Shown here: piece by piece, positions 1 to 64,000 of the stretch
How the letters are laid out: the number at the start of each line of letters is the position of its first letter
Position numbering within the stretch: position 1 is the first letter of the stretch
NCBI GenBank assembly: GCA_003344405.1
Contig: NOWV01000018.1
Span: 62,001 to 126,000 of the forward strand
DNA: 64,000 nucleotides
Source: Trichoplax sp. H2
Taxonomy: Eukaryota
Direction of reading: 5' to 3'
Made by a program: the position numbers and the translations under genes
Notes under the pieces: model-generated
Seen by the model: the letters and a program-made list of their open reading frames with translations, nothing else
Told to the model about the DNA's origin: nothing
Database searches by the model: none

Positions 1-3000
1 TATAATTTTGAGTTTAATCCGCATCTTTATGCTCTATGTCATGAGGATATCTGAAAGTAAGCCCTAATTCTACGTATGTAGGAGTATATATGTACAATTA
101 TGGTCTTACTGTCTTTGATTTCGATAATACGTTGCATTTTTAGTTGGAAAGTAGTTAATTTCTGCTAACGAGCATAATACTTATAATCTAATTTCATGCA
201 CTCTTTTGTATATTGATTTATTTGTCACGGATACATTTCTCTCTTCTTTTGTACTGTAGTTGGTGCTCTCGGAAATGATTCATATTTTAGATGCGCAGAT
301 ATATATAATGTAGACGACTTTAATACCAAGAGTGATACGACGTAATAGGAAATGAAGTCATGTTAGTGGATTTATTTTTAAAAAATGAGTCATAGGAATA
401 AGAAAGAGGCAACAGTCGCATTCTACGAGGATCTAACGATTTTATTCTTTTAAACCAAGTAGACAATTTAATATGGAAGGATTAAGGATAGGTGTTAAGA
501 AATACAAAGGTTGTTGCCTAGTCTGTTAATAGTATTATCGTATGCGTAACCTTCGTGAAAGTAAGAAAGGATTAATTAGATATTACCCAAGTCAAAACTT
601 TATAGGGGATCATAATTATCGTGAGAGTGAATGATTCACATGTGAGTCATTACTGTACAATTGTTTATTGGAATCTTTCTAAGGTGATGATTTTAATCTC
701 AATCACTAAGAATTACAATGCGACTGTACAGTAGATAAAATAAATATGAACGATCTCGATAGGACGATACGTTCTTTTATTTAGGCTTGTAATAAAGTGA
801 TTTGTTAGCTCCAAAAGATTGGATTTTGAATTGTTCTTTTATAGCTTGAAGAACTTTTAGCTTTTGAATTCGTATTCTACCCAGTTGTCACATAGTAATC
901 GTGCCAATATGTCTGTTCGATCCTAAAGGTGGAACTGATTGGATCCAATTTATTCATCATGAAAGATATTCTACTGCACGCATACCTACAGTTTAATCGA
1001 TTTAATTTGATGACATGTACTGTATGTGTATAACTATAATTGTATTTGAGAAGTTACCACACACTCGTATTTCCAGTTTTATACTTAAAACTAGCCGAAC
1101 CAGTACACAAATATAGAAGTTTAACAATTTATGCACCATCTTCATTTCATATTGTAGTCAGTCCAAGCTTTACAATATACAGTAACGTATATTCTACGAC
1201 GATATAAATCGCCACATAATTGATACAAGCTGTAACTGAATTCTTCTGGTAAGAATGCTTTGTTGATATTACTTTAGTCATTGATTTATGAGAGTGGGCG
1301 GTTAGGGTTAGGCACCAACAGGTAAAAAAAGTTAAGGTTTCTGTAACTTATGCATCGTACCGACTGAGAAGGCCAGTTAATAAACTAAATTAATGTCCCG
1401 CATCTAATGAATTAGTTTTTATTTAATTTACTGTAAATAGATGTAATCGTAGACATCATTCTATATTCGTATAACAAAATCTGTTCTACTAACTCTACTC
1501 AGCGTATAGATCACCTAGAGAATTTTATACGGTAATAATCGATTTTATTACTGATTCTTTAACGATTGAAATTCGATAGAGATACTCTATAATGGTATAA
1601 AAAGTTCTACGGATAAGAAAAAACTTCTTACAACAGTAGATCTTAGAAAAGAATGAATAAGAACAATCACAACAGCAAAACGTAGCTACTTAAAATAAGC
1701 TACTTAACTTATTTACAACATAAAGGTTACGAAACAAGTTCACTCATATACTTAAATTATCATAAACATTACTCATAGGAGTGTATACCTAATACTGTCA
1801 ACAGCCTTTATTTGGTGTTATTTTTAAGTTATATCTAATAATTTACTTCTACATACCACGTTGATAACAATAAGTTGTACTGTGTAACAGTTTCACTATA
1901 ATTCGTGATGACTAACCTATTTCCGTGTTTATTTAGACAGGACCAACTGAGAGTTGGCGTATGGCGCAGTTTTGGAGATAGAAAGAAGAATCCTTTGAAT
2001 CGTTTGATGGATGTTTATCAATTCCCTTTATACACGTATAGGTCTTTTTGGCTATTAATATCTGTTCTAATAGTCACGCATCTATAATTACTAATAAAAA
2101 GTCAAATGCATCAGAGAGAAATGTTGGCAATAGCCTTGCTTTGCTTTCTGCTTCGTTTAGTCATGTTCCATCGAATAGTGATCATTAATTCACTGGTTGA
2201 TGCGCAGCTTGGTGTTCTACTATTGTCAACAGTAGTGATTTTAGTCATTTGATTTCCATGTCGTATTCAATTTTGGGCTACGTATTATATGAGAATATAA
2301 CATATATATATTGGCATACATGGCCGATAACATATATATTATTATACGTTTCAATTTTTAATATTTTATTGAGTATGAGGCGGAGTCTAGCGGACAATTT
2401 CAGATTAAATTCTTTCTTTTATTTCTAAATAGAAAAAAGTGGTAGTGGCGCACTTTCGATTTAATTTTACATCAAATTTATTTAGAATATACGGGTATAG
2501 TAATGGTTAGAAAAAGTGGACTATAAAACTTCATCATTTTTGAAATCAGTGACCTACAGTACCTGCGATTTCGTTTACTGAATTATTAGCAAATAAAATT
2601 GTGAAATTTGATAACTTCTGAATCAATACTATTATTGCTATAATAGTATCCGATTCTGGTTGAAATTTATGCTCTGTGCTGCGTTCATATCATGAAACAG
2701 GCTGTACTGTACTACATATACCTTTGGCAAGAACAGAAATTACTGTTGATGCTCAGGCGTTGGACTTTGCTTCAACGCTTAACAATAATACAATGTGATC
2801 AATACTACACTCAATCAATTTCAATTTTATGCTGACAAATATAGCAGCAGATGGTGATGCCAATGGTAGAATTTCGATTTTAGTCAATTGCTGGAGAAAA
2901 AATAATGCCTTGCCCTGATCTTCTTTCTATACTAAGTTATGAATGACATAAGGGCTCTCTTTTTGTCAACATCGTGACTCTAGCATGTCCCATGTTCCGT

Positions 3001-3387
3001 GTCTGTCATTGTTTTTCAATAGTATTTACAAAAGGCATACTACTAGAATAGAAGTTATTTTTCTAGTAATTTATCGTTCCAAATTAACAATAAAATCGGC
3101 TAGTGTAACTCGATTCTGCAAAAATAATTTCTTTTTCCTCTTCCTACGTATTGTAAATATACGCCCGAGGTTTGCACAACAGTCACGTTCAGTACAGTAG
3201 TAACCATATGATAATAACGCACTCTTGAAAGCGGACAGTCTAGTCCATTACGCCAACTGTCTACTGTACTGGTAGTCTAGTGCTATGTACTACAAAGAGG
3301 AGCAACTTTCAGGCTTTAAATAGTCGCTGAGTATCAGCATCCTGGATTATTATAACGTCCGCGTACAAACAGAACTACGTTTACAAG

Positions 3388-6300
3388 ATGGCAGCTAGAA
3401 TGAGTAGTCGATTGATGCGATCAGTTTTAGTTGGTGAAAAAGGATCATTAACTATCGTTAATGATACTCCATTACCATCACTTAAAACTGGCCAAATCTT
3501 AATTAAGGTAAAATATCAAGTTTTTCGATACTGATATGAAATGATCTGAGACAAGGTAAGCATACGATGTCATGTGTTGTCTTGTCATGCAATCTCCTTG
3601 GTTATGGCCAATTTACGCTAGGTAGACGAAGTTCAATATGATATCGATCATGGTTCAACAAGATATTGATCATATCATTGACAGTATGAAGATCAAATTA
3701 TTATCATAGCATTATTATATCCCTCTTGAAATAGACTCGTAGTAATGACGATCTCCCTACAGGATACGGCTGAGGCAGTAGTTTGAAAGAGTGTCGAAAT
3801 TTGGAACTAAAAAGGAATGACATTTCATCATCAGTCACCCTCATACTGGACTTTTTTTTGCATAGGTTGCAGCTTGTGGTGTCAATCGGATGGATTTATT
3901 GCAAAGATATAATAAGTATCCTGTTCCCGTTGGAGAGAGTGAAATCTTAGGTGTTGAAGGTAAAAATAACGTAAAATTGAACATTAAAATTGAGATAGAT
4001 TGATTGAGAATGAGTTAATGTTGCATGCAAAGTCGCTGCATGATTCATTTCTGTAGCACAAAGGTGACGAAAAGATAAATTCCTCATTGACTTACTCCAT
4101 TGATTTGCTTATTTAGATTAAGTTTTTACGGAGCTTGTTTGTCATTTTTTCCTCACTTGTACTATAATATGGCGTCTCCAGTAAGATATCGTGATACTTA
4201 GATAACATATAAACCATCACTGCACTGAAAGGCGAGTAGGTTGCGTGACAACCCAACGGCTTCCGTGTTGTTAGATAGGGGGTGTTATATTGTGCTGACT
4301 TCATCTTCTGTTTTATAGCTTGGCGATGTTAATTTTTTTCTTTTTCTGCTGCTAGTTAACTAATTCTAGGCCTTAGTACGAGAATTATTTTTATGACACG
4401 TATCTTTTAGTTTGAAATATTGTTCATTACAAACGCTTTGAAATGTACTTGATATTTTCAATACTAAAAAATTAAAATGAGGATATCTACGAATCCTTAA
4501 ATAGATATACATATATATTGACAAGCAGTTTATTACAGCTAATTATAATTATGGCACACTTTTATGTCTGTAGTGGCCGGTACCATTGCTGAGATGGACG
4601 AGGAGGCTTTACATCATTCCAATTTCAAGGTTGGCGATCGCGTGTGTGCATTAGTTGGAGGAGGCGGATATGCAGGTGATCCAATTGCAACGCGATTATA
4701 CTGTACTTGTCATTTATTTTGAGGAAATTCTTAATAGAATTAGAATTAATAACAGCACCTTTATTATACTGTATACATCTACAGCGAACGGTTGTGTATT
4801 AGTACTTAGTATATGTATATACATCTTTATACGTATCATTTATTTTTTGATTAAATACTTAAATAGAGTTAGAATGAATAACAACATCTTTCCTATACTG
4901 CATGCGACTGATGCAAACGATTGTACAGTAGTACCTAGTATACGCGTACATCTTGCTATCTGTATGATATTCTACATTATTCAAGTTACAGTCTTCCTCA
5001 TCGAAATTAGTGTTTGCATGCTTCTCATGAATTACAATTTCTATTTGCTACTACAAATCTTTTTAATTCTTCTTATTTCCTAAATTTCTATCATAGATTT
5101 TTGTGCGTCTCCTCATCAAACAGTGATGCCGATACCTAGATCCATGAGCTTTGTTGAAGCTTCCGCAATACGTTAGTAAAAAAATGCTAATATTAATAAA
5201 TTCTTTCTTAGGTATTGTTGTCCTTCTTAAAATTAGATAGACAACAACTTTGTTATCTTAAAATTAGATTGATAGCATTCCCTCTTTATGTACTAACATA
5301 ATTGTGTTTTCAACAGCTGAAGCTTTTTTAACTGCTTATGCTGCTATGTTCCTCAGTGCTAAATTAAAGAAAGATGAGTCTATACTTATTCATGCTGTAA
5401 GGCTAATATATTGTAACGTAAATTACAGTGTGTAATAACATAGATGTAAGCGATATCATGTAGATTGTTTTTTCAAGTAGCAATTTAGGTGCCTAATTTC
5501 GCTTTTATCTACTTATCATTAGCTTTCAATTTATATATTGTAAAGTTATTAATAGAATGTAATAATAATATCGATACATGCAAATACGACGCCTGATATT
5601 ATCTTGTTAATTAATAAAAATAAAATGCTTTTGTAGGGTGCCAGTGGTGTTGGCACTGCCGCCATACAACTCGCTAAAGAATTTGGTAACAAAGACATTT
5701 TCGTTACTGCAGGTAGAAATTAGTTCAATATTGTTCTAGTGAATTGTTAGGATTATCTTTTCTCGTGATATGAATATGGTAGTTAGTTATTTCGCTTAAC
5801 TTTATACTGTATCCAATCAGATACCATAACTTTTTAGAGGATTAAATTATCTTTCTCGTACGGACGTAGGATAACTTTTCTCGTAATATTACTTAGGCTA
5901 AAGCATAAGAATATATTTTTATTTATATAGGATCCGAGAAAAAGCTAGCAATGTGCCGAGAACTTGGTGCAACTACATTAATTAATTATAAAACACATGA
6001 CTTTGCCGAAGTTGTTAGACATACTACTAATAAAAGGGGTTTGTATTGCTTCGGAAATTATTAAACGTCAGATCATTAAGTCTAAAAATATTTAGGAGCA
6101 TCCGTTACTCACATTTTGTAGCCTGTTTGAAATGTGTAACATATAAAAGTATTTAACATCAAAATTTTATGCCCACAACATTCTCTTCATACTCATTTAA
6201 GGTGTTGATGTAGTCGTTGATTTTATTGGCGCTTCTTACTGGGAAAGGAATATTAAATCCTTAGCTTTGGATGGCCGTTTAGTTCTACTAGGCTTGGTAT

Positions 6301-6777
6301 TGCTATTGTTTACATATAGTTGTGGCATATTTTATAACTGTGATATCAAATTAAGTTAACAGTTACATGAACTGACACTTATTGGTGTTTCTTTTTTGCA
6401 AAGCTTGGAAATACTGCAACTGATGGCATCCACTGTAATACTGGCTTAATATTGGCCAAACGATTAACAATTATTGGATCAACTCTAAGGAATCGAGATA
6501 TAAATTACAAAAGCAATCTTATTCTTGATGTATGTGTATTCCAACTACTCTACTTACATTGATTATGGTAGATATACGTGTAATGACTGTATTGAACCAG
6601 ATATTAAAGTTTTTATTTCAAATTTTTTGACAGTTCACACGTAGTACAGTGGATGGCTTTCAAAAAGGCAGATTAAAGCCAGTTCTAGATAGCACTTATA
6701 CAATTGAAGAGGTGGAAGCTGCTCATGACCGGATGCTGCGAAATCTGAACAGTGGAAAAATTGTACTTACTATGTAG
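3388..6777 (+). CDS. TP53I3: NADPH:quinone oxidoreductase, PIG3/TP53I3-like (MDR / zeta-crystallin family), 10 exons
   Basis: Spliced GT-AG exons ~3388-3507, 3866-3959, 4574-4675, 5097-5171, 5317-5396, 5637-5712, 5931-6038, 6202-6296, 6404-6529, 6634-6777. They give [82 protein letters not shown] (Rossmann motif)..[32 protein letters not shown]. Confidence 0.85.
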
Positions 6778-8344
6778 CATAGATTACTTCATGAAAATTT
6801 ATGGTTGAGAGTAGAAATTAAAGTAGAGCATATTCTCTATTTCTGTTGTTGAAGATGTATATATGCAGTAAAAGCTTTAACTAATATCTTGTTACAGTAT
6901 ATTCATTACTATAATTGAAGACATACATATTTTTGCATTGGACTCAGAACTTTTAAGTATTATATAGTCTGCATAATTATCGTAAGATTTGAAATGTAAA
7001 ACATAAAGTAATTACAGCTAGAGTGATGAATAGTGATGTTGACGAGATATTCCCATAGACTCTATCAACCATTCCATATCTATGTAACTAGATATTTTAA
7101 GCGATCACCTGCTCAAATATCAATTTGAAATTTTTTCCTAATCGTGCATGATAGCGGATACGATGCATTCGTAGCACCTATATATAGGCTTACGTCAGTT
7201 TTAATGCTGTACACTGGATAGCTATCAAAAAGCTATTACTATCTGTAAAAGATGTACGATTATGTATTGCTACCAATGATTAAAATAACAATTAATTTGA
7301 GTATTGTCATGATCATACTAACAAAATAAAATCTGAAAATTTTGCTTTAGTATTTAATGTAGTAAGCTTATGCAAGGGTTATAAACTGAGTGTACTTTAA
7401 CTGTAACGTATTTTGTCGTCGAACTTGAGCAAAGAATTTAAGTGATATACGATATACTGTATGTCTTAAGGCGTTAAATTGTAAAGTATTGTATGTTCAA
7501 TTTCTAGTTATATGCTTCGTGAAAAAACTGACAATACAGTAGTTATTATATTGGTACCAATTGGACATACCGATATTCTAAATTTGCTGTCTCACAATTT
7601 GCTAAAATACCATACTTTTATTATAGTAGTTAGATTGAAATTTTTGTAAGTAGGTCGTTTTTAATTTGTAAATGAATGAATGCAATAACATTAAACAGTA
7701 CAGCATAGTAATTGGCTTACGATAATGTTGATTCTAATATCTTTAATTACGAAATAATTATCTATCTGATGAGTGTGAATTAACGTCGATTATCTTAGTT
7801 TAGTAAGTATACATATTTACAATAGTAATAACAAGCTTGTTTCATTATGATTTTTCTCTTCGTGTTAACTGTCATTGGGAATTATTTCGATAAAATTTCA
7901 CAGAGTACAAAACATGAACTAGTTCTATGATCTCTTTATCGTTATTTTCCTAGCATGACTAATAGCTGCAGTGATTATATCTTTAACATGACCATACCAT
8001 AAAATTGTAACGATTTCGACCAATTATTAGTTTTAGCTAATGATTGAAATTAGAGATTAAAATCAACGTTAATTCAGTTAGGGAGCATCAAATCAGCATA
8101 GCTTGCGCTCGATATCTCTTATTCATATCAACATGTGTATTAAGCATATATTTATAGTATATAACATGCCCATATAGTGTATGTCTATATATCGGCAGTG
8201 TTTCAATATTTTATTATAAAACTAGATGAAAAATTCACTATTTCATTGATTGAAATATGTTTACTATTGAACTATGACCTATTTACCATGTCAATTCGCT
8301 TCACCAGTTACGGTGTGGTCTAAATTTTGGACATTGAAAATTTT

Positions 8345-9700
8345 TTAAGTTAATATTAATCCTTTCACTGTATGTAATCGTAACTCTTCAATCTTATGTA
8401 ACAGATCTCCTTCAAGTATTTTTTGCTTGGTTTCTAACATTGTACGCATTGTAGCTAAGTTATCATGAGTTGCATCGAATCCTTCTCTACATTCTTGGCG
8501 AAACTTATCTATTAATGTGTTTTGCTCTTTTTTGAAATGTTGAACTTGTTGCTGGGCAAATTGAGTTTGCTGTTCTTGTAATTGCTTTATTAATTGTTTA
8601 ACTTCTTTTTCTAATCCTTTAGCTATTTGAACCATCTGATGTTCTAATTCGTTTTGTCGTAATTCTGATCGGTTGGAGATGACTTCAGCTTGGCGAATAA
8701 ATTCCATAACTTGATTAGCTTCTGTTGTCATCCAACGCTTAATGTGATCAGTTTGATCTTTAGCTTCTTGCCTTATAACAGTATATTTTTCTTCCCATTG
8801 GGTGTCTAAATGTTTCAGAGTATCGTCTAAGGAATCTTTCTCGCCTAGCTGTTGGGATAGCTGTTGAATAGTGGTCTTTTTCTCTGTTAAGTTTTGGCGG
8901 CAAACATTCATTTCATCTTCTAACTTAGTTAGTCGCTGATTTACATGATTTTGATTTGTTGATTGATTCTGTCTTATCGCATCAATTTGTCTACCTTGAT
9001 TTTCTAATTCATCTTTCAAACGCCTAACTTGACTTTGTAATTCTTCTCTTTGGTCGTGTCCATTGTGAACTTTAGTTCCAATGATATCTAGTTCTTCTTT
9101 AATTTGCTGATGACTACGTATGAGATTATCAACTCTAAATGTATCTTTTTGGGTATTTAATTGTAAATTACTTATTTTATGTTGTTGTGTTCGAACAAAA
9201 TTATTATAATGTTTGACTAAAGGCTCTATAGTATTGCTTAAGCGTTTGACAATAGTAGCAATGGCTTGAATGAAATCTTTTAACCACGTTCTAGCAGATT
9301 TGCTATTCTGGTGAGTAGCTTGTATAAGATTTAGCTGATTGACGAGATCTTCTTGAACATCAAGGGCAAAATCAATTAGTTCTGATGTTGTTTTTTCATG
9401 TTCTTCTATACGACTATCTAGTGATATTACTGGATTATGATTATAATTATTTGGTAAACTCTGCGATACTAGTGCATCGGCGTTATTAGCAAATACTGGT
9501 GGTAATCGATTAGAAGTCGATGCATATAACCGATTTTGTTTATGGCTATTGTTTGCTTTTAGTAGTGATTGTTTCTGTAACAATCGTGCGAATCTATCTC
9601 GTTTTTGTTGGCCATGATTATCTTTTAGCTCTGTGAAGGCCATACTTTGATCAGTAGGTAAGCTTGAATTTTTGAAATCTTCGTTTATCAATTCTATCAT
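8345..9700 (-). CDS. FAM81: FAM81-family coiled-coil protein, uninterrupted ORF (ATG at 9700 or 9643; ORF-track start 9775 is not an ATG)
   Basis: About 450 aa, Q/E/K/L-rich coiled coil. LDSRIEEHEKTTSELIDFALDVQEDLV..SARTWLKDFIQAIATIVKRLS matches the FAM81 N-terminal block (LEDRI..HEKTT..L...A...I...ARLFLEEHI..ITAIVK.L). The C-terminal ECREGFDATHDNLATMRTMLETK matches the FAM81 C-terminus. Recognised from memory of the family, no search run. Confidence 0.75.
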   Translation of the reverse strand: MIELINEDFKNSSLPTDQSMAFTELKDNHGQQKRDRFARLLQKQSLLKANNSHKQNRLYASTSNRLPPVFANNADALVSQSLPNNYNHNPVISLDSRIEEHEKTTSELIDFALDVQEDLVNQLNLIQATHQNSKSARTWLKDFIQAIATIVKRLSNTIEPLVKHYNNFVRTQQHKISNLQLNTQKDTFRVDNLIRSHQQIKEELDIIGTKVHNGHDQREELQSQVRRLKDELENQGRQIDAIRQNQSTNQNHVNQRLTKLEDEMNVCRQNLTEKKTTIQQLSQQLGEKDSLDDTLKHLDTQWEEKYTVIRQEAKDQTDHIKRWMTTEANQVMEFIRQAEVISNRSELRQNELEHQMVQIAKGLEKEVKQLIKQLQEQQTQFAQQQVQHFKKEQNTLIDKFRQECREGFDATHDNLATMRTMLETKQKILEGDLLHKIEELRLHTVKGLILT

Positions 9701-10939
9701 GAATATAAAAGTGATTGGGAATAGTAAGTAACTCTGTTGTTCTACATTTAAGCAATAATAATGGATATAAATCAAAAAAATTCAAATAATAAAGTAAAAA
9801 ATAGATAAGAATTAAATATTACAGCTATTCTATTACTATATAAGTAATCTTTTGTAGTAATTAATGTTATCAAACAAATAAGATGTGCTTCGATCCGCTA
9901 CATTTATCAGATTAAATTGATTTCATGAAGCATGGCATTAAAAATGACAGCCTAGAGTAGATAAAAATATGGCGGTCTTGAGTTTCTTACTATTGATCGA
10001 ATAAAATTGGATTAAACCATATTTAATAATAATACATTTTTCAAGACTGTCGAACGGTAGTTTATTGCTAGGTAACATTTTGATAAATCATTACCTTAAG
10101 GCTTGCATTAATTATGGTTTTATTAAATGAAAAATGAGCGATGATTGTAGATTTTTAGCAGCATTTGAATAAAATAATTACCGTTGTGATTTCATTTGAT
10201 CGTGTAGTATTTCTTATTCGATTGTAAGTCCAGCAATTTTGATTGTGGTCAATGTAGGATATATGCTTATATTAATTTTTTTAGGGGTAGTTTTTTACTA
10301 TCAAATTACGATTTGGACACTTGAATATACTATTTAGGCAAAATTGCATTGCAAGAAAAGTCGAAATAGTCCAGTGAGATTGATGGATCATGAAGCCTAC
10401 TACAGTAGCATTAGACTCAATAATGATAATAAATGGCAAGGTTGTTTAGATTAAGCCTATCAACTGGAAGTTGTAAACTATCCCGGCATGAATTTTTACT
10501 GTATCATGATATGACTCAAGAGGCGTATCAGTAATACGTAATAAAGTAGCTGTCGATCAACTTCTATGTATATATAGTGTATATGCCACCTACAGATTTG
10601 GCACAAGTGGATTCTATGAAGTGAATGTACAGTGAGATTTTGGATAAATCAGTCGCCAGTGTTACTATGGCAACAAGGCCTCTACTACTTTTTACGGACG
10701 CTGTATCGTATTTGTTATGTATATCACTATCTAGAGTTAATGTAAGACTTACTACTGTATTAAAAGCATTTGAAGATTAGCTCTACTCTCAATTAGCATC
10801 TATTATAATAGTAAATATATCGCATTAGGCACACGATTGAATAAATAACATCAGACCGGCTAAATTTCCTAGATGCAAGTATGGCTACTAGAAAAAGAGC
10901 GAGTTAATTTCTGTGATCTATTCGGCACCCCTGGTGTAG

Positions 10940-12030
10940 TGTGCGTACAGTACAGTACCACTAACCCTAGTACATACAGTACAGTACAGTACAGTACCAC
11001 TAACCCTAGTACTGTACATAATTTAGATAGTACTGTAGGGTCCTGTCACCCATGTGGACAAACTTATGAGCACTATACTGTACAGTGTGCAGTAGAGCCG
11101 CAATTTAGTAGTCCATTCGCAACATACTGTACTGTACTGTACGCAATCAGGTTGACCATAATTGGCAAAAGCAAGTCCGATAACGCCGATCACTTCTCTA
11201 GTGGCAAAACAGTAAACTGAACAGTACTATACTATACTGTATAGTAAAGCTTATACTACACTTACTATACATTCTGTGAGATATGCTGTAGTATCCTTCT
11301 ACCGTCCTAAATCGAATGACGATAATATGTTGTGAATTATTTTTCATTCACATTAAAGTAATGACTAATATTGTAAGTCTTGCATTAGTAGTCAAAGCAG
11401 TCCGATAACGTCAATCACTTCTCTATCGGCAATACATTATACTGTACACTGTACAGTACTGTATAGTAAAGCTTATACTACAGTACTTACTGTACCTGCT
11501 GTACTGGAACTGTGAGATACTGTACAGTATACTGTACTGTACTGTACTGTACAGTGTACAGTAGTATCCTTCTACTGTCCGAAATCGAATGGCGATAACG
11601 TTTCACTATGTTGTGAATTATTTTTCGTTCATATTAGAGTAATGACTCATATTGTAAGCCTTGCATTAGTAGTCACAGCATTTAGCACCTGCTGCAGTAC
11701 ACTCTATGAGCATGGTATCGTCGATAGACTAAGGACCAATGACACTTTAGAGCATACTTTAGGGGTACTTAAGTACTTTAGAGTGAGTCTTTTATTCCAT
11801 TGGGGTTGAAAAATTCTCAACGACTTACAGTACTGTACAGTGTACAGTACAGTACGACTGTAAAATGAGTGGACTGTAGTAAGTCGTTTACTAGCACAAG
11901 AAGGCAATAGGGGCTAGACCTGAATTTTACTATACAGTACTGTACACTGTACACTGTACACTGTACAGCATACCGTACTGTACAGTGTACAGTACTGTAC
12001 ACGTCCTTTGTGGTACAGTACTGTGCGGTG
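10940..12030. repeat. TACAG/CTGTA/GTAC micro-repeat array in the FAM81-IQGAP divergent intergenic region
   Basis: Runs such as tacagtacagtacagtacc, actgtactgtactgtactgtacagtgtacagt and tgtacactgtacactgtacactgtacag. Includes a ~28-bp direct repeat tacagtacagtaccactaaccctagtac at 10946 and 10986. Confidence 0.9.
11168..11675. repeat. Diverged tandem duplication (~227 bp plus ~281 bp)
   Basis: Both copies run aagca(a)gtccgataacg..atcacttctcta..ctgtatagtaaagcttatactaca..gtagtatccttctac..aaatcgaatg..tatgttgtgaattatttttc..gtaatgact..atattgtaag.cttgcattagtagtca. Copy 1 ~11168-11394, copy 2 ~11395-11675. Confidence 0.92.
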
Positions 12031-12218
12031 TGAAATGAGCCAATGAACCTTAAGCAAATGGGGACCCACAATTTGAAATGCAGTCCAATACGGTACTGTA
12101 AGAACACGTAATTAGTACAGCTGGAAGTCCCATAGTGGACATACGTTCAGACTTCATACCGAGATTCAAAATTTTGATCGCTATTTTTTTTTCCAGTTTC
12201 TACAGCACAAATTAGAGG

Positions 12219-15200
12219 ATGGCGCAAATCGGTAGGGGTGAAGTACAAATGAGGCTACGGGAAAAAGACGTCCTTGATCCAGCATTAACGCGACGGGAAA
12301 TCTCAGGTTGACTGACATATTGATCATTTGGATTCCACTGTAATCCAGGCCTATCTCGACGTGTGACCTCCATCCAAATATCACATTGTACTGTAGTGCC
12401 TTTTTTTTTTTTTTCCTCTTGGCTTATTTCAGTCAAATGAATTTAGAATTGAGGATATTGACTGCCCACCAATTCTGAATGATAATGATATGCAAATGGT
12501 GGAGACATCTTTTACGCTATCTCTCCATCAGTTTATTCCTATTTATACTACTATGGGAGATACGCCTTCAACTGATCTTCTACTTACATCTTGATTTTTT
12601 CTTGTACAGTACAGTATAGTAAAATGCAGTTCATCTCCTAGACTTGATAACGTGCAATACTGTACACTGGACAGCATTGCATCGGACATTGCAGTCGTAG
12701 TTGCTTTTTCTTTTTTCCACTATCATGATGAGTATGGCTGTCATTTTATTGTAGTGTTATAAAGTGGTCTAATTAAATTGAATATAGACATCATTTGACT
12801 GGATTACAAGTCTAGCATTAGCTTACTATAGGTCTGAATTGTCCAACATTTTCTTCTTTTGTCATTGAAAAACCATCCTTTAAATGAGGTATTGTAAACG
12901 TTGATTACACCCATTACTAACACTTATTTTTGATTAATTACGATAGGCTTACGTTCTCGTGTCCAAGCAGCAGAAATTATGGATGAAGAACGGCAAAAAC
13001 TCATTGCTTACCAGTACCTTTGTCGCTTAGCAGAAGCGAAAGAGTAAGTAAATCTGTACTATACCATCATTCTTTGTCATCCATGGGAATAGTCGGCAAT
13101 GTAATTAGGCTGACTGCTGTCATCATAATTGCTACGCTGCCAATTGCTTATTCGAGTATGGATAGGCTGTACAGCATTGGTATTGCGTCGAAAATCGACA
13201 CTGTTGCATGTTTTAAATCATTGTAGGATAATTTTGTGATGAGTAGTTTTTTTAAACTGAATCAAAACAGAATTACACTTATCATCTGCTATATGTACTG
13301 TAATACTGCAACAGTGTAGTCCACAAAGTAGCTTTTGATAAAAAAGGCTTTATAGTCAAACACTAGAATGAAGTACTTTCGTCCGATATAGAGTACGCAT
13401 ACGAGCTACGCTGTCACCAATCAAACCCATTATACTCTCCTACTCGTATACATAAAGTAGCTGCAATGCGGTTGCGATAGTGGCAGTTTGAAATAAATAC
13501 AACTTTCCTATGTACCATGATCTAAAGTTGGAGAATACTGTAAAAGTGGGATTACAATCGATCGTGGCAGTAAAGTACTGGTACATAGAATATATTTTAC
13601 AGCATACCAAACACAAAGGTATATTGCTGTATGAATACATCGAATGATTCTATTTATATTTGCCGTATTATTACAGCTGGATTGAGCGATGTATTAGTGA
13701 AAACATTCCGGTATCAATTAGCGAGTTTGAGAATACTCTACGAAATGGCATATTGTTGGCAAAGCTTAGCCACTCGTTTGCTACTGATGTGGTCCCGCTG
13801 AAGAGGATCTACGATGTAGATGAAGCAAAATATAAAGTAAGCAATCTTGCATGATACTTGTTGACTTATTAACCTAAAGTTCAAGTTATATTATGGATTC
13901 GCAATCTGTTTCGAAAAGTGTAAAGGTTTACTGCTTTCCTTGAACGACTTATGATAGTACCTTAATCTTTTCTGGCATTCTAGTAGTCCTTGATCTTGCA
14001 TATGTATGCTGATCGAGTAGTCATACGATGCATGTATATAATACAGTTGACTTTTTTTAATGACTGTGTTAGATTGCCATGATTGTATTATAATTTGTGA
14101 TAATTGATTGAATAGTGCAAGAAATTAACGTAGCGAACTTTTAATGTACCATCGTTAACTATATTTATACTGATATTAGGTTAAAGGATTACATTTTAAG
14201 CATACGCAAAACTTTAATTACTGGATCGAAGCATTGGACAGTATCAAATTTCCTAAGGTACAGTTAAGATATTCCAGTATAGAATTTACATTAATCTTTA
14301 GTCTAGTCGTAATAATTTCTCGTCAATAATAGCCTACACGTTTAAAGTTTGCTAACATGGAGGCATGACCATTGATTAAGTTAAAAATAGGATAGGACAG
14401 TTTAGTGTAAATTTATAATTAGTAGACGTCTTAACGCTATAATTGATGGTGTAGTGTGGTTTTGTATTAAAAGAAAAAGATATAGAAACCAATTTTATGA
14501 TCTCTATCAACTTGTAGGAATTATTTAAATCACATATATTTCTTATCAAGAGTTGGATCATATTATCGCTCGCTATTTGTACTATATAACTTATTATATC
14601 GATTAATCCCTTGTAAATTAATGCTCTTACGATTAAAGCTTGGATTTTCTTCGATATAACCAATGTATCACATACAATATGCCACGTACAATATGATCAG
14701 TTACTATACCATTTAAGAACGAATGTTTCTATTTTGAAAATGGATTGATGAAGATTGTGATCGGCAAAAAAATATAGCGGATCAAAATCTTAATACCGAG
14801 GACATTTTTACATGATATGTCATAGATGGTATTGGTAGATTACGGTACTATACTTTCTCTCATTAGTTTAGGTGAAATTATCACAATGGTGTGAGAATTA
14901 AATATCTGTGCGCTGGGCTATATGGAGATGTTATTTTAGTTCCCGTTATACCATGATTAATACGCATAGATGCAGTTGAAATGTATTTCGTCTGTAGCTA
15001 CTGTTGTAACGTTGAGTAACTTTGATCATTACAGATTTTTCATCCTGAAACTGTCGACTTATACGATCAGAAAAATATGCCCAAAGTAATCTACTGCATT
15101 CATGCCGTTGCGTAAGTTGTTCGTCAAATATTATTCTACTTAGCTTAACAAGATCGTTTATTATATCAATTCTTGGATCTTTAAAGATTACTTACCATGT

Positions 15201-18200
15201 TCAATGATTAGATTATACTGTTACAAGCTTGGTAAATCACCTGCTATTACTAGCCTTAGTGGTAAAGTTACTTTTACAGGTATGCATTTTTTTCAATTTG
15301 TAACGTATTTCTACATCTTATAAAATATTTTAAAAGTTACAGAATGGAATCAAATATTAAGTATAGAAAGATAAGTAGTGCTGATATCGGTTATTCTACG
15401 TTAAATTGCGATTCATGTATGTCTGTGTGAGTAACTTTCATTGTACAAGGAAGCAACAAACTTTAATTCTCTTTATTACGTAAACTAGATGAAGAAATTT
15501 TAGAAAAGAGCGTTGAACTAAAAAGCCGTGGTGTGAAGATTCCGATGTTCAATCGTATTGGCGGGATTTTAACAAAAGAGGTATACCTATCTAGATTATA
15601 GCTATCCGTAAAGGATGTACGAGTATTAAATTTTTTCTCTTATTATTATCGCTAGCAATTTATTCAATATCATTATCCTATTCGACTATTTTATTTCTAG
15701 ATAAAAGTAGACGATGAAACTTGTAAGGAGATAGCATTTTCATTACCTATCAGAGCTGTCAACGTTATAACATTATAGAAGACATTGTAATAATTATAAA
15801 CTGTTTAGTTTTCAAGGCAATTGTAGCAGTAAATCGCGCAATAGATGATGAAGACGCGCCACAAACTGTAGTTGCAATGAATCATATCGCTGCAAGATTG
15901 GTTGACATAGATCCAGATTATGCTGATTACTATCAAGAAAAATTATTTACGGCTAAAAATATCAAAGTATCAGAAGCGGCTACAGATGAAATGGAAGATA
16001 ATACAGAGGTTAGCTAGTGTTTTAGTTTTTGTTGTTCATACATAGATTTGATACTGTTATTGATATATCTTTATTCTCCATATGTAGCTTACTGAAGAAG
16101 ATTATTATAAGACAAATCTAAAGCATGACCAGATTCAGAGTATTGTCAGTGAAGTTAACGAAGAAAGAAAAGATTTCGAAAGTAAGTTTATAGCGCAAAA
16201 ATTTATAGTATTAATGGTCAGTGAATGGTTAAATTTTTTTTCTGTTGTATTTATTACAATCAAGTGAATATGGCATTGCAAGCAGTTATCGACTCCATCG
16301 AAGATGGAGATTTGTTAAGGGCTCTTAAAAATCCGCTTCTACTGTTTTCGGGAGTTGATTCCTCAATCATACATATATACAGAAATCATCTTATGACTCT
16401 GAAGGCAAAGGTATGTCTTTTAAGTAGTATTAATTTTAGTTGATATAGTGTAACTATCAGCCATTATTAATTAAATGTCAGGAAGAAATTGTTTAATTAT
16501 ATTTTAATGTTACTATTCTAGCGTAATCAGGAAGATGCACAGATCACTTATGATGACATTCAACTTACAATTAAGAATGCTAATGCAGAGATAAAGAAAA
16601 TGAATTACCAACAGTCTATTTTACAGATTCTTAACAACTTACTTGACAGTAATCCTGTAAATTGTGCAAAATTAAAGGAATGCCTGGAAAATGAATATTT
16701 CGAATTTAGCAATCTTAATCCTGCATTCATTGAACAGTATAGTATTGTAATGAGGCGTGGTCGTTTAGAAAAAGTTGTCATAAATGGCTATGGGGAAGAA
16801 GGTTTGTTAACATCTGACGAAATACAGAGTTTAATTAATCAGGCTAATCTTTTGCGCGAATTAAACGATGCTCTGGATCGAGAGCCAACCGATAATCAAA
16901 AATTGGAAGAATGTCTAGGATCGGACATACTTGGATTGCGTGACGTGGATTTCGTATGGCTGGAAGTTTATTCGATCTGCTTGAAAAACAGAAGAATGGA
17001 GAAGTTAAAAATTTATGGTAACGGTAATAAAAGTCTTTTATACCTGGATGAACTTCAACGTCTGATATTGCAGACTAACTGGTTGATCATCTTAAATGAG
17101 GCTCTGGATAAGAATCCTTCTGATGAAAAGAAGATTAATGAGTGTTTATTGTCTGAATATATAGATGTAGATGATGTTAACTCTGATAATATAATGCAAT
17201 ACATTACGATGCTTAAGTTACGTAAGAAAGAAAAATCGGCTACTAGCAATGATTTTAAAGAAGTAATGTTGACTGTTAAAGACATTCAGGTTATTATTTC
17301 TCGTGAAAATGCGCTCTTGACTTTGGATCGAGCGTTGCAAGCAGAACCGATTGAAATTGCGAAGCTGAGAGAGTCTTTAAGATCGAAGGTGTTAAATTTT
17401 GCAAATTTACGTATGGAGATATCCTCAATGTATGCTGCTTCGTTGAAGGAGGGACGTGATAAAAAAGGCGTAATTAGTGACGACATTCTTCGTGAGAATG
17501 AGATACAGTGTTGTATTGATGAAGTGAATGCATTAATTGCTTTAAATGAGTGTATCATTGAAGATCCCGTTAATATGGAGAAATTGAAAGGGTATCTATG
17601 TGACGATGTGCTTAATTTATCGGATGTAAACGTGGAGAATTTATTTTTATACGCACCCTCATTAACAACGAAGAGAAAACAAAAAATGAAGGATTATATT
17701 GATCCCATTAAAAATCTTTTAAGTAAAAGCGAGGTGAATCTAGTTATTCATTTTTCAAATATCATTGTTGCTATCAACGAGGGTTTAGAAAACTATCCTT
17801 CCAACAAAGAACAGTTTAGTAGCTGGATACTAGATGAAACATTAGCGTTCGATGGATCACAGTCTCATCTGGTTACGCTGTACGTCGAAATATTAAAAAG
17901 AACGCAAAAGGAGAGATTAGGTAGTGATGAAAGTTTCTTGAATTATTTGGATATCCAGAACTGTATTACTCTTGGGAATGAAATTCACGATGCAAATGTC
18001 GCGCTAATTAAATGTGTTGCCAAAGTTAATGCAACAGTCGAAGCGGAAGACCATGAAGCTGTATTATTGGCTTTGCAGAGTGAAATTCTGTCGTTAAAGG
18101 AAGTAAATCCGGAACAAAGCACTGGCTATTTGACATCGCTGAAGGCGGCCAAAGACGAGAAAATTTCCGATTGTCAAAATGGTTGGGTCAAGCACGAGAT

Positions 18201-21200
18201 CGAAATTGGCGGTCACATATATTATAACTTATCTACTGAAGATTTCATGTATGATGCTCCTGAAGGTTACGTATCAAATGGAAGGTTTCTGACTAAAATT
18301 GAAATTGAGGTCAGCGCTTCTATAATTAATTTTTAGAGAATTTACTGCAGTATTATAATTGTAAATTTTTATTCTCATTTCAGCAAGCACTTATAGCTGA
18401 AAATGAGCGCTACAACTTATACGACAGGCAACTACCGCAAATTATTGCTATTCAAGTAAGATCTATAGTGGCTTCTATTCCGGTATTGAAGGTGATTGAA
18501 ACAGGTCTCTTCTAATTTACTTAGGCTCTTGCACGTGGCTATCTTGCCCGGAAAGTTATCAAAGAAAGAAACTATGAGCTAAAATGCTTGCTACCGGCTG
18601 TAATTCAGGTATACTTTGAAGAAAACGTCTTACTGTACTTAATTACATAGATTTAGTAATATAGATCGTATTTAGAAATTTACATCAGCTAAATATCTCT
18701 TTCTTACTTTTAATAGATTCAGGCTGCTTGTAGGGGATATCAACAAAGACGCGCCTATTTAAATAGACTAAAATATTATGCAATAAATGTAAGTATTGTT
18801 TATATAATATAAAAATGTTAGCCTTTGACTTTTTAAAATTTTGATAAAAATTACTATTGACTTCTAGGAAAAGGCAATCATAAAAATGCAAAGCGTATTT
18901 AGATGCTTAAAAGTTCGGAAATACTATGAAGGACTAAGTAAATTTTATTTTGTTATAATTAAAATTTTAAAAAGTTTAGGAATATATAATATCATCTTAC
19001 TTATCGACATTGCTATTTTTTTATGACACATTGCTAGAATCACTCGATGTCCCGTTTGCAGCAATTAGCATGTTCGTTTACTTACTTGACGAAACTCAGA
19101 AAGATTTTAACGAGGAGCTTGGTACGTTATTAAATTATGATGAGATTAAATTTTGTGATACTATGCAATAATACCGCTTATATTCTGTAATCTGTATTAG
19201 AATTACAAAAATTGAGGTCTCACATTGTGACAAGTATTCGAGCCAACTTGAAGCTAGAAAAAGACTTAAGTTCAATGGATGTGAAGATCGGTTTACTTGT
19301 CAAGAATCGAATCACATTGCAGGTATAATCACTAGAGTTGTATTATAGTGAAGCTTTTAAAAGTAACATACGTATGTATATATATCAAAGGAAATCTCTT
19401 TTAAATTGAAATTTTGTAGATGATCAGTAATTATACAAACGATTTTATTACAGGACGTAGTCCATCAAAATAGAGCACTTAAGAAAATTAATAAAGATGT
19501 TACAAATGTGAATGGGATCGATGTATTGATAAAGGAGAGAACGCACCAATTAGAGGTAGCACAATTATCTTGATCAAGTCATTACATTGTATTTCATTAA
19601 TTAATTATACAAGTATTACTGTACTAACAGACAATTTATCATTTCGTTAAGGGATATCAAAGTTTGTTTTATCTATTGCAAACTGAGCCGAAATATCTAG
19701 CAAAGTTAATATTTGAAATGCCTCAGAGTCGTAGCAATAGATTCGTCGAAACAGCCATCTTAACCATATTTAATTACGCTGCAAATACCCGAGAAGAATT
19801 CTTACTTATTAAATTGTTTAACACGTCCTTACAAGAAGAAGTATTGTAAGCACAATTACTTCTATATAATTGTGATAAAGAATGATATCATAATAACCTT
19901 GGCTATTATTTCTTATAGGAATCGTGTTAATTCAATTGAAGATATTGTTGAAAATAATCCTTTAGTTGTTAAGTTGGCCGTCCAGTTTAATAGGTTGATT
20001 TTGTGAATAATTAATATATTAAAACTAATTTTATGACCATTCTTATAGTCCTAATGCATATGAATTTATCAAGTAACTGATTATTATGTTAGAGGAAATC
20101 GAAGCCAGAATTGCCTAAAAGAAATTTTTGGCTCCGTAATTCAGCCTGTCATTAACAGCAAGGATAGTTATGATCTAGACCCAATGAATATTTACAAGGC
20201 CTGGCTTCACCATTTAGAGTCAATTTCGGGAGAAGCTAGGTATTATACTTTATACTTTAGCAATCCCCATATCTTTTATTTTGTAACATGGTTAGTGATC
20301 ATTCTATTTTAGTCAATTGCCTCATAATATTAATACGGAACAAGCACTTAAGTATCCTGAAGTTAAAAAGAAACTTGCAGAATGTATTAACAAATTAAAA
20401 GCCTTAATTGCCGATATTGTAGGAGCAATTGTACCTGCAGCCGCAAAGCTACCGTAAGAAATTATTTTATCAGATTGTACATTACCATCTGGTCTTTTAA
20501 CGCGCTGTGATGAAGTTATACTGTTCTAATCTTTGATTTATGCAATGTTTTCTACATTCCGACTTGCGATTGTAATCGATAATTTTAGATATGCGTTGCG
20601 CTGTGTTGCAATGACTCTCAGGAAATGTCTAGAAAAGAAATTTCCAAACGATAAAGACATTGCCTTAAAAGTTAGCATCTTGGGATAGATCTTTTAATTC
20701 CAATGCTTTACAGATAAATACTTAAAAGTAAATACGTAACTGTTTAATTATAGGCTGTAGGACATTTCATAATATGTCGTTATATGCATCCTGCTTTAAT
20801 TGCTCCTGATGCTTTTGACGTTATTCCATTCAATGTGGAAAACCCTTTAACTACTCATCAAGTAGGTTTATACCTGTTCATGGTACTGTTATTATTAAAT
20901 TGTTATAGCTTTTACTCGTTTACTTAAATTATTGTACTTTCAGAGACATTGTCTTGCTTCTGTTGCAAGTCTTTTACAACGAGCAGCAATAAATAATACG
21001 GTAGGCACTTTTATATCTGCTATTATGGCTGTGTACAACAGTTGGATTAAATAATTATTGATCTTTTTACTATGGCGTAAAAAAGTTTGGTAACGAGAGT
21101 CCATACTTAAGTTCAATAGATGATACTATATCAGAATCATTTGCGAAACTACGGTAAGTGTTTTTAGATTTTGTTCTTAAAGTTTAAATTGCCTTTAGTA

Positions 21201-23233
21201 CCGTAGCAATCGTACTTATGACAACTATAAATATAGTATCATGCCTCTGTCTTTATTAGAGCATTTTTGTGCGAAGCATCGACTGTGGAAGAGCCAGGGG
21301 AACGCTTTCAATTAGATCAATACAGTGAATATGCAATGCTTAGAAAACCAACTATTTACATTTCTATCAGAGAGATTTGTAACATTCATAAGGTTGTGAT
21401 ACAGATGCCGAATTACCTCATTCTAGTATGTAATAAGTTTTGAAAAAGATTAATTCCGATTGTTACAGTTAGTAGCCGACTTTGAAAATGAAATTGCACC
21501 AAACACCGATGATCCACTTCGTGAAGTTTTATCTGACCTAGGCTCACCTTTATCTGAATCTGAGTTAATCGGTTAGTCGTCAATGATTTATCTTGTTGTT
21601 AATGTATTGAGTTACCAAATGAGTTCTTTCATAGATGTGCCATCGGATACAAATGATCCAATTGCTATTGATGCTGTTAGAGAAGATTTGGCCAAGACTG
21701 AAGTTTGCTTGACATTAACTAATAGATTTGATATTAAAGGGGATAATAGGACGTCCGATGTATCATCCCTATTTAACGGGTTAGTTAGATAAAACAATGC
21801 TAAAAGATAATGAATTATAGATGGCTATTTATTATTTATTATAAATGATGATATATCCATGTTGGCTATAGGACTAAAAATTTAACAGCGGACGTGATCC
21901 GCGTTCAACGAGGATCAACCCTGGCTAGTATACTGGATACACCTTCGTCGAAGGAAGAAGTTAGATACAAGAATAGATTTTTATTTATTCTTTTAAATTA
22001 TTATGAAAATAATATATCCATACGTTAACAATTTCAGTCTGAGAAATATAAAGCCATCATCAGCAATCGAGCTAGTAAGATTGCTTTAATCAGCCAGGTA
22101 ACACAAAGTCAAGTGAAAGGCACGCAAAAGAAAGAACCAGGACCTGAAAAACAGTACGTCCTGTTTTGTTTATATATCTGTGATTCTTTAAACATATAAT
22201 TTGAAGCAGTTTATTACAGTATAATGATCGTTATTGTATTATGACTTGCTTTATTCGTAAATTCTGTTTTATTGATTTTTTAGTGCGTCACTGGAGAAAG
22301 TTAAGATTAGAATTAAAGAAGGTTTGCAAGTACTTGAAGAAAAAGGTCTTACCTCTTCTAAGAATGGATACGGATCTGTATTAAGGGAAATTGCAAAGGT
22401 AGTACGGGAGCTTAGATTAATTTGAACGGAATACAATTATCATCATGCACCAATAAGAAAAATGGGTCATCATCTTTTTATCCAGGATATACTTAATAGA
22501 CGGTTATATCGAAAAAATCGTAAGATTGAAATATTAAGACTGCGTGAGGCTCAGGTAGTCTTGGATGACAAGATCAAAGATTATGTTGAACAAATGGATT
22601 ATTATAATAAGTATATTAAGACTTGCATCGAAAATATGGCCTTGTCTAGTAAAAAGTTAGTAAATATTTTAACTAGAAGCTACTTACGCTATTAATTCAA
22701 TTTTTAATGGGCATATTTTTTTTCGTCTTTTATCAGGAAAAAGGATAAAAAATCTTCTGCCTTAAAGTATACCGCAGCACGATTGCACGAAAAGAATATA
22801 GTTTTATCGATCGCCGGTTTACAATCACACCAGTGAGTACATGATGAGATTTTCTATCAAAACACAAATATACTCAAAGGTAAATTGTTGTTTGTAGATA
22901 TAAAAATGTAACGATTGAGATTGCATCTACTGACGATTCATCGAAGTTTAAAATCCATGCCAAGATCATTGGAACAACAATGGATTCGATTTTGCTTGAT
23001 TTTGAGGTATGACCTAAGACGTCAGTTCCGATATCTTGATAATATAATGTGTAAGTTACTCGGAAAGCAGAAGCTAACCATTGTCTTTATTGGTTATTTA
23101 TTTTATATTTTTACAGCATTTGCTAGAACTGCAATATGAAGGTATTCCCTCAATTAAAGTATTTAATGCTGTTATGTTTGATGTAAACTCTTTAATCGGT
23201 CTCTTAAATAGAAAATTTTATGGTAAAGATTAG
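12219..23233 (+). CDS. IQGAP: IQGAP scaffold protein (CH, IQGAP repeats, WW, IQ motifs, RasGAP-related, RasGAP_C), about 35-40 exons
   Basis: Exon 1 12219-12306 (MAQIGRGEVQ..., phase 1) joins 12947-13043 (..EIMDEERQKLIAYQYLCRLAEAKE). CH domain WIERCI..FENTLRNGILLAKL..GLHFKHTQNFNYW..FHPETVDLYDQKNMPKVIYCIHA. WW-like GWVKHEIEIGGHIYYNLST. IQ motifs IQALARGYLARK and IQAACRGYQQRR. MDVKIGLLVKNRITLQDV, YQSLFYLLQTEPKYLAKL, RYMHPALIAPDAFD, LKYTAARLHEK, and C-terminus LLNRKFYGKD*. Confidence 0.93.
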
Positions 23234-25129
23234 TATTTTTTCGTATCGGTACTGGTGTGCTTATTGAACTTGTACGTTACTTTATAAAATTTTAATTGGT
23301 AGACATTTTATTTTCTGCCTCTGAATTACTGATTACGCTAATTTCGTTATGCCCACCAATCTAAAATTGCAAGCGATAAAGTATTTAAATGAGATTACTT
23401 AGTTTCCTTAGTGAAATAATTTTAATAAATTTAGATCGTGCATTTTCTGATATCACCGTTATGCGCAAAAGTTTGCCTTCATTTAATTGGATTCATTTAT
23501 ACTCAATATTCAGTTATAAATCAATCTTTGATTGATAATAACTATTATCACATTTAGCCAAAGTTTTATTGCAGATTTTTTGCACCTTATTTATTTACAT
23601 TTATTCTTAATGTGATCAATGGGTTTTTCTGTAGAGGTCACAAAATATTTTCAATTAAATAATATGATTGCGTGATGAATAAAAGAAAGGTAGAACACTA
23701 CTCTAATTGATGTTGTAAAGTATAAATTTGCAGTATAATCATGTGCGTATATGCACGCATACTGTAGTTAGTGGGAATCCCAATTTTCCAAGGTAGGTAG
23801 CTGTATAAAAGTATGCCCGTGATAAAGTCTTCCAAATGAATAGTGCGACAAGAGCTCTGGTTTCTTATTGATTAAATTTAACTTTTGTTATATAAATCTA
23901 TCAATAGACATGCACAATTTTACTTCTATCTACTATCTAGATATCAGTATGATCTATCTAGGAGACTGCACTAACTTGCCTATATTCGAAGTGCAGCCTA
24001 TTATTGTAATCCATGAAATAATCACCCTTGTGGTATTCAATCTATGGCATATAGAATCACATCAATTAGATTATCACAGATTTGCAGAATTGGAATACGG
24101 AATGTCAGGCATGCATTTTATAAGTTAGCGTTTACTATAAAAATGTCAGACTAGACAATTTTGCAAATCGTATACTGTACAATATCCAGGAAAATGTCCT
24201 TCCTGTATATGGTAAAAAGTGGTTGTCCATGCTAGCAGCCGAGTCATTTCGCACCTTTTACCGTCCAAGTGTTTTTTAATACGATAACGAAACTACTGTG
24301 TGATACATTAGATTATGATAGATAATTATGGATTTTTTCTGAAAGGCTGAGGTGTTTTCTTTCTGCAGTATACAGCAGTACTGTACAGTATAGTACAGTG
24401 CAATATGCGTATATTGACTGCATCCTTCAACAAACGTTTACCGGTGTTGATGATGCAATTGTACATGAGGTATCTCGTCGTTGCTGCTCTCAGAAAGGAA
24501 GCGAATACACAGTATGATGTCCTGTTCTAACTGTTGAGTCGTACACACTAAGTAGGTAGCAAAGTATCGCCGATGGCGACATTATTATGGTGCGAAATGA
24601 GAGTGATTGGTCAGGTATATGAGCATACTTATTGTAATTACTCACTGTCATCCATGTGTCTTACAGTATACGCCTACCTATTGCTGAATTGTACTACACA
24701 GACTGCTAAGAAAAAGTGGATAGTAAACAAAAGTGACAAGAGAATTGGCATGAAAAATTACGTCGGCAAAGTACTATAGCATTTCACTGCATGTGCGCTA
24801 AAAAATGATTCCATTTCAATGTCGGTAGTGTACTACATGTCCGCGTGGACTCTGTGGTGCAATGTAAAATGTAAACAAATAAAAACAACAATAATAATAA
24901 TCTGAATGCTGTGCCACTGGATTCATTTTATCAACAGGGAAGCAGGCAGAAAATGGTTTACCATGAACTAAAAGGGGAAAATGAATGGTAAAACACTGTA
25001 GTCAATAACATTGGAAACGCCGAAAATGTTCATTGATGACGAATTGTGATTTCTGAGTTGCTTAAATCTACCGTTTGTACTGACTGCAAAATCAATCAAT
25101 CCCACCCAAAAGAGTAAAAGCAGTTTTTG

Positions 25130-25900
25130 ACCTACTGTACTGTACAGTAGTCCCACAGTACTACACAACGGCCTGCGTTACCATTGTGCCTACTGTACTG
25201 TACAGTGTACAGTATGTTGCGCAATGTGCATTTTATATACTGTACAGTGTACAGTACTGTACTGTACTGGCCACTCACGGACTACTAGAATGTCCTCTTC
25301 CAAGTAGTCCGAACACTTGGAGTACAGTGTACAGTACAACGGCACAGACTGTAGCCAGTGTACTGTACATTGTACTGTAAGTAGAAAGAGACCCGTACAG
25401 TGTACAGTACACTGGTACAATGCAATACTGTACTGTAGTGTAGTCGCTACTCACCAAAGGAATGAAGAAAAATCACTTTGAGCGATGGCACTCGCTCACG
25501 CTTGACGTGCTGTGCTGTTCTACATTGAAGGCACGGTCATATTGTAGCAACCAAGTCAAATAATCGAGGTTTAAATGAGATATGTGAGGTCTTACTTGTT
25601 TTGCCTGCAGGTCAAATTTGACAAAAATTACCTGTAGACTGTAGTGTAAATAGTGTACTGTACAGTACAGTATTTTACAGTCAAGTACAGTACTGTACTG
25701 TACAGTGTACAGTAGACTTCTGCATACAGTACACAGATCTTTTTTCCCTTCAAGACAATCATCAGGATACTGGTACTTACAGTACTTTTCACTGTACAGC
25801 ACTGTACCACGCCGTACTGTAGGTAGACCTGATCATGACGATCTCCAAGTGGACGATTACAGCGTGGTACTGTATAGGCCAACTGTAGTGTACAGTACCG
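25130..25900. repeat. TACAG/CTGTA micro-repeat array immediately upstream of the CRTC start
   Basis: Dense tactgtactgtacagtgtacagta-type runs at 25130-25450 and 25630-25900, ending ~70 bp before the CRTC ATG. Confidence 0.9.
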
Positions 25901-25967
25901 TGTATTCCGCTGACAGATATCCCACCTCAAATACGGTTGTGGACAAAAAAAGCATCCCCAAAATAAA

Positions 25968-28900
25968 ATGGCGAATAACCGTAGATTTGTTGACAGAATT
26001 GCCTTTCACCAGACACGACAGGCCGAAGAAACGGCTGAATTTGAACAAGTGATGCGCGAAGTTAAGACTACCAAAGATACCGCTACAAGGGTACGATTTC
26101 AATTACTTTATCTACTATCACCAAAGGGTTCTTTTTTCCTATTTCTTTTCTATTTTTTGCGGGGGGGAAATAATGCTACAACAACTTCATCAGTGGGTTA
26201 GCGTACTGTATCAACGTGGTGGTACAGTACTACTCTAGCGACTGGTGTATTTACAGTACACAACGGAGTAAAAGGCGATCACGCATCTCCGTGATATTTC
26301 ATGATCTAGCGTTATTTTTACAGTATAGTATTAAAATATCAGCCAGTTCTTCATCGTCGATGACTGCATCATGTTAGAATAAGATCACTTTCTTTCTGGT
26401 AGATTGCCACAAGCTCTTGTCTCAAGTATTACTTTGAAGGGGATTTTGATTATCTTGATGCCTTCTTTCTATTTGTGCTTGCGGTAGCAATCGTTTTCGT
26501 TTGGTCCTTTCTATGGGTTGTCAATGTCAACCTTAAGTGATTATCAATCTTTTCCAAAGTAGATGTACAAATTGTGTTATTTTTACCTTACACAATATAT
26601 CAAGTTGAGTTACCGTTGATGTTACAGCGAGCAAAGTTGGATATTACGTGTACAATTATCCTTTCTATGGGCTATGAATTATAGTTTGTACCCGCAGACG
26701 TTATTTTAAAAATTTTCCATCAGCATAAGACAAGTAGGAACTCACCATTACTCTAGTAGGTAATCCACTTTTCATACGATAACTGCTTGCTTGTACAGTT
26801 AGCGCATTCTAATATCCACTTTTTGTCAACACAGTGGAACGTTCAAAGTTTTAGAAGCAGCAGCAGTCATCCGAATTTCATAATTTTATATAGACTGGAC
26901 GTGTATGGATAGATAGACTTGGTTAGTCGACATCACTAGAGTGGATGCAGCCTAGTAATAATTATACAGATTGAAGTCGAAACGATCTATAAAGGACTGT
27001 AATGTACAGTAGTTGACTGGATAGTAAAGTAATAATAATATTGATGATAGCGATAGCGTGCTCCTCGTTATTACTTAGCATTCTTGATCCTAACTCTGTG
27101 TAGTACAGTAGCGTTTGTATTGTCTAGTAATGATTTTGAGTCTTATTCCATAGGTGAGGATAATTGTTACGTTTACCATAATCTGCCAACTGCCTAAGTG
27201 TTATTAGTGTATCATCGATTCGATTGAAGTTTTATGCGCATTTTAAAATAGATCCAATCCAGCTGCAATGCACCATACTTGTAGATGCGGTATTAGAGGG
27301 ACTAATATCTACTACCTAATTATTGACTGCATTCTTTTTTGAGATTTGAGTTCAAAAGTATTGGTAATCTTAATGAATTGTGCTCTGCATCATATACGGC
27401 GTTATTGACGATTGTACAGCACTCTTATATCTTTCCATTATAATTGATAAAGTAATACCTAGTTTAGAGAAATGAACTACAGTCAGTATTGTATTTTACA
27501 CTCAGATTCAACCGCTATAGTTGGTGTACTGGGGTCAAAAGAAGAAATGGCAAATTGTAGCTGATTTGCTAAAACAGTTTTGGATATTTATAAAAAGTGA
27601 TTAAAAAGCTCTTATGCTAGAAGAATGTACGTACAATACGAATAGTAGAGAATTACTATTGGAGTGGACATAAGCTAGACTGATCACTATATCCTATCAC
27701 CTATTTTTTCTACACTTATTGTCATCCTTTATACAGTGTATCTTGCTTCGTACTTGACCTTAGCCGTTGTACATTGATTGAATTTTGTGATCAGGTTGAT
27801 CGCTAACGAGTGGAATAAGCACTAGACGTTGATCGATTAATTAATTATCATTGCTACGTTGTATCTGCAACACTTCATGATATCCTTGTCCTGTCATAGT
27901 ACATTGTGAACGAGTTATCCAGTAAGTTTGCGCTCTGTTTGTAAACTTATACCTTTCATAGAAAAGGAATTTGCTATCAACCACATCTCTCGTCTCACTT
28001 AATCCTCGATTTATGTAATACTTTGGAAACCAGTAATATTCTAATGAGATGATACTTAAAGAAGGGAGATGGGTGTCGTCGATTGATGTATTTACTGTAT
28101 AGAGTATCTTTTGACTTGTTAATCAATCTACGTAAACGTGCAATTTTTATAGGCTATTACTCATCCTTTACAGTACTATACGGTTAAATTGATGCACGAT
28201 GATAGTAGCATAATCCGAGTAAAATTGAATGTTGTGCATACGGTGATGCAGTTTTATTTTTTTGTTCCTCTCATTTAATTTTGACGTTAATTTTCCCTTT
28301 TAAGATGGGTATCTATACACATTAATTCCTCTTGCCATTGTCTGTTTTTGCTTCCTACACTCATAATGAGTTTTCTTTTCAACAGTTACATCCACCATAT
28401 AGACAACCTATCATTAACAATTGCTACAGAAGTGAATCGCTACCGAATATTGGCGGTGAAAACAATACTATCGATTTACAGGTAAAGCCTTTTCTATTTG
28501 ATACAAGAAAATAGAATATTAACCAATTTATTACATCCAGTATACTTGTACCATCTCCATTGCCCTATGATATGATATCACTGACGGTGACTGAATATTG
28601 CGGGTTGTATCAAGTCATGACCAGGGACTCCTAAAGACAAAATGCAGGATTTTGTCTAAAAGTCCCTGTCATGACTCCGAGACTACTTCCATTCTACTGT
28701 ACTATGTTGGGAGGATGAACGAGTTTGAGTAGACATTTTTGTTGAATTCAATTGATCGATACTGTAGCTCGTGAAATAGAAGGCTAAAAGTGATGTAAGT
28801 CAGCAAGAAATGTCTGGGCAATAAATTGATGATGGATGATAAATGATGAATTGCTGATTATTAATTATAATTATTATTGTATACTCTTTTACCCTCCTGC

Positions 28901-31900
28901 TTAGCGCTTAGTCGCTTATACTATGCAGTTGATGGAGACGACATGCCGTGCTATCGTTTTGTTATCGTCAATTGAACTGGTTACGATATTTCTACATTGA
29001 AAAAATGGTTGAAAAAGTTTTTAGCATAAAGTCAGTTATTGAAAATGATGTTCTTCTAAAAAGCGATAGAGTACTGTACTTGCTGTACTTGTTTACATCA
29101 CCAAAAAGGCATCATTTTTATGCATGTTGTCAGCAATGGACGTTAACTTGAGAAATAACCTGGATAGCTGTCGTCAAGTCTTTGTGGGATAAAATTAATC
29201 TACTGATCAAACGAGTTGGCCATTCATGACGGACCTGCTATTTATTTATTTTACATTATTTTCTAAATAAATTTTACTATACAGTAGTACTTAGATATTT
29301 TTCATTTTTGAGTCGTCTATGATAGTATCTTTGAACTCTACTCTAGTCCAATTTCTACCATTAGTGTGCTTTTTGCAGAGGCGTCTTTGGCTTCTTCACT
29401 CTCCTACTGTTGCTACGGCTATGCGTTGTTACCTGTATTGTAGCGATAGACTGTAGTATGCAAGGAATTGAAGCGGCTTGAATTGTACGAGTGATTTTTT
29501 CCTCCATCAATCAACTACTGTACTCTTCTATTGCAGTATGAAGTTTGATATAGGCCAATTGATCGTGGATAGTTTCCTTTCTATGTAGAAATAAATCAAT
29601 TTCAATTTTGGACCATAGAAAATTGATGGGCGAAAAAATTTCACTGGCTGCTGGCAAAATATTGCACGCCATTGTACTGCATGTTGTACGATCTACCCCC
29701 CCCATCACCCTACTCTACTCTACTCTACTGTGACGCAAAATGTACCGTATACTGTAGTGTAGTGACTTCCTCATGAAAGACTTGGACGGCCAATACTAGT
29801 CTTGGCCGTCCCTGATACCGTACGTACTACAGTACGCAGCTACAGTACATGGATGCCTTGTACTGTACACTGTACACTGTATAAGGAGGGTGGTACTGCA
29901 TCAAGTGAGACTTGACACCACAGCCATTTCTAGCGTATGGCTGCTGCCATAGGCGTGAAACTGCGTCCAAATCCCAAGCCACTTGGCGCTTGGGTTCCTT
30001 ATGAAAAAAAAAAAAATCAATGTCCAAAATTGTCTTTCAAAATGGAGTTGAATGATACAATTTAGCTGATCTTAAATTGAATTACTACGTTAAATCAATG
30101 ACAGTAGTAGCTTACTACCCATTATAGCTACGTCATCAATTTTAAATTGCTCTGTAGCAATGATCACTCTGGAGAATCAACCTACCGTAGGTAGGCAGGA
30201 GTTTGATAGCAAAGGTAAAATTCATGTTGTGCCTATTTGCTTTCTGTCGTAATGGATTCATTAGATTGCTATTAATCGACAGTATACAATAGTCATCATT
30301 CGATAGGCTAAGAAAATACTGCTGTAATATTGTATGAGATTCGATTGGTGAAAAAAAATGGGACATCGGACCTACTCGACCATCATGACTGACGATTGTA
30401 GCGATTGACTTGGATTGATTGCCAATGGAAGATCTTCTTTCTCTCCCTTTCTTAGAATCGACAGTATAATAGTATAGAATCTACTGTTAAGTTAATAGTG
30501 TACAGTATTTGCAAAAGTCGTGACCTCTACCTATGCCAATGTACATGATGAAGAGTGGAATATAATACAGTACCATACGCTAACACCTTGCATGAATAAT
30601 TAATAAATATTGCTATGCGTAGGCAGTAAACTACAGCTACGATACGCTAATCGAGTTTATTTGCAATGGACGTCTCTCGATACGACTGCTACAATTCAAT
30701 CGATTGCGGACGGATAGACATTATTACTCTATTCAAATTGAATTTAATCTACTCTGCAAATGGACATAGTCTACGACCGTGTTTATTTGTGTGATGATCG
30801 ATAACTGCAAAGTATTGCTGTCAACATGAAGAAAAACATCAAAATTGACTTTGATGACTATTCAAATGAATATAACAGTAAAAATGAACAATTTTAAATT
30901 CATTATATAGTACTGTATCCTACTGTATACCATAGCTGCTTGTCCCTATGTTTGCGTCAGATGTTTTTTGTTAAGATTGTATCTAATCGTTGTAGATATA
31001 AAGACTTAAATTAAATGAACTTAAAAGAAAAAAAAAATGATTAGCCAAGACACGATCTATGTCTTGTTAGTAGTATGCAATACAGCCAGCGAGCGTTTTA
31101 GATGATAGGATACAAGTTGACTTTCTACAGTAAAGTACCAGAAAATGACTCTACTGACTATTGGACAACATCGGCATTTCTTTTACTTCTTCCCCTATCA
31201 TTACATACAATGAATTATAAGGCTGTATGTAGAATGCAATGATAAAAGTTGCCGTCATTTCACTCTTGTTTTACTTGTAATCCTTTGATCGAGATACGAC
31301 ACCCATTTTGGCATGAATATCAGACCCCTCGAGCATGTGGCATATGCTTGATTCTATATTCTTACTATCGACAGCAATGGGCTAGGATTAGCGTATCTAC
31401 TACAGTAATACACTGTTAAATTATCCGATAGACTACATCAATCGTTATGTTATTTCCAATTGATAATTAAGGTGTCGTATGTTTGGGGTTACATTTCTAT
31501 TATTTTAATTAATAATCTTACCCTTTTTTCCTTCTATATGATGAATAGGGAGCCTTAGATAATTTAAATCATTTAAGAGCAGGACATTCCAGTGAATTAT
31601 TGTTTGACAAAAGGGACAGACCACGCAGTACAAGTCCACGTCGGTCAATTTTAAATGATCGTCCTCGAATAGTATCCTATATTAATTCTTTTTAAAGTTG
31701 TATTCATTTGCTAGGGTACCATGACTATACGGTAATCATAATATAGAAGAAATGATGAAATGTAAAGACGGAATTTTATACGCAAGTGCTTATACAGATT
31801 CCATTATTCTAAGTTATTATTCACTTTGGATTACAATATCCTTGGTATTGATTCCATTTTCTTACTCTACATTATTTTCATCAATAAAATAATATCGAAC

Positions 31901-34900
31901 TATGCTTGACTTGGATCATCGATAGAAACGACATCTACTACTTCATAGTCATTACTTATATTGTTTGTATAGTATTGGTATAGCGGATTTCGTCATTCTC
32001 TACTTACTTTAGAGGATTAAACAAAAAACCAGTCGACTCTGTCTTATTCTTACAGTATACAGTTAATTGCAGTATCTACCGGATATTAGCGATCATGAAT
32101 GTTTTGTGCCATTTTTAAAGGATAGAAAAAAGATTTTTGCATTACTGAATTTTACTTATTATACCTTGTGTTCATTTTGGACACGCACCATCTATTTTGT
32201 AGTAGCTTCTATTAGTGTTATGTATCAACCATTTATGATTGTTATACTGTATTATAATATTTCATCGTGTTAATGGAATTTTAACCAATAGTATGCTTCA
32301 ATCATCTCGAATATTTTTTTTAATATTGATTCATAGTATTGCAATTATAGCCGCACTGATCGTACATTGTAACGTATGTACAAAATGAGTTACTATTATA
32401 GTAATTTGGATTTATGCCCTTCTATGTTAGCAATTTTTATAAAAATTCTATACGTATAAGATAACGGTAAATAGAAGCATTTTGTTTTGCAAAATTTTCC
32501 TTAACCAAAGACAAATAGAACGATTTAAATTCTCCTTATCCGCTATATTTGTCGCCGCCTGCAGAATCTAGTTGGAGAAGGTAAGTTTGAAGAATTGTAT
32601 AGAAGAATGCAATAGTTAAAAAGAATAATTCCAAATGTCTCATATTTCTGCGTTATGTTATTTATAGAAAATGTAGAGGTAACAATAGTATAGTGCGTAT
32701 TTAATTGAAAAATTGCATTCTTAGAAATTTTATTATACTCTAATGACAATATATTATTGAGTAAAAGTTATTTAAAAGTTTTATTGGACAACGACGTTAT
32801 AATTGACATTTTACTGTATAGTATTGATCCTGGTCTTAATACCGACATCTTACTAATGACGTTTCTGTTCATAATATGAACAATATTTTATGTTTTTACC
32901 ATCAATTCATTTTATTATATATCATTATACTTTCTCCGTATCCAATTAATCGTGTTGATAAGTGATTAATTTCAGTCTTTAGTAACCTTATGCCTACAAA
33001 GTGATAATCTATACATCTATAACGGATGAACTTTGGCGAGATTAATATACAGTAGTTTACCATAATATGTTGCATTATTAATAACAAGTAGCTCGATATT
33101 AAAACATAATTTATCCTCGTTGTACTCTAGTAACTTCATTTCTATTGTTTTTGGACACCAAAATTTAGTTTTTCTACGATTGTTGTAACAATTTTTAAGA
33201 TTAATTGAGTCAATTAGCTGAAACAACGAAAAATTGGAGCGTATATATTCGTACTAAAAGTACCAATACCTTTGTAGTGACAATTAGTAACTATCAATGT
33301 TGTCAATATTGTGCACTCAAAGATATTTTTACGAGTACTTGTATAATTTGGATAATTTTTATTGCTTGACTTAAGAGGACTACGTGGGATTAGAATTAAC
33401 ATGTTTTATCTAGCAGTTACATACAAAATATTACTTAACAATTTTTGTTATAGAATACAGTACTTAGCATGTTGATGATTATTTGATTTCCTATTAATAA
33501 CCCAATAATGTACAAACACTTAAAGTAAAAATTTAAATTTTAAAGAGCGCTATTTCAATATTTTAAGTATAAAAGGCTTTAAAACACAGGAATATACAGT
33601 ATACTGTAGTATTATTGAGTGCAGTCTCCCTAACATTAATACTAACTTAGAAAATGCTTCTGGTAACGAAATTCAGTTTTCTCATACGCCAACTGAAGTA
33701 TTTGCGTAGGTAGATCAAATACAAATAACTTAGCAACCTAATTACTTATTGATAAACAGTAAAATTCTTGCTATTCTTAATATTCCTTCCCACATTTATC
33801 TATATTTGTTATTGTGATTAAGTCAACTCGGAAATACAGTACAAATAGTAACGCTGCTAAAATACTACCCTAACTCTTTATAAGGACTGCAATTGTAATT
33901 AATACATTACTATACTTGCTTGCTTAAATGTTAATATGCAAATTAATACAGCACAAGTTTTTATATTACTCATACGCGACTCGAAAATTACATGATTTTT
34001 ACAACATGCGTGTTAAACTTCTTCTCTATTATACCATCTTTCCAGAGCAATTGTATGATTGATTATGAATTTTTTGATCATTAAGTTAGTGACTGTTAAA
34101 CTATTGGTTATACTATAATGATAAGCCTACAATACATATCATTAGTATGTAACGTATAATTTATCACCATTTCAAAAAATGATTTCATTGACATATCAAG
34201 AATTTTAATGTATGCAGTATATACGAATATACGATTGCATGTTATAATAGATAGCGCATCAGGATAGTGATTATAATTATCGATATCATCTGTTAACATT
34301 CTGTTATTATTCAGTAGTGATACTTCTCTTTTACTGTCGCTGTTTATTGTAAGATGTGATTGATATAATTTTTCTCTGTGCCCCTCTAGTTTTAGTTCTA
34401 GCTCACATGGAACAATCACCGTTTGCATTTTGTAATTTGTCAACGTACTTTATTTTGATCACGGTATCTGAGACAATATGACGCTCACATTTTAAGCACA
34501 ATTTTTTACTTAAACACTTTCAATTTTACTCAAAATACTTTTACCAGCTAATAATGTTCGTATATATTGTTGATTTCACTGAAGTATTGCTAAAAATAAG
34601 TTTTGTTATCCTTGATCTACGCCATCGCTATGCCATTTTTTGGTTATCTGATGTTGTTTTAATAGTCTCATACGATGATTCGATGTTATAAAATATAAAA
34701 AATAAAACTTTATGATATATAAAGTATCGCTTTGCCTTTGCTCGTATATAATTTATTGACTTTTTAATTGTTGCTTACTTCTGTATGTACTAATCATTGC
34801 AATAACTTATTGACAATGGATATATTTCAGAACGATTTCAGATTCTGCTTTGCATAGGAGCGCTATGTCACCAATGTCTGACAATGGATATCCACCAGAT

Positions 34901-37054
34901 AATAATCAAGGTAGTAAAGTTATCCATCACCCAGTTATTAATTCATAGCGCTCCAAAGTAGTACAGTACTGTTAAGTAATTTTGAATAAGATCCTAACTT
35001 GTGAACAATTTGGTTTTTTGATATATTACTAGATTAACGTAGAAAATATATTAAATGCCTTAGAGCTATTATTTTTCTAAGGCAATACAATCTGTCAGTT
35101 AGTATGCTAACGTGATAAGATTATACCTCGTCTTTAAATTGGTTTAAAGGTCTTGCAGTTATTTATCTACGTACCAGTTATATGTAAATTTGATATGTAT
35201 CTATCACTCTTGCTATAATTTTAGTGAGCTAATGAACTAAAAAATCTATTTAGCGGTTACTAATTCTGTGTGATTTTTTATAGTACCAAATTTATTCTAC
35301 TAGTTGTAATTTGTCGAAGATGCTTTCTATACTGTACTGATCGATGATCTAATATTTCTTTTCATTGCCCTTTAAAGCAATGACAGGATCTCCAACTCCA
35401 TCGATAGAGCTATCGCAGCAACTTTGGAAACAGGTCTGTTACCAGCTTGGATAATAAATAATCGTTGAACAGATCACTTACTGACTATTGATAATGATTA
35501 AGATGTATTATTTATGACATGCGAAGATACTGTCATTTTTTAGGGAATTATAGTTCTTTTCTTTTCGTTGCAAGTAATAAAAGAATTACTATCATTTTTG
35601 AATCATAATGCAACAACTATTCTTCGTAAACTCGGTCAATAATTAATTAAGATAACTATTTTATTATAGTCTAATAAGAGGTAAAATTTAGTACCTAGTG
35701 TGATAGATCAAGTCTTACGATATTAGTATAAGAAGTTAAAATACTTATTGAGTACTTTATTTTTGCTATATTTTTTACTTTTTATATACAATGGCCTAAA
35801 ATAATATTATTTCTGTTGATTGTATTATATTATATAGCAGCAACCAGTGGCTTCAGGCAATATGAAAAGGTATATTAATTGATATAATAAACCTAGTGTA
35901 AATAGTAAAAGTAATATATAAATTAGATAGTACGATATGACTGAATTTTCTTTACGTTGTAATTGTTGTTATTAGCCTTCCACCTAAGATGGCACCAGCT
36001 GCTGCTCTAGAAATGCAGCAAATGGGATCGGCGAATACTGGCTCCCTCCCAGATTTGTCTAGCCTTCAGTTCTGCTCGCCGTTAAAAACTCCATTAGATC
36101 CACCGACTGATCCGGATGACAGCGTGGGTAATCTGCGACCAAGCGGAGCGCTTCGTTCTCGTGCAGTTCGTCAAAGTTTACAACGTCGCCATACTCATAG
36201 CGGACCAAGTCCGCTGGTTGGACAACCCCGTCATAACATGCAACAGCTAAATGCTGTTTCAGGAGAGCCTGTGAAACAAGAAAAATATAATCAGCAGTAT
36301 GCACATTATCAACTTCCAAGGCAAATACCTCCAATGATGTATCGACAGATACAGCAGCAACAGCAGTCTCCAACTACTCAACAACCAGTAGAATTCACTT
36401 TACAATACAGTGGTAATAACCCTGTTAACTCTATCAGCCCATCGACTACTATGCAATCGATGGGATCTACTAGACCATCTATGTCCGCTTCGAATAACAA
36501 TTACTATCAGCAGCGGCAACAACAAGTAGTATTCACCAATTCCATGCAGTCGCAACTAGAGCCAGGCGGTTATAATAATTCCGTGGGCAATAATTTATCT
36601 CAGGTAAGTCCTTTATCTTGATCTAAATTCTTCTTCTCTTCGACTTATTCACACTTTTTTGCTAATAATTTTACTAATAGAGACCCTTTTAGCATTTCTA
36701 ATAAATATTTTTTATTACCGTAAAATACAGCAACAAAGGACAGCAAGCAATCCTAATCTTTCTAATGGCTATAACATGATGCCTCGGTCAAATGTAGCCA
36801 GGGATACCGGTAGCCATATACCTAATATTATTTTAACTGGAGAAATTGATGCAAACCAAAACTCTAATTACTTGTCGAATGAAATGGATAAGGAAGATGA
36901 TGTACTTGTTTCCGATGCTAATATGGGTACAGATCTATTTAATTTCCATGATCTCGATTCCATTGATTACGCTAACTTACAGCTATTGGATAATCCCGAG
37001 TTTATCGCTGACTCAGCTGCAGAGGCTGTATTTCGGTCAGATAGACTAGGATGA
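25968..37054 (+). CDS. CRTC: CREB-regulated transcription coactivator (CRTC/TORC), about 9 exons
   Basis: Exons ~25968-26090 (TORC_N: MANNRRFVDRIAFHQTRQAEETAEFEQVMREV), 28386-28481 (SESLPNIG), 31549-31671, 32519-32580 (SPYPLYLSPPAESSWR), 34831-34910 (RTISDSALHRS, SIK/AMPK-14-3-3 site), 35378-35433, 35838-35869, 35976-36603 (GSLPDLSSLQFCSPLKTPLDP), 36731-37054 (IPNIILT PxIxIT-like; TORC_C ..AAEAVFRSDRLG*). Phases are compatible throughout. Confidence 0.9.
28613..28676. repeat. Imperfect inverted repeat / 64-nt hairpin in CRTC intron 2
   Basis: Left arm agtcatgaccagggactcctaaagacaaaat; reverse complement of the right arm agtcatgacagggacttttagacaaaat; 5-nt loop gcagg. Confidence 0.85.
31672..32518 (+). 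other. U12-type (minor spliceosome) GT-AG intron in CRTC
   Basis: 5' splice site GTATCCTAT (U12 consensus RTATCCTTT). Branch point TTTTCCTTAACC at 32495-32506, about 14 nt upstream of the AG at 32517-32518, with no polypyrimidine tract. Phase-0 join preserves the CRTC reading frame. Confidence 0.85.
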
Positions 37055-39991
37055 TCCTATTTATCAAGTTACCAAGCTAAAGAGAAACTTGTACAGCATG
37101 ATCAGTATGACAATTAAGTTAGTTTGCGACAATGTACATATATGTAATGGTAACAAATGTTGTTGTAATAGATAAATCGATGATTGCAGAAGTTCTTTGT
37201 TACACACTGCATAGCGCTGCATGGATGCATGAATATTATTACTATTGTATCACTTTTGCAATAACTAGTAAGTTACTATAATGCTACTATACCCTATCGC
37301 TGCTCTAAATTGTTGTCTTAGCTCAATTTCGACCGTCAAGTCCTATACTTCGTATTGTAAATAATGTACAGATGTATGCAGTTTAGGCAGATACGCCACA
37401 ACATTTGTATTCCTAAGTAGATCTGTTGTGTCTCTTTGCTCTTTTTTAATCACATCAAAGAGAATGGGGTATCTGGTGGTCTATAGATTTTAAAAGTAAA
37501 TATGAAAGTTAAATTATTTTCCTTAATTAAGACACTTTTCTTATCTACCGATATTATGATTGTAATGAAAAAATTAGCTTCAGCGCTGCCGTACTTATCA
37601 ACTTTGCTAACTACTCTATCTATTGTATATGCAATTAGAATTTATGTGGTTATTGCATGTCACCATATTGAATAAGGTGTGTGTGTAAATGCGGTTTTAC
37701 TACATACTACTAGTAGTTAGATTCTTCTTTTGTAAAGCCTATAGATAAATTTGATACCTTCTACATTATTAATTATAAACGTAGTAGTTTCAGGCTAACA
37801 TGTATGCGTAATTTTAATTGATTGCAGTTATGATTTTACTGATTTATAGTCAATTGCAAGCTAGAGTATTGTACACCATATTATAGACAGATATCGATTG
37901 AAATTGACTTTGCTTTTCAATATAGACTGTCGTTATACCATACTAAGAGTATCCTATAAACTTTTCACATGTTGAAAGTTTCACTACGCAAAAACTTTAT
38001 TATTACTATATACCAAATCACTTTATAGGTACTGTTTTTGCAACTATTTGATGTATTATATCTGTATAGTGTATTGTATTGGTTATGTGATCAATTTTAC
38101 ATCCAAATTTAAATTAAAGTAAATGGAACGTTGTAAGACCAAATTTATAACCTATATCATCATTCATTAAAATCTATGAACGATTAGAACCTAATATCGC
38201 AGTATTTTAGTTCTTGTAAGTGATGTAAGATGCATCAAGAAGTAGTATAATATTACTCCACAAGGCCATAATGCGATGTACCGAGGTATTTACCGCAAAG
38301 ACTTACAGTAGCAATTTAATAAATTCATATGATAGTACAATTCGACAATTTCGTAAATTAATTTATAGTTTGTATTTATTTATATTATTGCACTAAGTAG
38401 GTATGTAGTAAGCTGTAGCATGATTTCACAGATATATTAACGGGAAACGAATATTTCTGGCAGTCAATGATGATACACTAATTGAACTATTGCAGAACAC
38501 CATGTATTTCTTTTACTGTCACATTCATAATTAATAATTTACTTCAAGTGTGCATTACAGTATATACGCACGTTCCCTATGAAATATCACCAAATTTCCT
38601 GTAACTGATAACTAACTCATTGGATTTGTTGTGAAAGTTACCTTAGGGAGAACTCTTTATCACTTATCATCGTATACAGTAGTTGCACACCCTTATTTCG
38701 TTCCTTAACTGAAGTATTACAGTATGAGATGCCTTTCTTTAGAGCTAGACATGAAATAGTATACGTATTGGATATGTGTATATAGTAGTGAACCATGCTA
38801 TACATTTAAAAATAATAAAGGGTGTCCTGTATATTTACTATTGATTCACGGCTTTAGAGATAGATAGTTGGTTCGGAATATCATACACTCCATCATATCG
38901 GTCAATTTTGTTTAACTTGGGCTCTACTGTGTAATTGCATGTTTATCATAGTAGTAAACTTCCGCCCTACAATACCTGCGTACTTCTTATATTTTATTTT
39001 ACATTAATGGCTAGTCGTTCAAATACTACTAATTTTTTCATTAATTGTTTGATCTTCATCAGTACATTAGATCTTAGTTGCAAGTCTAGCAATGAAGATT
39101 GTTCAATAACTTTTAGAATTTCCTTTCTTAACATCATCTTCGAATCTTCAAACTGCTACCAGACGCCAAGTAGAACAAATTGTAATGATATTTCATAGAT
39201 TTATCTTGCATACACGTATGATTAATTTTACCAAAAAGATGCCATTTTACGAATATAAACATATATAAATTATCAATGTTGAACAATGCCTGAAACAGAG
39301 AATCAAGGTAATGAATATAACGTTTTATTTTTTACTCAAGTAATGTTGCAATAACAGGTTATTATTAACAATTGACATAACGAAACGATGTAATTAATTA
39401 AGTATCGTAGTATCCTTTACAGTAAGTTTCATTTAAATTAATTATAAATCTTTTTTGATAGTAACATTATGTAAATTAGGTGATACAGTAATTAATTAAA
39501 CATTCCAACACATAGTAACTCTCATGCTACATAAGGTTAAGCGTATAAGTGCATATTACTAATAACAGAAGTGATATTCACAGCAATATGCTTTTCACAT
39601 AGATAATTACTACAATGGATAATGGTGTAGGTCATATCGTGGAATAAAAACAGCGGTATTAGTTAAAGAGCTAAAATCTGGAAGTAAACTTCATAAGGTC
39701 TGTACAAGCAAATAAAAATTTACTAAATTGTTGATTAAAATACACACAATTGTAACTAAATACAATAGACAGAATATACTCAGTAACTTAAGCAATTATA
39801 GTTATTCACAGTCGCTCGAATCATATTTAAATTGGTAATTGATTCTTGAATAAATAGCATTTGCACGTATATTATACTGCAATGATAGTCAAACTGTAGG
39901 ACTTGGAATACGAAAATTTGATCCTGTTTATAGTAATTTTATAAGATAAGGTCCTCACATTACAGTAAATAAATAAACACGCAATTTTTTC

Positions 39992-42900
39992 TTATCCTTC
40001 AGATTTTGGAGGAGTATACCATCCTTTATGAGCAATTACATAATGCAAGCACAAAATTCTTAGTAATCCAGTGGGAATCAAAATTATGCTATTGTTTCAA
40101 TACAAAGAATTAAAATTTTTATCGTTAATTTAAACTAATTTATAACGTACCGTTCTTCCCATGCAATTTAACCATGGATTGGAAAGAACTTTGCGCTCTA
40201 AAATAGCTATAGGAATTCTGATATCGAAAAAATGTAGAATTCAAGTTAATTTCCTACACAAAAGGGAAATTTAAAGATTCACAAGAATATAAATGAAATG
40301 CTGCATTTACCGCCGGGGCTGAAAAATCAATGCGAGCTTTGCCTTGCACCAGCGTCGCAGCAATCTGTATAATAATGGCATCAACTGTATAGACGCTGCT
40401 CCATCCCTAGACATAAGCAAAAAGGTGAATGGTCGCAACAATAGTTTGGGGAAGGGCAGCATAGTTTTATATTTTATATTTGTCGTATGTAACACACTTA
40501 AGGTGATTTAGAATATATAGCGTGAGTATAAATAGTGCATTTAATATTCATCTGCAAACCTGCGGTGTAAGAAGTTCCATACAAATTGCTCCACCGGTCA
40601 TAACGTACCTGATAGTGTAGGAAAAATAAGATTCGATGTTTAAGAATTTATCTATTTACAATGTAAATACAGTACTCTTATCAGTCGTATGTTAACGTTT
40701 TACTAACCCTCCAGTAACTATAGGCTCGACCACACGAACAAATGGAGGATGAAGCGGGTAAGAGTCCTAAAGGTAAATTTGAGTTAAGTTAGTCACAATT
40801 ATTGTACTTGAAGCAAACTATCATCGAAAATAGATCACTATCAAACCTTAAAGGTAAAATTTAATAAAATATGGGAGTACTTCAGCTTTTTCTTTAACTT
40901 CTTCAAGTCGCTACATAAATGGCTATCTGGGTCAACTCTACATTTAAGATCGTAAATTCATAGAATAGATTATTATGATGGTAAAAAGCTAGATAAATTC
41001 TGTTAGCTCGTAAAAATGAAGAATACAAAATTGAAATAACCTTAGAATCTTAACATTCCACTCATACAAGCTATCATTAACAAGTTCTAGAGTGTACGTT
41101 CCTGTATAAAATTATAAGCAAAAACGGATCTTAAAGGTTGATACAATGTAAATTCTTAACAGATCATTCTGCAAGTTATAATTTATAGCTATTAACCATT
41201 TTTATATGCAGCTGACTGGTAAACATCTTTTAATTCTTTCATTAGCCGATCAGAAGCCGTTACTGATCCAGATACTGTTCCCTAGTATAACAGATAACGA
41301 ATTCGGTAAATATAATATCTGATGCATGTAAAAGTTTACGATTGATTTTGTAACAAAAATGTGAATTGATCTAAAATAATTTATATCAATATAATACTGT
41401 TAAATTGTATATAAATCAGAGTACATTGCTATTGCCTTAAATATTCTTTTTTATCAGCTACTATAACTTATTTTACTGACGGCATCTTCGTAACATAATG
41501 TATTATCTTATGAGCAAATATTCAAAATGGTGCGTAGTACGAAAATATCTTCGAAACAAATTTTAAACCTTCAAGTAATCATCCATTTGTGTCTTTTTAA
41601 TCTTTTTAAGTGTTTCTAATTCTCGGCTAGATAAGCTCTCATTTTCTTTCTTATCCATAGAATAACTACATTTTGATGCAATAAATAGGTAACGGAAAAT
41701 GACAAAAGTTAAAATAATCGATAACATTTTTTAGAAGTTGTACAAAGTACACCTATGGCGTAAACAGTCTACAATATGACACAAAAATAGCTCCATTTAT
41801 TTCATGTAATATCTATCAGCTATAGTTATACGTACTCGTCATCGTTCATATCTACAATGAAGCGTTCGGTATCCTGCTTTTTGATCAAATATAGTAGATG
41901 CAGTTTAATAACATCATTTAAGATTACATATTAAAATATTATATTGTACGGATAGTAAAATTACATCATCATCATCTTCGAATTCGCTAGCATCGCTAGA
42001 GTCTTCCTCAGCAGTGTTATGGCTATGTCTGGTCTGCACAACTTTACTAGCCCCTTTCACTCGTCCCGAATCCTAAATGTAAATTCGTAGATCAAAGTAA
42101 CTGGATCATCTGAATTACCTTCTAACCATAATGTAGTACTAGCTATTAAATTTCTAGAACATTATCGTACGTTATTATACCTGTACTAATAATTTCTTCA
42201 CATTCTCATTGATAACAACGTCAAAAGATTGACATAACTTGCTGCACAATTCATAAATCATTTGCAGTAGCTAAAATAAAATAAAAGAATTATAAATAAA
42301 GGTAAAAACTGTCATAAGGGATAAGCGATCGGAGATTAGTATTTTCGGATTATCTTTTATCGATAGTAAGCATTTAACGATTATTAATTATGACTGAATG
42401 GTTATTCTATATAGATTGCGACGAAAACATTCAAATCAGGATTGACTTAAGGTTTGATATATAAACACTTTGTAAAGAAACTTATTGAAAAAAAAGCATG
42501 ACAGTTCTCTACAATTTGTTATTAGGCAGCAAATTCGAAAAAATAATAATCATAGTCTTACTACTATTTTCGAATTTTGGATAATATAAATACAAATATA
42601 ACTAAACAAAATGTGACAACGGTATGAAGATAAAGACAAAAGTTTTAGAGGTACAATATACGATAGCAAGTTTAGATTTACGAAGCAACCTTTCAGTAAT
42701 TTTTTACTACTACAGTATTAAAATGTCTCACAATGCAGTTACAAAAATTATTCTTCTTCACAGTAGTAGTAAATGACCGCTAATCTGTGGGTTTAAAATA
42801 AATTGAAAAATGATATCAGATTAGTACTACAAACCAAATTATTTCCATTACTATCAGCCTTTCCATTAATGTCGCAAATGCATTCTAGTATTTTAGGATC

Positions 42901-43765
42901 CTCGGTATCGCAAGACCAGATCGGGGGATTGTTCGGATAATTATTCTATTAGAATAGATATTCACATAATTAGCTCTCAATAGCAATGAGACACTTAAAG
43001 CTTAGTATAATGTAGCAACTTTAATATTAATCGTGTAGATAATTTATAGTACGAATTAGATTGCACGTTTACTTATTATATCTTTTTATATGACTATATA
43101 GCAATTGTCCAGTCCGACGTTAATGTAGCATTAATTTATTAGGATGAAAAATTGATTGCATAAGATTGAGCTTTCATAAATACGCTATATTTTTTAGCTT
43201 GAGATCAAATTATAATAACAATATCGCATTTTTTTTGACAATGTCAACATAGCTATGTTCACTCGTAATAGTCTAAGTCGTAAAGTTAAATAACATAATT
43301 AATACTCTATTTGTGAGCAAAAACATCGAGTCGATGTTCGTGAAAATGTATTTTAATGTTGGAGAATGGTTTCATTAATAAACTAGTAACTGTAATACAA
43401 GCATGATAGTTGAAAAATTGGTAGTATCGTACCATCCGCAATTTTATGATAGGAACAGGAGTGATTTATAGTTGAAAACTACATTATCTCTCTTACTGTA
43501 TGAATGTTCTATTAGTAATTATTACAGAAAACATTTATTCATTATTCTTTTTATGAGCTGAAATAATTAAAAAAAATTTGGTTTTTATCGATATACTTAC
43601 AGGTATATTGCACGTTAAGATATATTTTTTATCTTTTCCAGGCATAAATTTGACAGCAATTTCATCACTATTAACCCTTACTACTTGAAAATTAGAATCA
43701 ACTTTGTACAATGTCGACTTAATACGTTCAAGTTCACTTTTCAAACTTAGACACCCAACGGCCAT
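39992..43765 (-). CDS. UBE2Q: Ubiquitin-conjugating enzyme E2 Q family (N-terminal RWD-like domain plus UBC domain), multi-exon
   Basis: MAVGCLSLKSELERIKS..YILTCNIP/NNYPNNPPIWSCDTEDP; acidic linker; GTVSGSVTASDRLMKELKDVY; LVNDSLYEWNVKI; VDPDSHL; DSYPLHPPFVRVVEP; catalytic segment [24 protein letters not shown]; C-terminus GWYTPPKSEG* (stop at 39992-39994). Confidence 0.92.
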
Positions 43766-45963
43766 CGTCACTTTCTAAAAGAATGAAATATTCCTGATTA
43801 AGAGGACAATCATAAGTTGCAGCTTTTAGTCATATACACATAATATTGTCTGTACCACTGGTATAATAAGTAATCGGTCATTTATGTTTTCTACAGCGAC
43901 CAATACGCTAATATAAAATTACTAATAATTGCAAATGTAAATTCGAATCGATCAACATGGTTATTATTTAAATTGCAGTCCCTTCTTTTTGATATGTGGT
44001 ATGTTACTTCTATCGACAGTTTACAGTTTAACTACAGTATAAGACAGAATGGCGTTGAGATTTTAACAGACTTTCAACTTCAGCTAGGGTGTAATCTCCT
44101 GATTTTATTTTAGTTCCTGTTACAATGGGACATCTTTCTTTATTATTTTTCGAAACTACAATATGATCAACGAGTAATGGAAAAACAGATATTGTAGAGG
44201 TGTTTATTGCACATACTATGTATTATTTTCCCTTTCTGACTCCAACTATAGAGGCTGTTTGGGGTGTAATATAATCATTTACATTACAGATAATAACTTA
44301 GCATGGTACGGTTAATCGAAAAATTGCAATTTTATACTTTAGTTGAATTAATTCACTTGACTACCGTAAAATCACCAGGAAGAATTAGTGATGATATGCT
44401 TTGATTGTGAAGTTATGATCTATATCTTACTTGAAGACGTAACAGCGAAAGCATTCATGTTTACCGACAATTTTAATCAGAACTACTATATTGTAAAAGT
44501 TTACTGGGATTATCGACGATTGTATTATGTTTATATGTGCGATAATGGACAGGTATTGGTTTGTCCAGGTAATATGAAAGAATGGAATATTTGTAATAGG
44601 GAACAAATTTAACATGTTGTAAACGTAATAAGGTTACAACAATATATAAATTTAATCATTTACACACATGCGGAACTAGTAGGTTGAATGCTTTAGTCAA
44701 AAATGATTATCTTGTACGAGAACTATTGCTATTATCCTGTTTTAACTGGAAAGTTTGTAAGAGATCAATCATGTTGTCAAATACGGTAGTAATGCAAAAT
44801 CCTATAACAAGAGGCAGTATATTTTCTTGGCGTATGCTTTGATAGCTAATATAGTACTCATAAGAGGTATAATAAGCTGCACTGGTCTTTCTTTCTCCAA
44901 AAAGTAAAAGATATTAATACTGCCATTGGCAAAAGTATAGATTATAGATTTGAAAGAGCAAAATAATAATGTACTGTAGGAAAATTAGCCAAATGATGTA
45001 CGTCACCTACAGAATCTACTTAATGGTATGATTGCATTCCATTTAGGCATTGATACATCTTGAAAAATGTAATACATATCACGTAAAATTACTTTAGTTA
45101 ATGCGTTCTAAGATAGGAATAATATATATATATATAAAATGTTCATTGATCACTTTTAAAGGTTCATGACTAGCTATTCGACTCTTCCGTGTTATAATAA
45201 TGAAATAATTCACCAAGAATAAGGTATACGTATGTAGTATGTTATTTACCTTGAATGTACACGATATTATTTTTAAAATAAGATATAGTGCATTCAAGTG
45301 GCCGTAAGATATATCGCATAGAATTGCGTTGTTCACTTACTATACTGCTATTACTTCTTTAAAGGTAACAACTAGTAATAAAATTCGATCATGGTCTTGT
45401 AAAAGAGTTAACCAAGGATAGGGAGTACAAATAGTATCTTCAGGGAATACGGCTTGATACTTATGAGATATTTTAAGGTACGGGAGTAGTGTATGTATAA
45501 GTTAATTCTATTTTATTATTGCTGGTCAATTTGCGAGACGTGATCATTTTCTAGCCGGAACGTAACGTAGTTAGCAGTTAGTAATTTTATCGACACATGA
45601 TCTAGAAAGATCTTGTTGACGTATTAGAAGGGTGACAACGAGCATTTTCAAAATCTCTGTTGAAAATATGAATGTAGGTATAGATATCGTTTATCTTAAA
45701 ATAAAGTGGATACCGCAGAAGAGATTAATGTAATTTAAGAATATGGATAAAGTGCAATATGTATCCGATGCATTTTATGATCGAAAACGATGAAACATAG
45801 ACGTACTACTAGTAGACTATATAAGAGTATCCTTGCCACTTCATAAAGGTATACAGTATACATCCTATTTACAGTACTACCAACATAAAGCTTTCATATT
45901 CATCAGGAAAATTGAGCGAGAGTAATAAACACTATAGGCATAGAGATGTAGTATTGTATTTAC

Positions 45964-47200
45964 CTTCAAATGGACGGAATCTTCTATGAAGACAGTGTTT
46001 GTTTCAGCTTGAATGTTTCCTTTTTAGCAATGGATTTGCTATCTTCTGTAAAGAAAAATTCAATACCGCTATATCAATACATATTACGGATTTCAAAGAG
46101 GATTGAAGTGGATAAAAGGATAAGATAGAAATGGCAATACGTCGAGATTACATGAATGATATTATTCTTCCTATATGATGCTATTTGAGTATTACAGTAT
46201 ACTTGTATGAAAAGGATAGCGTGGCAAAAAGTTAGGATAGACGATCACTTCAATCATTGATCGCTAAAAGAGAGGAGGCCAATGTATAGAAAGTAGGCAA
46301 GGTAACGAAAATGAAATGAATGATATCAAAGTTAGTCCATGTGCTTTTAATGTCGTTCTTACTATCAATGAATAGTATCCAATTTTGTTAATCCATACTG
46401 ATGGAAGGAGAACTTTGTTATTACTCCATACTGCAAGGACAATATTTTTATCACAAGACGAATAATAACAACAAGTACATATATATGATGGACCACTTGC
46501 ACTGGAGGCAACAACACCAATCGATTCAATTCAATAGGATACAGTACATGCAAGCGCTATTCTATCGATATTAGATCATACATTGGCTGGATATTTGTCG
46601 AAGTGCCTTGATACTGTACGTAGCACTATAGTACTGAAACTGAAGCGACTTTTCCCCTTTGACCGGGTCGTCTTCAATGGGACAGTAATGTAGTTTTGGC
46701 ATTTTTCTACAAATTGAAAATGGGACAAAGTGAGGACTAGACTACATGTATAGTATACCATGACTTCAGCGCTATTACTATCAATGCCATTGGAAAATGT
46801 CGCTGACTAATAAACATGAATAAAAGAGTCTATCAATGATAGACTCAAAAGAAATGTCATTTTTTTCAAAGATTGAAAAGGACCTTTCTTAAAGCCACCG
46901 TTCTTTTCACTGACAGGATTTGACTGGATCACTGAGGAGATTCTTGAACTTTCGATTCGTTGGCATCAAGCGTTCCAACCCATTAAGTTAATGCTAACAG
47001 CTTTAACACTACCAAATAAACTTTCACTCTTGATTTGTCGCAATCTGCTTCCACTCAATGAACTAAATCTAGTCAATAATGAGAAATCCAATCATGCAGG
47101 AATGGCTTACTCAAACACATTAGCGACTAATGAAGAGATGTGGATCTCCTCTGCTTGGTTGACGTCGGAGTGAGTGGATTTCCACCAGCTACATACGCTT
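45964..47200 (-). other. Putative non-coding 5' UTR exons of UBE2Q (~47200-47111 and 46045-45964)
   Basis: The UBE2Q ATG sits ~10 nt after a TTTTAG acceptor. Upstream on the minus strand are a TTTACAG..GAAG|GTAAAT exon (stops in all three frames) and a TGA|GTAAGC donor at 47110 next to a motif-rich promoter-like region. Confidence 0.45.
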
Positions 47201-47490
47201 ACAGTACACTGTCTACAGTACAGTACAGTACAATCTTTTACAGTACATGTACTGTACCTACAGTACTGTACAACATGTACATACTGTAGACAAACCAGCA
47301 CGGGTGTTACGTGTTGGACGAGACGTGACTGCTGGCATCGCTTTGTATTATTACGTACCACTTGGTACAGCCATTGTACTGCTGTATGGTAGTGTAAACG
47401 GTAGGAGAAGTCGATGCCTGTCAACGTTTTCAGTCGTGTGAAAAATGACGTACCGTACCGTGCCGTGCCGTGCCGTACAGACGGTACGCT
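47195..47490. repeat. TACAG and (CCGTA/CCGTG) micro-repeat array at the putative UBE2Q promoter
   Basis: tacagtacactgtctacagtacagtacagtac... at 47200-47290 and cgtaccgtaccgtgccgtgccgtgccgtacag at 47449-47480. Confidence 0.85.
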
Positions 47491-47643
47491 TCAACACAAA
47501 GCGCATCGGCGACAGCTGGACGCTCAGTCAAGTCACTGGTTCAATCCATTGCTATACAGCTTACATATTGCGGAGGAGGCTAAAGTCGAGTTACGATAGT
47601 GACGTTGCTCAAGCAACAAAGATTTCCAAAAATGATGTCACCC

Positions 47644-48265
47644 GTGACAATGACTTTGATGTGTGACATCTTTTTGGCTGACGATGCTGTCTGATGAAGT
47701 AGTGGCACTCCAGTGTAGGTATAGAAAAAGACGACTATGGATTGGAGAGTCGAATTGGGTAAACTGCATGAATTCACTTTGGATTTCACAGGGAAGAAGA
47801 AGAAGTTGCAAGGCACTGCCATGGACTACTAGAAATTACGTGTAGTCCATGACTAAAGCAGAAACTCTTACTGTACAGCAGAGAATTTCTCTTGCAAGGA
47901 GAATCGTGTAGTTCTATTGTATCCTTTGCAAAAATAATGTCGCTATGATGTACCTGTGACAATGGCTTTGATGGGGTGACATTTTTTTGGCCGACGATGC
48001 TGTCTGATGGAGTGGAGGAACTCCAGTGTAGGTATAGAAAAAGACGATTATGGATTGGAGAGTCGAATTGGGTGAACTGAATGAATTCACTTTGGATTTC
48101 ACAGGGAAGAAGAAAGAAGTTGCAAGGCACTGCCATGGAAATTACGTGTAGTCCATGACTAAAGCAGAAACTCCTACTATACACTACAGTAGAGAATTTC
48201 TCTTGCAAGGAGAATGGTGTAGTTCTATTGTATCATTTGCAAAAATAATGTCGCTATGATGTACC
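47644..48265. repeat. Head-to-tail tandem duplication, period 312 bp, high identity
   Basis: Copy 1 47644-47954 and copy 2 47956-48265 both run gtgacaatg.ctttgatg..ctccagtgtaggtatagaaaaagacga.tatggattggagagtcgaattgggt..tttgcaaaaataatgtcgctatgatgtacc. Confidence 0.95.
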
Positions 48266-49275
48266 GTGGGACTAGTGAACACGACTCGAGAGCGACAATA
48301 GCAATGTGACATCCTTTTTGAGACGGGTGAATCTCATTGCTGTCACCATGGAACTAGGCGAAACATTTTAGTGCAGTCTACGATGACACGGTCACTAACT
48401 TACTGGCTCTAGTCATCTATTAGTTCAAAAGAGCTCGAAAATGGTCTAAAATTAAAAACACTTTGTAAAATTGGCTCAGTATGAAAGACTAGCAGAAATT
48501 AGCCATCAAGTCTACAGTATTTTACCCAGAAATCAGTACCGACCAAATAAATACTGTACAGTACATAAACAAAACAAAATATACAGTACTGTACAGTAAT
48601 ATCAAAAGCATCCACAATAAATACTGCACAATGCCAATCTAGTTGTGAGTCAACTTGCGACTCTGAGTGACGAAGCCATGATTTACAGCCGTCCACTGGC
48701 TCCTTAGAAGCATCGCCCGACAAGTTACCAGTCTATCCTGTATTCTTAAAGTCATTGCAATCGAGCTGATCGCCTAAAAGCAAACGATTAAAACTACTAT
48801 TTTAAACCGTGTTCATTCAACTCGGTGGCCAATCATCAAGAATATTCTATACTATAGTCTGTAAGACACTATGTGGCATGTATCTGTACGGAAGTACGGA
48901 CAGACTGTATGGCTAATGCGCTATGCTGTACTGACTGTATCAGGGACTTGGAAGAATTCCCTGAGTCAGTAGTGAATAAGGCAAGATTAGTACGGTACGG
49001 TACAGTATAGATCAAGCTGGTCGTCAAGGATTAACTACGCATGCTTGCAACGTTGTTACCTACTGTACTCATTACTAGCAATAATTACAGTGTTCTTGCC
49101 TCACACCACTGTGGCCACCGATCGACCGACATCTTGGATTTTACCTTGGAGTATGTTCAAGACGCTCAAGCATTAAAAAATACTTTATTGGATGTGGCAA
49201 AGAATTGAATATATTAAACATTTTCAACGTAAAGAAGTGAAATTTGGAGTCAGATTATAGTTTATCCAATAAATC

Positions 49276-52200
49276 ATGTCTACAGAACAGGTTGATGAAT
49301 TATACGATGTTCGAAATGGTTTCTACTTAGGAGCTTATTCTCAATGTATAAAAGATGCTCAAAAACTACAGGTAATGTCAAAGATGGCTTTCGTATCGTA
49401 CACTTTGCTACTCTATGGTTACAATGAATTACTACTTTCATTATCATTGACAAGATCTCAGTATACATCTGTGTTATGAGTGTGTTTCGCAAAGTGCATT
49501 AAACTTGATAACGATGACATGTAATCCAGTATGGTGGCTAGATAGAATTGGCAAGACTGTTGCATTATTTCTCCAGTATTGATCTCAATGTATCTGATCA
49601 GAAATAATGTGCCATTTCTCTATATCAACTTAAACTAAAATTTGCTGTTGAACAGTATAGTTGGAAAGTAAGGCAGTAATGTACTGTATATCCAAGAGTA
49701 ATCGATCTGAGTAATATTCAATTTCTCCATATCAATTTGAAGTTTATTGCTGCTATACAGTATTGCACTATACCATGACCGTAGTGTACTGTACACTCTC
49801 AAGTAAGATGGCGATGTCCATACATACGAGTAGGAGGTCCAGGTACTTATGAATAGCATCGTTGCTGTCTTTCATAATCGGATTAGAGAGTAGAGAATTA
49901 GCGGTGCTGACATTTCTGTATTTTTTCCTATGGATTGTTAAGTTCAGCTGGGTAAAATATAGGAATAAGTGTGAAGATACCGTATATGAACTGTAAAATA
50001 AGAATAGCTCTACCTTCTACAGTACAATATATACGCGTATACATACGAGGTTATACTGCGGGTTCGTCTAGCAATAAGGAATCTGCCATTTCATTTTCTA
50101 CAAACTACAGGTATTTGATAGGAAGTGTGAGTCAAATTGCTTTACAATATCAACGTAAAAGAGAGAGAAATTAGACAGATTGTTGTGCCATAGAGGGAAT
50201 AAAATAAACGGTGTAATAATTAGAATTGATTTTCTACGTTACTACTTCTTGACTTTATAATTGATCGGAATTGACTGTATAATTTCACTGTATTAAAAGT
50301 AGACAAGTTCTGTACTCACTTATTCTTTCATTCTGTATGAACTTGCATGAATGTTTTCAACCATCCAGCATTTTCATTCTTACTATTCTGACAGCACCAA
50401 TATAGTATTTTACAATTATATTTCGTTTATTAACTTTGATTTATTACTGTAAATGCTCCTGAAGCCATACTTATATGTCCTATGTGATTTACCAGTAATA
50501 CAGTATCATACTACATACGTTTCTAGAATTGAATGCGGTGCAACAGCTACAATTTTTACGCTGTGTAGATCATGTCTTAGTTAGTTTTCCATTCTGAAAA
50601 TTTGACTTAACTAGATACCACCTTTACGATATGTATTACAGCGCACTATCCGATTGAGTTACTTGCGAATTGTTGACTTGAATAGTAAATGCGCACTTAT
50701 TTTACAGTAATAAAGTCCATGTTCACAAAAATATTCCCATGACATGTTTCTATGTATAAAAGTCTGCGGTTTTTCTATTTTTACTAGCTGTCTAATCCAC
50801 AATTGGCCGTCCAGCGAGACTTCTTTGTTTACAGAGCTTACACAGCACAGGTAGGTACAACGAAGCTATGTAAAGGACAGATTTACCACCGTTGACGAAT
50901 TGTTGCTAAATATTTGCTCTAGTTTATTTTACAAGTTTCGATATTTGGAACTAAAAAATAAATTTCCAGTGAAATAATCATATTCTAATGTATGGATAGT
51001 TCTAATAGTGGATGTTACAAATTACGATCGCTTCAATTAAACGTTGTAAGGTTAATTTTATTACGGCGACTAGAAAGTAGAAGGACTTATTGAACCACTG
51101 TGTAATATATCTCCTAATTTACGTACAGCAATAACTCTTAGTTTACAATACTCGTAAGTGTACTGTATTCTTGAAGTAACTCTTGTAATTATGCCTTTTA
51201 ATTACCAGCGGAAATATGCTGTTGTACTGGATGAAGTCAAGCCCTCATCACCTTTAGAATTGCTAGGTGTGCGCTATTTAGCTATGTACCTATCAGCAAC
51301 TAGCGAAGCCGAAAGGTGATTTAACTACACACAAAAAATGATTCATCACCATTGACTACAACATATGATGTATTGATGTCGATTTGTAATTGATTTCTTT
51401 CGTAAGCTAGTAGCTGCGAAAGTAAGGTATTAAACAATCGGTGATTTATCTTACAAAATGTATGATATTGAATTTCACCTAGAGAAAGGACTATCAAAGC
51501 TGTAGAAGATAAAATAAAGGACGGTTTACAAGAAGGCAGTGACTCTTTCTTACTGATGACAGCTACCATGTACCTTCACAAACATGTACGTACTGCATAC
51601 TCATTGTACTTTATAACCTATAAACTGATAGCATCTTATTAATTATATGCTCGTTATTTCTAACTTTCTCATACAGGATTATGATAATGCTTTAAGATAT
51701 TTAAATCAAGTCGAATGCTTAGAAGGGTAAATTTTTACAAAGTTTTCAATTAGATCTCGCAAGCGTCTTATAGCCTATATAAAGTAAATAAGAATAATTA
51801 AGTACAGTATTTTATCAGACTAATAATGGCAATTATTTGACTATGTAGATCTTCCTTAGCAATCCAAGCGTATCTAAAGATAGATAGAGTGGATCTAGCC
51901 AAGTATGTCAGCCATAAGTTACATTTAAACATCATGATTTTTAGCAATTAGAATGGAATCAATTTTATCTTTAGGTTGAAATGTAAACTTTAAGGATATT
52001 GTTTCAATAAATCTTTTATTTGATTCACTCAGGAAAGATTTAAAGAAGATGCAGGATGAAGATGAGGATGCCACTTTAACTCAACTCGCCCTTGCTTGGT
52101 TCAATTTAGCTATTGTAAATACTATTTTAGGCTTGATATTTGTGTCCGCGCCTTTATCAATTTACGATCGTACATTCTCTCGATCCAAACGAGCTAGTGC

Positions 52201-52936
52201 CATTGTTTTGATAATTTATTATATTTGTAAATGATGTTAATTAAGGGCGGTGATAAACTTCAAGATGCCTTCTACATCTTCCAAGAAATGGCTGACAAAC
52301 ACGGAGCAACTGTTTCATTATTAAATAGTCAAGCATGTTGTCACATCTTGCAAGGAAAATATGATGAAGCTGAAACATTGCTACAAGAAGCTTTTGATAA
52401 GGTATTATAATATAAATACTACTGTTTAATTGTTAAGTTTTAAAAAATCAATTCGTTAAATTTTGTATTAATCCATGATTAATCGCGCCTGTTATTATTG
52501 TACCAAACAATAGGATAGTAATGATCCTGAGACATTAGTAAATTTGGCAATGATTTCTCAGCATCTAGAAAAAGCTCCGGAGGTTATATAAATAACGTTC
52601 TATTTTAAGTATCAGTAATCGTCAGTATACTATATGGACTGAACTACAGTACATGCTAATGCAGAGAACATACTGATATTAATCGTGTGTACATTTTTTC
52701 GTTTTCAGATATTTAACCGGTATTTGTCCCAAATTAAAGACGCCCATTCTGATCATGAATTTGTTAAAGATTTGGCAGCTAAGGTATAACCACCACACAT
52801 AACAGCTTACTGTATATTTGTTTAGTGATGCTGACAGTGATAATTAAGACTGGAAACTAAACTGCTATCTTGTAATTTATAGGAAAAAGAATTTGATATT
52901 ATGCTCGAACATACACGATCATCCTACACTAGGTGA
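49276..52936 (+). CDS. COPE: Coatomer subunit epsilon, about 11 exons
   Basis: [63 protein letters not shown]../[11 protein letters not shown]/..[41 protein letters not shown]../[11 protein letters not shown]../[23 protein letters not shown]. Confidence 0.95.
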
Positions 52937-53419
52937 AATGTGTATTGGTTGCATTGGTTTATTCTGAATATTAAGGAAATGATAAATAAAATAAAACAGT
53001 TATCAAAATACATTACAATGCTGCCATGACGACTATTCTCTGTGCTCGAATATCTAAGAATATCGCATTTTCTTTCAGAGATATTCTTTAGTACTGAGTA
53101 TAATGTTAAGCCACCTCTCTATTTCAGGCTGTAAATATTTCTAATATATGTAGACGAAAGGACGGGATACAGTACCTAGGTCATTGTCTGTTACCAATTT
53201 ACTAGCTGTGGCTGTCTACACCTTCCAACAATTAGTTAGCACTCTTAATCGTTTCTTACTTAATTTACCAGGTTTTACTTTTGCAAACGTTGAAGAGACG
53301 AAATGTACGAAAACGATTTTAACGTCATTTATCGACTGTAGTATTAGAAGTTGATAAATCGCGAGATTTAGTTATATGCACGTGGGCTTTACTATAATAT
53401 TTTTAAACTTTATTTACTG

Positions 53420-55101
53420 TTAATTACTATTAATTGGAGAAGCAATTTTACATTTTGTTAAAGGTATTGCCTTGGAAGTATAGCAATTATCACAAATCCA
53501 TTCGGCATTCTCTTCACTAGTTAAGTAGCCGTACGCAGACTGACTTAGGCCAGTGCAAGCGCGGTGAAACCAAACATCACAGCCACTCTCGCATAAAATA
53601 GCATCATCGTTATCATTGACTTCTTTGCCGCATGCCCCACATGGATAAGACGGTTCGTCAGGCTCCTAATTAATACGTATCAATACGTATTTTAATTCAA
53701 GATGTACTAACATAAAAGTTTTTGTTTTCGAAAGTGGTAGCTGACGACAGCCTTATTAGAAATAGAAAGAATAAGGCAAATACCTGCTGAGGCGGTGATT
53801 CAAGTAGTTTATCTTGCTTACGGTTTTGCTTTTTGCTCCGCTTATTACTTTGATTTCCTGTAGATAGAAAAGTTTATTACGGAGTTGCTGATTTAGTTCT
53901 GTACAGTAGTATGATAAGCTTCTGAGTTACACTTCTGAGAGGTACTATTGTATCTCCTACAGTACAAGGAGATTGTTGTTGTTATTAATAGTTTAGCTCG
54001 AACAATTTTTGCATGCCATAAATACACAATTGGTGTTACATTACTGTGCTGTATCTACAGTACATGTCGATACTCGTGTAAATGAAGTTGAGGTATTGAT
54101 CAATTTTGGCATTTACTGCAGTTGATCTGTCTTAAATTGAGAATTTAAAAAATTTTCACCTTTGAATGTATCTAGTACTGTAAATTAGCGGTAAAAATAT
54201 TTACAAATGCTCTAAGAATTACGAAAGAGGCATTTATCTACATAAGCAAAGTTGATACTTGGTACTTTTAAACAAGAGCAACTTGTGTCCAAAATTCTGA
54301 CGCATAAGCGCAGTCAAATACAGTATATGTACATCATTGATGGTAAATCGATGTCATGTTCAGTAAAAATTTATTTGTCTAGAAAGGATAATTGTATAGT
54401 TTTCATCGTTTCTTAGCGCACAGTAGATTTTACGCCATACAGATCGAAATTACGAATGTAAAACATTAATAATTGGAACGATTTCGAATTCATTCATATG
54501 CTGTGCTGGGTCGTCTGAACGTTCGTACTGCCATCATGTTTGCTATTTACCATGTTGCAATACTGTACAGAAAAGTTGCCCCATTTTCAAACGTAGGACG
54601 CAAAACTACTCGTTAGTCAATTAAAACTGACAAACAGACTTGATTGAGCACTGTTATCGTGTTTCGATCTTACGCGTTTTTACGGTGAGTTACTGTAACG
54701 GTATAAATTGATTTACCATCTCGAGTCCTATTTTAAAGGCTAGACCAAGATGAATCATTAGACTATCTTTACACAAGGCTATGGCTAAGTGTTAATCGTC
54801 TAAAGCCTTTTACGAATACGATATACACTACTAATGGACTAGTTTGCTGTAATTCTATCATAATAGATAATAGGCTTCAATCACTTCAATGAAGGTATTA
54901 CTATTCAGTTTAATCAATTTTCATTATGGTAAACTGTAAATTTAATGTCACCACGCTATTTCTGAAAATGATCAATCAATCTAGACATAGAGAGATTAAC
55001 AAGCATTATGCGCTGGAAACATTCCAGAGGGCCACTACAGTATCGAAAAGTGTTGACTTACGAGTGCTTTGATTTTGTGAACGCGTTCCTTCTCTAGGCA
55101 T
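53420..55101 (-). CDS. PYGO: Pygopus-like PHD-finger protein, about 120 aa, 3 exons (55101-55062, ~53857-53784, ~53665-53420)
   Basis: Exon 3 encodes YPCGACGKEVNDNDDAILCESGCDVWFHRACTGLSQSAYGYLTSEENAEWICDNC, the Pygopus PHD with its EVND signature. Exon 2 has a basic NLS-like KRSKKQNRK. Exon 1 (MPREGTRSQNQST, phase 1) is frame-compatible. The PHD call is firm; exon 1 is less certain. Confidence 0.88.
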
Positions 55102-55478
55102 CTCGATTAGGTGTTCAATAAATAAGATAAAAAGAGAGATTCCACTTACTATTGCCAATATTAAAAGGATGTCGAATAGTAGACACAAGAGTAATGTAAA
55201 AAGAAAGTCTTGCAACTCTTTCAGGCTTTGTCTACTGGCATCACTTTGTCAACTTTCGCATTTGTTGCTTAACACAGTCAAGTGGAGTGAATGCGCCTGT
55301 GCAGTGTGTCATGATGCAAAGCACGGACGTTGGGATGGAAGTACACTGGTTGTAGAGTACAAGTACTGTACTCTACCGTACCGTACGATCAGATCGGGCG
55401 AGATCCGGAATCCGGATGTACGGATGTATCTCACAGATTTCTATCTTCATCCAGATTATCACATTCAACCCTACCTAA
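55102..55478. promoter_or_regulatory. Bidirectional promoter between Pygopus and FOCAD
   Basis: Divergent ATGs 377 bp apart. Locally GC/CpG-rich core (55290-55425) with tactgtactctaccgtaccgtacg and the near-palindrome atccggaatccggat. Confidence 0.65.
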
Positions 55479-58400
55479 ATGGATACCTATGCATTGCAGA
55501 AAGTGAAATTGCAACTGAATAATGCTAGCATTCAATGGCAGGTATATCAATCATAGATGATAATGTTTGCTCTTATAGGACGGGTATATTAAAACGATAC
55601 TGTATGCTATCCGCTTAGAATCTCTTGTTTACAATGTATGTAACTTTACTCTTTGCACATCGTTAGTAGGGCTTGAGTTGTGCAGTGTCGATACAATCGA
55701 CAAACATCTTCTTATGATTGATTGTTCAGCTGCAATTAAATGCTTCGATCGAATGTGATAGTATTATACAACATGCATATATAACTCGATATATTCAAAT
55801 TAGTAGACGACGGACGTTTTCTACACTATTACGAGTGATGACAAGCGACTCTACAGAGCTTTGTTATTGATGAATCAATGAATAATATTGTCGTTGGAGA
55901 AGTGAAGAGATGTACAATTGAACATGCTACATGGATAGTTAATGGATTCACAAAGGATATTTATATTTTGCTATATCATTTGGTAGTCAATTACGAAACA
56001 CTGTACTATAGACATGATATCAATCCGAAACCGATGATTACGTATTATGAGTAGATACAACGGCTAACCGATCTAATGTTCATATTATCGTGTATAATGG
56101 TGAATTATCCTTGAACCTGCTTGTACTATAAAAATACTGGCTAAACTATGCTAATTTTAGAAATTTATGACTATTTTACATGATTCTTGTACTGAAGTGT
56201 GGTATACGATTGCTGTAATATGCAGCTGAACAGTATCTGCTAAAATGTTTCTTCTACTATGTTATCAATCTTAATCATTTTATTTATGTGATAAATTCTT
56301 AAAACAAGGCCATAAGCGAATTATATAATAGCATTCGACAAAAACAAGATAAAATAACAACTAATACCGAAGCCAAGGTTAGTTGATACACTGTCCTTGT
56401 TTAACATTTTATGACATATCCTATTTACTAAAAATCAGCCGCACATTGCCATCATATCGTAAAATATGCCTGTATCTCATCTTGATAGTACGAAGCAATA
56501 AAATTGTTATGGGAGAATGTTAAAGCCGAAACTGATACTGCTAGATCAGCAAGTTGTTATTATATACTGAAGTTGATCGAATGTGGCCAAATGGACTACC
56601 AGTATGCAGTACAGAAAATGATCAGTTATGCTATATTCATAAAGTAAATATATCTTTCATATAAATAAATTTTTACATTTTATGATACTAGCTCCATTTC
56701 TCGCTTTATTAAACTGAGTGATATAGTGATAGACGTCGACTTACCTCATTCAAATATTAACTATTATATATGTATATATATATATATAAAAATTAACAGA
56801 ATAGAAAAAATGAATGTAAAGTATTGTACTGTCAGTACGTTTAAAAATCGAACAGAGTGCAAAGTAATATGATGTCGTTTTTATAAAAGTAAATAAATTC
56901 TGTTTTTGCAATATTACAGTTACTGCACAACAATTCGAATAAATACTTTAAATACCCTATATATTCTGTTATGAAAGGCATCCTTCAACGGCCCTGCATA
57001 CCATTTCAAAGATGCTACAACTTCATCCAATTAGCAACGTACAATTCAGTGAAGGAAGCAATTTAAACCAACTCAGGTTTGAAAAATATTTAATAAAGAT
57101 ATTACAATTTTTTTCTGGCTAAATAACAATTTCTACATGTATATTAAATTTTATTTTATATAGCGTAAATATGTCGATACATTGATATATAATTCGTGTA
57201 AAATTTCTTACCTTAGATTCTCAAATCACCCTTTCATAACGCTATTAGTACAACGGGATAATTTATGGCCAATGGTCATGACAGAAATTGAGGAAATTTT
57301 ATGCTCACGTGATAAAAAGTAATCAATCATATTTTTATCGTATTGACATTATGCTTCATAATATTATTGACTTCTATAATAATCGAAAGTTTTGAATGTT
57401 ATGAGCGGCTTATGTACTCGTACGGGTACATCGAATGTAACGGACATAACGTATGATTCTACTATGATGTAAAGATAAAATCTTAATCCAAGGCAGTAAA
57501 TATAAAATAGCGTTCTATTTAAGAGAAGCACCATGATACTTACTATAGAATTTAATTTACATAGTTGTTACTAAATGATCTGTAAATAAAAAATTAGATT
57601 TTTTTGGTTAAAATTATACTTACCTATCAATGTTACCTGGGTAAAAAATATTTTCAATTTTCCAATTAATAATGAGTTCAATCTAAAAATACTTCACTAT
57701 AGGATCGCCCAAGATGCATTGGAGTTATTGCAACCTGTCCTAATCTATGTAATAATCAAGCCTGCACTAACACCAAACTTACAGTTAATGAAGCAAAGAT
57801 TACAGAACCTACTCATCCATGAAGTCATGCGTCACAAAAGTAGAGGAGACTTACTAAATTTTCTGTTAAAATTGCCGCCGATAATGCTATCTTACCGTGT
57901 AAGTTTAATCTTTCTAATAATAAATATTTTACCTTACAAGTAATCGATTTCATCTCATTTTTACTGAATTCATATAGTTTGAAAATGATGATTCACTTTA
58001 TGATGCCGCTACATTTTGTTGTTACCTTGCTGACTGTACCCTTTGTTTGCCACGCCTGAATGGTATAAAAATTTTTTACCCTAATTATTATAGTACTGCA
58101 ATAGTAAAAATTACAGGAGAAATAGCGACGATTTCGTATATCAAGATTATTCCGTGAATATTTCTTATTATTCTTTCAAATAATATAAAATACTTATTTT
58201 TTCGTTTAGTAAATAGTTTACTGATGGTAAGGCGATACCTGATGGCAATTTCCTCCGAATTTATACAAAGGCATCATTATAACATCTCGGCCTACATCGA
58301 TTTGCTGTTAAAGATTGCCTTAAAATCACCCGAGGTATCTATATCTATAAGTACTATTGGTATCTATAATAAGTTACAGTATTAGACTTAAGAAAAGACA

Positions 58401-61400
58401 TGGCTCCAACTTCGTATCGATTCAATCACTCTTTTTGATGATGTGTAGTCATCATGAAATATAAAATTGAATGATTGGCTCTCTTATATATTATCTGCGA
58501 ATGTTTTAATTCTTGTAATATATCTATCAGGTTTTTACAAATATGGCATCCATTTCATTTATTAGTTGGCTCCTACTAGAAGTACCAGTTGATTATTGTC
58601 TATCCGCTTTACGAATAGGTTGTATAAAGCATTAGATATTACATTATATCTCAAATTTCTTCGAAATAAATTCTAAATTTTAATTCATCATTACTACTTT
58701 ACTACCAACACACAATGTAGCTGATATCATCACTCGTTCGGCCAAACAGCACCATCCTTCATTAATGCCATGTTTGGACATATTTGTGTTGCCATTGGTC
58801 AACCTTTTATCTTTACCATCGCATGACGATCAAAGTTTTATCTTCGACCACGTAACGGACATTAAGCAGTTATCATATCAGCTACTAGATACAATAAGCA
58901 ATATTTGTATAAATACTTCTTATGAGATGTTAACTAGTACAGAAATGACTGAAGATGAATATAAAGATAATGAGAATGAGGTAATAATGGTCTATCACTC
59001 GTTACGAGAATCGTACACTTTGAGATCCTGACCGTTTATAGCATTCTTGAAGTTTTATAATACTTTACTGTTCAACAGGATGAAAATTTTTCCTCCATTA
59101 CGATGGGAAACTTGCCTACATTTTTCTGTTTTAGTAGGAATATTGAGATAATCAAAAGGTGAATATCTACCCTTCTTACTAATGTATATTAATATTATAC
59201 TGTAATATTAATCTTGACTCTCTCCGTTTGTTAACTAATAGGTCATCAATTGCTTCTGTGGCCTGGCTTGATTCAGTGGACAAAGTTTCTCATGATATCT
59301 TATCTAAACTTTGTACAATTGTCATAGGATCATTCCTATTTAATCCTCAAGAGATAGTAATCTCTGCCGCTATAAATGCTACCACTAGACATTGCCGAAA
59401 TTGTCCAGATCAGGTCAGTGTTCTTGGCTATTCCTATTTTATAGATATTGTCTGGTATTATTACTTGATATATGATATTCAAACCGTTGATTCTCACTGC
59501 AACTTCACGATCTTGGAAATTACAGGTCCTTTATTTCCTTTCCGCAATGCTTTACAAAATCAATAGCGACTGCATGCCCGCTACACGTCTTAACATACTA
59601 TATTGTATTCCAAAATTAGCCACACACAAAGTTTGCTTACAATTGCTTATGTTGCTTCTTTATAATCAGGTCTATAACTCGTTGATATTTTTTAACCTTT
59701 TTTCTTACTTTCTATTTCCTAAGGTTAATACAGGACCTGTATTGACAGTTCTTACTATAATGGCAACGAATAATGACTTGAAAGCTATCGGAATACGCTT
59801 ACTGACAGAGTTATGGCTACAAGAAGTATAACTAATATGCGTATTTCGCAAACCATGAAACTTAACTTTATATCATTATTCTATCTGAAAATGTAATTCA
59901 GAGAATTTTTTAAATTTAGGAGCGAATCTTTCCAAATTTATTAGATATACTTGAAAGATGTAATTATAACAAACATGAACAGGATGACTACCAAATTGCT
60001 TGTTCATTATCTATTCGAGAAATATGCAAAATCAGGTTCTCCAATTTTCTGTTGGAACTTTTACTTACGGACCGATATTGCCCATGTTTAATTGAGTACA
60101 CTCATAACTGATTACCTATTGTCAATAGGCCGAATACCTATGGCAAAGATACTCTACCATTAGTGGCTAAAATATTGGCTCCGTCCAATGGTGAAGTAAA
60201 TATTATCAGTAAAGCAGCGGCACTGGAAGGGTTGTATTATCTATGTGAAGCTAAGGTTAGCTTTGATAGAAAACAATATTTCTTACTTTCCTAAATTAGT
60301 CTTTTTAAGGTGTAATCATAATATGTTATATAATTAGAAAGCTAAATACGATATAACTAGAAATTAGGCAATGCAGATCATTTTATAAATTACGGACAAT
60401 ACTTCTGAGTAGGTCGTGGACCTAGTTACCATCTGGAATGTTTTCGTTGTCCATTTATCTGGCGATCACCGGTTAGAAGTCGTCCTGTGATCTCATTAGT
60501 GATTATAAAAAATAATATTGTATGATGTGCGGACAAGACAGTAACAAGATTATATTATTTAGAACACCCGTCGCTACTCGAATGTGTAATTTATTGTCGT
60601 TACTTCCAAGACTAACATATATTCAAAAAAGTGCCAAATATGAGGTAATGGCAGATACTACAGTGATGTACAATTACTTTCCACCAGTATTAAGTACAAT
60701 ATTGATAGATACATTTCATTTGCTATGTCTTGACGCGTTTTCGCTTGGATATCCGACTATTGCGAAAATTATAGGAATTTAACAATCAAGCATTACAGAA
60801 ATTATGGCATTACACATTATTTAAGGTTAGGCGTTAATAGATTGGATTCATATTTAATTATGTACTTTTTAAAATTCATGAAGTTTGCCATACTTACAGG
60901 AAAAAGAGATAAGACTCGCAGCATTTACGGCATTGGCAGAATTTTCACTAACACAAATGAATATCACTTGCTTGCCGACCATTTTGAAAGAAATTTTGAA
61001 AAGAAGTTCAAAAGACCATAGTTTGGAGAGTGATGAGACGAACACTAATCAGTTATTATCTGGCCAAGATATCTGTAACCTCATTCTTTATTACCCTAAT
61101 GATTGTTTGCCAGGTATTCATCGTGATGAAGTAATGTAGCCAATTCTTTTTCTCACATTATGGCGTAGCTTATCAGGGAGTTCTCTATAATGTCATAGGT
61201 ATTGAACCTTGGATCACTCAATTGATAAAAGAGGATTTAGAATCGCTATGTCATGCTGATATCTATAAGGCAAACCGCAAATCTGAGCAGGGTGACGCTA
61301 ACTCAATTTACGAATCAATATCAGTAAAATTATGGAAGGCCTATCAGGCTTGTAACAATCAAACGATGTTATCCAATCTAGCAGGTAAGTAATGCTCCTC

Positions 61401-64000
61401 TAAAAGATTTTACTGGAGGTATCGCTACAGATTGTTCTTTCTTCTATTTAATAATTAGTTGTTGATTGCTTAGATTTAATAACGATTCCAAATGTTAATT
61501 ACACATATTGCAAGACTAACTTTATTTTTTACATTGGCAACACTTTGATCACTTAGGAGGTCTACTATTCGCATATGATCCACGAATTAATTACGATTCT
61601 GTAGATGATGAAAAAAACTGTCATTATTATCTTAGTATGCTAGAGAGCGCATTGTTTGAGGTACTATCGACTGTAATTTCTTATTTAAGTTAAAATTATA
61701 GACAACATTATATTCAATATTAACATTGTCTACTTTGGCATCTTTGTTAGATCACATTCGATCCAACAGACTGGTACGCTATTATTCATTTACTAATGGC
61801 TTGGAGTGATTTTATGAATCGCGTGATGCAAGCTTGTATTGAGGTATGTGTAGTTGTGCTGATAATAAATTTATAAACACAATCAGAAGGAATGCTTATA
61901 TTCTAAGAAACGTAATTTGAATACTGCTAGCACTTTCATGTGAAATAATTCGTTAGCGTAAAATCAATAAGTAATAATGATCTGACCCACATTTGTATGC
62001 TAATTAGTACCATAAATCTCAAATACTGATGCGCTCTACTAGTGGAGATGCACAAAACGAATTAAAGGATGAAACGGAAGAAACATTGTTTAGGTGCTGT
62101 TTAGAAATCTAATAATAATCGTCCTTATGTTAGAATTTACATTCAGTATCGATATGTTCTTATATTTCTTATAGAACTACTGTGTTAAGATCTTATCTGT
62201 TTTATATATATTCTAATGCTTTGCTTCAGAGTTCGAGAAGACATTGTCAAGCGATTGAATGCGGCATTTAAGTTAGTAATGAGCAAAATCACTTTTTCGA
62301 GTCATACGTGAACGTATTTTAGCTAATTACGGTAATGTAGGTAACATAGTAATACTATCCCTCTGCCCCACATTAACGAAATGTATTATAATAGAAATAT
62401 CAGCAAAATCCAAGCCAATGTAATATTGGCCCTGGGTGGTCTAGCTGTGGCTCTCTTAAATCATATCGAATCAAGTGAAAGTGATCGGACGAATCATCTT
62501 GAATGGTTGATAGCATTAGCTGATCAACTTTTAGATATATATAAAGGGCAAACCACCTCAAAAATTAGTAGTAACTTAATTTTAGAGGTATTCTAGTAAA
62601 TTAAATTTTAAAACTACATTCAATTCATTTTATTAACGGCAAAACTGTGTTTAATATGAGTTATGATAATATGTTTGAATTATTAAGAATTACTCTTCCG
62701 TGATGTCACCAGTCGTTCGAGGGTGTGCTGCTCTTTCACTTTCTCAGCTGATAGCACATTTAGCAGAAATCGAATCAGAAAAATCACAGCTTGTTATGTA
62801 TGCTTTAACAGAAGAATTTGCAACTACCAATAGGTGAGATACGACGTGAGAAGAATAAGCTAACAGTAAAATTTACATAACCGCTCAAAAACTTTTATGA
62901 AGTTGATTAAACTACAGTTATCTAGAATTCTGTATTGAAATGCATGTTAGAGAAACTTTCTATGTCATTAATATATTGGCTCTTTTTAACCTATAGGGAT
63001 AACAGTTCTCCATTTCTGCTTCTATCGAATACTGCATTAGGGTGTCTGATAAACAAATTACTATCAGCTCCTAGTAGGTAAGTTTTCGCAATCTCCTTTA
63101 TAAAATAGATTGTGACAAAGATGACTTGCAATAACTTTTTTTATCCCGATTTAAATTTAGTGTGACCGCAAATCCAAAAGTAAGTAGTAATATTTCTTTA
63201 TTTAAGTTAAGGAATTGCTTTATTTATCGTAACTAGCACCGGCTTTCAGTGATAGTGACTGAATAACCATACTATTTTTGATAACCTAGTTGCATATCAA
63301 CATATCCATAGCCATAAAATCGCTACAGGATGCTGTGTGTGATGATACCTTTAAATTCAAGTAAGTCAGTAGCTTATTTTGATATCTTTGATGTTATTTG
63401 GTGTGTTTAGCGTATATCTTATATCATAATTATTCACAATATGTCTGAAGAAATGAAGCTGCTTGCAGCTTAGCTGTTGCTGTCGCTAAATTTTCACGAC
63501 ATGAAGACAATTTTAAATCCGTATCGGAGATTAAAAATATCTTAATTCAGAAGCTGAGTGAATGTAGCAACCAGTGTGATCAAAATCTTGTCCAAGTATG
63601 TATTGATAGTCGGAAACTATCTCGTTTTTGCGAAATTGATTAGTCAATAAGTGCATTATTAAAATTTTTGATCTGAAAATTATCAGAACCTCACTTATTC
63701 TCTAGCGATGATAATTTCGACAATGATACAAAATGAATGGATAAGTGCTAGCGAAATTTCACAACTAGATGATATGATTTCTAACATTATGGCTGGAACC
63801 GAGTCTATAAATCAGCGAGCTATTGGTATGCTGATGCGATCGTATCAAGTTTTGAATATTTCGGAATTAAACAATAAAAGTCTGCAAAAATTGCAAGAAT
63901 GGGGAAATATACTCAAAGGACAGGTAGACACCATAATTAGTCAGCCGTTTATCTATATATTTTATAAGGATCTCGGCATACCTTGCGTATTACAAAAATG
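55479..64000 (+). CDS. FOCAD: Focadhesin (KIAA1797) homolog, ARM/HEAT-like, many exons, truncated by window end
   Basis: MDTYALQKVKLQLNNASIQWQ/AISELY../EAIKLLWENVKAETDTARSASC../HPFITLLVQRDNLWP../ILYCIPKLATHK/VNTGPVLTVL..IRLLTELWLQE/ERIFPNL../SIREICKIRPNTYGKD../ALEGLYYLCEAK/VVDLVTIW../IQANVILALGGL. These resemble FOCAD motifs recalled from the human protein. Confidence 0.78.

Follow-up and report, generated by a model that had tools for sequence, protein, structure and literature searches.

The self-complementary arrays of short units that recur near genes in this 64,000-nucleotide stretch of the Trichoplax sp. H2 genome (here, the window) raise the question of what the repeat is and what process could have produced it. 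A preliminary description of the window offered two options, namely, a lineage-specific promoter or chromatin signal or the footprint of a mutational process acting on open chromatin. Our tests favor the second, but the description missed that the repeat and its position upstream of genes had been published in 2010. The arrays are the (ACAGT)n gene-upstream repeat of Trichoplax described by Wang (PMC2871265), so the feature is already known and the sighting by itself adds little. In that study, ACAGT made up 78% of pentanucleotide repeats, and lay no more than 1 kb upstream of a gene in 54%; the genes with which it was associated were enriched in translation and protein modification functions. 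The assignment of the host to Trichoplax agrees with the window's own proteins: a 432-amino-acid protein clusters at 90% with XP_002110814.1 of T. adhaerens, and the IQGAP exon matches TRIADDRAFT_37304. Tandem ACAGT is likewise dominant here, with 19,417 pure dimers genome-wide against 359 for TACCG, and these two were the only pentamer families to pass the filter in 694 kb. Literature searches, with subscription papers falling mostly outside their coverage, listed no paper linking the placozoan repeat to excision footprints, and the repeat is not discussed in the passages covered of PMC10580291 and PMC6067683.

The unit is TA-CWG-TA, that is, TA-CAG-TA or TA-CTG-TA. Within the window, an order-2 Markov model predicts 17.1 copies of TACAGTA and 18.1 of TACTGTA, and the observed counts are 99 and 92, with density peaks at 10.5-12.0, 25.0-26.0, 29.5-30.0, 47.0-47.5, and 48.5-49.0 kb. 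Genome-wide, TACTGTACAGTA is found at 6,616 sites (control, 12), TACAGTACTGTA at 7,619 (control, 20), and TACAGTACAGTA at 9,677 + 9,740 (controls, 9 and 21); extrapolation from 694 kb gives an excess of ~150,000 units. These counts confirm that the arrays are real. The initial reading was right that they are lineage-wide and enriched upstream of a subset of genes. The motif is sharp: in 230 kb, TACWGTA is enriched 5.1-fold, while 17 of its 18 noncentral one-base neighbors stand at 0.9- to 1.7-fold. The exception, TACAGTG (2.7-fold in the same 230 kb), is part of a variant with a 7-base period, TA-CAGTG/CACTG-TA. In 694 kb, this variant (TACAGTGTA/TACACTGTA) occurs 112 times against 13.3 expected, whereas the slippage-equivalent TACTGTGTA/TACACAGTA occurs 18 times against 13.3. 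Among 12 five-base cores tested there, TA-CASTG-TA was the only other one enriched, the remaining 10 lying at 0.5- to 1.5-fold. The four separate units first listed (TACAG, CTGTA, TACAC, and GTGTA) thus reduce to one motif, TA-CAG/CTG-TA, plus this variant.

Neighboring units differ chiefly at the central base, where neighbor-to-neighbor mixing is 0.43-0.46 as against 0.00-0.13 at other unit positions; mixed-center dimers account for 14,235 of 33,652 genome-wide (42%). The near-identical neighbors of a plain slippage microsatellite were therefore not found, and the earlier claim to that effect holds. Because the unit is TA-CWG-TA, the reported "orientation flip" amounts to one A/T change. We rejected the notion that such flips need inversions, since GTAC is its own reverse complement. 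The units are also in excess away from arrays: at distances above 1 kb from the nearest run, TACWGTA ranks first of 32 TA-xxx-TA words (534 versus 195; 319 versus 131 where the flanks do not continue the repeat), an enrichment that falls to 1.6-fold (strict, 1.4-fold) under an order-4 model.

We examined the position of the arrays relative to five start codons (Table 1). The 1.5-kb intervals upstream of these codons, 11.7% of the window in total, contain 19 of the 24 runs of at least two units (P = 0.008, circular shift) and 82 of 191 single units (P = 0.0026); both figures refer to the window only, are driven by three clusters, and are measured from start codons, not mapped transcription start sites. 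The proposal that arrays mark gene 5' ends stands in part: dense arrays precede three of the five start codons, with clustering upstream of IQGAP, CRTC, and COPE, but there is no run at the other two, one array lies in a CRTC intron, and the array at 47.2 kb lies 3.4 kb away from the start codon of the UBE2Q-like gene. Several individual placements did not hold up. The UBE2Q-like ATG, at whose 5' end the cluster at 47195-47490 had been put, is at 43765 on the minus strand, and the 1.5 kb preceding it contains no run. The cluster at 29710-29900 lies inside CRTC, flanked by the exons that encode TORC_N (25.97 kb) and TORC_M (36.0 kb). Nor are the QOR and Pygopus/focadhesin clusters arrays of this repeat, the former (3190-3295) being two single units and the latter (55340-55390) one unit with mostly sister (TACCG)n sequence, neither with a run. 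The labels UBE2Q, QOR, Pygopus, and FAM81 are provisional; Pfam searches of 44.0-47.1 kb and of single UBE2Q exons (30 proteins) gave no convincing match.

Table 1. Repeat runs, related sequences, and start codons in the window.
Feature	Position	Strand	Remarks
Weak cluster upstream of QOR-like ATG (3388)	3190..3295		2 single units, 0 runs
Dense TA(CWG|CASTG)TA field between divergent coiled-coil gene (minus, annotated ATG 9643) and IQGAP (plus)	10946..11999		9 multi-unit runs
Local duplication, 11168-11399 / 11394-11680	11168..11680	+	37-base pure-unit block in second copy, absent from first; unpolarized
Candidate IQGAP start codon	12219..12221	+	Putative; T. adhaerens model begins at next exon, ~12979
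Two-unit run downstream of candidate IQGAP start	12605..12616		
Two-unit run, IQGAP 3' end to CRTC interval	24379..24390		
Dense field upstream of CRTC	25133..25714		8 multi-unit runs
CRTC start codon	25968..25970	+	TORC_N next, E=2.6e-12
Single TACTGTA	28697..28703		TACTGTACAGTA in one X17 contig (+5 bases, opposite center); unpolarized
Three-unit run in CRTC intron, away from known 5' ends	29861..29881		
Array 2.0 kb upstream of COPE ATG and 3.4 kb upstream of UBE2Q-like ATG	47214..47270		At end of exon-like minus-strand stretch
Sister (TACCG/TGCCG)n repeat, ACGG type	47449..47478		
Two multi-unit runs upstream of COPE	48552..48598		
COPE start codon	49276..49278	+	Coatomer_E, E=8.7e-7
Weak cluster between PHD (Pygopus-like) and focadhesin genes	55340..55390		One TACTGTA and a TACCG dimer

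Why ACAGT dominates the Trichoplax genome and sits at promoters has been an open question since 2010. One process would answer both parts and could be tested with existing placozoan assemblies: the arrays may be accumulated excision footprints of a Tc1/mariner-type transposon, extended by slippage, a reading that we regard as having an even chance of being correct. The units share their letters with the Tc1-type scar, TA-C(A/T)G-TA, so the repeats are plausibly piled-up scars. Both forms are present; written out as TACAGTA and TACTGTA, they make up the canonical footprint pair of Sleeping Beauty (10.1101/659086).

Indels between paralogous copies bear on this reading. Across 154 paralogous pairs, 5-bp indels numbered 18, against 8 of 4 bp and 5 of 6 bp. 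Seven of the eight TA-bounded 5-bp indels were CWGTA, although TACWGTA makes up 12.7% of TA-xxx-TA; the sample of events is small, some of them are interdependent, and most are unpolarized. Such indels match the Sleeping Beauty/Tc1 excision footprint, which is why footprints plus slippage are favored. Microhomology at the seven was TA alone in three and GTAC in three, the seventh indel being a tandem duplication, and slippage or template switching therefore explains the last four equally well. At G000:C1:~733,560, TA-CTG-TA stands in one of three copies and bare TA in two, and only one of the three bare-TA events has a third copy pointing to gain. A five-copy repeat at G000:C2:~532,500 differs by 0, +5, and +10 bases, with mixed centers. 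Neither of the two 5-bp events in a consensus-polarized test (14 tandem families, 39 indels) was a footprint insertion. TA-bounded 3-bp indels (9/30) were set aside, since most were slippage or copies of a single event. In the window itself, contigs of four runs aligned to 10300-30200 were swamped by cross-matching arrays, so that array depth there reflects cross-mapping, not copy number; among 12 listed of the 47 contig-versus-window indels, one was a 5-bp unit.

Under the footprint reading, the transposon would insert at and excise from TA sites, chiefly where promoter DNA is open, each insertion-excision cycle converting TA to TA-CWG-TA because two identical CAG overhangs would anneal over one central mismatch that could be repaired either way. 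If the ends read CAGTG and the cut fell five bases in, the same route would yield TA-CAGTG-TA or TA-CACTG-TA. Reuse of the TA inside a scar could create mixed runs, with slippage supplying the small excess of identical neighbors. The promoter bias would then reflect accessibility, and any insulation or looping role would be secondary and putative. Noncanonical footprints make up more than half of events in Sleeping Beauty cell assays (10.1101/659086). In 694 kb, they were not enriched (TACATA, 0.8-fold; TACGTA, 0.9-fold; TACATGTA, 0.9-fold; TACAGCTGTA, 0 seen). TACTA was below expectation, and for the shorter footprints a high background limits power. A five-base stagger was not found in the transposon literature covered.

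A more specific version of this reading is tentative, and we think it somewhat likelier to be wrong than right. A Tc1-type cutter with CAGTG ends, either a vanished family or a domesticated transposase, might have hit open-chromatin TA sites ~100,000 times, recently enough for close paralogues to differ. The dominant microsatellite would then be an excision record mapping germ line open chromatin, perhaps co-opted as a promoter-hub or insulation signal. If the footprint reading is true, a genome's main simple repeat would have been built by transposon excision scars alone.

The ~150,000 excess units without surviving elements are hard to explain as footprints. No parent element with TA-flanked CAG(TG) ends turned up in the 744 kb scanned, which is 0.8% of the genome, or near any of eight transposase-like places. 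These eight places showed no terminal repeats, and neither did the flanks of transposase-like genes (L001-L005 and L030-L034). A scan of the 744 kb for TA-CAG/CCG-ended inverted repeats returned 21 pairs: 19 arrays mimicking terminal inverted repeats (TIRs), one AT-rich chance pair, and one inside an unrelated ~630-bp repeat. The best TA-CAG pair (G000:C230:583,728-586,200) was rejected because it lies inside this repeat, which is present in high copy (596 candidates, of which 40 were scored) and does not end in CAG. Where automatic annotation reports a "TIR element" at a placozoan promoter, caution is called for, as the element may be a self-complementary array. Tc1/pogo-type genes are few (at least two matches for DDE_3, three for DDE_1, and four for HTH_Tnp_Tc3_2). 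The best Tc1 gene, at G000:C323, is single copy with an in-frame TGA; its catalytic half had 331 relatives in a protein search, with identity of at most 53% and no close placozoan copy among the 120 listed, and six matches in its own genome, the other five at 26-33%.

One alternative needs no parent element: GTAC seeds could grow by replication slippage together with short template switches for which the GTAC palindrome serves as the site, chiefly where promoter DNA is poor in nucleosomes. A switch copies the opposite strand and so would flip the fifth base. GTAC indeed recurs every 5 bases in the window's arrays (spacer T, 27; A, 22), an array folds as single-stranded DNA far better than its own shuffles (z = -5.75), four of the seven CWGTA indels have 4-6 bases of microhomology, the polymorphism at 28698 falls on a GTAC, and the sister TACSG repeat mixes too (105/464 dimers, 23%). 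We nevertheless consider it unlikely, at perhaps one chance in a few: it does not produce TACWGTA from bare TA (three events), leaves the far-from-array enrichment with non-G/non-C flanks unaccounted for, and does not predict the preference inside arrays for CAGTG/CACTG over CTGTG/CACAG (67 versus 5).

Selection on a binding site is compatible with either origin. TACWGTA may be recognized by a dimeric protein with a DNA-binding or architectural role, and the arrays would then be promoter or loop-anchor elements maintained by selection at housekeeping genes. The sharp, 2-fold symmetric motif, the clusters upstream of IQGAP, CRTC, and COPE, the translation and protein modification enrichment (PMC2871265), and the Micro-C prediction by Chimaera (PMC12817080) point this way. 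However, two of five starts lack a run, an excess of units is also seen at a distance from arrays and within tandem repeats, array copy number turns over between close paralogues, and selection by itself does not account for gains of exactly 5 bp, all of which make this explanation improbable. Still more doubtful, to the point of being very improbable, is that the arrays are remnants of the Mutator-like TIRs in which Kim 2025 (PMC12221973) placed a loop-anchor motif at about one-third of genes, a share resembling that in the window: with array-rich matches set aside, no stretch of the window matches another place in 744 kb, Chimaera links the transposon motif to ACGG rather than ACAGT, arrays alone accounted for 19 of the 21 TIR-like pairs, and the transposon annotation of Kim 2025 was automatic (EDTA).

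Several known systems invite comparison. The promoter-hub motif GP1, which Kim et al. 2025 (PMC12221973) located in "Mutator" TIRs, likewise marks a subset, about one-third, of mostly housekeeping placozoan promoters. Its letters are absent from the text and Chimaera equates GP1 with ACGG; no bounded Mutator-like element is seen around the window arrays. Chimaera itself (PMC12817080) identified repeated ACAGT as a motif that predicts the T. adhaerens Micro-C map, listed separately from the transposon-linked motif, which it assigned to ACGG. The same ACAGT repeat is present in the window, which also holds the sister TACCG/TACGG (47449-47478 and 55374-55386). Chimaera is a prediction model, and its account of ACAGT is limited to one sentence that names neither an origin nor a binding factor. 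Closest is the (ACAGT)n of Wang, Zhang, Meyer, and Bao (2010, Biol Direct 5:18, PMC2871265), which shares with the window arrays the unit, the genus, its rank as dominant pentamer, the concentration within 1 kb upstream of genes, and the lack of an assigned function. That study counted perfect repeats of >12 bp as a simple microsatellite, and its Findings section describes neither the randomness of the central base nor the CASTG variant, and mentions no isolated units and no origin. With respect to Sleeping Beauty footprints (10.1101/659086), the arrays differ in being stacked and genome-wide, in that no CAG-ended element was found, and in that six noncanonical footprints are not in excess where tested; the CASTG form is also absent from that source's list of eight footprints. 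What the arrays have in common with the canonical Sleeping Beauty/Tc1-like footprints is the identical seven letters, in both forms, and, putatively, a 5-bp gain at TA.

TACAGTA and TACTGTA occur 99 and 92 times in the window, against 17.1 and 18.1 expected under an order-2 Markov model. Across the Trichoplax sp. H2 genome (G000, 94.9 Mb), TACTGTACAGTA has 6,616 sites (control, 12), TACAGTACTGTA has 7,619 (control, 20), and TACAGTACAGTA has 9,677 forward and 9,740 reverse (controls, 9 and 21). Parsing the window with TA(CAG/CTG/CAGTG/CACTG)TA gave 152 runs, 128 single and 24 with two to six units. Seven of the eight ranges in the preliminary description rank within the densest 5% of windows of their size, themselves included in the ranking. 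The eighth, 55340-55390 (Pygopus/FOCAD), ranks only at 5.8%, and neither it nor the QOR range contains a run of two or more units.

At 90% clustering, a 432-amino-acid protein from the window groups with T. adhaerens XP_002110814.1; the window's IQGAP exon matches TRIADDRAFT_37304. Passages of Wang 2010 (PMC2871265) give ACAGT as 78% of 7,233 pentanucleotide repeats, lying upstream of a gene within 1 kb in 54% and within 5 kb in 85%; in T. adhaerens, ACGG and ACAGT both appear as repeating motifs in a passage of the Chimaera study (PMC12817080). The window arrays are members of this published ACAGT class, a feature already known.

Gene labels were checked with Pfam on 55 frames of the window, which backed IQGAP (CH, RasGAP, RasGAP_C), CRTC (TORC_N, M, C), COPE, PHD finger, and focadhesin, and QOR weakly (E=0.031). 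The UBE2Q label is putative. The 1.5-kb zones upstream of five starts cover 11.7% of the window and contain 19 of the 24 multi-unit runs (circular-shift P=0.008), with three uncertain starts (FOCAD, the Pygopus-like gene, and a coiled-coil gene) omitted. Outside this test, the FOCAD and Pygopus-like starts have no runs, and the provisional coiled-coil start has the same array as IQGAP, whose T. adhaerens model (start ~12979) likewise lies downstream of it. Dense arrays thus mark some 5' ends (IQGAP, CRTC, and COPE) but not all; the QOR-like and UBE2Q-like starts, whose genes the preliminary description also named, have no multi-unit run within 1.5 kb upstream. The run at 29.86 kb lies within CRTC. 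The 47.2-kb array, earlier placed at the UBE2Q 5' end, and the UBE2Q-like ATG are 3.4 kb apart, with exon-like sequence lacking a Pfam match between them. The serial AG/GT-bounded segments upstream of this ATG, also without Pfam match, may be a further gene or a long leader. An intergenic tandem duplication (~320 bp, 90% identical) lies upstream of COPE.

Coordinates of features in the window and of loci elsewhere in the genome
Feature	Position	Strand	Multi-unit runs ≤1.5 kb upstream
QOR-like start codon	3388		0
IQGAP start codon (putative)	12219		9
CRTC start codon	25968		8
UBE2Q-like start codon	43765	minus	0
COPE start codon	49276		2
Exon-like segments	44000-47150	minus	
Tandem duplication	47632-47954 / 47945-48265		
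(TACCG/TACGG)n	47449-47478; 55374-55386		
CTAACCCTAG copies	10961-10970; 11000-11009		
Added opposite-centre unit	28698		
Ten extra bases	10471		
Tc1-family transposase gene	L030:4572-5717 (G000:C323)	minus	
HTH-only gene	L033 (G000:C1:~1,491,500)		
~630-bp repeat	L076:3537-6392 (G000:C230:583,537-586,392)		

The orientation flip described within runs is a single A/T change in TA-CWG-TA, because GTAC is palindromic. Genome-wide, 14,235 of 33,652 dimers (42%) have mixed centres, 50% being fully random. Across 694 kb, made up of the window and a further 630 kb in non-random blocks (five transposase-centred stretches excluded), neighbouring units mix at 0.43-0.46 in the centre versus 0.00-0.13 at the other unit positions. 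Both TAs are required: words that differ by one base occur at close to background frequency, apart from the central C/G forms (2.2x) and TACAGTG (2.7x). Even at distances above 1 kb from every run, TACWGTA heads the 32 TA-xxx-TA words (2.7x, 2.1x, and 1.6x at Markov orders 2, 3, and 4). CTAACCCTAG, which resembles a telomere or telo-box word, is duplicated inside an array. The sister (TACCG/TACGG)n repeat, with 464 dimers across the genome of which 23% are mixed, probably corresponds to the ACGG motif of Chimaera; it may also be a second type of footprint, TA-CSG-TA (2.2x).

CWG and CASTG cores are each self-complementary around a single central mismatch. Many Tc1 elements start CAGTG. It is roughly an even call that the arrays reflect a Tc1-type element inserting and excising repeatedly at TA sites, preferentially in accessible promoter DNA, with slippage afterwards; identical overhangs from two CAGTG-reading ends would yield both cores. 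Template switching with slippage at GTAC is a less likely source: CAGTG/CACTG alone is enriched among 12 five-base cores (112 versus 13.3 expected), and two-base slippage would as readily yield CTGTG/CACAG, which is unenriched (18 versus 13.3). Selected binding arrays, compatible with either origin, are a doubtful explanation. Mutator TIR remnants are very improbable; passages of Kim et al. 2025 (PMC12221973) locate a loop-anchor motif in EDTA-called Mutator TIRs, and Chimaera (PMC12817080) links that transposon motif to ACGG.

A BLAST comparison of 744 kb with itself found 154 paralogous pairs. Their 159 clean indels, some of them double-counted where alignments overlap, include 18 of 5 bp, versus 8 of 4 bp and 5 of 6 bp. 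Eight 5-bp indels are TA-bounded and seven read CWGTA; the eighth, a one-base variant, comes from the repeat that holds one of the seven. By microhomology, three of the seven have TA only, another three coincide with a GTAC, and the last is a tandem duplication. In the one bare-TA case with a third copy, the long form is in the minority (1/3), and a 5-copy repeat shows states of 0, +5, and +10 bases. A consensus-based test of 14 tandem families (39 indels) gave two 5-bp events and no footprint insertions. Among 12 indels listed of 47 across four sequencing runs, one contig has an added opposite-centre unit. A run X1 contig carries ten extra bases ending in a TA-CTG-TA unit, absent from run X4.

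Several results weigh against the footprint reading: no CAG-ended element was found in 744 kb (19 of 21 candidate pairs were array mimicry), the few transposase-like genes examined all lack terminal repeats, and shorter footprints showed no excess over expectation where counted. Because this parent-element test failed, we do not class the arrays as Tc1 footprints despite the like reading. The best Tc1-family transposase gene is single-copy, lacks terminal repeats, and has an apparent intron and one in-frame TGA; an HTH-only gene is related to it. Four long open DDE-family frames (L002-L005, 361-549 aa), also without terminal repeats, are possibly domesticated transposases. A high-copy ~630-bp family (596 candidates) looks young (96-100% identity among 40 scored); its ends resemble TGTCAC/TGTTAC, and it has no long ORF at the tabulated locus.

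None of the papers listed in our literature searches gave a Tc1-footprint origin for the placozoan ACAGT repeat, and such an origin is directly testable with existing assemblies. In the relevant passage of 10.1101/659086, the canonical Sleeping Beauty footprints are TACAGTA and TACTGTA, the same letters as the array units.

Follow-up and report, generated by a model that had tools for sequence, protein, structure and literature searches.

Introduction

Microsatellites pass through a life cycle in which a tract is born from proto-repeats, expands by slippage, is interrupted and then decays. Imperfect palindromes can also be rewritten in place, through the quasi-palindrome templated mutation by intra-strand template switching that is known from bacterial and yeast mutagenesis.

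In placozoan genomes, the most abundant simple repeats are ACAGT arrays, which are sited at gene fronts. ACAGT makes up 78 % of the pentanucleotide repeats in Trichoplax adhaerens, and its sites lie upstream of genes, 54 % of them within 1 kb and 85 % within 5 kb (Wang et al., 2010, Biol Direct 5:18, PMC2871265). Kim et al. (2025, Nature 642:1097, PMC12221973) report that a loop-anchor motif at the housekeeping promoters of placozoans lies within the terminal repeats of elements that EDTA annotates as 'Mutator'. Literature searches with the motif strings of the present locus and Trichoplax returned nothing beyond Wang et al. (2010), and searches on the described promoter motif returned nothing further.

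In the present study, a window of 64 000 nt from Trichoplax sp. H2 (assembly GCA_003344405.1, contig NOWV01000018.1, positions 62 001 to 126 000, forward strand) was analysed. It contains a tandem duplicate pair in which one copy is rich in ACAGT-family sequence and the other is poor in it. The arrays of the pair are like the (ACAGT)n of T. adhaerens in their five-base unit, their extreme abundance and their gene-upstream position (PMC2871265). The available part of Wang et al. (2010) gives genome-wide counts; the reading of the repeat as having a GTAC core, its 5- and 7-nt steps and its mixed A/T spacers are described here and not there, as are the unit-sized polymorphisms and the differential turnover between paralogous copies.

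Results

The tandem pair and its support in independent contigs

The features of the locus are given in Table 1. The copies lie head to tail, and anchors recur between them at spacings of 225, 273 and 281 nt with 84–92 % identity. The copy boundaries were set at a common A(A/C)AGCA word; the further ACAGCA word that follows copy 2 is likely to represent microhomology of the duplication breakpoints. With these boundaries, copy 2 exceeds copy 1 by 55 nt. The initial annotation, which had given an excess of about 54 bp, was therefore right as to which copy is longer and is corrected as to the exact figure. In the unique flanks of the copies 12 of 138 positions differ, a divergence of 8.7 %. The motif content differs far more, CTGTAC being present 0 times in copy 1 versus 9 times in copy 2, and GTACAG 0 versus 4 times.

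Table 1. Positions of the tandem copies, their motif tracts, neighbouring genes and unit-sized haplotype indels in the window
Feature	Position	Strand	Remarks
Coiled-coil protein gene, large exon	8345..9781	-	opposite strand to the IQGAP-type gene
GTACA indel	10718		between haplotypes; X3
Flanking arrays upstream of the pair	10945..11142	.	include an exact 29-nt repeat at a spacing of 39 nt (10945-11012)
Copy 1, motif-poor	11168..11393	.	226 nt; 10 family 5-mers, 1 GTAC
Copy 1 tract 1, degenerate five-periodic array	11208..11245	.	TAAAC TGAAC AGTAC TATAC TATAC TGTAT
Copy 2, motif-rich	11394..11674	.	281 nt; 68 family 5-mers, 12 GTAC
Copy 2 tract 1, nearly perfect array	11433..11467	.	3 nt shorter than its copy 1 counterpart
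Quasi-palindrome of the copy 2 motif tracts, hairpin-capable	11440..11563	.	predicted fold; self-inverted match 78 %
AGT, 3 nt, copy 2 only	11482..11484	.	between ACTAC and ACTTAC
GCTGTACTGGA, 11 nt, copy 2 only	11498..11508	.	8 of 11 letters motif-covered; placement alignment-dependent
Pure array, 37 nt, copy 2 only	11520..11556	.	placement alignment-dependent within 11517-11563; bridged by no listed contig
8-nt indel CGTTTCAC, in copy 2	11599..11606	.	motif-free
ACAGCA word after copy 2	11675..11680	.	matches the AAAGCA word at both copy starts
Flanking arrays downstream of the pair	11826..12021	.	steps of 5 and 7 nt
IQGAP-type gene	12934..23696	+	CH, RasGAP and RasGAP_C exons; splice joints in RNA contigs; first recognised coding exon at 12934
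GTACA indel	24829		between haplotypes; X3
GTACA indel	28698		between haplotypes; X17, X16
TORC/CRTC gene	35.9-37.0 kb		

The junction between the copies (11393/11394) is crossed by independent contigs of runs X3 and X4. The tandem pair claimed in the initial annotation is therefore real and not an assembly artefact, and the duplication predates the split of these haplotypes. The X3 contig covers 11008–11463 with 0 gaps, and the X4 contigs cover 11008–11458 and 11565–11931. The long array at 11464–11564 is bridged by no contig listed for the four runs, and its exact length is that of this assembly alone. The runs fall under two organism labels, both of which carry the duplication. Differences from the window are not ordered by label: of the 40 substitution rows listed, X4, which carries the other label, agrees with the window in 27, and X3 differs from it in all 40. 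According to Kamm et al. (2018, PMC6057997), the two Trichoplax lineages have alleles in common that go back to a single interbreeding event.

A 40-nt degenerate pattern for the duplicated unit had no match in the metagenomes, and there was no look-alike of the unit in the other DNA windows screened. Candidate orthologues collected from metagenomes with a 19-nt word (30 loci) were rejected as chance, since they match over only ~20–31 nt around the seed.

Genomic setting

The window is AT-rich (GC 0.28–0.40) and has few long open frames. Its animal genes (TORC, CH, RasGAP) and its characteristic repeat agree with an origin from Trichoplax. The tandem pair is 1.3–1.8 kb upstream of the first recognised coding exon of the IQGAP-type gene, in a stretch crowded with GTAC-core repeats between this gene on the plus strand and the coiled-coil gene on the minus strand. 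Based on the opposite orientation of the coiled-coil exon, the region of the pair is probably a divergent intergenic region or a putative promoter region. A tRNA scan returned zero genes. Against known RNA families, the only matches were microRNA-like hairpins that scored 18–28 bits, below the gathering scores of 53–101; they were rejected as a by-product of the palindromic arrays. In the contigs of the RNA runs, depth over 10.7–12.0 kb comes mostly from arrays of other loci.

The repeat and its GTAC core

The arrays in and around both copies are the (ACAGT)n microsatellite of Trichoplax. In the window GTACAGTAC occurs 49 times, against 0.54 expected, with clusters at 10.9–12.6, 24.3–26.2, 29–29.9 and 47.2–49.8 kb, and ACAGT-family 5-mers number 1759 against 655 expected. 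TRF finds period 5 at 11530–11552 (4.6 copies, 100 % match) and likewise in the neighbouring arrays. Arrays also lie close by upstream of a first exon ending at 26089.

Across the window, the distance from one GTAC to the next has its main peak at 5 nt (53 cases), the spacer being T in 27, A in 22, C in 2 and G in 2, and a further peak at 7 nt (15 cases), with AGT in 8 and ACT in 5. Because the 5-nt spacing has T or A as its spacer, the TACAG and TACTG 'orientations' are one letter apart, and a switch of orientation is therefore a point change for which an inversion is unnecessary.

Differences between the copies

Six indels were present under all four of the alignment scorings used. Expressed as copy 2 minus copy 1, they are −1, −3, +3 (AGT), +11, +37 and +8 (CGTTTCAC). 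None of these six lengths (1, 3, 3, 11, 37 and 8) is divisible by 5, and they must sum several events and steps of 5, 7 and 12 nt.

All eight strings quoted in the initial annotation are in the sequence where it had placed them, although not all of what was drawn from them holds. The proposal that most of the differences create the motif agrees with the letters found only in copy 2, of which 48 out of 59 are motif-covered; it does not extend to the 8-nt indel, nor to the whole of the 11-nt indel. The motif had also been described as gained or lost by indels. Four of the indels are indeed motif-linked, but the 24 substitutions contribute too, with nine in favour of motif in copy 2, two in favour of motif in copy 1 and 13 neutral. 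Point changes matter to the motif difference no less than indels do.

The asymmetry of nine against two substitutions has a binomial p of 0.065. Substitutions are denser in tract 1, at 7 in 27, than in the flanks, at 12 in 138 (Fisher p = 0.018). In three of the four tracts the motif-richer member is copy 2.

The first quoted pair of strings, which covers tract 1, had been presented as an insertion in copy 2. This is contradicted by all four scorings, under which the tract of copy 1 is 3 nt the longer, and by its being a degenerate array. All 29 of its 10-mers are at most two mismatches from an ideal array, versus 2.7 % in array-poor background, and of 20 000 background blocks 0 equal it. The array therefore predates the divergence of the copies, and the difference in tract 1 is one of purity. 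Tracts 2–4 of copy 1 are weakly motif-like (5 of 37 10-mers), and 1582 of 20 000 background blocks do as well.

Unit-sized indels between haplotypes and in a second duplication

Haplotypes were compared over 20 kb, and 12 of the 38 indel rows were listed. One of these, at 11840, is multi-locus array noise, leaving 11 single-locus indels, of which three are exact 5-nt GTACA indels. The remaining listed indels are slippage in homopolymers, in (GCA)n or in tandem copies, apart from one deletion of 20 nt. At each of the three GTACA sites, GTACAGTA(C) in the other allele stands opposite a lone GTA or GTAC in the window. None of the three long alleles is an exact local duplication; taken the opposite way, with GTACAGTA(C) shortened to GTA(C), each of the three is an exact slippage deletion of one unit, which tells against a special insertion process.

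A second tandem duplication in the window (47632–47960 and 47945–48272, ~90 % identical) has five indels, one of which is a 5-nt step in TACTG-TACAG, its single motif site. Together with the three GTACA indels among the 11 listed, this supports the claim that the motif tracts are mutationally active in unit steps. Whole-unit indels, as expected for slippage, are thus seen in the events between haplotypes and in the second duplication; they are absent from the net differences between the copies, which are possibly summed events.

The resolved sequence of X3, 17.1 kb with 81 GTAC sites, has at least two GTACA events, at a divergence of ~0.44 % (87 substitution places in 20 kb). Scaled to the 8.7 % divergence of the flanks, this gives ~0.5 unit events per GTAC site, a rough estimate since it comes from 2–3 events in 12 of 38 indel rows. 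For the 1–12 GTAC sites of the copies, 0.5–6 events would be expected, and four motif-linked indels are observed; no burst is therefore required for the indels of the pair. A need for the special, sequence-directed insertion suggested in the initial annotation is not supported, as the array predates the divergence in at least one tract and the unit-indel rate between haplotypes suffices.

Palindromic structure of copy 2

The motif tracts of copy 2 are predicted to form an imperfect hairpin of 124 nt (−36.6 kcal/mol, z −6.6), whereas the copy 1 counterpart folds poorly (−7.9 kcal/mol, z −0.5). Since any mixture of units with A and T spacers is self-complementary, the control for the fold was a set of shuffles of whole GTAC-to-GTAC units, 300 per array. 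Against these, copy 2 has a z of −3.1, with 2 of 300 shuffles as good. Six other arrays are unexceptional, being equalled by 47, 51, 91, 98, 113 and 225 of their 300 shuffles. For the exact inverted repeat of 20 nt in copy 2, 104 of 300 shuffles did as well or better.

Discussion

Probable slippage within an old duplication

The differences between the copies probably arose inside an old tandem duplication as microsatellite tracts were born, expanded and decayed in the ordinary way. A non-coding unit of ~226 nt, in the array-rich region upstream of the IQGAP-type gene, would have been duplicated long ago, and the ancestral unit would already have had GTAC-core pentanucleotide tracts, (ACAGT)n, with GTAC every 5 or 7 nt. 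After duplication, the unique parts would have diverged by ~9 % and the repeat tracts would have turned over much faster. The presumed mechanism is replication slippage, adding or removing whole units and probably aided by hairpins from the self-complementary GTAC core. Pure tracts, as in copy 2, would go on expanding, and tracts broken by point changes, as in copy 1, would cease to slip and would decay. Gains and losses probably both took place, the direction of each change being one that we infer.

The pair is like the microsatellite life cycle in that a tract which is pure and expanding in one copy is interrupted and degenerate in the other, in the unit size of its recent indels and in a mutability above that of the flanks. 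It is unlike the standard life cycle in two respects: the unit has a self-complementary core, so its tracts can pair, and the net indel lengths between the copies are not unit multiples.

As to direction, a random substitution in an ancestor like copy 2 has a probability of 0.35 of reducing the motif count and of 0.04 of increasing it; in an ancestor like copy 1 the probability of an increase is 0.05. Decay of copy 1 therefore accounts for the nine motif-favouring substitutions far more easily than neutral gain in copy 2 does; gain would need a directional force. In tracts 2–4 there may have been gain in copy 2 or deletion in copy 1. Of random 37-nt deletions in copy 2, 6.5 % consist of at least 90 % motif, and the 37-nt difference is array-bound in either direction.

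Several points count against slippage. None of the net indel lengths between the copies is a unit multiple, and the palindromic arrangement of the copy 2 tracts exceeds that expected from their unit composition. Plain slippage would not produce the longer GTACA alleles if these arose by insertion, and both the substitution asymmetry and the greater richness of copy 2 in three of four tracts go in one direction. The asymmetry, with the density of substitutions in tract 1, is beyond neutral slippage alone. Possible contributors to it are the purging of variants while an array still slips, selection acting on copy 2, flanks under constraint and templated change, and flank constraint alone would likewise yield the gap in density between tract 1 and the flanks.

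Alternative explanations

Selection on a protein-binding array would account for the asymmetry of nine against two and can act alongside slippage, yet on the whole it is an unlikely explanation. The GTAC-core repeats would be putative sites of a promoter or loop-anchor factor, copy 2 being kept and the redundant copy 1 decaying. This agrees with the tie of the arrays to gene-upstream regions (Wang et al., 2010, PMC2871265), with their location here between divergent genes and just upstream of the first exon ending at 26089, and with the report of Kim et al. (2025, PMC12221973) that a sequence motif at the loop anchors of housekeeping promoters is conserved in four placozoans. However, the asymmetry is weak, no binding protein or activity for this motif was found in the literature consulted, and a transcript start is located in neither copy among the RNA contigs listed. 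The letters of the motif of Kim et al. (2025) are also confined to a figure, and it is set beside the ACAGT arrays by description. In that description it is like the arrays of the pair in being repeated and promoter-located; it is common to placozoan species and tied to inverted-repeat elements. The occurrence of the motif inside the terminal repeats of EDTA-annotated Mutator elements in placozoan promoters (PMC12221973), and the inverted-repeat structure at 11440–11563, might suggest instead that a mobile element, a MITE or Mutator-like element with terminal inverted repeats, is present in copy 2 as the palindromic array. This is scarcely credible and is largely refuted, as the extra DNA is split into four or more pieces by sequence that both copies have, and copy 1 has a homologous degenerate array at tract 1. 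No direct repeat of 9–11 nt was seen, by eye, to flank the copy 2 palindrome, and the window is without another copy that shares non-repeat sequence, the similarity between its array loci being limited to ~30–49 nt of repeat units. The initial annotation was thus correct, given also the six separate indels, in setting aside a single mobile-element insertion. Unlike the 'Mutator' elements as they are described by Kim et al. (2025, PMC12221973), the arrays of the pair had no transposon features that could be found. It is also highly improbable that an assembly error in the long array of copy 2 accounts for part of the length difference. No listed contig of the four runs bridges 11464–11564, and reads are cut at 11516–11564. 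Nevertheless, the junctions on either side recur in independent contigs from two runs, as do the copy differences as far as 11463, the pattern of the array is typical of the other arrays in the window, and such an error would alter the size of one indel, leaving the finding intact.

The palindrome of copy 2 bears on another possibility, which we regard as quite unlikely: that the motif was written from a template, with template switching at the GTAC core (quasi-palindrome correction or fold-back) or ectopic conversion putting clustered changes into copy 2 and so making its two arms complementary. Quasi-palindrome template switching is like what is seen in copy 2, in that clustered substitutions and small indels perfect an imperfect palindrome. 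The changes in tract 1 are clustered (seven in 27 nt) and mostly motif-ward, the hairpin of copy 2 beats 298 of 300 shuffles of its own GTAC units where the copy 1 counterpart folds poorly, and the GTACA allele at 28698 completes a perfect palindrome of 12 nt that, read by eye, could be derived by GTAC fold-back. However, the six other arrays are no more palindromic than their unit shuffles and the 20-nt inverted repeat is readily reached by shuffling, so that, unlike in the known process, the signal is in one of seven arrays and is confounded by the self-complementarity of the motif. Since motif-rich sequence is inherently self-complementary, hairpin potential cannot separate templated writing from slippage. 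By eye, fold-back predicts the inserted letters in only one of the three GTACA polymorphisms, and, as a hand estimate, the matches of 31–33 nt to the arrays at 25.2–25.7 kb, which might point to ectopic conversion, resemble the outcome of a small vocabulary of units. The template switching on GTAC palindromes proposed in the initial annotation therefore agrees with copy 2 and does not agree with the six other arrays: templated growth is possible at the copy 2 locus and is not general among the arrays tested. A broader version, in which GTAC-core units are actively written, fold-back or array copying adding non-duplicative GTACA at lone GTAC sites and thereby seeding and purifying promoter arrays, is more doubtful still. 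If true, it would explain the three GTACA polymorphisms with non-duplicated long alleles, the clustering of substitutions toward the motif, the mirrored arrangement of copy 2 and, ultimately, the dominance of one pentamer at placozoan gene fronts. The terminal repeats ascribed to 'Mutator' at loop anchors might then also be such arrays.

Significance of the pair

As it stands, and with slippage as the preferred reading, the pair documents ordinary repeat turnover in a new instance of an already known repeat, (ACAGT)n. It would carry more weight if a polarised catalogue showed directed insertion of units, or if the loop-anchor motif of placozoan promoter hubs turned out to be these arrays. A caution also follows for work on such promoters, since array length is labile in them and short-read contigs break there. 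The pair offers a small internal comparison in which array content shifts several-fold between paralogues with flanks that differ by ~9 %, and in which the recent changes come in single five-base units.

Repeat unit variation between haplotypes

Among the indels listed between haplotypes, single units of the array pentanucleotide (GTACA) are gained or lost at 10718, 24829 and 28698, where the window allele is an isolated GTA or GTAC. At none of the three sites is the long allele an exact duplication of local sequence. At 28698 the long allele is present in RNA-run contigs of both organism labels, and it was not seen in either of the two DNA runs.

Small tandem duplications are also present upstream of the tandem pair. 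The exact repeat at 10945-11012 is a very recent one, which spans array units as well as unique sequence, and the insertion at 10471 is an imperfect tandem copy that is polymorphic.

Repeat and gene features in the window
Feature	Position	Description
Exact 29-nt repeat	10945-11012	GTACAGTACAGTACCACTAACCCTAGTAC; spacing 39 nt; repeat family D5
10-nt insertion	10471	TGTAAACTAC; in sequencing runs X3 and X17; immediately 5' of TGTAAACTAT
Second large array cluster	24300-26200	IQGAP-type gene's 3' end on one side, exon ending at 26089 on the other
TORC_M and TORC_C domain matches	35941-37054	two adjacent open frames
Second tandem duplication	47632-48272	period about 313 nt; about 90% identity

The second tandem duplication is flanked by array clusters, and its copies are separated by five indels, of 10, 1, 1, 8 and 5 nt. 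In the last of these, TACTG|TACAG in one copy is set against TACTA|TACAC|TACAG in the other. A 148-aa open frame with an internal repeat, on the minus strand, overlaps this duplication.

Copies 1 and 2 of the tandem pair

At 11367, copy 1 has an A in the window and a C in run X3. When the copies are aligned, the homologous place in copy 2 is 11648, which has a C; this agreement suggests either that the ancestral state has been retained in another haplotype or that there has been conversion from copy to copy. The 3' part is the best conserved region of the copies (92% identical) and contains a splice-donor-like word, GTAAG, which is kept in both, at 11374 (ATTGTAAGTC) and at 11655 (ATTGTAAGCC). 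Downstream, a candidate acceptor and ATG can be read at approximately 12197-12232, therefore the two copies might carry alternative leader exons.

Array clusters and neighbouring genes

The RNA contigs of the IQGAP-type gene stop at about 23692-23696, and RNA contigs from two runs join the exon ending at 26089 to 28385 across a 2295-nt GT..AG intron. The arrays of the second cluster are, again, directly upstream of a first exon. Kim et al. (2025; PMC12221973) used EDTA to annotate the 'Mutator terminal repeats' that occur at loop anchors of placozoan promoters. A terminal-inverted-repeat finder might report palindromic GTAC-core arrays, such as those at 11440-11563 (the copy 2 quasi-palindrome) or 11933-11999. 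Further downstream, the TORC_M and TORC_C matches in adjacent frames mark a CRTC-type coactivator gene.
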